A stretch of 61,274 bases of DNA, counting the filler, from Streblomastix strix (Eukaryota): the NCBI GenBank assembly GCA_008636045.1. It is 4 parts of 4 records of this genome, joined end to end, with 100 filler letters (N's around TTAATTAATTAA, not from the genome) between each part and the next. Parts side by side here need not be neighbours in the genome. Positions count along the whole stretch, not along the records: positions 30,698 to 45,936 come from SNRW01001014.1; positions 46,037 to 61,274 come from SNRW01001015.1; 2 more parts are not named here. One strand, 5' to 3'. How positions within the stretch are numbered: the stretch's first letter is position 1; every line of letters starts with the position of its first letter. The notes under the pieces were generated by a model. The model saw only the letters and a list, made by a program, of their open reading frames with translations, did not search any database and was not told the DNA's origin. Position numbers and translations under genes: made by a program. Below are positions 1-61,274 of this stretch, piece by piece.

Positions 1-700
1 CTATAAGATATGCACAATTCATTCCATCAATTAGTGAAGAGATTCCTTATCTTGATGATAAATCAATTCCTGATCCTCGAATTAGTACAGGAACTGGTAC
101 AACATAAACAGCTACTCAATCATTGCCTTAATATAACTCACTGAATTACCCAATTAATGCCAGTATATAGGCTGCACTAATGGCACTTGCATAGTTATAA
201 GTTGGGAAAGAATACGATTAAAAAATGACATCAATGATTAAAGATATTGCAACAAATTCTAATAAATAAACAACTGATTACACTCTGACAGACTTTGAGA
301 AGATTGGAGCAAATAGTATTGGCATCCCATCATTGGATTTGAAAATCAATCATTTATTAATGTGGAGAGCTGGTGTAAGGAACTTGAATACATCAGTACG
401 TACATTATAGTAGTAAGATAGTATATAATCATTAGCTTCACTTTAAGCATAAGGATAAGGAGGAGGAGATACAGAAAATAATTATTAATAAACATTGAAA
501 GTTAGAAATTTTAATAAAACTGGATATGAAGATGTTCAAATACTCTAAGCTTGGAATGAACCTCCATTAGCGCCTATAAGATATGCACAATTCATTCCAT
601 CAATTAGTGAAGATATTCCTTATTTTGATGATAAATCAATTCCTGATCCTCGAATTAGTACAGGAACTGGTACAACATAAACAGCTACTCAATCATTGCC
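1..700 (+). repeat. In-frame direct duplication inside the Furry-like gene (1-127 vs 574-700)
   Basis: 127-nt near-identical copies (2 substitutions) offset by 573 nt = 191 codons; the first copy is cut by the contig start. Confidence 0.9.
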
Positions 701-3700
701 CACTTAAACTCATGTTCCATAAACAGCTCAAACAACACCAATAGTGACAGAATAGTAGAAATAGTAAGAAATTCATGCTCCAAGAACATTAACAGATTTA
801 GTACCTATTATTCATGGATTGGGTGGAAATCCTTCTTTCTTGGGACTTGGAACATGGAGTAGTATATCTCCCTAATTGATTGAGATTGTTAAATTAGCTT
901 ATTTAACAGAAATAGCTGAATAACAATAAACAACAAAATCTTTAGCTTCATAGATTATAAATGATTAATCATGCAAATCTTTAACATCTTCCTCTTAAAT
1001 TGATTCCATTCTCTCACAACCAACAAGACAATAGAAACTACTCAATGCATTCCTTTCAATACCATCAGCATAAACTGGAGGAGATGGAATAGTTCTTACT
1101 TGGATTAATTAATGCCTGTTATCTGGATCTCAATCTTTATATTAAGCTGGGATGCAAGGATTACTTAATTTCATCAGATCAAACCCATAGCATATATATT
1201 CATGCATTTTGTAGGTATATAAATATAAGGGTAATGCTCCAATAGTTAGAGGCCATCTCAGAGCAATTTTGTCAGTTATAAAAAAAGCAGAAGTAAAATT
1301 ATCTTAAGTTTTATTCTTAGCTCTTTTCTGTTCATGCGATAGTGATCCTATGATTAGAATGTTAGCAACAAAACTTTTATTTTTCATTGTGAGAATATTA
1401 GAGGAGAATGGAATTGTAAATGAAGAGACAATAATTGATGATACAGAAGAATTAAGGAAAGAAATGGAAGAGCAGTTAAGATTGAGAAATGAATAAAGAC
1501 ATAATAAACGTAATCAAACTCATAGCATTAGTAACAGCAACCACAACACAAAACAATATTCACTTTAAATCAAAGACTAATAAAATATAAACACAAGATT
1601 ATAAACTGAAATAATGAGCAATGAAACACAATAAAAATAAACTACAGATATTTCTTCTTAATAGTCTGCAAATGTTGCTGGAAAAAACACGAAGAAGCTT
1701 ACATTAGATTTGAGCCATTTAAACAAAGGTATTGAAGAAAATGAATATAAGGACAAAGAACTGAAGATTGATGAATAAAGAAAATATGATTAAACAGGAA
1801 ATCTAAGTATAAATAAATAGAAATAAAGAAATAAATTGGAAAATAAAAAGGATAGTTTGGAAAGTGAATCTGTTAGTGATGATGAATATAATAAAGACCA
1901 ATAAAAAAATAAATTAGATTATGAATTAAATAAAGATGATAATTAAAGTAATTTTGATGATATTTATTATATCAATTCAATTGATGAGAGTTTACCTGAT
2001 AGAAATGAAGAAGAAGATGAAGAAGAAGAAGATGATGATGAATAAACAGATACAACAAATTCCAATAATTTCACATTAAATAAGAATAATTCACAATATG
2101 ATTCAGAATTTGATGAAGATGAAGACGAATTCGATTATTTGGATGAAAATGATGATATAGGAGCAGAGAATAAATTTGAGAAATAAAAAATACAAATTAG
2201 AAAATATTTGCAGAGACAAATTCCGTAATAAAATAAAAAGCATATTAAATCAATTAAATCTTTTTCATCATTCAACTCAGAAGAGAATAATTCATCTTCT
2301 TCATCATCATAAATAAAATCTGCATAAACACACCAATAACTCAAAATAAAACGAAGAAATGGAGCCAAATATATTCTTAGAAGAGTAAGATATGTATTGT
2401 TGTCGTCTTCTTATTCATAAATGAAGGATATGAATGAAGAAGAATAATGGACTGAGGAAGATGAAGAAGAAGAATCCAATGAAATGAGCTAAGATTTAGC
2501 AGTGAAAGAGTTTGGAAGAAATGATTCTGAAAGTGATTATGATTACTTTGCCATGAAAAATGCTTTTAAACTCCATAAATAAATAAAACAACAAAAGAAA
2601 TCAAAGAAAAATAACAGTCTTTCTCATAAATAGTCAAAAAATTATATCAATCTTCACAAAACATAAGCAACTGTTCCTTCTTCAAAGTTTGATGCTGAAC
2701 GAGCTGCTGTTTCTCTCTCAGCAATATTCGCACAAAGATATTCTATTCTATTCCATGAAATTCTTGAAGAATTCACGATTGAATTTTCAGCCACCAACCG
2801 AAATGGGAGAATAATAATACTGCATCTTATTCGACCCTGGATGCCTTACATGTTCATCAGACCAGAATATCGAATCCCAATGTTTGCTCTTCTGATTGAG
2901 TTCACATTGCACAATTCAGGCTCATTTCCAAATGATATCACATTGATGTGGGAAAGAGCTGTTAGAACGAGAGGAAATGCAAAGACCACTTTATTGTTTG
3001 TACTAAGTTAGTATGTTGAGTTTCATAGATTCATTCAAGATCAAGACTCTGGAAGGAGATACCCTGCAGGAACTGAATTGAAAGGTAAAAAAAGGGAGGA
3101 ATAATATTCATCATCTCAATTTTATCAATAATTATAACAACCATAATAATCATCATCTTCATCTTCACAATCCAATTTTATTTCGCCATCAAATTAAATC
3201 GGGTCTTAGACTGTTAAAAATTCAAATGATTCTTTAGCTCCAATTAATAATTAATAGACTCCAATTTCTTCTCAACTAACAACTCCAAGAACTATAAGTA
3301 CTTCACAGATTCCATAGTATTAATAATAATAATAGACACAATCACAATAACAACAATAATAAATAGAATAATAATAACAATTATAAAATAAAGTTGATTA
3401 TTGTTAAAACTATTTAATTAATCAGGATTCTACCGTTCTTTTGGGACTACATATAAGCGAGCCTCCTTTAATTACTGAACTTGCTGCGTTAGGGAAAAGA
3501 TAGCAGAATAGAAGAAAATATCTAGATTAATAAGAAAATGAAGAATATTTAAGAATTGAATAATAATATTTATATAAAGATGTTGCAAGAGACATTATGT
3601 CACCTGATTTGTCTTCTTCTCTTAAAACTGGTGATATTACAGATAGGTTTGACATAGATGAATAAGCAAATTAAACATCCCTATCAAATAATACTCAATT

Positions 3701-6700
3701 TACAGCATAATCAATTGCAATTAATTAAAATCATTCGATGTAATTTTCTACATCTCAAGCACAACTTGGTAAATAAAATTCTACTTAATACAGATTAAAT
3801 CAGCAATAACCATATAACCAAACACAATCATCACATCAGAATGATATGAGATTATAAGCAGGCTAAGACAGTAATTAATACAATAGTAAGTATAATAAAT
3901 AAACAGACTTAGAGGATTATAGTTCTGCATATACCACAAATATAAATACCACACAGAAAACATCTTCTAAATTTGACAGTCAAACATAATCGGACTCAAA
4001 TCAGAAATACGAGATTATTAATTAAGCATAAAATAAAGGTTATGAATCAAAATAGGGTAAGAAATTAGTTCCTGGAATATCAGTAAGTGGTGGAAATGCA
4101 ATCTCACCTCATCAAGTTCTGATTGCACAGAAATTTCTCTCTTACGCATTTTCATAACAATCTTTGTTCCATTTCCCAAAAGATTTCTATTTATCAAATC
4201 CTGTGTGGTCAGGGAATCAATTCCTTATCACTTCACCTGGAATATCTTCATTTGATACTTCAATTGCACTGATATTCTTAACAATTGCAAAAAGATGGCC
4301 TAAATTAACAAGTAACACACTTTCTGGCTTAATTTCTCCGAGACCAATGTCAAACTTTGCAATGCATACATCATTACACACTGCAATTCGAAAAAATAAA
4401 TTAGAAGGGATTAGAAATGGAATTAATAATACTAATTCTTCTGATAAACATTCACATTCGCATACAAATTAGTATGGGTATAAAGAGCACAATCAAAGAA
4501 TAGATGCAATGATGGATGCTTGTGGATGTGTTCATTTATCCACTGGGGAGATGTCAGCTACAACATTAATATGCAGATTCACTGTTTCTCCACAGATTGA
4601 ATCTCTAATTGGAACAACACCAGAATTAAAATAGGATCTTTTTGTTTTCTAAGGAGATGATTATGGAAGAAAGAAATAATAAATAACAGGATCAGAAAAT
4701 GGAGAATTGAACAGAAATAGGAGTTTATTTCAACTGCTTAAAAAGGGATAAGATTCAATAATAAAAGCGAAAAATGAAAATGATATTGGATAAACTAATC
4801 GAGATGGGAATATTACATCTAGACAATCAAGACTTAGTGGAGATCTGAAATAATCTGTTCATGGCAGTGTTATTTCTGCATCGAGAGCAAATATTAAAAC
4901 TATTTCCCCATAATATAATCAGAAATAAAGACAATAAAAGAAATTATAACAAAAACAAAAATAATTATAGTAACAGTAATAATAATTTTAATTGTAATAA
5001 TAATAATAATTATAACTTTATCAAATTTAGAATCAAAGATAATATCGAAGTAGTATTGGTTCAATTGGAGAATTAGATTTATAAAAAGATTTTATTAGAA
5101 AATTGAATTAATAAAATTATTTAGGAGAAACAGATTTGAACATTTCTCAAGATCAAATGTAACAACCAACTAATTAATTTGGTCATCAACCAATATTGTA
5201 AGCACATTTATTATAAATGGGCCACAAAAGGCATTAATCATGGAGTAATACATTAGCCAATACCAATAATGTATAATAATAAGTTGATATGTTTGGAAAT
5301 TAGAATAGAATATAACACATAGGAATTCCATCAGGTAGATAAGTAGGTGATGGCCACATTCCGAGTTTATTGGGAATTCAGACCCGTGCTGGAAGGAAAC
5401 CTTCAAATTTATCCATCACAATACCTGAGAGTGTTTAATCAGAATAATAAACTAATGTATCGCCTTTGAGTAGTGCTATTAGTAATCATGGGAAATCATC
5501 TCTAGTGCAATAACACACCAATCATTATAGCCATGCTAGAAAGTTAAGTTAGAGTTTGATATAAACACAATCACCTCTTAGTGCAACTTCATTTTCATCA
5601 AAGAATTCTTAATTTGGAGAAGATTCTTAATTACATACAACATCCAAAATGAATCTATAAATGGATGATGATTAATAAGCCTCAGACAAAGATGAATATA
5701 AATCAGTAATAAGAAGAGATGCCCCAGAGAATTAAGATAAGATTTGGATATAGAAAGGATAGTTGAACAAAAGAGGGTAATACAATAAAGATATGATACC
5801 AACACATGAAAGAGGGAATAATTCTGATCGAACTCATAAGGACAGTTATATGAATGTTAGATTGAGAGAATTAACTGGTTCATAACTATTAACAACTGGA
5901 GATGGCATTAGTACATATACAAGAAATGCTCCTTTGAACACAGACAGAACACGAAGCACAGTGAAGAGTGTATACAAATTAAGAGGGATAAATCTATGGC
6001 CTAATTATGGATGGGGTGAATCTGTGAATGTTGGAGATAGATATGGACCAGATTCGCGTATTTTCATCACATCTCTCATATCACCAACACAAACTGATAT
6101 TATGTAATTATTCAATTACAGCAATGCTGCTTAGATTATAATGGGTGTTGGCATATACAAAGGAAATGAAAGTTAATCTAAATTCATGTAAAGAGCTGGA
6201 GAATATGGATAATTTAGTAATCAACAATTCACTTTTATTCGTTTATATTAAAAGAAGCAGGAATTTTTCCATCTTTTCTACCAAAGACACAAATACATTT
6301 AGATTTATACACAATCATTGGAAAAGTTAACAGAAAAATAAATAAACAGAAATATAATTGGAGAATAGTAATAAAAATAGTTTTAAATTTCACTACCCAT
6401 TGGAAGCGAATAAGATCTTAGTGTTGCTTCATTAAACAGTTTAGAATAGAGAGAAATGGATATTGAAGAAATAAGAGAAGATGATGAAGATTAAGGAAGC
6501 TTAAAAGTGCACAGCATAAATGATATTAAAATAAGACAGCGTTATTAATCATAAAACCCGCAGCAAAAAGAGTCCAAATTAATAAGATCAACCAACAGCC
6601 AAGTTGATCCATAGGTTCATTAGTAAGTTATTGGATAAATATAAGAATAAAAAGAAGAGGAAATATAAAATAAACAGACATAAGAGACGATTGATAAATA

Positions 6701-9700
6701 AGATACAATAAACTCTGTGGGTAAATCATCAATGGGAAAACACTCGCGCCATATTTCAATGACAGATGGAAAATATCCATCTCATAATTCAAGTCATATT
6801 TTGACAAATAAAGAAATTGAAAATAATCATAGAACTCGAATATATCAACCTTCTCTTCTTGCACCTTAGCGATTTATGCAAGGATAATATTAATAATAAG
6901 GTATAAATAGATTTTAACAGCAATAATAGAATATTGTTTAGACGCTAAGATTATAGCCATAGAACTCATAAACTAGATAATTATTATAAGGAGGATATTA
7001 ATTTAATTCGCTTTAAAAAGCAGATGGTTTTGCTTTCACTCCATAATAATAAAGAACTTTAGGCAGATTTAATGCCAGACAGAAAGGGAAAGATTCAGAC
7101 TTTGGATTATCAAGTAGTATAAATACATAAAAAATTACATAATTGAGTGCTACTAAATCAGTGAATTCAAAATCATTAACAAATACAACTGCGAGTGAAG
7201 AACTTCGATCTGGTAAAAGCAGAGGAGCAGGAATGTATTATAATAATCTAGACTCACTATCATTTATATTCTCTATTCCACTTTTATCAGTCGCAATATG
7301 TGCATAAATACAGAAAGAATTCAAACGCGATTTGAAAAGGAAGAAACTTGAGGAAAAAAAGAAGAATATAAACACAAACAAATTTACCAAATCAACCATG
7401 TCCATTATTCCTAGATTATAACTTGATTACTTGTAATCTATTCCTTCAAGTATTCATGCTCCGCATTCATACATATTCTCTTCTGCGATTCCAAGCCCAA
7501 CTTCTCTGAATTCCAAATAATTCAAATCTTCGCGTTCTCCTTTGGGAAATGATGATAACAAGGAATAAGAAAATGCAACTGCAACTTTTAAAAGTTAAAT
7601 AAGACACAACAGATCAAAGACTGTTTCAAACGCTTAGAACACATTTGATAGCATAGAATAAGAAACATTAAAATATTAAAAATTTTAACAAAGAATAGAA
7701 AAAGATATTCCTAAACGTAAAAATAATATTTTTACTTCGATCTTTCGTGTTTAAAATAATTCAATACACAAAAAAACATCTTAAAAGAGTCACACGAGGA
7801 CTCGCACACAAAATTTTAACAAAAATGGTAAATTATAAAATGAAACTGAAAGCAGCGATGAAGATTGGCAAAAGATATAAAGGAGAAAAAAGGATAAACA
7901 TTAGAAAAAGAAAAGTAAAAAATAAACAAAAGGTAAGAATGATGAAGAAAATATTAATTCTGTTTAGAGAAAGAAGATTTCAAACTAGAATAAATATAAT
8001 AAAATATAGAATACAGGGAAAAAGAACAATTACGATTAAAATGATATGAAAATTAGAAAAGTAGATTATCAGCTAAATAATTTCCAAGTAGTTAAATACA
8101 ATTCTAATCCATTAGATTTGCTGTACAAGAGCAGTGCGCATTCTTTTGTCCTTACAACATTACTTACACGTGATTGTATATCATTTGGATAGATGCTTAC
8201 ATTTAGAATGCCTCTTCTGTGGTCTGTTTTATTCCCTAATCCTCTTGATTTTGAAAGGGGGAAATTATTAGGGAATTAAACTATTGATGATCTCCAACCT
8301 TATTCTAATGGTCTTGTTTAATATACTGATAAATTCAAATAGGCAGAATTAACTCCTTATAATTTAATTCAGACTGCCTTAGCAATGGAGATGAATATTG
8401 GCTTCACAGAGATTGTACCATCATTCTCAGAAAGTGATGCAGCTTTGTGTTTGATGGTTCATTTAGCTGAGTTGTCTCCATCAGCTCTGAAGGACAAGAT
8501 TATTCTTTTAATTCACGCATCTGTACTTCGTCTTGATGGTCAGCCTTAAGTTGCTGCAGCTGCAACGACCCTCCTTAAAAGAATGATTGACTTCAATTAC
8601 ATTCGGAAATCAAGCTAACTTGATAAGCAAACGAGATTAAACAGATGGTAAGCAGCACATAAATCATTGCCTTTGAATTTGGGTGATAGAGCCTGGGAAT
8701 ATGAACTTCCTCTTCCTGAATTCCCTCCTCCTTCTGAAGCACAGGTCAGCAGATGCATAATTAGACTCATTGAAGGGATAACAGATTCTGATGCTGAGAT
8801 GCTTCAATTTGCAGAATTATGGGCAAGATATGCATTCTACACTGTATTCTCTATGAGAGATGTTCATCATGCATCAAGATCACATTAAATATTCCGTACC
8901 CTTCTTGCTCAAATATTTAGATTGAAGAAAGAAAAACTGTTTAATGATGGTGATGAATACAACATCACTTCATTAGTTTCCATAGACAGTTGCCATGCTT
9001 TATTACTTGAAATTCTTCGTTGCATTTCTTTTCCAACTCTACCAAACTTAGCTCTTGCAACAGAAGCAATGATTTCACTAAATGAAATTATTAAAATTCT
9101 TCCTTCATTTTATCTTCTTATTGCTCCTGAACTTCTTTCATGTCTTGCTTCTCTTTTAAGAAGCGATTTTACACACATGTTCTTTTGGGCTGGAACTGTC
9201 ATCTCAACTTTCTTATAGAGAGTTAGGAATGAACTTATTGATCCTGCAGTGAATGATTTATTAAATCAATCTTTTGCAACCTGTGAATAATGGAATAATG
9301 AATATATTGGTCTTATCCCTCTTGTCATTCGTGGTCTGATAACACCAACAACTGAAGGAATATCAAGGAAGCTTCTTGGATAACTTATCTCTTTGCTTGA
9401 ATGTGAATTTGTTGATCCATCACGCACTGCGATTCCTTTTGTGACATCAGCATTGCTTCCATTCTTTTGTGCTTCTTTGGAAACAGTTACACGAAATCAT
9501 GTTGCTAAATTGGCAAATGAAATGGTGCTTCATTCAACACAGTCTTATTAATAAGCAGAGTAATACATTAACAACAACTAAGTTTTAGATAGAAATAATA
9601 GAGATAATTATAATAATACAATAAATTAGAAGAAGAATAAGAATAAGAAGCATCTCAAGCGAAGTAAAATCTCTCTCTCGTCTTAATCTTCATCTTCTAA

Positions 9701-12700
9701 ATCCAGTGATTCATCTTCTGATTCATCTCACTCTCATTAATACACTTCATCATCTCTATCAATTGGAGATGCTCCTTCTTCTTCATCTTCATCATACACA
9801 TCTCAATCAAATGATAATAATAGTTATATTCTTTCTGGGTTGGATGAAGGGAAGGAAACATTATAGCGAAATTAAAACAGAAAATTGCACTCAAAATTAA
9901 ATAATAGTAGAAATCAAAGAAAAGGAAGTCATATACACGAAAATGATTTGATCAGTAGATCTATAGACAGTGATATAGATGCAGATATAGATAATGATGC
10001 TGATCGAGGTCCATCTGTTTCATTCTTTGGACAACTGACTGAAATTCACAAAAATGGATAAAGTGGATCTCACAACAACAAAGTAACTCAATCTCATGGA
10101 CCAGCTGCATCAGCGAGGTGTTCAATTGTCTCACAATTTGACTACAAATCACTGTTTGAAAATGTTGATAGGAGCACAGCTCTTACATTTCTGCAGCAGT
10201 AATAAAGATTAAGAGAGATATTAACTGATCCGTGGTTTGATGCTAATAATTATGACTAGATACTCACTCATGATGTCTACAAACCTGGATATATGGAAAG
10301 AGATGATGATAATGATTTTATTATAAAAAATGAACATATTGCTGGAATTCAATCAGTAGCGTAAGCTCTCTAAAGTTAATCGGCTTAATAATCATCAATA
10401 AATTATGGAATTGAAACTTTTTATCGGACTCAAGCACACACATTAGCTTAGAGAATTGCATAAGGAGTTGATAATGATTAATAATTAAATCGTTAGATGA
10501 ATGAAAATACAATGAAAATGTAAGAATTTAGCAAAATTTTTTCAGAAATAATGAGAAATCCAGTTGCAAAATCACTTCCTGCAATATAATCATTCCTTGT
10601 TAGAGAATAAAATACTCTTTATTTGGAGCATTCACGTTTGTTGGCTTAATATTTCGAGAACCAAAAAGCCAATAAATAACCAGTTTCTGCAGATAATGAA
10701 CCAGACAATAAATTAAACGCTTATCAAATAATTGATGCTGCAGAATAATATCAGATAAATACATAACCAAATGTAAACTCATCTGCCTTGAGAGTGTTTG
10801 AAATACAAATAAATTCAAATTTAATTGGAAATGTAATATTATAAACTCAAGATCAAATTTAGAGTAATAAAACGTTGACTTGTTTTTCACCTGGATTTGT
10901 AATGCGTGCACTTCCATCATCTGTTATAATGTATGATCAAATGGATGGCATTTATGAATAAACAACATAATAATAATCTTATTAAAAACAATTTAACAAC
11001 CAAAATTAACAATCATTAAATAGCATTCAAGGGACTGCCAAGAGCAAGGTTGTAATATACTGAGTATACATCACTTCTCACTCCAGCTCAACCAGATATT
11101 GGAGAATAATATTAAGAAGCATGTTATCTGGCTGTCCAAATTGCACTTGCTGCTTTGGAAAGAGGATAAACGAGATTAGGAAAAGCACTTCTTAGATTTG
11201 CATCAGGTCGTCATGTCTTTGTCGATGATTTCTTAAGGGAAATTATGAGTCCAATTGTTGAGCTTCTTGTTCCACCCCTTGATTAGTATACATTGACTTT
11301 ATTCCTGCACTTGCTTCGTCATGGACCACAGTAGTAACACAAAGCCATTTTATAGATACTGTACCAACTCTACGTTGAAACTGGAGTTCCATCCCAAAGA
11401 TCAGCTCTCAGACACGGTGTCACATCAGATCTGATTGAAGAGACTTTGAGGATGGTCGAGGAACCACTCAGGATACAGGCATTGAGAGTGTTGGATATTC
11501 ATCTGCATCGCGCATTGTCATTGGATCCAGGGACTCTAACGGATGCATCTACAACTATTCAGACTGCAATTAATTAAATGTAACTAAAACAACAACAAAA
11601 ACTACAATTAAATCAACTTAAATAACTCTAATAATAGAATAACTCAGCTGCTGATATTGCATAAATAAATGGTCAATCTTCAAATGAAAGTTAAAATAAA
11701 AACAATAAAATTAACAAATCAAAAGGAAAGAAAGGATAAATTATTGATGAATAAGATTTGTAATTGATCTCACCTAACTAAAACTTCTTTAGTATTCGTC
11801 TTTCTGGAGGAAATTTATTCAATTTAAGCACATAATATAGATCAGATTACTCAGTAAATTCTCCCCCCAAAATTAATGATTATTCATTTGACTCACCAAT
11901 AGTAACATCTGATTAAGAATTACAACAAATAAGATAGCAAATCGATACAAAAACTAAAAACAAGTCAAAATTAAATTAGATTGGAGAAAAATAAAACAAA
12001 ACAAATGAATTTGAATAAGGACCACAACAGGAAATTGGAGGATATGAAATGATTTAAAAAGCAGAAAGTTTCGTTAGAAACACCGAATTGACTAGTGTTC
12101 AATAGCCAGTTGAAATCACAGTAATTCCATTGGGCGCATTGGCTTCTGTTGCCATCTCAGGTTTATTCAGCTCAGAATTGCAGATATTGTTACCAATGCT
12201 TCCTGATCTCGATGAAGAAAAAGAAATTAAAGAAATTAAGTAGAATTAAGAATAAGAAGGAAATTAAGATGAATTGAAAGCTAATGATACACTCCCAAAA
12301 ATGAACGAAAGAAAGGATAAAGAATCAAATTGGATTCATGGTTTAAGTTGGAAAGATCATTTATTGCTTTTTGTATTGCCTTCTTTTGATATTAGAAATT
12401 CTGTCAAACGAGATATTATGAATTCTAGAATTGGGCTTAATATACCAAATATAGATGAAAATAATGATCATTTATCCACCAATAATTCCCAGGAGATGAT
12501 TCTGAATTAAGATGAATTAGAATTCCATATTTCTGAAGAGAGATCTGAATAAGGATAATATAAACAGGATCAGATGAGTATGATTGAGGAATAAATTGCG
12601 CTTATTTCAACTTCAACTCCACAACATCCTAAAATGAGCAGTTTTCATTTGGAGATGATCAAATTAATGGAGAAATGGAAAGGGAAAATGTAAGATGATG

Positions 12701-13065
12701 AATAAGCATTAACGATTAATATGGATAATTCAATTCATAAACAAGCAGATCTCTCAATTTAGAAATCACCACAATAAGAAACACCTGTATCATAACGACT
12801 TAATACAAACCAGAATAATTCAGAAGCATTAACAAAAGACATTGAATATCCATTCTCATTGCCCGTAGTACCTCCAAATACCATATCTACTCTCAGTAAT
12901 TACTTTTCAGCCACACCAACTTTCGGCCCAGCAACAATTGCATAACGCAACCCTTATCCATCACTTGCTCTGTGTGTGCGATCATTATCTGCTAATATAG
13001 GCCCTGTTCTTGAGAGACACAAACAGAGCATGATTGTACTGAAGCAGTTAATGAAGGGATTGTGA
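3..13065 (+). CDS. FRY: Furry/Tao3/MOR2-PAG1 family scaffold protein, 5'-truncated, >4300 codons with long Gln/Ser/Asn/acidic insertions; one frame change near 10880-11060
   Basis: Frame +3 was open wherever sampled from 3 to ~11060 with TAA/TAG=Gln, then frame +1 to TGA at 13063-13065. LQFAELWARYAF...RDVHHASRSHQIFRTL (~8800-8900) resembles the Furry W...SRH.A.RS.QIFRAL motif; ILHLIRPWMPYM and ITLMWERAV (~2820-2960) also fit. The frame change may be an intron or an indel. Confidence 0.8.
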
Positions 13066-13447
13066 AACATTGTATTATATTTCAGTAATTGAAACTTTAT
13101 TATTTGTTAATATTTATATTTTTGGCAGTTTTTTATATTAGAGTAAGTAAATAAAATAATTCAAATGAAACAATTTGTAATAAATATTTATTTATTTTTC
13201 ATATTAACATATATTTTTTATCAAAATTTCTAAATAAACTAATCCCAATGAGAATATTTATTAAATAAAAAACATATTAAAAAAGGAATGAAATGAAAAA
13301 TAATTAAAACATAAATTATTTATTTTTGTTTAGCGATCCATACTTTCAGATAAATGTTTAGTATTGCATACTTAATAAGGTGAAATTGCTGATATTAATA
13401 AAAAATAAATCCAAATTATTTTATTAAAAAATTCACCAAATAAAAGT

Positions 13448-15255
13448 TCAGATCTTCTCATTTTATTTCAGGTTAATGTTATTAATATTATTACTAGTAT
13501 TCTATTTGTTCTATCCAACAGATGAAAGTGCTTGCTATATTAAAGATAATGATTACAATGGAGTAGACAAAATAGATTGTTTGGCAGGTGTAGTTGGATA
13601 AGGAGATGAACTAAATGACTGATATTATTTCTTTCCCGAATCAATTTCTATTTCTCTTTATTTCTCTTTCCCCATTCTTGTTTAATTCAGAGCTTTTGCC
13701 AATTGCTCTTTGAATTGCTATTCTTTTAATCTAACTTATTATTGAGATACTGAATTAGTTGAAGAAGAATATGGTAATATTGATTATTATGAAGTTGACT
13801 TCGCATTATTCTTTAAATAAGATAATTTATGAGGTGAAATGTATGAAGATAATATTTATGAAGTTGGAGAAGATTGGACAGATTAAGATTAAGAAGATTA
13901 TTCTTCAGGTGATCCATACAGAATCATGATCTCTTCTATAGTCCTTTATTAATGAGGAAGGGAGATGCTTGTTGGAGTTGTAATTGAATATGATGATGTC
14001 AAAGATGAAGATGAAGATGACTGTTACTGTGTTTGTACTTATTTAGATTAATACTTAGGTGATGATGATTAAGGTTCTGGTTCTGGTGATATTTATTGAA
14101 GAGATGATGATTAAGTAATTAATTATTATTAAGTTTATGTTTATTTGTTTATTAATTCTTATTGTTTAGATAAATGTAAGCTATCATTAAAAGAGGAAAT
14201 ATCAGTATGAGAAATAAATTGAGGAGAATGAGAATGTTTATGTGAGTGTTATATATCAAGAGATTGAGAATGATTGGAATGCGGAATTAAGTGAGAATGA
14301 GTTGAATTGGAATACGATGAATGGAGAGGAGTTGATGATTTGTAATTAAATTATGATTATTCATTATTTTTTGGACTTCTGATTTTGCTTCTTATTTTCT
14401 CCCTAATCATTTTTACTTCATATTCTTTCTAACTTTCTGATTCTGTCTAATTATCCTCTTTATCTTTTCCCTTTCTTTTTTTATTATTTATCTTCTCTTA
14501 AACGTTCTATTTGCTATTATTATTCTATTTATTATCTTTCTATTTATTTTATTATTATGATTATATTGAAGAAATTTGAGATTAAGATGTTTATGAATTC
14601 AATTATTTTTATTACAAATGAAATGGTGATTATGGAGATAAAGAATGTGAATTTAATGATGATGAATGTTATTGTATTGATGATTTATGAGAAGAATTTG
14701 AATCAGAATGGGTACGAGTATTAGAATTAGAAAGTAATCGAGGAAATATTGGTGTTATTTCCTATTTATGTTTAATTCTATGATTATGTTTATGTTTATG
14801 TATTTGTATATGATTATTGTGATGTTTATGTTTTGACAGTTAATTTGAATGAGAAAGTGATGAATATGAAGATTTAGATTATGAAGGTGAAGATGGATTG
14901 TCAATTGAAGAAGATTGTGAAGATGATGCATTTGAATCTGAATGTGAATGATTATTAGGTTTATTCTTATATCGATATTCTTATTATTTTCTTTCTTTTC
15001 TTGACTCTTTCTCTTTTTTATTTTATTTTTTATTATTGTTCTTATTTTCTTTCTCTAATAATTCAGGTTATTCTTTAAGTGTTAAATTAATTTTATCAAT
15101 TTCTTTTTCTTTTTCTTTATTTTTCAATTTTTCCTTTTCTAATTCTAATTTTTATATTCTTTTAATTTCCTATTGTTCTTATTCTTATTACAATCTCCGT
15201 TTTTCCTCTTCTTCTTTTTTCTATTTCTCTTCTTATTCTTTTAATATTTAAATCC
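13448..15255 (-). CDS. 3' part of a low-complexity Ser/Gln/His/Glu/Lys-rich protein, 5'-truncated by the contig end
   Basis: Minus-strand frame reads in code 6 and ends ...NNINLKQNEKI-TGA (tca at 13448-13450); no recognisable domain. Confidence 0.65.
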
Positions 15256-15355
15256 NNNNNNNNNNNNNNNNNNNNNNNNNNNNNNNNNNNNNNNNNNNNT
15301 TAATTAATTAANNNNNNNNNNNNNNNNNNNNNNNNNNNNNNNNNNNNNNNNNNNN
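15256..15355. other. Artificial contig linker (N-run, TTAATTAATTAA, N-run)
   Basis: 100-nt spacer with a six-frame-stop core, identical at three positions. Confidence 0.98.
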
Positions 15356-16417
15356 ATGCATTTTAAATAATATATCAAAGTTTTATATTGATAATTTGCA
15401 GGCTTTCGCCAACCAAAATGGCTGGCTTTTTAGCCAAAATTTTAGCCCTAACTTATTGAGTTTTGAACATACTTTAATACCCATGTTCGAAGGAAATCTT
15501 CACCGTAAAGTTTAGGTTTGAGACTTCTCAGTGTTGAAATTGCAAATAAAATTTCATTACGCTTGGCCATCTACAATATTATTACTATTAATTTTTATAT
15601 ATAACAAAAATTATAAAAATTATAGGTTTTATGTGATTTCATAAATCATGGAAAGAAATATTGTGTCTTATTCTGATGCAGAATAAAGTATGGAATTAAT
15701 AATATAGTTATATATCTAAAATTGTTCAGAAAGAATAAAAAATAATATTTTCATTTATCCGTCCTCCAATAATTATTATATGATATTAAACAAAGTTATA
15801 TTTGAATTATTCTAGCACTATATTCTAAATGATTATGTAAAGATAATATTATAAACTAGGATTCTTGCATTGTGCCTGGTTTTATAAAATTATTCCGCTC
15901 AGTATCTACAGTTATCAATAGATTAAAATGTGGATAATTAATTGGGTATTAATAAGTACGGTATAAAATTAAGTATAATTAATATAAAAATATTGAGATA
16001 TAAGAGTGTATAAGATGTATGAAGGCGTTTGGACTTAGTTGATATTGTATAAGCCTATTAGGAAATTTCAACTATTATCACATTAACTGAATAATAGTCA
16101 ATTTAAAACAAAAATAATAATTAAACTATATAAGCTAATAAAAACAGTGGAATGCTTATTTGACCTCAAATATATTTTTTAATTCATCTTTATGATATTT
16201 TTATTGCAATTATCGGATTTGTATCTATCGTTTTTGACGTGATTTTTATTTTGAGTTTATATTTATTTCATTGAATGGCATATATGAACAGGGTATTAAA
16301 GTATGTTCAAAACTCAATAAGTTAGGGCTAAAATTTTGGCTAAAAAGCCAGCCATTTTGGTTGGCGAAAGCCTGCAAATTATCAATATAAAACTTTGATA
16401 TATTATTTAAAATGCAT
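15356..16417. repeat. ~130-bp near-perfect inverted repeat (15356-15488 vs 16286-16417) around a ~0.8-kb spacer; MITE-like element or amplification fold-back
   Basis: ATGCATTTTAAATAATATATCAAAG...TAATACCC is the reverse complement of GGGTATTA...CTTTGATATATTATTTAAAATGCAT; the left arm starts at the contig edge. Confidence 0.85.
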
Positions 16418-18199
16418 ATTTTTTTAACTGGGCGTACCCCAAGTCAAGGCATTCCTCGCAAAGTTTGAAATGTACAGAAAATTTTCACATCTCTAACCTG
16501 TGATTTAGTAGTAAAAAAAATTTATAAAAATAATAAATACTTTTATTATTATTAATATTTTAATAAAGTTATATTATTATTTTTATTTTCGATTATTTAG
16601 AGCGAATATTAGATTAATCTTCAAATTCCCAACGATCAAATGATTTATAATCATAATCATATAATTCACAATAATCGTCAATTTAATCTTCTATAAATGT
16701 AGGATAAATAATATTAAATCATCAAATTAATCAATCTTATAATATTCACTAGGAAAAAATAAGAGTTAATAAACAAGAACATATTACTAGTGTTTATGTG
16801 AATCTTCTGGTAAGCAATGCTATTTTGATATCAGAAAAGAAATAATTCATATACTTGATAAGAAAAAGAAATTAGCAGCATTTTTTGACTTAGAATCAGT
16901 AAAAATTGAAGAAAGTGATTAAGATTAATATCCTTCATTTATCTTAAGTGCAACTTTTCCATTCCTATATCAAAATAATAAAATCAATATTAATAAAATT
17001 TGGATATTTAAATTGTAAAGTATCTTGTTTTAATGAATTCTCCACTGTATTCAATAGATAGATTATATGGACTTCTATTAAATGCCATGAAAGTATAACA
17101 ATTTAACAATGATAAAACCCCTGAATAAAATTTAAGAATATAGAATAAAAAGTCAGGCACATTAATGGTTTAAAATATAGCAAAGATATTAAAAATAAAA
17201 AAATAAGAAATGAAACGTGTTTGAGTAACAATATAAAATGACTTCGTATCAAAACATAATCATCATCTTAATGCGGCAATCATCATAAATCCTAATATGT
17301 CACATTCCGTACCAATATTATTCCTAGTGAATAAATCGGTTACTACAAAGGACGATTTTGTGCTGTTTAGTTCATGAGTTATCTAAGATATAATTCAATT
17401 GGGATTGCGACCAGTAGCCATTGTCACAGATGGCTTAATACGCCAAGTAGACGCATTTTCACTCGAAAGTAAAAAAAAACTACACAAAGTACTTTGATTT
17501 AAATTATTTGAAAACTTGAAAACCTAAATGTCAACAAAATAATTAATAAATGCAACAAAAAATAATTTCATCAATAAATTTTAGTCCATTATTTACATAA
17601 ATTAAGTAAAAAGAACTATTATTTTCTTGATAAATAACAATTAAACAGTTGCAAACTTAATCCAAACAAAATATAATTTCTATTCCATTATAAAGTTAAT
17701 AATAATAAATATATAATAATATTACTAAATCTCCGTAACTAAATTTACGAGTTTTCTAAAATATATTAAACAATACATCAAATTTTTAATTATTATTATC
17801 TTCAGAAGAATTAAATTCTTAAATATTATTATTAACGTCTCTAAATTTAATTCAACAAGATATTTGGATTATATAGCTAATTATAAATTAAAATGGAATA
17901 TCTCTTTGCCAATCCTCGTTTCACATATCCAAATAAATTATTTATTAAAAATTAACTCTAAAAAATTAAAGAATTCTACCATACTCAGAAAATCCTACTT
18001 CAATTCATTCATCATTAAATAATAATCTAATGAATAATGAATAATTCGCTTCACATTTATGAACAGATTATGAATTGAAATAAATTTGTTGTTTCAAGTT
18101 GCCAAAAAATATATTCATTATTAGAAAAATAAAATGAAATTGCTAAATAAGAGTATTTAACCTTTAGAAGAAAGATAATTAATAAAATTGAATAAATCA

Positions 18200-18480
18200 T
18201 TAATGAATTAAAATTTTAAATAAAAGAACTAAACACCTCCTTCCACTCCGGATGTATGTCGCATCAATAAAATTTAACTTTTTCATAAATCTGCGATGAG
18301 ATAGAATTATTCAAGGAAAAAATTGACAACTATTGACATATGTGTCAGCAGTTGCATTCAATAGATTGTATCATGTTGATTAGAGCAAGGCCTCCAAAAT
18401 TTAGTCCAACGCGCTGGTTGGATCCGTGTAGATCTTTACAATTCATGTTAGTAATTATGAGAATATGAGGAGTGCCCCGC
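18200..18480 (+). pseudogene. hAT-superfamily transposase relic
   Basis: Fragments translate FHSGCMSHQQNLTF (CxxH motif) and RARPPKFSPTRWLD (TRW motif) in the expected order; flanks are degraded. Confidence 0.45.
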
Positions 18481-18855
18481 ATTGAAAAGTAAAATAAAAT
18501 AATGTTAAATAAATAATAATAATAAAATTATAAAAATAAATAATAATAAAAAAATATATGATGTTTATTAATTTAAAGGAAAATAAACACTTGAATAAAA
18601 TTAATGTTTGACATATATGGAATGATTAATGTATATATGATATTGGAATCGATTAATGGATTGATTAATGATGTTTATTTTTGAACATATGGCACTCTCC
18701 ATATTCTCATAACTACATGATGAGCTTGATGGAGTTGGTTGATGAATTTGAACAAATGGAATTATTGGAATAAAATTATATTCGGCAACCAAAAATTTAT
18801 TGGAGAAATCGTTAGTGAAACCATGAATAAATGAACATAAAATATATTCGTAAGT

Positions 18856-18975
18856 GATGCACAGAGTGCATCGAGTCATAAAACATCAATGGACTTATTG
18901 AAATTGGCACGAGAAAATGGAATAATTAATGAATAGCTTTTGCCTGCACCGAGTGCAACGAGTGCATCGAGTCAG
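18856..18975 (+). repeat. Left array of 9-bp TGCA(T/C/A)CGAG units plus hairpin GATGCAC-AGA-GTGCATC
   Basis: TGCACCGAG TGCAACGAG TGCATCGAG TCA at 18945-18974; 7-bp stem at 18856-18872. Confidence 0.8.
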
Positions 18976-19047
18976 AAACTTTTATAAAAAGCTGCGGCCA
19001 ATTGGCCAACTGGCTAATAATTGAGAAAAAATAAATATTTGTTTATT

Positions 19048-21432
19048 TCAAACATTATCATCTTCATTTGCTTCTTCATTTGCATCTTCATTGATGTCTT
19101 GGTCTTCTTCTCTAAGTCTATCATACAATTTTATTAAATCTTCATTCAATTTATGTATTCATGTTCGTTTTCCTGCAATTGTTTTTTATTTTCTTTGACA
19201 TTTATTTTTTAATTATAACTAGAATGATTTTTCTTTAACATCGAATGGTTTAAATTATAATGCTATAGTGTAATGTACGCCTTCTTTAAACGCTTGATAA
19301 TTTAATATGATTACATCATCAAGTTATGAACGTGGTGCTCTAATTATATCCTTTTTCGCCTCTGTGAATGGAATGATTCTTTAGTTCCAGCCTTCAATAT
19401 TTCTCGTCATAAAATAAGTAAATAAATTATTGCAAAATTCAGTAATGAAACCGTTAGATAAAGATGTGAAATATTCAACGTCGTCTCTATGAGCTGCCTT
19501 ACATCTGCATACAACGTAACGCCTATCATTAGCTTCTATCTTGATTGGGAAATCGTTATTGGTTACCATTATCAAACTCATAACATTTTCTGATGTTCTA
19601 TGCGGCTAATTTTTTTCATTTATTCTTATTTGATTATCGGCTATTATTGACTTCAACGCGTCCATGTTTGAATATCTCTCTTCTCCAAAATTTTTTAGTT
19701 CATTGGCTATTTAAGCATTATATTTTCCACGACAGAATTAAATTGAACAGTAAATTCGCTTATATCAGTAATATTTTTAATTGAATAACCAGCCAATAAT
19801 TCACATAAAACATCAGTGAATCTATTTTGGCCTGTACCTTGACTGCTTTACAATATCAATACCACTTCTGATTTAACAACATTTTATATATTACAAATGC
19901 AATCCAATTTAGGACATAATTATTTAAATTTTCATCTTCTGCTGCTATTGTTTCATATATTAAATTTAGATAATCATTAATTAGTTCTTCATTAACAGAG
20001 GATAATTATTAATATTTAGAGCCATAAAATATACTGAAAACGTATTATTCATGACTCAAAAATTTTATTGCCCTTAATGCAAATAAAGGATTCTATTTTC
20101 TAGAACATGTTTTAATGTTATTTTCTTTTATCCATCTTCCCATAATCTAACCATTTACAACTAATCATAAGCAGCTGCTCTATTCATGTATTAAATTTTA
20201 TTCTTTTTATTTACTCCATCGTATTATTTAACTATAATTACTTAACCTCCATCACATGGAGCATACCGCAATAATCTAGTTAAGTCCTGAGCTATTGGTT
20301 CATATTCATTAAATTTATAGATGCCATTTTATAACTTTTTTTACATATCAAATAATGTAAAACTGTCTTTTAAATCAATTTTTTATAATTCAATTTAATT
20401 TTTACATTTTTTTTCATTCAATAACATAGGCATTACTTATTCTTAATAATATTTTGGATTTTAATTTTTAACTAATTTTTATAAAACGAATGGATGTGAC
20501 TATTTTTATTCATATCTTTTTTTTTGTTACATCGAATAATTATTTTGCTCTATCTGTTAAATTATTATTAATTTTTATTTTTTCATATGTATCTTAAATG
20601 TATTGATTATCAAATCCTTCAACATTAATTATACTATTAATTGCTGCAAATAATGGAAGTAAAGTTATTTCATCATTTAAATTTTTACCCTATGAGTCGT
20701 TAAATATTTCAAGACCATTAATTCCTTTACATAACATAATCACGAAATCCTTTTTCATATCGATTAATCCTGTTGGTTGTAGCAGTGGTTTGTCTTACTC
20801 AATATGTTATTCTTTTTAATTGAGCATTACCTATTAATTAAAATCCAAATCTACTTCAAATATGTTCAAAATTTGTCCTAATTCGCATAAATTTATTTTA
20901 TTTAAATAATCATTTATAGCTTCATATTAATATAAAACTTTAATTTCTTCAATTCATTCGTTCTAATCTTCCATTTGTTTTGTGGCTTTAACCCTATCAC
21001 GTATTTTTGACCAACATTACATAATCCATCGTTATTTATCATCTACACATGCAAATATATCCACATTAAAATTATCACATTTATAAATTTATATATTTGA
21101 TGTTCTCTATAATTCAAATCCATTGATATCACAATATATATGAAGTCCTCCATGTGCTGTTCCGATTAATCCCACATTTTAAGGCAGTTTTTCAACGATT
21201 GATTCTCGAATTTATTTTAAATTAATTTATCTAAATTTTTATTTATATAAATATCAACAACAGCAAGATTTTAACATTTTGATATATCGATTGCTTTACT
21301 TGAACATGATTTGCCTGTCTTACCAATGATTGGAAATTTATTATAATCATAAGTATTCATATATAAATTTTAGATACGTTCTTGAATAGTTAATGATTGG
21401 CTAATTTGTGCTTGATTGTCTTTTGATTCCAT
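19048..21432 (-). pseudogene. Prim-Pol + SF3 (D5-like) primase-helicase, copy 1, frameshifted
   Basis: ATG at 21432; LAVVDI and GTAHGGLHIYCD primase motifs; Walker A-like sequence near 19830-19850; IMVTNNDFPIKIEANDRRYVV helicase motif C and Arg finger; TGA at 19048. Confidence 0.85.
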
Positions 21433-21509
21433 TTATATATTATTAAAAAGTTGAATTTAAATAAAACAAACTCGTTTATTTTTAAAATAAATTTAAAAAT
21501 TTTTAAAAT

Positions 21510-23600
21510 TGATTTTTTTTTCATTAATACTTATAGTTTTATCTGTAATTATTGTCTTAATTGCTTGAGCTGTACCTTTCTTGAATTCATTATAATTCAT
21601 CATTTCATTCAGAACTGCAAACATTACATTCTCAACTACTAAATTGAATGTTCCTGCGAATTCTTCGATGTAGATATATTTGGTTGACTATATCGTGAGA
21701 ACATTTCTGAAATAGCATCTGTGAATCAATTTTTACCAATTCTCTGTAGTCCTTGAAGAATGATAGCAGTTCTAGTTTTTTATCCTGCATTTTAAGCATT
21801 GAATGCAATCCAATTAAGAATATATTCAAAAACCTTTTTATTTCCTCCTGCTATTGTTCCATATTTCAGATCATTAATGAACATATCTATCTTTGATTCA
21901 TCAACTTATTCTAATTTTTCATACATATATCCTTGAAAGGAATTGAATACTTTCGGATTATCTGAATTGAATCTAATACCTTCAACAACATATTATCCAC
22001 TATATTTTTCGAAAATATCTTATACTATTATATGTTTTTTACCATCATCCCATAATCTAATTATATACATCTATTCATATGCGTTAGTCTTTGTTTTATA
22101 GCGTATTACGTTAGTCTTTTATCAAGCATCATATTCTTTGATTATAAACACTAATCCAGATTCACCAGCATAGTATCTAATTACCTTAATTAAATCAGTT
22201 GCAATATCTGCTTCTTCTTTATATTCCCCTCTTGTTGCTTTTTCACTTATGTTGCCAAATATGAATGGATCATTGATATCAATTCCTTAGTTTTCAATCG
22301 TTTCCAATTTTATTTCATGCTTTGATTTATTTTTATCTTATAATCTCTTTTGTGCAATGGTTTAAGAGTTGTTTCATTGTATTCTTTGTTATGAAGTTTA
22401 ATAATTTTCGTTAGTATCCAAGCATTAGCTCTACTGGAATATCTTCCTTTCTATCGCTCCAATGTTCATTTGCCTTTGGTGTGAATATATTATTTCTATA
22501 AACAGTTGTATAGGTATCTTCTTTATATTATTTATCTTTCGTTTATTCTAATCCGTTTAGTCCCATGAATAATGGAAGTAAACTAATCTCTCTTGCTAAT
22601 GTATTTGTATCATTGTGAATCGTTAATCCTTTCAAGCCTTATATACAAGCTTCAGCTATCTCAATTGACATTGCTTCAAGTGTACAATCTTATGAAACTG
22701 TGTTAGAAATATCATCATCTTTTGCAGTTAAATCAACATTCCAACTCCCAAGAATATTATGCAAGGAAGTTAGATGATGGGCATTAGACCAGTCATTAAG
22801 TTCCTTATAATGAAGTACCTCTTTTTTCCAGACTCCTTTTTTCCATGATTCTTACTTTGCTATTTGGTAGTACTACTCGATTCGCTACTAGTTCACCATC
22901 TTTATGTGTGTACATCTATGCAAGTATATCAATTTCAAGATTATCATATACTATCACTTTCTCATTTCTGTTTGTAGGTAATTTATATCCATTCCTATTG
23001 CAATAAGCATGTATTCCACCTCTTGCAGTCAGAACTAAACTAACATTCTTTGGAAGTATATTATTGATTAAATTTTATCGTATTTTCTCTTTTTCTTCTT
23101 CATTCAATTTGCCTGCATGATCAATATCAAAATCAATAATACATAAATTATCGTCTTTGCACAAGCTGAAATCAACAATATATCCTGTTAATTATTTATT
23201 TTTTAGTTTAGAATCAGCGAATTTTCGATATTTATATAAATCAGTGATTGCTTCATCAATTCTCTCTTTGATTGTTTTAGATTATATTTATTCGTTAGCT
23301 TTAGTGAAACATTCAGAAAATACTTCATAGAATACATTAAAATCACTTTTGGAATCGGATAACTCTTTAATTTATTCTTATTCATTTGTTTAATCATTAG
23401 TCTGTTCGTTTGTCTGTTCATTAATCATCTGATCAATTAATGCTTTAGCTTTCTTATTTGTTTTTGACTTACGTTTATATTGTTTTTTTGGTCCTTTCTC
23501 AAGTGTCATACATTAAATATTCTTTTCAGTTGATTCACTCAAGATTGATTCAATGAGTTTACTGTCTTCAGTGTTGTTTGCCAGTTATGCCACTTTCCAG
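21510..23600 (-). pseudogene. Prim-Pol + SF3 primase-helicase, divergent paralogue (copy 2), truncated within the helicase domain
   Basis: LCIIDFDID and LTARGGIHAYCN primase motifs; AIILQGLQRIGKN degenerate Walker A; ends near AIKTIITDKTISINEK just upstream of copy 1. Confidence 0.8.
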
Positions 23601-23649
23601 AAAGATAAAATATTGAAATAGTTTGAGAAAAATAATTTTTATTTTGATT

Positions 23650-24200
23650 CATCTGTCCATCTGTCCATCTTTCCATCAACTTTTGGTGTCTTAATTTTTT
23701 CTATCCCGTCCTGTCCTTCTGTCTCTTGGAATTTTTATTGAGATTTGTATCAATTATCCATGGCTAACGAACGCACATATAATATGAAGGGACAAATGGG
23801 AGAATTCAAATTTATGGCATTAATGGCTTATGGCAGACTTCAAATTAGTTTATCAACTTACCCCGTGCAGGTCGTGCACCCCGTGCAGATGGACAAATTA
23901 ATGTATATCTCCATGTCAGAACACTAATTCAAGAATTATCTTAAAATATCCCCCGTGCAGTTTGGCAATTCATCTAATTTATCAATGATTCTAATACATC
24001 TGGCCATCTGTCCATCCTTCCTGCAACTTTTAGAGTCTTATATTTTTCTATCTTGTCTTGTCTTATCTGTCCTGTTTTTTCATTTAAGGTAATTCATTCA
24101 ATTTCTTCATGATTCAAATTTATGTCATTATGTCTGATATGGCGGGAATCCAACCTGTCAGCTTATGACCCAATGCATTCGATGCACTCGATGCACATGG
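23650..24200. repeat. Right repeat block: 9-bp GTGCA-core arrays, 8-bp CCATCTGT repeats and a ~75-bp imperfect direct duplication (~23650 and ~23998)
   Basis: 24166-24196 reads on the minus strand TGCATCGAG TGCATCGAA TGCATTGGG TCA, mirroring the left array; CCCGTGCAG GTCGTGCAC CCCGTGCAG near 23862-23888. Confidence 0.8.
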
Positions 24201-27200
24201 ACAATTCACTTCATTTATCCACGCCATTAATCTTTTTCATTGTTCCGCTTAATTCGACATAATCATCAGTCCATCCATTCATTTTAAACATTATATTTGT
24301 GATCAACATGTCAACATTGACTAAGACATTGATTCTCAGGTAATTCTAAAAACTTCAATTTTTCCATGATTTTTCAGTCTATATAATAAAAATAAAATAT
24401 ATATATAATAAATCAAAATTCTGATTAAAACCTAATTTTTCATATAACTCTCACAGGCTATCCTAAGGTCATATCCTACTCGTGCATTCCAAAAACAATC
24501 GTTTTAATCGATTCTGGAACTGTTCATCATCGTCAATTTCATCAAATAACGTATTTCATCTATCGACCAGTTAGTCGATACCATTATTTCAATTTCATCA
24601 ATGAAAACTTAATCGGACATAGTCAAATAACCAATATATGTTAGTACGCATCGGTCAAATCATTGATTTGGGCTATAAGTAGTTAATGAAAAAGGACGAT
24701 GCCCGAAACATTGCTTAAATCCTATTCATTTGTGGGATTCAGAAATCAGATCAATTATTTTTTTATTAACGCATATCATAAATCTTATCAATTATTTTAT
24801 CATAAATGCATATCGTAAATCATATCAATTATTTTTCATTACTAATGATATTCATAAATGTTATAATTTATTTTTTTATACGTATTTCTTTATTAATTTC
24901 AATTTATTCCTTGATTTTCGGTTCTGGATAATCTATTCGTTTTTCATATGTCAGTAATTCGCAATATTGCTTGGTATTTCTGCTGTGGACAAATCACTGT
25001 GTTTATCAATGTGAGTGCATTAATCTTTTTCATTAACTACTTATATTATAAATAGAAATAGCTTTATCAACAAATGTATAAAACATTCTTGAATCTTTAC
25101 ATGGTTAGCTCTTGAAGATCCTTATGATTATTTATGTGTAGTTTTAGGTGTAATTTCAATTTATTAAAATTGAAATTTATATGATGCAAAGAAGGTTAAT
25201 GATAAGATTCCAGTTGTATGCTTATGAATTGTTGTTGACTCCTTTTAAGAAACATTCCATAATTTAAAAAGATATTAATATATTAACATAAATAATAATT
25301 ATTTATAATCTTACATTCATGTCTACTATTTTAAATTGTATCAATTGTAGTCATTTTTCCATTAAATAATTCAACGAGCTAGAAATTTACTTGCTCTATG
25401 GCTCAAAGCTTATAAAATTTGACTGTATGGAGACCTGAAAATAAATTTATCAAAATAAAATTATATATAATGTTGCAATATTTGACATACCAACACATGG
25501 ACATGAAATTATGATCAATTAATTCGTAAATTATAGATGAATAGTACTATTATACACGAATTAAAACTTAATTATAAAAATTAATTAGGAAAATATAATC
25601 AAAATTAAATAATTCACTCTAATTGTCAAGAAAAAGGACTTTTACATTTGATTATGTGTTAATTTGATTAGTGTAAGATTTAAGATTTTTTAAATAATAA
25701 TAATGTTCTCAAGCATATATTTTGCAAGTTAAATTATAAATTATTCAGAAATGATGTTATTAAATGGGTTGTTCATCAATCTTTGTTTGAAAAATTGAGT
25801 AGTCATTTTTGATGTTAATGTTAAGTAATATTTTGTATAAATAATAAGTTATATTAAAAGTATTATAATGAATTATATTTATTAAAATGTGCATCAAAAT
25901 TTATGTTATCAAGCTTGTAAGTTACATTTTAATGTTTTCAGTTTGGATATAATAATTCAGGAAATTATTAATTAAATTGGATAACTAATAAGAATATAAA
26001 ATGAATTGATATAAAAAAACAGAAAATAATAATACCTGAAAAAATTGAGATGTAAAAAAAATTTGAATTTTTTTGTTTTAATTTCCCAAGGAGTGCTTTG
26101 GCTTGGAAACTCAACTGTTAAAAGTTGTTGTATAATAAAAATAATAGTTTTATTTCTTATATCAACGGTTTATATTGATTTTGGCTCTCTGGCTATTGAA
26201 ATATCAAAATTTCCAGGCCTACAATAAGGTTAATAAACCAACAATATTAAATTAATTGATAAAATAATTAATTTTGTAATTTTTCTGTAATATATTAATT
26301 CATAATGTATAAATAAAAATAATTTCGAAATTATAGAAAAAGCATATAATAAATGGAAAAAATCCTGAATAAAATTGTGGTTAGCATTTTCATACAAATT
26401 ATATTTTCAAATTCGGTATTTAAGAAAAATTCCGTGGTTTCATCTCAAATTCTCTATGATTATTTAAGAGAATCAAACTTTACTGCTGCATTTTCGTTGT
26501 TTAAAATTATTATATTCTTCGAGAAATAGTAATTTACCTACCCAAATTATTCATATATTGAATAATTATTTTACATAAAAAAAATAACTATCATTAATTT
26601 ATTAAAAAATTTTTTTTCAATATATGGAATATAAAACAAATAAATCGAACTGTTAAGTTCAGTAACTTGATCTTAGTACAGTACTTTGACAAATTTATTG
26701 TATGGAAATAGTTTATATTTTACTATTCAAAACATATTACTGAAATAAATATTTTTTGAAAAAGATAATAAATAATTCAATATCTTCATAATTGGGGATT
26801 AACTTATGTAATACTTTTTTGTTTAAATATTATCAATCAGCACAAAGTATACATCTATAAAAAATCATATTACGTTGAGTAAAATAAGGTAGATTTATGT
26901 TTATTTAACATAGATTATGATAAAATACCGAATTTAGTTGAAGTATTTATTTTAGCTTACAACCATTCATTTAAAAAAAATTCAATCAATTAGATGAAAA
27001 AATTACAATTAAATTATTTCGTATAGTTGCTTAAAATAAGAATAAAAATAAAATTTAAAAGGATATATAAATGATAAGCGTTTAAAATAAAATAGAAGTT
27101 TGATTCTCTGTCAAGACCTAGCCTAAAAAAATGTGAATAATAATAAATGTATATATATATTATTTTGAATGATTAAAATTCGCAAAAAAATGCGTTTGAT

Positions 27201-28219
27201 TTGCAATGAAAAATAAAAAATATGAATTATTAAAATAAAAGTAATTATGAACTTTGTGTTATTTTCCCATATAATTATTTTTGAATTGAATAATATATTT
27301 TTCAATTGAATATTTTTAATTTAAATATATTATCTAAACAATAAATAAGTTTGCACAAAAACAAATGTTTGTTTATTTTAATGAAAACATGGTATAAGCT
27401 ATATCTTTCTAGCAATTGAAAAGAATTTTTTTAAATATCTAATGAAATGATTGCTAATTAATAATATCTATATATAATGCGAATGTCCTCATATCTGATT
27501 AGTAAAAATAAATTTCATTCCATTGACTTAGAAATTTTTTTTCCGCAATATAAACGCAAAAACGGAAATGATCCTTGATATATACTGAAATTACTTATTT
27601 TCATATATCTTGTCTTTGTAGCCATCTCTTCGTGCGCCACTTTCCGATCTTAAATAATTTCTTTCTCATCCAGAATACGTTTCAAAATCAAATATTCAAA
27701 TGAAAATTTAGATACTTCATAGAAACGAAGGAACGATTAGAACAAATATTAAAATTATTCTGAATTTTCTCATTGATAAATATAGGTAATAATTGAAAAT
27801 ATGCAAAATCACAGAGGCAAAGGTCAAATGGGTAGATAATGAATATTATAGGTAGAAGAAGAAGAAAAAGTTGTTTAAACATTCAATTATAAAATGCTTC
27901 TTCAAGATTTTTGTACGAAATTTTGTTACTATAGATATAGTTTGAATAGACTTAATAATATTATTAATAAATTTTTTCATATTAAATTTAATTAAAATTA
28001 AGAATATAATAAAATAGAATTTTAACGTTAAGATATTGTTGATAAATAGTATAGGAATTGTGCAAATCGGTTTTTTCATTTTTTCCTTGTCTTTTCGTTA
28101 ATAAATATCGATTTTAGCGTCTATTTCATAAAATAAGCAAAAATCCTGCTTTTTTAACTTCTAAAAGCGCATTATTTTGTAAAAATTGATTTTTAAAATA
28201 AAGTTATCAAAATGTTGAA

Positions 28220-28320
28220 GAGCAAAAATTAACATATTTTATACTTAAGTAAGCAGAAAATTAACCATGTTTGGTACTTGATAAGCAGAAAATTAGCATA
28301 CTTCATATTTGGTATGCAGT
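28220..28320 (+). repeat. Three to four imperfect ~31-bp tandem units with an AAGCAGAAAATTA core
   Basis: AGCAAAAATTAACAT / AAGCAGAAAATTAACCAT / AAGCAGAAAATTAGCAT at ~31-nt period. Confidence 0.6.
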
Positions 28321-28750
28321 TAAAAACAAAAATAATGTGGTCAGTTGATATCTTTTTTTGATTTCTACTTTAGCAAATCAACGAGAGATTTACTAAAAAT
28401 GAAGTGATTAGAATACCAGTAAAAAAATATAATAATAATTAAAAATAAAATTAATTGAAATATTTTGCAGTTTCGAATTATAAAATCGATTTTAATAAAT
28501 TTTTTGATTTTCAAGTTAAATATTTTATTATTTTCATATTGATTAGTATTATTTGGTTTTTTAATTAATTTATATATGCTTAAATTAGTTCTATTATGTC
28601 ATAAAATCTATTTTAGCTTGCTTTGAAATTTTTGGCTAAAAATAGATTTTATAATTCAATTTTAAGAGCTTGATCTCTAAAATTTGTTCTGATTTGATCT
28701 GATCATACAATTTCTGAAAATTATTTTTTTTATTTTTTATTTTTATGAAC

Positions 28751-28782
28751 TCGATCACGATCATGATCATGATCATGATCAA
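28751..28782. repeat. (GATCAT)n self-complementary microsatellite
   Basis: GATCACGATCATGATCATGATCATGATCA. Confidence 0.85.
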
Positions 28783-28811
28783 CTAATTGAAATTATTTTT
28801 TAGAAAAATAA

Positions 28812-28882
28812 TACTGAAGTTGGATTCGAACCAGAGCCAAAAAATTTTTGATTCACAACCAACACCAATGAGACATTACAGC
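28812..28882 (-). pseudogene. tRNA-like / Pol III A-box and B-box element without a valid anticodon arm
   Basis: Minus strand GCTGTAATGTCTCATTGG...GGTTCGAATCCAACTTCAGTA then a T-run; B-box is canonical, acceptor stem partial, internal T6 run present. Confidence 0.5.
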
Positions 28883-28959
28883 TAATTAATATATTAAATT
28901 TTTTATATTTAAAAATATTTATTATAAAGAATTTTAATTAAAATGCTCACTACTTTAGC

Positions 28960-29695
28960 AGCGACGAAGAATGTAACGAATTTTTAGTTTGTCAAACTCC
29001 GTTCGGTCAACAACTATGTTGATTGGTATAAATGCTCACCTCAAATCTGTTTCATTAAATCTTATTTTTGATTATTATTATTTTTTTTACACTTACTATT
29101 CAGGAATTTATTCTAAAGGTGGAGTTTATATTTACCCAGCTTATTCTTCATTAAGTTTCTTTTATTTATAGTTTCTTATTTTTGCTTTATATTTCTCAAC
29201 TTACTTAACAGATTCTTGATATTATAACTTAATGAATGAGTTTTCTGTTCGAAAACGTATTAATTTCTCTAAATCTACTGATGGATAAGTATAATTTATC
29301 TATGGTTACTTTTTTATTGTTTTCATCGGCCTTGGTTTAGTAATTTGCTTTGGTTTTTCTACGATAATTTATTAATCATCTTAGTCATCATCATCATCGA
29401 TATTCATATAATAATCTTCAGAGTATTTATGTTCATTTCCTGAAGTTTCATCTTCAGATTGCTCACTGTTTTACTTAATATATCTTTTTAATGTTCATTT
29501 TAGTTTTGTTTAACATCCCCCTCTTGCTTTTAATAATTACTTAGTTTAATATATTTGAGTTAGAATTCTTTTTGCTTTCTTTTTTTATTCATATACTTTA
29601 ATCTTATTTTTAACTTATATAATATATCTACTATTTAAATATTCGATTGAAGTTCTATTTTACATGAGATTCGTTAATGCTTATGCATGATTAAA
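28960..29695 (-). pseudogene. Element ORF A (unknown, Lys/Glu-rich), degraded
   Basis: ALTNLMQNRTSIEY...KIKVYE and DLEKLIRFRTENS match the intact 41846-42472 product. Confidence 0.65.
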
Positions 29696-29736
29696 TTTAT
29701 TAGATTCTTATTGATTTTATTTAAACACAAAATTTA

Positions 29737-30452
29737 ATGACATCATTACAAACAATTCAGATAACAGTTCTTAAATGTAAACATGTTAATATTGTTAAAA
29801 AGAATTATCAGAAGAAGATAAAGCCAGGTTATAAGCAATTGATGAAGCAATTACGAATGGATTCAGGAATGCAGCGTAAATTCCATTGTTATAAATATAG
29901 TCTTCGATTTAAACTCCGTTACGTAGCAGATATTTTAGCATCGATGAGGAGGAACCTCAAAGAGAAATCTAGACTGATAGACCACGAAGAAATCGTTACA
30001 ATATTAATAAATTTAAAGAGGTTCAACTTGAAACTGCTTAGGTTGAGCCAGAATATGTTGTTAAGGATACATATTTATCTCAACATAACTTAAAAGTATA
30101 GAAATTCATCATAGATACGATTTGGAGATGTGTTGATTCACGAAAGAAAGGTGAAGATTTCATATTTAACTCTGATAACTATATCAAACTCTGGGAATCA
30201 ATAACATAGGAAGAAGAGGAATATACTGAAATTGTTATGGAAGAACCATTGATGAGATGTAATAGAAATTCTTCAAAAAAATATAAGAAGAAAAAGATTG
30301 TAAGAGTTGATGATGTTCTAATAAAGAATGTCTCAATTTCCAACATAGACAACGTATTATGGAATAGTATCGAGAAGTTATATAGAGTTAACAAGGATTT
30401 CTTCAGATTATCTGATAAGCTAGAATCAGATATTGGGCCTTATGATTTCTGA
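29737..30452 (+). pseudogene. Element ORF B (unknown), frameshifted
   Basis: C-terminus EEPLMR...DVLIKNVSISNIDNVLWNSIEKLYRVNKDFFRLSD...DF-TGA is shared with 40627-41310 and 53681-54475. Confidence 0.75.
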
Positions 30453-30597
30453 TTAGGAAATATCGCTATGAAATTGTTTATTTTTGTTGAAAACTAATGG
30501 AAGAAGAAGCGTAATAAATAACTGATCTTGAGGATCCATCAGAAGAAGAACTATAATAAATGAAATCAGAATATGAGAAGATGAAGAAATAATAATA

Positions 30598-30697
30598 NNN
30601 NNNNNNNNNNNNNNNNNNNNNNNNNNNNNNNNNNNNNNNNNTTAATTAATTAANNNNNNNNNNNNNNNNNNNNNNNNNNNNNNNNNNNNNNNNNNNN
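30598..30697. other. Artificial contig linker
   Basis: N-run + TTAATTAATTAA + N-run. Confidence 0.98.
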
Positions 30698-30796
30698 ACG
30701 ACTTTAATTCCTATGTCATTTATTAAAAAATAAAAATATCAAATTGCGCCAAAATCTAGCAAAAGAAGTTTATTCAGTTTTTTATCTTATCATAAA

Positions 30797-33700
30797 ATGT
30801 CTGAGAAATACAGAATGAGTAAAACTTTGATTTAAAATTTATTTGATTAATTATAAGTTCAATATTTACCTAATTATACATCAGTTTAATTAAGAAATAT
30901 ACTAACTAATGAGTTAATTCATTTACACTATACAGGTCATATAACTATTACAACTGAAATTGTAGCTTTTGTAAATCAAATTGTTGCTGAAAGAAATGGT
31001 TAATAATTGTAATAATTAGAATATGTTGTACAATAATAAGATGAATAATTGCATCCATTAATAAAAGCAGTTGATGAATAGTAATAATAGTTGAATAATG
31101 ATTAACAATAACCCCAATTAGTCAAAAATATTGATGCGATCATAAATGAATTGAATTAGTCTGATAATACTGATGATGATGGTCTATTCAATCCTGATAA
31201 ATACAGAGCTAATTATAAAAAAAATTTGAACAAAGTGGTCGAAGATAGCGTATGTAATATTTGATACAAGCTTAATATTAAATCACTAATTAGATACATT
31301 AAATACAAGAGTCACTTTAAACAATAAATGATATTTTAAGAGAAGAATTTGATTTTGAAGACTAGATTCAACAGCCAATTGAAATTAATGATAATTATAA
31401 GTAATTACTAGCTGAACAATAACTGAGACATTAATAAGAATTAGATTAATAAGAATAGTTACATCAATAAGAGATACAAGAATTAACGGATAAATTAGAG
31501 AAATAAAATAAAGCAGCTATACTAATCCAAAAACATTATCGAAGGCACTTAGGTTAATAATTAATAAAGTAATCAATTAACGCTGCTAAAGTGATTTAAA
31601 GCAAATGGAAGAGACATAAACTATATGAACAGCTATAACAGATACTCATCAATTAAAGATATAAGAGATAGGGTGAAAAGCCATTTAAAATTCTTAGCTA
31701 TTTAGATGCAAAATTAGGTGCTAAAGAATTCAATAGAAGAGTGAAAAAGCTTAATGAAGAATATTATGGATTACATAAGGATCACTTTAATGAACCAAAT
31801 ATAACAAAAACAGAGTAATGAAGTAAAAATAGAGAACTCAATTAGAAAGCCTTCGTAATATTTATACCATAGAACTTATCTGCTTATTATGCAGCATTAG
31901 CTCTGGCACGAAAGAGATTCTTGGATAAGAATGAAGTTAGTATTGATGGACTAGGTGACTCACTATTACTGTCAAAAGGTATCGAAAATAAAGAGCCATA
32001 TATGTAGTACTACTACAATCACTTCTATGACTTATAACAACTGAAAGATAAAATCGACTAGGTGTATGAACTAGAGAAAGCAAAACCTTATAAAGCATAT
32101 ATTAGTTTTGGATCTATATTCTAAAAGAAGTTATAAGTCTATAAGCATTAGTAAACATTAGATGAATATCATTACTCTCGCTCAAGACCAAGTGCTGATG
32201 ATAGTTATAAGACTTTACCTAACACAGTAGTTAGAGATAAGTAAACTATCGACTATTTCAAATAGAAAGCAATTGATCTATTATCGGATTACTAAGACAC
32301 AAATCATGAAGATTCAGCAACACTAAAGGTAGAACTATTTTCGTTTTTGATTATTGTTTATAGATTACCATTAGGTACTAAAATGGATAAAATATGTTAA
32401 CACTTTAATAAAGAAGGTATTACTAGGGATGTAGATTGTGAATATAATATTTGTTGGTTTTTAGTTGCATCATTAGCTTTGCACCCTGATAATATCACTA
32501 CTTGTAGTAGGGTTAGTGATGCTATTAAACTGTTTCTCTAATTCAATGACATTAATCCTTCTAGTAGATTAAATAAGGCTAATAAATAATTACTCGAATC
32601 TTATAAAGGTTTCAATTAAGTAACAGATTTAGAAAAGTATCAACCAATACTCAAGCTAAACGGAATAACATATATGTGTGATGAGGTGAAACAAAAAACA
32701 AATCGTAGTGATGTTGAATAATTTAACAAATTTGAAGAACATATTATTGATAAAGATTATCAAACTGTTAATGTTCTATTAATTCCATTGTCAATTGTTG
32801 ATGAAATTCATGCAATGTATATTAGTGATATTGATAAGGTTATTAACGGAAAGCTCCGTCCACTCAATTGTTAGATGATATTTAATACCAAGAACTAACA
32901 TTAAAAGCGAGACCTTGCTAGACATTTGAAGTATTGTTAAGGTCCTGATACAACAAAATAAGTTAAATTAGATCACTTACCAAAGCCATATTATCCACAT
33001 ATATCAAATAATAAGTTACTATAGAAATTAACTGCGACCAGCAATTCAGATTAGTTAACTCCTACACTTAATTACATTACATTTGATTTTGAAACAGTAG
33101 AGAACATAATTAATGAAGACAATATAATTGCTTAATTAGAACCATTATCTGTAGCATCAGCAGCAACAATAAACGACTAAATTACTACGTTATATTTTGA
33201 TTTATGAAATTGATCTGATTTTATTGAATAATGGATAAGTTAATTGTTTGAAGTTGCTATTAAAGTAAATGAAGCTGATCAATCGAATATACCTGATGTT
33301 ACAATTGAAGATAAGCATTACATTCCATATAAACCCCAAGTGTCTGTCATAGGATTCAATTCTAAAAAATTTGATATGAATTTGTTACTCAAACATTTAA
33401 TTAAAAATAAGATTAAAATTTAATATATGGGATCAACAACATAAGCAAAATAGACCGTAGTATCACATTAAGATTATGATTTTGATTTGAGATTTATTGA
33501 CATATTATCATTCATTCCACCAAACAACACATTAAAGTAATTCGTAGAGAAATTCGGTACTAAAGGTATAAAATTAACCAAGGAAATATTTCCACATGGA
33601 TCATTCAATTATGATAACTATAAATTAATCCTTAGTTAGTCCGAGGCATTCACTAAAGATGATTTCTATGACAAATTTAATAATAAGAATATTAGTGAAG

Positions 33701-35894
33701 AAGATTATGAATAATATGTTAATGATTTCACTAATTTTGAAAATGGATGGGAGTATCTAAAGTATTATAATATCAGGGATGTTACTTGTATGATTAAACC
33801 TATTAGTCATCTTATTCAAATTACACGGGAAGAGAAAGTCGATATGTTAGGATATATGTCATTAGCTCAAATTGCTAGTTAAATTAAATTCAAGTACTGT
33901 TATGGAAAGTTCGATATTAATGCAAGTTATAATATAGTTAATGGATTTGAATAATTCGAAGTTACTAAATACTGGTGGAATAACAAAGTTAAGGGATATA
34001 TTAATCAAGATGAGTTTGCTAAGAGGGATATATCTAATAATGTTAATGAGGATGATATTGATTGGATTAAAGATAAGGTGATTAATGAAACATGTCATCT
34101 ATGCCACAACAAATTCACTAAAGAAAACAAACCCACATTAGATAGAATTGATAATTCAATTGGTCACACAAAAGAGAACTGTCAATTAGCTTGTTAAATA
34201 TGTAATACAGTTAAAGCTGATAAAGATAATGATATTAGTAAATTAAAGATACAATTAATGAAATATGCTATCTATGAACATTTACCTATGACCATTAACA
34301 ATGAGTCTGTATATAATATCTTAAAGGAATGTATGTAAGGTGGTTTGTCTAATGTATACAATTAATGTAATTTGAAAGGTATCGCACACATTAACAAACT
34401 TAGATACAATCATGTAACTAAAACAATAACATCTTATGATACTGAATATATAGTTACTCACATCCTTGATTTAGATTTCAATTCTCTCTATCCAAGTGTA
34501 TTTAGTGGCATATTCAACAAAAATAACCCTTATACAAATTACCGAATATATCAAGCTGGTGGACTAACTAGTTACTACAAATGCACATCAAATAGTTCAA
34601 AATAGAAAGCTCGTGAAATAATTATGAGTGATAATAGATTTAATGACAAAGGGTAGCTATTCTGTGTTCGTATTAAAGGGCATATTGATGAAAAGTGTAT
34701 TAACTCACAAATCAATTTAGCACCAATATGGCGAAAATTAACATACAATAATTCAATTGATAGATAGGAGAATTTATGTACAATAAGATGAAATCATAAG
34801 GATTAACTGTTGATAAACATACTACAAAACTAACTTCATTGCTATCGACACACAATCAATTCATGTGCTTCACTAGTTATATTTTATGGTTCTTGATTGA
34901 CTATTGTAATTTTATTATCGATGACATTGATTCAATATCCCTATTCGATAAACATCTAAGTTTTGAATCATTTGCCTGTACAATGATGAACAAGAGGTAG
35001 GATACAATTAGCCAACACAATGACACGAAATCGTTAGACTACAAATAGATTCTAAATAGTGCTTTTGGAGGAGAAGGATAAAATAATGCTAAATTTGATA
35101 AGATATCATTTAACAATGCTCGACAGGCATCACTCAAACAATTGAAATTGGATCATAAAGCGACAAGAAAATTGAGTGATGATATATACAATCCTGATGG
35201 GAGCCTTAGTAAAGAGGCATAATACATGGTTAGTGAGTCACCTAGATAATTTAAGTGTAACAAGCCTTTACAAGAAGCGGTATTTACATTAGACAATAGC
35301 AAATTTTGGTATCTAAATTTTGTATACAACTTCCTCTATAAGTGTATTGATGTAGATAGGGTTCATTTCTGTAATATGGATACTGACTCAATGTATTTAG
35401 CTATTGCGGGATCATAAATTGAAGGTTATAAGTAAGGATTGAAGTATGTGATTAAAGACTAACTATTCTATGACAATCACTACAAAGAGTGGCTTCCTTT
35501 GGACAATTGTACTATTGCCGAAGAGAAGAAATTATTAGGTCTCACTATTGAATCATTGGGTGAAAATATTGTCTGTCTTGCACCAAAATGTTATAGTCTA
35601 TACAATGGAATCGAACAAAATGATGACTTAGTTTCGTTAGTGAATCGAATGAAAGGAGTTAGTGAGAAGAAGGTTAATTTAACAACTAATGATTATATTA
35701 AATGCTTGAATGACGGATGTAACATCAATGAGACAACAAATAATTTATAGATGAAAATGGGAGTAATTTCAATGATAAGTATGGAAAAGTCAGCACTAAC
35801 AGGGATTCATAATAAGATGATTGTATTAGCCAATGGATGTTGTGCTCCATTTATGAATGGGATTAATACAGATCATTACTTAATTGAATAATGA
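30797..35894 (+). pseudogene. polB: Protein-primed family B DNA polymerase with long N-terminal extension; in-frame TGAs (31819, ~33205, ~33211) and frameshifts (~31260-31320, ~34760)
   Basis: ExoI YITFDFET, ExoII VIGFNSKKFD, ExoIII YNIRDV, motif A LDLDFNSLYPS, motif B KQILNSAFG, motif C CNMDTDS, LAPKCY, MKGV; TGA at 35892-35894. Confidence 0.93.
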
Positions 35895-35968
35895 TATCAC
35901 TATTTTTGATGATAAGTGTGTTATAGGAATTTTTAAATATTAATCCACATCATAAGTGCATCACCAAT

Positions 35969-36110
35969 GATGATTTGGGTCCATTTGCGTCATAGATGTT
36001 TACTTAAAATTGTCCATATCATTTATACATCACATTGATGATTTGGGTTTATTTACATCATAGGTGTTTGCTTAAAATTGTCCATATCATTTGTACATCA
36101 CATTGATGAT
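35969..36110. repeat. 68-bp tandem duplication between the convergent polB and fibre gene ends
   Basis: GATGATTTGGG... units start at 35969, 36037 and (partial) 36105. Confidence 0.9.
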
Positions 36111-38345
36111 AATGCTTTAGTTGTAAAAGTCATTTGGCGCGGAGATTATGGTTACAAATAGCGCGGCGGAATTAGTAGACTCTGGTGCTGCCCATATATA
36201 TTATTATTGCCCGCAGAATAATTAACTGACCCATCTATAGCGCCATTATTTGCACCAATCCCTGCAATAACCTACACATTGAAAGTTAAAGTATTTCCAT
36301 CAGCACATATACGCAATCCTCTAGTTGTATCACTTGAATCGAATGCCAATGATATTACAAAACCTAATGGACTATTAACGTAATTACTTGGTGGTGAAAA
36401 TATTTACCATTATCCTGCTATAACACCAGTGTTAGATGTTCTATTACATCCCAAGAAAATCGCAGATCCACCAATACTTTCTACTGTTCTTGATATTCTC
36501 AGACAGTCATCATAATTACTTGCTATAGGATTTATTTACTTATTACCTGAATCAACACCTGCAAATGTTTTTTTTACCTGTAATTGTTTAATCAGTCCCA
36601 ATATCAACGAATCAATTGCAATTAAATGTTAATGCTTATCCGTCAGGTGATATTTATAATCCTCTAATATTATCACCAACTTAAGATGCCACTGCAATTA
36701 CTAAACCATAAGGATTAATTATAGCCGTATTTGGTGGTGTAAATATTGCCCATTATCCTTCAGTAAGTCCAGTGTTATATGCTCTAATACATCCTAACTA
36801 AATTGATGAATTATCTGAATTTTCACCAGATCTAGCTATTCTCAAACCTTCATCATAACTAGTTGCTGTAGGATTAATTTACATACTATCATATATATTT
36901 GGAAATAATTAATTTATACTACTATATCCTGTAGGAAATGCTGATTATGCATCAGTAGTTAATATATCAGTAACATCACTCTAAAAAGCACTTATATCAG
37001 TTTATGATATGAATATATTATAAGTAAAATCATCAATTCTGCCCCATAATTCACCATATCTGTTTATACCAGTTCCAAAATATATTATCCATGCACTATT
37101 CAAACCAGACGATAACGATGGGGTAAACTTATACTAACAATTATCTATTCCTATATCTTAAGTCCAATGTTTATTAAATTTTATTTTTCCAAATCCTGTT
37201 CTAGTATTTATTTTGAATTCTATTGAATTATCAAAAATAACGTTTAAAGCAATAAACATAAATAATTTAATATACAGGGATTATTCAATAACTTGATATA
37301 ATTTACTTGCTAAAGCAACTTTTTTAGTTGTCCCATCAGCTAGTAATAAATCATTATCTGTTCCTGCTGTTTTAATAAATTTAGTTGCAGTTATATTTCC
37401 ATAATAAGTTAATTGTTATGGATGAATATGGTCTTGTCTTGAATAATATGCTGATGAACCATTATTTCCAACTTCATTAACGATTGGAATATTTGATGTA
37501 TTAGTTTCTACATTAATTGGATGTGAATGATCGTTTCTAGCATAATAATTAGTTATACCAACTGATCCACTAGTACTATCTTGTGGGGGTAATAAAGTTG
37601 TTATATTTAGGGGATTAGAATGATTGCTTCTTGCATAATAATTTGTTGAACCAACAGATCCACTTGCAGAATCACTAAATGGAATAGTAGTTGTAATATT
37701 TAATGGATGAACATGATCTACACGTGAATATTCTGTACTAATTCCAGCTGTTGCTTTACCATCAGATAATGGAGTTGCACTACTTGCAGGCGTTACTTGA
37801 TCAGGTAATATATCTCCACTATTATACCATGCTGCATCATACATCCATACTGTTCCACTTTCAGCACTAAATGAAAAATCTTCATTTGCAGAATTAGGAA
37901 AATTTTATATATCTGTATTCAATAAATAATATCCTTGGAAATGTGTTTATCTTGATAAGTCCATATTATTGGTTTCAATATCATTTTTTATATCAGTGAT
38001 ATCCTATTCAGTTGTTCCAATTGATTTTTATAATAAATTCATTTCATTAATCAACTAATTAATCAATGCAATAAAATCAAAATTAATCACTTTCAAATTT
38101 TTTATCGTTAGCAATCCATTAGGTTCTATTTTTAATGCGTAATTTGATGTCATTCCATCAACGATTTAATTGTTAGCGGTGTAGATTAATTCATTGTTAT
38201 TATTTATGAATAATTGATACTCTTCATTTGATATCATTCCTCCACTAGAATTACCTCGTTTCTAATATTGAATATAGTAAGCAATATCGTTAGTGATAAG
38301 TTATCTAACTGTATGGTTTTACTATTATGATAGTGAATTGTTCAT
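36098..38345 (-). pseudogene. Tail-fibre-like protein 1: coiled coil, four YxRxDHxHP repeats, duplicated beta-rich C-terminal domain; one TGA and one homopolymer frameshift near 36570-36610
   Basis: YSRVDHVHP, YARSNHSNP, YARNDHSHP, YSRQDHIHP; FIKTAGTDNDLLLADGTTK; DQTITGKKTF; two INP.A..YD..LRI.R...LGC...GQW.IF.PP...RGL.I..DG..LTFN units. Confidence 0.75.
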
Positions 38346-38365
38346 TTTAATAAAAATAAATTACG

Positions 38366-38575
38366 TCAATTACGCTTATTTACCAATCGATCAACAGCAC
38401 CTGCAAGATTAGCTCCTGCACCTAGTGCGCCTCCAATTTCTAGGTGAATCATTCCAACAGAGCCCGATATTGTTGACAAAACTTTATGTAATGCTGGTGC
38501 AACCCATTAAGCTGCTTTCTTAACGCCACAAAATATTTTCGACCCAAAATTTGCTATTCCAGAGAAGAAACCCAT
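38366..38575 (-). CDS. 69-aa amphipathic Gly/Ala-rich peptide, candidate membrane-penetration protein (adenovirus pVI-like N-terminus)
   Basis: Intact ORF MGFFSGIANFGSKIFCGVKKAAQWVAPALHKVLSTISGSVGMIHLEIGGALGAGANLAGAVDRLVNKRN-TGA between the two fibre-like genes; function is inferred. Confidence 0.7.
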
Positions 38576-38619
38576 TTGATTTATTATAAAAACTTTTAAC
38601 ATAAAGATCCATTCCGTTT

Positions 38620-40046
38620 CATTAATTTTTGTTTCAATGAAATGTCATTCAAGTCTAGTGATTATCTTGGACGATTAGCAAAAATGCAACATTCTGATTA
38701 TGTTAGAGGATATATGTAACTTGGGGAAGTTCTAAAATCCCCTTCTATATATCCACAATCATTTGAAATATCAAAGCAAAATTTCTTTGATTCTCCAATT
38801 ACTGAACTAACATCTAGTGGAGTTAAATATACTAGAGCACCATTAGGAGCAAGAGGTAAATCAGCATATTCAATGGTTCAAACTTGTTAGGTAAATTGGA
38901 CAACTGCAATCCCAGCAAATATATTAGCAATATAATTCAATTTGTCCCGAAATTAATAAAATATGTACCATTAATTTTCACATTAAATGGTGAGAGTAAA
39001 TTTATAAAAGAATTGGAATTTATAATAATTTACCCTTACTAATTAATTTTCTATGATCCGAGCAAAAGCGGCATGCCAAACAATATTCATTTAAAATAAC
39101 TTTTTATTGTACATAACATTTAAAAAATTTGGGTAACTATAGATGTCCGCTGAGAACCTCCCAAATGCTACATGGTTACACGATAAGAAAAATGAGGTAT
39201 AAAATCAGCATCAACGTATCCCACTATGACAGGAATGCTAGTCGAACCACCTTATGAGACCCAACGAAGATACGCACTAATATATACCATACCACTACTA
39301 TGTAAAAGTAAAGACTCTTAGCTTAATCCAACAACAAAATCCCCCGCATGAAACACACCCGATTTCGCCGTTATTGGCACAATAATTTAGTTATTAAATT
39401 TTAATGTGGTACAATCGAAATCAATAATTAGGCCCTTACAATCATATGCTTATTCTTCTTATTTTTATATTCTAAACTATGATGAAGTTGAACCAACTTT
39501 CTATACATTATCTCTATTCGTAGGGTAAATATTACAACCAGTGAGTACAAAGCTAACCCAATTCGTTTCATTTTTCATTAATCTTATTCCTTAATCTAAT
39601 TTACTATCACTCGGTTCAAAAATAAATTACCCAAGCGCATGAGGATATTATTTTGGTAAAAAATCGCCCTATGTCTGATGTATCACCATTAGCTGGTTGA
39701 ATTTAGTTATTTGTTCCACATTATTTAATAATTTTATCCTCGTAATTCGGCAATAAAAATGTTTTTACTCCATGAATAAACTAGTAAGTATATTTATTAA
39801 CAAAATCGATAGAATTCCTAAAGAATTAACTCAAATAATTAAAGTATTTTATTATCTCATTATCAATAACTAATAATAATGAGTTACGTCCTTAATTTAA
39901 TTTTATTATTCTTCCTATTATTATATTATTTTACTATCCTATTCTTACTAATTAATCTATTCATCTTCATCAATTATATCTAAATCGCTTAATTATTATT
40001 CCATTTTTATTATAAAAATAATAGGTTATTCATTCATAATTTCCAT
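38620..40046 (-). pseudogene. Fibre-like protein 2 (acidic N-terminal coil plus beta-rich domain related to the fibre-1 C-terminus), degraded
   Basis: DQGIRLMKNETNWVSFVLTGCN...KGLIIDFDCTTLKFNNQ parallels GLRIARS..SIQLGC..RGLQI..DG..LTFN of fibre 1; several frameshifts. Confidence 0.55.
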
Positions 40047-40059
40047 TTCTTAATCTATC

Positions 40060-40606
40060 AATATATAAATTAATCTTTTTTTTGGTTTATATCACACACA
40101 TTAACAATATCATACGGTAAATAAGAGTATTAATGAACTAATAACTTTCTAAATTTAAGACCATTATGGAAATATACATTAAAATCCTAATTAAAACTAT
40201 ACCCTTCTAGTTCATGACTATTATATATCAATAATGATTAACTTCCCTCAGGTAACTCATCAAAATATTCATATTTAATTCTACAACCAACTTTATTTTT
40301 CTAGTTGTCGGAACGAGATACCCAACGTAAGTTCTCAATTCTATTATCTAATCTATTATGGTTAATATGATCAACTTCAAGAAGATTATTGGGATTTGGA
40401 ATAAATTATTATGCAATCAATCTATGAAAAAGGTATTATTCGTTATTCATTTTGATATAATAATATTTTGATGAATTATTATAACTAACCTTAGGAATAA
40501 AATCATTGGCTATTCTTTTAATTGTATGAGGTTCATTGGTCAAAATAACAAAATTTCGATTTTCCTTTAAAGTTTTCCAATTGTTTTACTCTACTATTTA
40601 TTTGAC
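40060..40606 (-). pseudogene. HNH (HNH_3-type) homing endonuclease
   Basis: HRLIAQQFIPNPNNLLEVDHINHNRLDNRIENLRWVSRSDNQKNK; start codon not evident. Confidence 0.88.
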
Positions 40607-40626
40607 AAATAAAAAAATAAATATAA

Positions 40627-41310
40627 TCAAAAATCTTTATCTGTAATTTCTACTTCAGGTGCATCACTTAAACGTACAAAATCACAATTCACAAGATACA
40701 GTTTCTCAATAGAATTATAGAGAACATTGTCGAGTACTTTAACTGATACGTTCTTAATCAAAATATCCATCACACGAATCAAATCATTCTTTTTATATGA
40801 TTTACCTATGCATGAATGGGATCGCATCAATGGTTCTTCTAATACTATTTCAATATCATCTTCATTTTCTTAAGTGATTAGTGATCAAAGTTTAATAAAA
40901 TTTTCTGATGAGAATATAGAATCATCTCCTCTTTTTCTTATAGTTACCGTTTTCCGTAGGCTATCGATAATGAATTTCATTACGGACAATTAAGGGTGTG
41001 AAAAATAAATATTTTTAACAACTTCGTCATGTTCAACTTATGCAGTAATTCTATCTACTTGTTTATATTTATCTTTATTATATTTACTCTTAAACTTAGT
41101 AATTTTTTATTCTGTTAGGATCAATTATTCAGATGTTTCTGGAATAATTTCATTTTCAGTTTAAATTATTTTTTCTTAGGTTATTTCATCAACAGTTGGC
41201 ATTGATTTAGTCCTGCTAATTGCATCATCGATCAATTACAATCTTATTTTATCTTCATCCGTTAGTTCTTTATATTTAATCTCTGACATTTATTTTTTGG
41301 ATTTTGACAT
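40627..41310 (-). pseudogene. Element ORF B homologue
   Basis: ATG at 41310; EEPLMR...DILIKNVSVKVLDNVLYNSIEKLYLVNCDFVRLSD; one TGA and a frameshift near 40870-40890. Confidence 0.75.
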
Positions 41311-41408
41311 GTGAATTTAGTTTCTTTTTATGCCCTTTATCATTATCTTTATTTAAAAATACAGTCATTATCGGTTTATTCAAAACCCATTTTGCCAAAA
41401 AATGGAAC

Positions 41409-41731
41409 TGCGAATTAGGGATAATTCGCAATTTTTATACACAAAAAATACTAAAAACTTTATTTTAATTAAAAAAATTCATTTATAAAGTAATAATATA
41501 AATAAAAATTAATAAATTTATTATAAATCTGAGTTTTTTTAAAAAAAAAATTATTTAAATTTTTTGGTATATTTTTATTTGTTTCAGTTTTATAAAATCA
41601 AACAAAATATTCTATTTGCAAATTTAATGCAAATTTATTATAAATTGTTATTTAATTTTTAAAAAAATAGAATTTATAAGGTTTTTATAAAAATTTGCGG
41701 CGAATTACATACTTAGTTACCGCGAATTAAG
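41409..41731. promoter_or_regulatory. GCGAATTA motifs (one perfect hairpin plus two direct copies) in the AT-rich divergent spacer between ORF B and ORF A
   Basis: TGCGAATTA-GGGA-TAATTCGCA at 41409-41430; GCGAATTA again near 41700 and 41723. Regulatory role is inferred. Confidence 0.4.
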
Positions 41732-41845
41732 TGAAAAAATTTATGCAAAATTTTTAAAAAAATAGATCATTTAGATTGAATACTGTGAATTAAATCTACT
41801 GTGATTTAACAGATATATGAATTAATCGATATTGACTGTATTCAA

Positions 41846-42472
41846 ATGGACTTACAGCACGCATTAAAGAATTTGACTGAAAACGGAACATATATTGAAT
41901 ACTTTGATAATGGATATGTAATCCAAATTAATAAAGATATTAAAGTATTCGAAGAAGGAAAGAAGACTCTTAAAAAATTAAGATAAACATAAAAGAATAA
42001 ATTACTGTTATAAGCACGTGGAGGAGGAATTGAACAAAAGAAAAAAGTTTAAAAATATCCTTAAAAATAAATTGATGAAGGTGAAGATTTTATATCTTAT
42101 GAATAATAGGAAGATTAAAATGAAAGCGATAAAACATCAATAAGCGAAGTAAGGGAAAAACCATTAAAAAAAAAAGTTCGAAAAATAGTAGTAAAAACAT
42201 CAAAAACTCCATAAATTAATTATACTAATCCTCAACTTGATTTGGAAGAACTAATTAGGTTGAGAACTGAAAATTCACTTATTAATCAATATCATTAAGA
42301 TGCTGTTAAACAAATAGAGAAATATAAATAAAAAGTTAAACGATATATGCAACCCAAATAGACTATTGAAAAAGAATAAGTAATTGAATAAATTTAAGAT
42401 CCACATGAATGCTAAGAAGAACCTGCATAGTATGAAGAATATGATAAAGATATTAATTTTGATTTATATTGA
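41846..42472 (+). CDS. Element ORF A, intact 208-aa Lys/Glu-rich protein of unknown function
   Basis: ATG to TGA open in code 6 (MDLQHALKNLTENGTYIEYFDNGY...DLEELIRLRTENS...FDLY); homologues in contigs 2 and 4. Confidence 0.75.
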
Positions 42473-42500
42473 TCAATTATTTTTTGTTCCAATTTTAAAA

Positions 42501-42692
42501 ATGGATTAGTCACGGTATGATTATCTTAAACAGTAAGAAACATAACTATTAAACGAATATAAACAAAAGTCTAAAGAAATAGTAGATTTTGAAATAGAAC
42601 TAAAGAAAAAATAAGTACGACATCTATATGTTTTGCTTAGCCATATACGAGATTTAATACGTATAGCTGAGGCTTATCTTAATAAAAAATGA
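42501..42692 (+). CDS. 63-aa small helical protein, unknown
   Basis: ATG to TGA open in code 6, 28 nt after ORF A (MDQSRYDYLKQQETQLLNEYK...). Confidence 0.5.
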
Positions 42693-42983
42693 TTTTGATT
42701 ATTTTTATCAGGCAAAACGCAGTTTAATAAAAAATTAACATTTCTCGTTAACCCCCTTAAATTTATTTTCTATTTATTAAATAGTAACTCATGAAAATCC
42801 TAAGAATTAATAATACTATTATTTGTTCACATTTACTGTAACCAATTGTTCATATCGTAAACGATTTTGAATAATTCGCTTTGCTTAGCAGAGCTCAAAC
42901 AAGAATGGTTTCTGCCTTGGCTGCATTTTCACTGCGTACCAAGTAATAATATGGATTAATTATAAGGATTAATGTTCATATAT

Positions 42984-44075
42984 TCATGTTTCACACAAAT
43001 GTGATGAATTAATGAATATATGAACGTTTATTCGATAATTATATGGAAAATTGGCCGCTGTATGTTAAAAATCATTGATATTCAAATCGATATACTATAC
43101 ATATTCAATTCGCGAGGGCAGATTGATCTGAAAATGAATGCTTTTTAACCTACGGCAAACTTCTTCTTTGTATACCACTCTTATGGATCTGAATATATTG
43201 GATTATACGCTTCTATCTTTTCAGGGAATGTTTCTGAATATGTAAATCTGATTTAATTCATTGGAAGATAGACCGACTCTTCAAACTGAAGCTGTTCATC
43301 TACTATTCCAAATCTCAGGAATCAAATCTAATTGTATTCATCTGTTCTCCAGCCATAACACACATATTCATTTTCTGATGATACTGAATCAAATTTAGCA
43401 AGAAGCAGCTTCAACTCGTCTTCATTAACATCTTCATACCCAGAATAAGTTAGTAATGCTTTCCCATATGTCCCTTATTCTAACGGATCTCCATTAACAC
43501 AATTAGTTCTGCATTATCCGTGATCATCAACAAGACCTGTTTCTTCTCCTTATTCAATTTCACCACCAACTGTACCATAGCAATTCACATCGTTGATACC
43601 AACAATAAAAGCTGGTTTATCCTATGGGTATATCTGTAATGGGTCTTCAGAATGAGTTTCAGTCTCTTCTCTATATTCATAAGGACCACATTCTGCGTAG
43701 TAATAATCAGATGGAACAACAATTCAGCCTATAATATGCTACAAGCACGGCTGCGTGGAATTCAAATGTACCTGAGATGCAGTATTTATATCGATGATAA
43801 GTATCTTTGGGAAATTTAACGTAATCTTTGATTGCTAACGTCTCACTTGTCACTGAAACTCCTTGTTTGGTGAAAACGTTGAGTTTGTCAGCATCAGGAC
43901 CGCCAAACGGATATGGAGCTGCATTCCAATCCACTGTGACAACATTATCAGCTTTTGTTCTATCCCATGTCAATATTTATGTAGTGTTGTCGAACGCGTA
44001 TCTAGGGAAACTGATCGTAGTATCAAAAGCATCAGCATTCAAGGATGCAATGAGCGCAAAAAGGATGACAATCAT
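42984..44075 (-). pseudogene. Secreted/surface protein with signal peptide, possibly a degenerate papain-like fold; frameshift near 43720 and an internal TGA
   Basis: MIVILFALIASLNA signal-like start; VDW, NCVNGD and YVCYGW segments loosely recall C1A peptidases but no catalytic QxxCGSCW motif is seen. Confidence 0.5.
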
Positions 44076-44605
44076 ATTGAAATATCTGAAAAAATAGAAT
44101 AAGTAAAATAAAGGCATATAAGTCAGTAATAAGTATGACATATAAGGATACGTAAAAAATAAAGGAAATATTATTAAAATAATTAGAAATTCTTTTGATA
44201 ATAATTCATAATGAGTGAGAAAAGTTGGATTTATCAAAAAAATATTTCCTAGCCGATAGTTACTATCAAATTGGTTTACTCTAAGTTATATTCATTGTTG
44301 AAACAACAGCAAGCCAAAATATTTATAAACTGTAGAGATATTGTTAACAAAAAAATTTTTGTGTATCCAGGAATATCTCTATTCCCCTTTAAGTCAAACT
44401 TGTGTTAGGGCATTGCTAACTATCTTCTACTAATTTTTTGCTTTATATAATTACGCTGAAACAATCTTTACTAAATATAAAAGTATCTGATGTAAATATT
44501 TCCCAGATTTTTTGAAAGCGATTTTCTGGCCTGGCGATAATTTTTATTCAAATTCATTCTTTTTATTTTATTTTCTTAATTATTGATTATAGTCTGTATT
44601 GTTAA

Positions 44606-45781
44606 ATGACTGACTCACTTATTTCTGCATCGTAGGAACCTCAAAACTCTTTCAAAGCTGTAATTGTCTATTTTTCCTCCACAACCAACACTCGATATAT
44701 AGCTGAGCATATAGCAAATGTACTATCATAATAAAAACTTAAGAAAGGAGAAAGTATTGAAGTGCAAACATTTGATGGACTAGAACTTTTCTAGGCTGCA
44801 GACTTAGGAGCTCCTGGCATAATTCCAAAAGTTGACGTATCCAAAATCGAAAAATTTGGCAATTTTCTTAATTTTCTTAAAACAGCTAAACTATTTGGCA
44901 TTGGATGCTATACATATGCATTACAGCCTCCCCCTTTAATTTTGAGGTTCTTACACGATTCAATTATCGGTGACTAATATTTCCAATCTGTTAAGCACTT
45001 CTTTACTTTCTCCACGCACGGCTCTCTATCAAGTCTAGCATGCAGTATTTTAGCACAGCATCTATCTCGAAGGTTGCACGAAGCTATTTACCTTGGAAAG
45101 ATTGACATTCACACACCTGAGAATTATCCACCGCTCATACCAATTAGGAGTTAAAAAGACTTATGGGAAAAGAGTGAAATTGTGAAATTGAGTGCATTTG
45201 AAGGTAAATTAATTAGTAATATCTAAGATCCTACTTACAAAGGAGAAAAATTCATGAAAGTTAGCTTCGATCTTTCCAAAATGCAGAAAAGTGTTCACAA
45301 CAGCTTAGGATAGCTAACTGTTGATCCTGATAAATGCATTGGTTGTGGAACATGTTATAGAAAATGCCCATATAACGCCATACACTTCTAAAAGGTGAAT
45401 GGAATAGTTCATATTGATGATAAAGAACAAGATTCTGATTTAGGATCAAAGCAGAAAGAATCTACAACCAAAATTCCAGTATTTGACTCAATCAGATGTT
45501 AGCACTGTTGTAGATGCTATAATAACTGCCCTGTTCATGCAATAGAGTTTTTGAAGTGTAATACACCACTGCGCGGTTAGTACAAAGGGCCTTAATATAA
45601 ACCAAAGACAGATAATGATGATGAAGCTTCTGAGACAAAAGATTAGGAAAAAGAGATGCTTTTCGGGAAACTTCCTTTTCTTCCTGTTCTTTTCTGGCGA
45701 AATACTATAGGGTAGAACTTATTGATCTACTACATCATAGCTGTGGTTGTACTTGCACTAATCGTTTTTTTACTTATTTGA
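44606..45781 (+). CDS. EFR1-like flavodoxin + 2[4Fe-4S] ferredoxin protein with C-terminal transmembrane helix (391 aa)
   Basis: Open in code 6; VIVYFSSTTNTRYIAEHIA flavodoxin start; PENY; CIGCGTCYRKCP and CQHCCRCYNNCP; ends LLIYYIIAVVVLALIVFLLI-TGA. Confidence 0.88.
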
Positions 45782-45936
45782 CAAACATTGTTGATATGAA
45801 TGTTAAAATACTTAATTTAATCAACTCAAAAATATTTTGCGAAATTGTTCAAATTAGTCATAATAATCAAATTTTTGTAAAGGTTGAATCAAACTGGATC
45901 TTTTGATAATATATTATTTTCATCAACTAATATCCT

Positions 45937-46036
45937 NNNNNNNNNNNNNNNNNNNNNNNNNNNNNNNNNNNNNNNNNNNNTTAATTAATTAANNNNNNNN
46001 NNNNNNNNNNNNNNNNNNNNNNNNNNNNNNNNNNNN
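45937..46036. other. Artificial contig linker
   Basis: N-run + TTAATTAATTAA + N-run. Confidence 0.98.
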
Positions 46037-46940
46037 TGGAAAGATAACCTGAGTAGTAACAAACTACAGTATTGGTTAAGGACAATAAAATTCAAGGAAA
46101 TGGAAGAATAAGTGAAAAATACAAGATAATATTAGAAGAAGAATTGAAAGAGAACATTGTAACATCCATCAGAAAGGAACAGATCAAATGGTACAACCCG
46201 GCATTCATGATAAAGAAAGCAAAAGGGAAATGGAGAAAGATACTGGATGCGAAAGCGTTGAATAAATAGATTGCATACTTCCACTTCAAGATGCACGATT
46301 CGATTGAGGAGAAACAAACTATTAAACTTGGAGATTGGGGCACTTCACTGGACCGCTCCTCAGCATTTCACCATCTAATAGTTTAAATTGAATCATAACC
46401 GTACCTAGTATTCGAGTTTTAGAACAATAACAACACATATAGAGCAATGCTATTTGGAACCAAACACTCACCAATATACTTCGCAATAGCAATGGAACCG
46501 ATAATGCGGTAAGTAAGAATGAAAATCGAGATCAAAATAATAAATTACATAGATGACATCCTTCTCCTTCACTAGAACAAGGAATATCAGAAGAATATGA
46601 CTCATGAAGTAATAGATACATTGAAATATTTCTGGTTCACAATAAACATAGAAAAGAGCGAGACAGAACCGAAACAAACAGTAATTTTTCTAGGAAGGGA
46701 ATGGAATATAACCAATGTAACAGTTAAAACGAAACGGAAGAAGCGATTACTTTTCCTACACGATCTGTACAATATGAGAAGATGGATAAAGATTGGAACA
46801 GAGATAGCAGTAAAACAAACAGCAAAATTAATAAGAAAACTAAACCATCTAAGATAATAGTTTTAAGAAGCATCACTCTTCCTGAGCATAATGGACCAAC
46901 AGAAAGCATAAACAGCAAGAATGAGAGGACGAAATACAAT
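46037..46940 (+). mobile_element. Reverse transcriptase fragment of a DIRS-like (or Ty3/gypsy-related) retrotransposon, truncated at both ends
   Basis: FMIKKAKGKWRKILDAKALNK, YRAMLFGTKHSPIYF, IINYIDDILL, INIEKSETEPKQTVIFLG. Confidence 0.88.
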
Positions 46941-47425
46941 GGATGCAGCACTCAGTCATTATGTCATTTACTTTATTAATGACATGATTAAATATCGCTT
47001 AATTAACGTAAACTACGACGTGCAACTCATTCTAGAAATAATTCTAGATAAACGACCGAAAATTAGCCTGAAAAACTACTTCTAACGAAGTTTTCAGAGA
47101 TTGATTTGCTTCTTAGCAAGAAAATTTACGTCTGACAACAGAAACTACAAAATAATCTCGAAAATCACGTCTTAAACTTAAATATGATTTTCGCTAACTA
47201 CATAATAAGAAACATAAATTTCGAAAAATTAAAAAAAAAGAATAAAATAAGATGCGCGAGCAGATGAATCATGAAAATTATTTATCTTGGATGTATCATT
47301 ATGAATAAAATTTAGACGAGAATTCTCGTAAAATTCTTAGGTAAAATCAAGTTAAAATTCAAGATCTCATCGAAATGTATTGTCAATTTAATTTATAATT
47401 ATTCCCTTTTATCGATTTTGAGTTT

Positions 47426-50400
47426 ATGATATTATCTAAACCGCTAAATATAAACTTGTTTTCGCAAATAATTAATGAGTCTAGTGGCAGATTCAATGGA
47501 TTAAAATTTGATTTTCTTAATTTAACTGATGAAATTGTTTTATATGTTAACTTTTTTCATAATAAGAATCGTTCGTTAAAAAATATTCACAATTTCATTG
47601 AATATCCGTATATTCATGAAAAATGAAAGTTATTTAAATGATTTTTTTTGACTTTGGAGTTGGTATTGAACGAAAAGAAATACCTAAAAACATGAAATAA
47701 TTATTAAAAAACAGAGACTGTGCAAGCATGATGCCAAAAAATATATAACTTTTGCATAAAATCCAATATATTAACGGACTCGACAAAATTACTTCCAGAA
47801 ATAAATTTCCTGATAATAATTTCAGTCAAATATATTCACCAATTGTTCTCTTTGATAGAAATTCAATCGACGTTTTCAAAGAATATCTACGTTCATCAAT
47901 TATGTTTATGCAAGAATTCAGATAATAAACTGATACAAAGGAATTAATTGTAGCCATATTTTCGATGAAAATTACATATCACAGATTATCTTTTCCAAGT
48001 AAAAACATGGAAGAATTGATTAAAATTCATATGAAAAGGAATATTATCAAATATATTCGTTCGAATGATAATTATAACATCTGTTTCTGGTACTATTTAA
48101 CATGTGTGACTATGCTTGACTCAACAGGAATTAAAATTGATAGATATTAATGATTCATGGAAGGAAAACTTTTGCTATTTTCCTTTTACGGAATTTCAGA
48201 ACCATATTAACGTAAGTTTCTCTAAGAATATTCAGGATTTAATTGAAATGAAGCAAATTAGGATACTAAAAAATTTAATATAAATATCAATTGTTATGGG
48301 TACATCGGTGAAGGATTTAAATATGATATTTTAAAGAAATAAATATCAAAATCAAATTTCATATCCTGATCCTTAAGCTGAAAGTCGAAAACCTTATAAT
48401 ATACTCTTATTAAATGATGACATTAGTAGTCAATACTTAATGTATATCATAAACGACGACGTACTGTTTAGTTTTCTTATACGTTCTATCTGCAATAATC
48501 ATGCGATCTATGCTAAGGATGAAAATAAACATGCGTAATGCAAAATGAACACTCACATTAAAGAATGCATGATGAAATTTGGAAATCAAAATAAACGAGT
48601 TAAATAAGAAAAGTTTTAAAAACCATTTGTATCGCACATAGCATCGAATCAAACTTATAAATTTTTACTTTCTCAAAATCGATTATAAGAATATAACCCA
48701 ACATAATATATATTTATTTTTTATTTCGCACTATGATTCAATAAGAAAATGATTTAAAATATCCTGTTCTCAAACTTATTTCTGTTGCATCAGCAATTAA
48801 AACTAAATCAGGAATCAAAACATGTTATTTTGACTGAAGCTAATCGAATTTTGTAGATTTATGGCTTGATCACATTTTCACTGAAGCTAATTAAGATAAA
48901 TTTGAAAATAATTATCTTGATGAGATACATTAACGTTATAAAATTCCAATAAATTGATTAGATTAGTTGAAAACATTATTTATACTGATATTCAGAAATA
49001 TTCAATTACATATCTATGAAATTGCAGATTTAATTGGACAAAAATCATCTTTTAAATATTCTATTATAAAATCAACAGAAAAATATCTTTAAATCATGAA
49101 AAAATAAGCTTAAAACGTAAATTAAATTCGTCTCAAGATTCTTGATGCAAAGAACTATTTAGTTGACGAAATCTCATTTTAGAAGATCATAAATGATTTA
49201 GACACTCTTTAGAGCAACAATGAAGTTGGTACACTTTCTCACACCGCTATTCCTGATTGTTAAATAATGCTACCAGATAGCCTCACTGAATTTGACAAAG
49301 ATGCTTAATTTCATCAAGAACAAACAAAACCAATGATAAACTCCATCGATTTCTTAATAAATCTATATTTCAAAAACAAAATTAACTTAGCGGCGAACAC
49401 ATCACAGGCAAAACTTACTTGTCATGATTAATATTCTCATGTTTATAAAAATTTTTACATTGATGCATATTATTCTCCTTAAAACGACGATTTTTCATTT
49501 AATTTAACTGAAAAATAATAGAAATATAAAGTGGAATCTTATAAAGAATAAGACAAACTAAAAAAGCGACGTACGGATCACAATGTATCTGATTCTGATT
49601 ATTACTATTTTCATGATTTGTTCATTTCTTCATCCAGTGGTCTGTATAAGTCCAGATTTAATTACAAAAATCTGCCAGTTTTAGATAGAATAGATAACTC
49701 AAAAATCTCATACAAAAATAAATGTAAAACCATGTTTTCTTTACTGAAATAAATATGCATCAAACAAAGATATAGATTTTTGTTGGCTCATGATATAATT
49801 ACGTAAGTTTGCATAGCTAAATCATCTTACAATAACTATTTCTGACTAAGATGTTTGCAAAATCTTGCGGAACAATATGATTGGAGGAAATTCATACGTT
49901 ATGCGTAGAGAAAATATATATAAATTAATGCCAATTAACAAATTAAAGTATAATTTTTCAGATAAAACAGTTCATTTCATTGATTTTCCTTACATTATCT
50001 CGCATATAACATGTCTTGATTCAATAGCTTTTATCTCTCAGTAAAGAGTTTAAATTAACACATTCCGATTCCATACGCAAATCATAAAATATATATGCCA
50101 GGAGATGTAATTTCAATAGTTAAGGATGAATAATGTGCAAAATAAATCATCCATCATGAATATAGATTCTCATGCGATTAAGATATCTTTGAAAACACGG
50201 TACAATTATTCATTGCAATTGTTAAAGCTCATATTCCAGAAGAATTTATCAATGAATTTATAGATTTTCCTGTAATTTGGCGAAATCTGAAAATAACAAT
50301 GAATAAGCAGACTGTCGGGGAATATACTTACAAAAATATGGTAAAATATCACATAATATATGATAAAAAAGAATTAATATTACTTATGTTGTTATCCAGA

Positions 50401-51386
50401 TCCCTAAATTTATAACTTTTAATAATTATTTTTTATTTTTTCTTATAGATTGTTGTCGTCTTGCAATTGGTGAAACACAACAAGTCATTACATTCAATAA
50501 AAATATACCATTTCACGAATTCGTTAATAAAACTCATAAACTTAGGTATAATGCACTGTCTACAGGTAATAAAAATCAAAAATTATTTTATAAAATAAAA
50601 TTGAATGTTTCATTTAGTTATGATGTACTAAATACTGAGAAATTTCAAGATATCAGGATATGTAATAGATAAAAACTTGGGCAGTGCCAAGTGCTTAACA
50701 CATTTTTTTCTGAAAAATATTTATCTAACAATTTATCGGTTGTCGAGTTAGAAAAGAAGAAATATTCATGTTCAATGCCGTTACAAGCTGTTTATTTCGT
50801 GAAGGTCAATTCAAAATATTTTTATCTTAACATATTTTATAATTTTCTTGTCCGATGTTTTGATATGAATAAAATACATGTTTTTTACAGAGATACCGAC
50901 AATTTATTCTTAGGAATTGTTGATAAAAATTAGCTAATATTGAACTATATATTATGAAATAATTGTATCTGTAATTTTTTCCATCTACAAATGTTTCACT
51001 AACTCTTATTTTTGATTAAATTTAAGGAAAAAATGAAACTACTTCGTTGGACTATCGAACATCAAGTAAAAGTATGTTTTACTTTAGCTCCTAAGTGTTA
51101 TTAATTAGATATATATGACAAATGTGAAATTAAGAAGTTATAGGGGGTTGATCAATTATAAAATCGAAATATATCCATAAATTTCATTATTAAAGTTTTT
51201 TAAGTTGATTGTCACTTGAAAGTAACATAGAAATCTGTAACTCAAAAATAAACATTAATATCTGAAATAATATCAAATCATATTGGTATCAGCTGAATTA
51301 ATTTAAAAACAATAGTTCTAAGAAACCAATTGAGTACATCATTAATTTATGGTATTAATTCTAATTCTTTTTTCATCAACTCTTGA
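47426..51386 (+). pseudogene. polB: Protein-primed PolB, divergent and heavily frameshifted
   Basis: YNICFWY, LDRIDNS insert, IDFPVIWRNL, KIKLNVSFSYD (motif B), YRDTDNL (motif C), LAPKCY; collinear with 30797-35894. Confidence 0.85.
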
Positions 51387-51505
51387 TTATATAATTTGCA
51401 ATTTGAATTATTTTTGGATTTTGCTAAATGTAAGAGTTCAAAAGCTTCATCAACACAGGGAGAAATAAAATAACATTACGAATCGATTACATCGCTTATC
51501 GCAAT

Positions 51506-52690
51506 ATGAATTAAATGTTATATTAGGAATTCACTAAAAATTTGAATAAATTTATTTTAGGAAAATTAAATTAAAGAATCATTGATAAATTGTATAAATA
51601 ATACGTTTAACTACATGATTTATCTGGTGTACAAAGACTTAAACAAAATGTGTAAATATAAACTCTAACAGCAGCTTAGAAAATCTCGAAATAAACATTG
51701 ACATATCTATTTAAACCAAAAATAGGATAATTTAAGAAAACTCATGAAATATCTCCGGAGACTGCGAAGCTCATCGTCACACACGTGGATAAAACTAAAA
51801 GAAATTCCTAAAAATTATTAAATAAATCCATTATCTAAGTTGAATCGTCCTTATTATTCTCCGCACTTCGGATCTTGGGAAATTGATTTGGTATTTTCTA
51901 TGAATTAATATATAATTCGTGTAAATTAAATATATCCTCACTGCATAAATATTAACATAAAATATCTGATTGTTTTCCTATTAAGAGAAAAATCAGCAGG
52001 ATAAGTCAAGAATATGTTTTAAATATTAGTTAAGAATCATAATGTCACGAGTATTAGAGGCGATGCAGAGAAATAATTTAACTGAAATTAACTGAAAACA
52101 TTCTGAAAGTACAATAATATTTCCTCGATTTTTTCAAATTCCAAATTCATAGATCATAATAGAGTTGTCGATTCAGTTATCAGAACAATTCGAAATGGTT
52201 TTGGTTACGATTCAGATAAATCTGGTGAAAAAGATTAAATGTAATAAATGGTAAATATGTATAACCAGACTCCTCATCATGCATATTAAAATAAATTTAC
52301 ACCATAGTAAGCTAATGATAATCATGATATAGAATGAATTAGCATAAGATAATAATAAAATAAGCTCTTCGAAATCAAAAAATAACAATAAAACAAAGGC
52401 TTCTCTCATTCGTTCCGGGAAATTTTCTTATGATTCATCTTGATTAATCTAAAACAGGACATCAATTCGTTATTTATAGAAGAAATTTCAATAAATTTGC
52501 CGAATTCTTAAGATATTCCTATGGAAATGTGGTTGTAAAGTTATTAAAGCCTTGATCTAACATAAATATCATAGAATTACCTATGTAATATTGTAAATTT
52601 GTTACAAAAGATATTAGCAAATTGGATCAAAAACATAAAAAATATTCCAAAATGTTAGATCTGACAAAATGTAAAAATAAATTTTAATGA
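51506..52690 (+). pseudogene. Retroviral-type (rve) integrase of the element
   Basis: RPYYSPHFGSWEIDLVF, TSIRGDAE, HNRVVDSVIRTIRN, YNQTPH motifs; frameshifted. Confidence 0.75.
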
Positions 52691-53054
52691 ATTAGAAATC
52701 AATATATTAAAAATTATAGGAAATTTGCGCCTTATTGACGCTGAAAAAAGATAATCTTGTCAATTAAAATATAAATCTGAAGATGAAACTCTAAAAGCTG
52801 CTGAAATTAGCCGTAAACGTGTACGTACAAAGTAATTATTAAAAAAGAAAATATATCGATAAATTGCACCAAATTCTTAGCAATATTTAATAAATAGATT
52901 ACGAAGATTGATTGTAAATAGTGAAGTAGATTTAGCTTTTATTAATTAATTAATAGTTAAATTCGATGAAAAAAACAAGAAAATAATGGAATTTGCAAAT
53001 ATTATTAATTTAGAAGAAGCTGTACAATCAAAATAAACGATTAATGAAGAATGA
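52687..53054 (+). pseudogene. Small basic element ORF, unknown
   Basis: Reads YKSEDETLKAAEISRKRVRTKQLLKKK... after a frameshift, to TGA at 53052. Confidence 0.4.
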
Positions 53055-53059
53055 AAATA

Positions 53060-53643
53060 GGTTTTAGGCATGTATTTTTTACCGAATGAAGTTTGGCGAC
53101 GAGGAATGCAGTCAACAACTACGTTACTTGGCATAAATGCTCACCATAAATTTGTTTCATTAAATCGTATTTCAGGAATCTCGTCTTTTGATTCAGGAAC
53201 TTATCTATGGTTATTTTAAAATTATTTCATTGATACTTGCTTTAGAGTTTTGAATGGTTTTTCATCAATTAACTTTTGTTCTTCTTCGAGATTATCCATT
53301 ATTTATTCTTCTATTTCGTGACGACAAATTTTCGAAGTTTCTTACTGATATTTACGACCATAATATAAAATTTCATCAATCGCATCCTCTTATTCATATT
53401 CAATTTTTTTTATATTCTTTTTGGATTATTCACTTAGTTAATGCTCTAAAGAGTACTTTTACCACCACCACAAGCTTACAAAACATGATTAGTTTATTAT
53501 GCTTAATTTAATGTTTTTGCTGATTTCTTTCCTTCTTCATATACTTTTATCTTATCCTTTGCTTTCGTGATATATCCATCATCGAAATATTGAATTGAAG
53601 TTCCATTTTCTATGAGATATTTAAGTGCTGAAGTCTAATTCAT
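53060..53643 (-). pseudogene. Element ORF A homologue
   Basis: MNQTSALKYLIENGTSIQYFDDGYITKAKDKIKVYEEGKK matches the N-terminus of the 41846 ORF. Confidence 0.75.
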
Positions 53644-53680
53644 TTGATGATTCCTGTTCAATTTTATTTAACCACAAAAT

Positions 53681-54475
53681 ATGTCAATTGTACAAACAAA
53701 TTAGATTATATTACTTAAAAACGTACATGCGAGTATTGTTAAAAAAGAATTATCAAAAGAAGATAAAGTCAAATTAGAAGCCATTGATGATGCGATAACA
53801 AATGGTTTTAGGAAAGCAATTTAGGATCTATCGTTGCAAAATCCTTGGAAAAACTTTAGCCTATATCTTCTAATGAATTCACACAAAATGTTCAGCAACA
53901 AAGTTGCTTGATCAGTTCATCGATATGAACTCCTCAGTAATACAGGAAATTCATCAGCGCTGAACAGGAATAATTCTAAAGAAATATTTAAACGAATCAT
54001 CGATGAAGATAACCTTACAACAATCGTAAATATTAAAAAATTTCATGTTAAACTGCATAAGTAGAACCTAAATAAGTCATTAAGGAGATATATTTATCCC
54101 AGCACCACTTAGAAATTTGGAAATTTATCATTGACACGATTTGGAGATGTGTATATTCTTGTAATAAAGGCGAAGATTTCATATTTAACTCAGATAATTA
54201 TATCAAGCTATGGTTTTTGATAACATAAAAAGATGTGAATGACATAGAACTTGTTTTGAAAGAACCGCTGATGAGATATAACAGTTGTACAACTAAGTAA
54301 TACAAAAAAGAAAGAAATCGTAAAAATTATGGATATACTAATTAAAAAAAATATCTCAATTTCTAACATTGACAGCGTGTTATGAAATAGAATTGAGAAA
54401 TTATATCGGGTAAATAAGGATTTCGTTAGATTATCAGATAAATTGGAGAATGATATCGGATGTGATGATTTATGA
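53681..54475 (+). pseudogene. Element ORF B homologue
   Basis: ATG 37 nt from the ORF A start; DDAITNGF, YIKLW, EPLMR, IEKLYRVNKDFVRLSD motifs. Confidence 0.75.
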
Positions 54476-54546
54476 GGCTGCCCTAGCTCGCCGCAACGAA
54501 GTGGATATCAATATCCTAACGAAATTGTTTATTTTTGTTGAAAATC

Positions 54547-55610
54547 ACGGAAGAATCGCCAATAAGTGATCTTGAATCACCGTCAGAAGAAGAATTAAAT
54601 TCAATACAATAAGAATACGAGAAAATCAAAAAATAATGGTCCGAAATATAATCGTTACATAAATTATAATAATAAATTACGTAATAGATAGATTCAGAAA
54701 TTACTAAATATTTTACTTATTTTAGCCAATTCATCAAGAAATATCGGTAAAAAGATGTTGATTTATCAAATTTGGAAATTCTCGACACAGAATAAACAAT
54801 AACTGCAAATATGTTATTTAAATAACTTACAGCATAAAAATTTATTGTTTAATAAAGAACAAATTAGGAAATATTGCTTACAAATGGAAATTTAATGAAT
54901 CATTTTAATTTTTGTCCTAATTTTGATGCAGAATATGCTAACAGAATAAGAATCGCTAGAAATAATGTAAAAAACTGGAGTTTATCATAAATCAAATATA
55001 TATCTAAGTTGTTGCAATAAAGCTGATTCAAGAACTATCGGTGGATAATTGTAAATAGCTGCTTAAATTCTTTATATATTAAATATTTCTAATTGTAAAT
55101 GGTTATAACAAGGAAAATTGGATTAAATATGAATTTAGATACAATTATATTTAATGTTTGATCCATATATCCTTCTCCATATTTAACGAATTATTTTAGT
55201 TCAATAATTTTGAAAACAAATTGTAAATTTCGATCTGAATTTCTTAATTAATTTATGTATTAATATAGTAATATGGAATTCATTAATATGGTTGAAACAA
55301 TATGAGAAACATCTTTTACTTAGAAAATTATTATAATTAATTTGCATATGAATATAAGACCGTAATTGTAAGAATAATTCGTTCCATAATAGAAGATATC
55401 TCTTTCATTGGTTCATATACAACCAATATTTTCCTAAGAATTAATGGTTCAGATATAAATTATGATTGGTAAGTGTGGAATAATTCATATATTTCATGGG
55501 CTACTGGAAATTCGATAATTATTAATGCTTCATATTGCATAAATTCAGCCTGAGTGACTTCTATTGTTGATAGACTTCGTGTAGATCTTTAAATTAAGTA
55601 ATTTTAAATA
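54547..55610 (+). pseudogene. Fibre-like protein 2 homologue, degraded
   Basis: Starts EESPISDLESPSEEE (cf. 30497 MEEEAQQITDLEDPSEEE); EYANRIRIARNN...IGGQ resembles the fibre beta-domain; same position after ORF B. Confidence 0.45.
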
Positions 55611-55866
55611 TAATATGTGTGTCCACATCTTAGCAAGTTCTTAATCTTATTTTTCGATGGAATCTTTAATAAAATCTTCAGTTTATTCATTTATGTTCTT
55701 AAACTAGTGAAAGTAAGTAAGTTTTTCCAATTATTTCTCGGTATTATCTGCATTTTGCAATTTATTTTTCTTTCATTAACGATAAACAAATTAGAATATA
55801 TAGATGATTATGTTGAGTAGGACTAATATCACATCAAAACAACTCCAAAATTATTTAGTTAATGAG

Positions 55867-57044
55867 ATGATTTATGTAAATTATTTAGGAATTGATAAGA
55901 AAATTATAGAAACTATGAAATTTAGACCGTATAATATTGAATTAATAATTAATAATATGATATTCATTTTTCATTTCATAAATGACTTTTGTGGAGATAT
56001 AATCAGTTACATTCACTGATAATTCTATGTTAGAAGAATACAAAGCCAAACCACTGACAAGAAATTAATTTTTATTAATTAACGATAATCATTATATCAT
56101 CGGAACGGTTGGTTCTGGAAAATATCTTTGTAATGCAAGCCGATTATAATATAAAAACAGCAAATCAACCCATTTATTTTATATTTCTCTAATTTCGGTG
56201 CTGATGAGACGATGGCATTGAACTTAAACTCCAAAAACATCGTGTAAACCAATATTACTTATTATGAGGTAATGTTTTTCTAACTGAGATTTGATGAAAT
56301 AAAGTATGTAGTAAAAGAAATCTATACATTTTAGAAATTATGCGAAATAAATACATAATTCAAATCAGATTTTAAACAATGAATGAAAGTTAGAATACTT
56401 ATATAATATTCTATTAAATATAATCCTGTAAGAATCGCTAATTCATCATCAGCACAACAATTGGAAAAACCTAAGAATTATGCTAGACGAATTGCTGAAA
56501 TATTTCGCTAAGAATATACAGAGATTATAACTAAATTTAGTGTTCCAACGATAATAATGCGGTTTATAGTCTCTGCAATGATATGTAATGTATATTTCGA
56601 AAGGAAAATTCAGATTTCGTATGATGACAATGATTCAGAGTTAAAAATAATGAAAATTCTTGTACTAATTCACATTGAACTGTTGAATTCATTATTAATT
56701 TTCGATTATATATAGGATGTAATGCAGATATTTAACTAATTTCATCAGTATAATCCAGAAAAATTACATATTTAGTTCCATGTTCACGACACAGCAACAA
56801 TACTGTGTTTTTCGTTGCTAAACGACCAGGTTACTTATTAAAAACTGCAAGAATCTTATCACATATTATGAGTTTAGGTGTAAATCTTAGCGAAAGTGAT
56901 TTGATGCGGACATATTAAGAGAATTCTATTTATAATCTTGATTTTGATGAATTAAAGCCACTGTGTGGTACCCTTAACAAATTTGAATTCATTGTTCTTA
57001 ATAAATGGTTATCAAAATTCGAATTATTGAAGAACGATCGCTGA
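55867..57044 (+). pseudogene. A32-like (FtsK/HerA) DNA-packaging ATPase
   Basis: Walker A YIIGTVGSGK (~56095-56121), Walker B-like SLLIFD (~56690), SRHSNNTVFFVA (RH motif, ~56785); frameshifted. Confidence 0.78.
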
Positions 57045-57815
57045 ATAATGTGTGTAATATTTATTTTTGTGTTTCATGGAAATGAATTTGGCATAAACGC
57101 TTAATTATCGATATACATAAGTAATTCGCTAAATTATTTAATTTCATTTCTAATATTTCATACAATTTCAGAAAAAATCATCAAGTTCCAACAGTTAATT
57201 ATTGGGAAATATGTATTAATTAACAATAGATAAATAAAGCATTTTAATTTTCGCATCTATAGATAATGTCTTGAATTTTGCAATGAAACTTGAAATCAAC
57301 GGTTTAATGACATTAAAAAATATAGAATTATTAAATAATGATTTTTTTGGAAAAATATCAACTTTTGAATAAGAAATTAATGTAATTTTAAAATTTTTCA
57401 GTAAATTTACGTAAGATATTGGAGATATTTAATAATAATTTATTGAAATTCACGATGAATTAGCTAGATAACCTCATTTTAGAGGTAATTATTTATTGAA
57501 TGCTGAGATACAAGCATTAGATAAATCTACTAACGGAGATTTTGCATTTCCAGCTTAAAGTGGAATAGTGTGGATGTATGAAACTAATTGGTTTGACAGT
57601 GCATAAATAGTTCCTGATTAAGTTACTCTAATATCTGATGCACTATCTATTGCTGATGGTGTAAATGGAACTAAAACTAATATTGGCGGAACTGCCGGAA
57701 TAAGTACAGAATATAGTCATGCAGATCATAGTTATCCAAAAAATGTATAAACGAATGATTCAATTAAACCAAATGAATCATCAGCAACTGGAGATATAAG
57801 ATCTTCAAATAAATA

Positions 57816-59344
57816 CACTTCGAAAAAAATTTATTTGAGACGGTTAAATGTTTTATTTATTTAATGTATATATATAATTAATATATTATATTATTTTGTT
57901 TTAATAATATATAAAATATATTATTATATATATGTATAATATATTATTTTAAATTACTTACAGATCTTTTTTTGCAATTTTTCTGGAATGTATAAAAAAA
58001 ATAAATAAATAGTATATATTTGAGAAAATCATTCGAATGTTTATTTATAGATAAATAATGGAACATGAGTAATTTAGTATTTAATCCACTCCCCGTTGAC
58101 CTTTAACACTTTTATCAGTCGATTTGGTACAGACATAACTACTGTCTTGCGTTTTTCAGCGTCCAGTTTAGGCCATTCACGAAGAATTGCTTCTCGCAAC
58201 GTCTCTCTATCATTGTAGGACAATGCATCTCTATATACTGCTCTTGATATCTCAGTCCACCAATTCTCTATCGGACTGAGATCAGGTAACTTTGATGGGG
58301 CGTTAACATAATCAATTTCGTTTTCTTTTAGGAACTTGATTGTACTTCGAGCTACATGAATTGGTGCATCATCCTGATAAAGTTGGAATTTCACACCAGA
58401 GAACTTGGTTCTTGCTTCATCGAACAATATCTTTATAGCCTTCTGACAGTCTTCTGCTTTCCATTTTGTATCGATAAACTGAATGTTTGATTGGAAGTCT
58501 CGAGAATTTTCAGCGAAAATCATCACAGACTGCTTAAAATTCTTTGATCGTTGTTCAACCGGAGGAGAAACATCAGGAATATACCAACGCTTCAGCAAAC
58601 CTTCTGGACCGTAAAAATTGAACTTCTTTTCATCGACGGAAATTCTGACTTCGTAGTTTGGTGATTTCCGAATTCATTCCTCAGCGAACTCGACTCTGGC
58701 ATCTTTGTGCTTTGCACTCAAGTGGAATGGACGTTTTTCGCTATCGAACTCAGCTCCAATCTCACGCACGGCCTTTTTAAGAGTAGTCTCGCACAGCTTC
58801 GACCGTAATTCACGTTTCAATTCCGAAACATTTTTCAGCCTTTTCTTTTTCAGCACTCGCTTTATTCTTTCCTTCAAATTTGCTGTTAATGAAGTAGCTC
58901 CACCAAGACGCTTCACTATTCTACGCTTTTTCTGCCCTAATCGTATGATTCATGTATTGCAAAACAGAATTCTTCGCAACTTTTGTTCCACGAGCAATTT
59001 GACGCACTGTCTTGCCGGATTTTCGCAATGTCCTTATCTATTGTTGAATCTTGAGAGATAACAACCTAGGCATTTATTTATGAAACTCTAATAGTGGCTA
59101 GGTCTTGGGTACGTGATATGATTCGACCCTTAAATATCCCAGATATTTTTTAAAAATTTTCAACCGTTCACTGAATTTTTATTTTAAAATTAAATTTTAT
59201 CTACTATAATTATATAGTTAAGTTTTATACATTAAAAATAATATTTTATTTACTATATAAAAATTTTATTTTTTTATTATATTCACTCATATATGTCTAT
59301 ATATTTATTAAATATTTGTCTTAAATAATTAATTTAAATAAGTG
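57816..59344 (-). mobile_element. Tc1-family DNA transposon (1529 bp) with TA target-site duplication and imperfect TIRs
   Basis: TA|CACTT...TTATTTGAGAC at left and GTCTTAAATAA...AAGTG|TA at right; removing it restores the TAT codon of the fibre gene. Confidence 0.9.
58074..59073 (-). pseudogene. Tc1 DD34E transposase with one frameshift (~58940) and one TGA (58674)
   Basis: HTH GKTVRQIARGTKVAKNSV; SVDEKKFN, QDDAPIH, PDLSPIENWW with D-34-E spacing; ends GEWIKY-TAA. Confidence 0.92.
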
Positions 59345-59930
59345 TATGCCAAAGAAGATCATTAACATCCAATGTAATGCGATGACACGAAAAAACCTAT
59401 AAAAGATACTGAATTTGGAGAACCAGGAACTTTATTTAAATATCCAAGATTAGATCATACACATGCAATAAATATAGAAACTAACGATTCATTCATTCCA
59501 AAAGTTAATACAATTGCTGAAAATTACGGTTCAGCTGTCTCATACGCTAATTAAGATCACATTCATCCATAATAATTAACTTTTGATGGTAATACCACAG
59601 CAATCAGCTATATTAAATCAGTTGGAACAGCTAACGAATTATTATTAGCAAATGAAACAACTAAGCTAGTTGTTTTAGCAATTAGAGCGGATTACATATC
59701 AAAATCTGGAAAAAACATTTAATTATGTACCTTCAACATAATGATATAGAATAATTGTATATCTGTAGAATTTATATATTAAAATTGTTATGCTTAATTT
59801 TCAATAAGATTATATCTCTCAGGTCTTTTTGGATTATGTCCAAATATTTAATTTTAATATTGGAAATTTTGAAAATTTTAGAAAAATTAAAAAAAAGACA
59901 AATAACCATTATTTTATATTCATAATCTTT

Positions 59931-61021
59931 TCAATTATAGTACTGACCCTTGTTTTCGATGACATAGTCAATTCTTGTAGTCCAAGCTCTAAGTGTGTTC
60001 AGTAGTTGTGTACTCGGAATTGATTCCAAAATGTTGATGGCTGTAGCATGTGCTTCATCTCCGCTTGTGAAATGCATTCCTTTTAATTTAGACTTCAGAA
60101 TTCCAAATAAATAGTAATCACAGGCTTAGGGCCAAGAATAAGGAAGATGTTAGAATCTATTGGCAATAGAATTTTCAACGATTATTTTTGTTCTTGATGC
60201 TTTATGGGATGGTGCGTTATCGAATTTAATTGTGAAATATTTAGTGTTAATCTTATATATTACGTTAACTTTAGTTATTAATAGTACTAATACATCATTT
60301 ACGAATATTTCAGCATTCATATTTGATCCTTAAGGCAGTTAATGAACTATAAGGATTCAATCACCGGAAAATAAAACTGTCAGAATTATTTTGAGTGTTT
60401 CAATTAACTTTCTGTATCTTGTTGGTCGTGGCTCCTCTCTCCTTATGCATTGTGCATCTTATTCGTTATTAAAATATAACCAGGTTTCATCTCCAGTGGC
60501 AAATTTCTTGAGCCAGTCATCATCGAGAATTTTTACCTATATAGGCGTTGTTTTTGCAAATTACACCAATTAAATCTTATGCTATGGCTCTAATTTATGA
60601 GGTGCCCACTTAAGGCAAACATCAATGAACTCTGCATCATCCTAATTAATTCATTTGATTGATTTTTATCTTTCTAAAACGTATCAGCAAGTAATTTGAG
60701 TGAAATGAGAGTATTATCTTATTGAACTTCTACAATTCTTGGCCCTAAGCCTGTGTGTTTTGGTCTACCTGGTATCATTCCTATAGAAACAATGGGGTTT
60801 TCTCTCTTATATTTCTCGCTTAAGCTCTTGATAGTTTGAAATTTGGGAAATATCCTTCCATATTATTTATGTAGATTATCAAATGTTTAGTAGTTATCAA
60901 ATCCTTTCATAAACCTGTATTCAACGAGAACACTAAACTTCAGAAAATTTAATTGACTCAGTTAAACTGATATTTGATTGATGGTGATTGGAAAAACAAA
61001 TTTTGTTAATAAATGTAGCAT
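59931..61021 (-). pseudogene. mariner-type (DD34D-like) transposase, decayed
   Basis: GRPK, KWAPHKL, TGDETW, FDNAPSH, DYYLF; uses TAA/TAG as Gln; ends GQYYN-TGA. Confidence 0.88.
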
Positions 61022-61274
61022 TTAAAGTTTTATTACTCATTCATTAAACATTTATTATTATTTAATAAAAATATATTATTTAAATTATGTATTTATTAAA
61101 ATTAAAGGATATTTATGGCAAAATAAAAACAAAATCATAATTTTGATCATTAACTATTTAAGTGAAATAAATATTAAATGCTACATTTATTAACAAAATT
61201 TGTTTTTCCAATCACCATCAATCAAATATCAGTTTAACTGAGTCAATTAAATTTTCTGAAGTTTAGTGTTCTCG
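60925..61274. repeat. 101-bp perfect inverted repeat (60925-61025 vs 61174-61274) running to the contig end
   Basis: Exact reverse complement including the start of the mariner ORF, with a 148-nt AT-rich loop. Confidence 0.9.

Follow-up and report, generated by a model that had tools for sequence, protein, structure and literature searches.

Predicted capsid, peptide and fibre genes in degraded elements of a probable Polinton-type virus lineage of Streblomastix strix

Do the Polinton-like elements embedded in the genome of the termite-gut protist Streblomastix strix derive from a virus whose intact members build virions, or from a transposon? The question is raised by a stretch of 61,274 nucleotides (hereinafter, the window), which is composed of four S. 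strix contigs joined by N44-TTAATTAATTAA-N44 linkers:

1-15255: contig 1
15356-30597: contig 2
30698-45936: contig 3
46037-61274: contig 4

The first-pass annotation had proposed that contigs 2, 3 and 4 carry divergent copies of the same element, belonging to a virion-forming lineage adapted to the host code and very abundant in this genome. The analysis reported here suggests that they are, with good probability, integrated and broken copies left by a lineage of Polinton-type DNA viruses of S. strix, whose intact members would build virions.

Two genes, referred to as ORF A and ORF B, are common to the three contigs:

29036-29688, minus strand: ORF B, contig 2 copy, broken (38% identical to contig 3 ORF B, E 8e-22)
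29775-30452, plus strand: contig 2 copy of ORF A, an open frame of 225 aa (matches the contig 4 and contig 3 copies)
40627-41343, minus strand: contig 3 copy of ORF A, which has a single internal TGA (from the comparison of copies)
41360-41838, no strand: AT-rich stretch (479 bp, 18% GC) between ORF A and ORF B, absent from the other copies
41846-42692, plus strand: ORF B and the short ORF C of contig 3 (from the comparison of copies)
53128-54475, ORF B on the minus and ORF A on the plus strand: contig 4 copies, broken (from the comparison of copies)

The divergence of the copies is borne out by their DNA identity (71-73% between contigs 2 and 4, 66-72% between contigs 2 and 3), and the ORF A protein of contig 2 matches those of contigs 4 and 3 with E-values of 1e-46 and 2e-42, respectively. 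In one block of 53 codons, third codon positions hold 24 of the 33 differences between contigs 2 and 4 and 31 of the 57 between contigs 2 and 3; in the second block compared, they hold 48 of 102. The contig 2 copy of ORF A had no match in the Pfam and PHROG searches, and no relatives of ORF A were found in viral_contigs. The reading of TAA and TAG as Gln holds throughout, these codons representing 43-86% of the Gln codons in nine element ORFs and 64-70% in two host genes. The joint 41359->41839, which skips the 479-bp stretch, is seen in all three runs.

The proposed gene order (ORF B<->ORF A, fibre 2, fibre 1) is kept in contigs 3 and 4, and its start is visible in contig 2; however, the copies do not represent one family in one order. 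In contig 3, the polymerase gene (pPolB) occupies the end with fibre 1, and in contig 4 the end with ORF B; a capsid gene remnant and a peptide gene lie between the fibre genes in contig 3, and an ATPase gene in contig 4; moreover, the fibre 1 genes of these contigs belong to different subtypes. The left end of the contig 3 element is lost at the contig end (30698), and its other end falls near 42700-43050, the depth being at host level by 43398. In keeping with integration, a single contig of 357 nt spans positions 42689-43045 without differences. Neither TIRs nor 5-6 bp TSDs were found in the window, where the element ends are cut or decayed.

Further genes in contigs 3 and 4 are the following:

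30698-31821, plus strand: pair of ORFs preceding pPolB, one of which, the second, has an IQ-like motif (high depth)
31822-35894, plus strand: family B DNA polymerase of Polinton type, in three reading frames (motifs)
40058-40450, minus strand: HNH endonuclease (Pfam HNH_3, E 7.5e-15)
47250-51380, plus strand: pPolB, contig 4 copy, heavily broken (28% identical to contig 3 pPolB, E 1e-31)
51744-52334, plus strand: probable rve-type integrase, broken (from motif reading only)
55997-57041, plus strand: packaging-type ATPase remnant with a Walker A motif (E 6e-8 and 3e-5 to an intact relative)

Even though the contig 3 polymerase has no Pfam PolB match, Exo I-III and Pol A-C-like motifs can be recognised in it by pattern (DFE, FN..FD, YN..D, DFNSLYPS, K...NS.FG and DTDS), and an HNH/endonuclease VII-like domain lies between its exonuclease and palm (PHROG endonuclease VII, E 2e-11). 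The rve integrase that had been named is a probable one, read from motifs only; neither Pfam nor PHROG searches gave a match. As to the A32-like ATPase, the window copy is broken, but the remnant is identified by an intact relative on the contig L002 (see below; E 6e-8), which itself shows weak P-loop and terminase profile matches only. Adintoviruses carry a protease (adenain); the window and L002 yielded none, a Pfam search for a maturation cysteine protease being without match among 45 window ORFs and 16 L002 ORFs, all from partial copies. No penton gene was found in the window.

The first-pass annotation had recognised no major capsid protein gene. Such a gene is nonetheless present in contig 3, as a remnant:

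38642-38960, plus strand: 5' remnant (about 100 of about 650 codons) of a predicted double jelly-roll major capsid protein gene (homologues, HMM, structural model)

The remnant matches 53 S. strix sequences, up to 88% identical, one of which is named 'Major capsid protein' by UniRef, and it is the sole significant match in the window of the capsid HMM (iE 2e-53); no capsid remnant was found with the HMM in contig 4. Several S. strix models are full-length (633-669 aa), and many others are fragments. An earlier structural model obtained from S. strix sequences alone (pLDDT 38) had no Foldseek match at E 0.001, and a usable model was obtained because a deeper alignment replaced the S. strix-only one: the AF2 model of the full-length member P0030, based on 58 sequences, reached a pLDDT of 79 and a pTM of 0.85. 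The Foldseek search with this model, an approach advocated in the first-pass annotation, gave matches to the capsids of EhV-201 (3.5e-12), PBCV-1 (6.7e-12), mavirus (2.9e-11) and Sputnik (6.4e-10); capsids of virophages, adomaviruses and adintoviruses were matched from 2e-14. Normalised by query length, the TM-scores to known capsids are just 0.36-0.43. On the basis of this model, the family is predicted to encode a double jelly-roll major capsid protein. Searched by sequence, the capsid found nothing in PDB or Pfam, and no relatives were retrieved from viral_contigs or prokaryote genomes. A minus-strand gene at 38452-39204 was also considered and rejected, its sole match being an antisense gene model; the plus-strand gene is the real one.

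Full-length capsid relatives sharing 24-31% identity are located on contigs up to 20-22 kb. An independent lineage is seen in L002, a 13.5-kb metagenome contig using the standard code (TAA and TAG as stops). It has a capsid gene (27% to P0030) followed by a gene for a 69-aa peptide; an ATPase gene, a fibre-like ORF and a penton candidate of 701 aa are also present. For this candidate, the Atlas gives a lead to V18-19 (0.91, 10% of members), and the window holds no match to it; neither polymerase nor integrase was seen in the part of L002 covered. Since related capsid, peptide and ATPase genes exist in a standard-code genome, the module is older than S. strix. In a quick, unrooted capsid tree, which carries a long-branch warning, the 11 S. 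strix rows form one long branch (SH-aLRT 100) among 11 others.

Head-to-head with the capsid gene, and preceding fibre 1, lies a short gene:

38366-38575, minus strand: cationic amphipathic peptide gene, 69 aa, encoding a putative membrane-active entry peptide (hydrophobic moment, conservation)

The peptide is identical (100%) to part of the S. strix gene model P0073, which also covers the fibre C-terminus with the same identity and so speaks for S. strix as the host; it is included in 45 of the 120 fibre gene models listed, most being 73-93% identical, and shares 34.5% identity with the L002 peptide (E 1e-6). The window peptide is modestly amphipathic (hydrophobic moment 0.54, a value reached by 3.5% of shuffles). 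No significant family match was obtained for it, nor a match to Pfam MCPVI. Profile, PDB and phage searches identify no function for it; the architecture of the block suggests a lytic or entry role. It might be argued that, in the same virus, the peptide is rather an internal capsid cement, a genome-tethering protein or an exit factor. This reading, which we regard as unlikely though not far-fetched, draws on the charge of the peptide (+5 to +6), on its location next to the capsid gene in each of the two lineages, on the lack of significance of its match to adenovirus protein VI (E 2-4.4) and on the mavirus capsid tail, for which both DNA tethering and membrane rupture are proposed (PMC6048507). 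On the other hand, the helix of the L002 and L003 peptides is strongly amphipathic (0.2% of shuffles), cecropin is the nearest of the named Atlas clusters (0.76, to be taken as a lead only), and the only two PDB matches of residues 1-25 are both to the protein VI lytic helix.

The genes for putative attachment fibres are the following:

30497-30597, plus strand: opening part of fibre 2, truncated where contig 2 ends (62% to 54550-54636 of contig 4, across 29 aa)
36150-38345, minus strand: fibre 1, putative trimeric attachment fibre, frameshifted near 36600 (family matches, repeats)
39087-40030, minus strand: fibre 2, contig 3 copy, broken (C-terminal repeat common with fibre 1; 30% to the fibre-1 family repeats, E 1e-8)
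54472-55300, plus strand: fibre 2, contig 4 copy, broken, of weak homology (18-aa block)
57088-59773, plus strand: fibre 1 of the contig 4 subtype, interrupted by a Tc1/mariner insert some 1.5 kb long (P0058, DDE_3)

Fibre 1 consists of a coiled coil, His-x-His repeats, a variable middle domain and two C-terminal copies of a beta-rich repeat. It has 276 matches; all of the 120 listed are from S. strix, three being named 'Tail fiber protein' by UniRef, and 98 of them contain [DN]HxH repeats (three to four per protein). In trimeric phage fibres, HxH pairs bind metal. Nothing significant was found for fibre 1 in Pfam, PHROG and phage genomes, and its PDB matches are coiled coils only; profile, PDB and phage searches thus identify no role, and that of a fibre is suggested by the architecture. 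In contig 4, residues 1-168 of P0058 match positions 57283-57816 and residues 168-295 positions 59345-59734, flanking the Tc1/mariner insert (DDE_3, E 2e-10). The homology of fibre 2 between contigs 3 and 4 consists of one 18-aa block (26.9 bits, the best of 35 control windows reaching 21.2) together with position; compared in a single frame, the copies gave no significant match.

In order to relate capsid and fibre genes in the genome at large, gene models were compared by locus tag: for 9 of the 53 capsid models, a fibre-1 model is located within three tags and on an equally long contig, with 120 of the 276 fibre matches listed, the null obtained by shifting tags having a mean of 0.93 and a maximum of 5 in 10,000. 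The 14 fibre models of the contig 4 type all lack the peptide, and not one of them belongs to the nine capsid-linked pairs, so that the capsid link is shown for the contig 3 subtype only. Summed contig depth, which is not a copy number, is 1,700-59,000 over the contig 3 element versus 27-77 over the host flank in X1, which may be the source sample, and 10-234 versus 0-8 in X2, from a second study. The capsid gene, its linkage to fibres and a depth far above that of the host flank strengthen the proposal of a virion-forming, host-code-adapted and very abundant lineage.

A second alternative, which we consider improbable, holds that the element is now a capsid-less or helper-dependent transposon, its virion genes being relics and particles arising only via the Trichomonas-like capsid lineage. 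Every copy in the window is indeed broken, contig 4 lacks a capsid remnant, many S. strix capsid models are fragmentary, and another type of capsid is found in large numbers in the S. strix genome (PMC10120064). The existence of several full-length capsid models argues against it, as does the pattern across copies, in which the peptide and the fibre N-termini are strongly conserved and the fibre middle and head domains vary blockwise, as expected for receptor-binding proteins.

A bolder extension of the virus reading, to which we attach a rather low probability, would see here a second, undescribed and protease-less Polinton-type capsid clade, shared by S. strix and standard-code hosts, in which the free 69-aa lytic-helix gene beside the capsid gene might be a minimal protein VI homologue and the ancestral state of adenovirus entry; for membership in protein VI, neither significant homology nor the precursor architecture was found. 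It is very unlikely that the breaks are short-read assembly artefacts in intact proviruses: artefacts in high-copy elements are reported in the accessible part of Bellas 2023 (PMC10120064), and at some of the listed positions the window base is absent from every run contig, but elsewhere it occurs at about single-copy depth (29/2318 at 32064, 20/9883 at 34174), and neither a 1.6-kb capsid loss nor a Tc1 insertion is a base-calling error.

To return to the virus lineage, its intact members would copy their DNA by means of pPolB and probably insert it with the rve integrase; the predicted double jelly-roll protein would form a shell, into which the ATPase would likely pack the DNA; trimeric fibres would likely mediate attachment by binding receptors, and the amphipathic peptide would likely breach the host membrane. 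No copy in the window can itself make virions: in contig 3 roughly 85% of the capsid gene is gone and the polymerase is frameshifted, and contig 4 has a transposon in fibre 1 and no capsid remnant. The published figure of about 11% viral content for the S. strix genome may omit a second abundant capsid lineage. For the entry of protist Polinton-type viruses, the capsid-peptide-fibre block, which is conserved and occurs both in a recoded host and in relatives with the standard code, offers a small and testable candidate, the 69-aa peptide. The fibres, whose N-terminus is kept while the middle and head domains vary blockwise over hundreds of copies, have the look of a record of changing receptors within a single host.

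The comparison with published systems refers to the accessible parts of the papers cited. Endogenous viruses of S. strix using the host code have been described by Bellas et al. 2023 (PMC10120064), with 820 capsid hits in 152 Mb. Abundant host-code Polintons in S. strix are therefore already in print, which goes part of the way towards the match to a described lineage that the first-pass annotation had named as counter-evidence; the ~650-aa capsid lineage and the 69-aa peptide appear to be undescribed. The Metamonada (MMN) Maverick-Polinton/PLV group likewise has S. strix as host, TAA/TAG as Gln, a high copy number and a double jelly-roll capsid; however, the S. strix capsid reported there is 562 aa long and Trichomonas-like, with relatives about 32% identical to T. 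vaginalis capsids, versus about 650 aa here. Six locus tags, three accessions and four motifs of the ~650-aa family are absent from the supplement searched (which was without the S. strix rows of Table S5), 'Fiber' or 'fibre' had no match in the supplements searched, four short motifs of the published MMN capsid are absent from 150 listed profile matches and 53 homologues, and DUF4106 had no match in 23 family members. Because the strand layout is similar by eye, the family is likely a distant MMN branch. In searches covering few subscription papers, no paper was found on a membrane-penetrating peptide in Polintons or on an oxymonad Polinton major capsid protein.

pPolB2 is most abundant in Metamonada (Jeong et al., 10.1101/2023.08.22.554363), and the inserted HNH domain of the contig 3 polymerase is also found in pPolB2-class Polintons of oomycetes and terrestrial nematodes, to which that study calls it unique; the likeness is one of domain content. 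By description, the element can be likened to adintoviruses and MELD viruses (Starrett et al. 2021, PMC8502044), which also have fibre genes, together with membrane-active cupiennin-like, PLA2X and GasderminX genes and, in a MELD virus figure legend, a gene labelled 'VI'; unlike the S. strix element, adintoviruses are animal-tropic. Phage-like fibres are common in PLVs, including those of T. vaginalis, and have been read as independent means of attachment and entry (PMC12220804); these contain collagen, PTR, laminin G or S74 domains, whereas fibre 1 matches none of them and has HxH motifs and an unnamed beta-rich repeat. Finally, adenovirus protein VI and the C-terminal region of the mavirus capsid (PMC6048507) each have a short amphipathic helix for which membrane rupture has been proposed or demonstrated, and the motif LW..IKNFGS is common to the L002 peptide and protein VI; protein VI is made as a precursor of about 250 aa and the mavirus helix as a protease-cut capsid tail, whereas the S. 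strix peptide is encoded by a free 69-aa gene.

The feature is genuine and viral. Related element copies had been described on contigs 2, 3 and 4, and this description holds, since ORF A and ORF B, two element genes of unassigned role, are carried by each of the three contigs with a DNA identity of 66-73%, third codon positions being over-represented among their differences. The gene orders on contigs 3 and 4 are the following (pPolB, family B DNA polymerase; fibre 1 and fibre 2, inferred attachment-fibre genes):

Contig 3: two ORFs and pPolB (+); fibre 1, peptide (69 aa, 38366-38575), fibre 2, HNH and ORF A (-); ORF B and ORF C (+)
Contig 4: pPolB and probable integrase (+); ORF B (-); ORF A, fibre 2, packaging-type ATPase and fibre 1 (+)

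The order ORF B, ORF A, fibre 2, fibre 1 is common to the two contigs, as the first-pass annotation had proposed, but the conservation ends there: pPolB lies at opposite ends of the element, the genes between the fibres are not the same and the two fibre 1 genes are separate subtypes. The homology between the two fibre 2 genes is thin, and a Tc1 insertion splits fibre 1 of contig 4. Of the claimed set of pPolB, rve integrase and ATPase, the polymerase stands and the ATPase remnant is probable, matching the ATPase of a 13.5-kb metagenome contig (L002), but the integrase candidate of contig 4 obtained no profile match in the profile searches.

Other features were observed on the contigs that carry element copies:

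34010-34240 (+): HNH/endonuclease VII domain within pPolB, of a kind that Jeong et al. (10.1101/2023.08.22.554363) describe as confined to the pPolB2 of oomycetes and nematodes; it may represent an extension of that clade or an independent gain
35965-36100: a tandem pair of 68-bp repeats (88% identity) in the gap where pPolB and fibre 1 converge
46207-47187 (+): reverse transcriptase fragment (RVT_1, E 9e-22) adjoining the contig 4 element upstream
59931-61021 (-): second remnant of a mariner-type transposase, read from the sequence and lacking a Pfam match
60925-61030 / 61169-61274: 106-bp inverted repeat closing the contig, perhaps an artefact of assembly or amplification
19159-24079 (-): primase-like and D5/SF3-helicase-like gene (DUF5906, E 2.7e-10) in two decayed tandem copies spaced by ~1.9 kb, probably another endogenous element, apart from the Polinton copy at 28960

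The four contigs are joined by artificial linkers; a Streblomastix strix gene model, P0073, shows 100% identity to the peptide and fibre C-terminus of the window, and the host genes of the window read TAA/TAG as Gln. Among these, a gene at 44606-45781 (+), present at single-copy depth, encodes a 4Fe-4S dicluster domain, a C-terminal hydrophobic tail and, by eye, a flavodoxin-like N-terminus, while an ORF of >3,600 aa is followed by an overlapping 710-aa ORF (3-13065, +), with a 127-bp direct repeat at 1-127 / 574-700. Contig 2 starts with a 127-bp perfect inverted repeat.

The high abundance previously attributed to the element was borne out on contig 3 by contigs from two sequencing runs, even though summed contig depth is not copy number: it was 1,700-59,000 on the element vs 27-77 on the flank in the first run (X1), which may be the source sample, and 10-234 vs 0-8 in the second (X2), from a separate study. 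The right edge of the element (42689-43045) is spanned by one contig with zero differences. The window copies are disrupted by frameshifts, TGA stops and a transposon, and the greater part of the capsid gene is missing. Assembly artefacts can produce such breaks, as cautioned in the part of Bellas 2023 (PMC10120064) considered; some of the private bases of the window are backed at about single-copy depth, others are not.

The absence of a recognisable major capsid gene, as first claimed, has to be revised: the + strand ORF from 38642, flanked by the peptide and fibre 2 genes of contig 3, belongs to a capsid family, and is the sole match of the family profile in the window. It retrieves 53 proteins of 360-669 aa, all named S. 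strix (53/53), with up to 88% identity across the first ~100 residues; one carries the UniRef name 'Major capsid protein'. The X2 contigs depart from the window at 38941, where the similarity to most family members also stops, and thus the other element copies continue differently past this point. The structure predicted for one family member (P0030; pLDDT 79, pTM 0.85), from an alignment to which divergent relatives had been added, resembles capsids with a double jelly-roll fold from EhV-201, PBCV-1, mavirus and Sputnik (E 3.5e-12 to 6.4e-10); in BFVD, it matches those of virophages, adomaviruses and adintoviruses. The TM-scores, at 0.36-0.43 (normalised by query length), are modest. Among the best 150 of the 208 capsid profile matches, 136 share 45% identity or more with S. 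strix references, and nine long ones share 24-31%; three of these nine sit on 20-22 kb contigs.

The genes of the capsid-peptide-fibre module are linked, and the module is older than this host. Nine of the 53 capsid models lie within three locus tags of one of the 120 listed fibre 1 models (of 276 matches, all 120 named S. strix), on contigs required to be of equal length; shifted tags gave a mean of 0.93 and a maximum of 5. The gene caller fused the peptide to the fibre in 45/120 listed models, hence the peptide usually lies directly upstream of fibre 1; the 14 models of the contig 4 type among them all lack it. A metagenome scan yielded three loci, including L002, which uses the standard code:

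Gene order: capsid, 69-aa peptide, ATPase, three ~200-aa ORFs, penton candidate
Opposite strand, ~6 kb from the peptide: fibre-like ORF
5380-7293: the three tandem ORFs, paralogous-looking by eye, with no match in Pfam
64-363, left contig end: direct repeats of ~105-120 bp, possibly a terminus

Since its capsid (E 1e-5), peptide (E 1e-6) and ATPase (E 6e-8) match the window remnants, the peptide is a separate gene accompanying the capsid rather than a fibre exon.

The fibre 1 N-terminus is a coiled coil, 98/120 listed models contain 3-4 [DN]HxH repeats, and the middle and terminal domains vary blockwise from copy to copy. HxH motifs occur in phage fibres, and by this analogy we infer that fibre 1 may serve in attachment as a trimeric fibre that binds metal. 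The cationic peptide is amphipathic to a degree equalled by 3.5% of shuffles in the case of the window copy and by 0.2% in that of L002. Searched against PDB, the first 25 residues of the L002 peptide gave only two rows, both the adenovirus protein VI helix and neither significant (E 2 and 4.4), with LW..IKNFGS in common; a three-sequence profile placed the protein VI rows sixth and seventh among eight. The peptide might instead be a capsid cement or a DNA tether; its most likely role is membrane penetration during entry. Neither the window nor L002, each partial, yielded a protease. An intact element would copy its DNA by pPolB, integrate into the host genome and form an icosahedral particle with a predicted double jelly-roll capsid, which the ATPase would fill.

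The abundance and code usage of the element are already published: the part of Bellas 2023 (PMC10120064) considered reports for S. strix 820 capsid hits, ~11% of the assembly, a Metamonada group and the host code. Its confirmation tables contain one S. strix capsid, a Trichomonas-like protein of 562 aa whose motifs are absent among the capsid-family matches listed; conversely, locus tags, accessions and motifs of the window's family were not found in the part of the supplement compared. On this sequence comparison, the family is likely a second capsid clade in S. strix. Within the literature searched, this clade and the peptide-fibre block appear undescribed. Already published, in the parts of the papers considered, are PLV fibres (PMC12220804), cupiennin-like and 'VI'-labelled genes of adinto/MELD viruses (PMC8502044), a mavirus capsid whose tail contains an amphipathic helix (PMC6048507) and HNH-bearing pPolB2 (10.1101/2023.08.22.554363).
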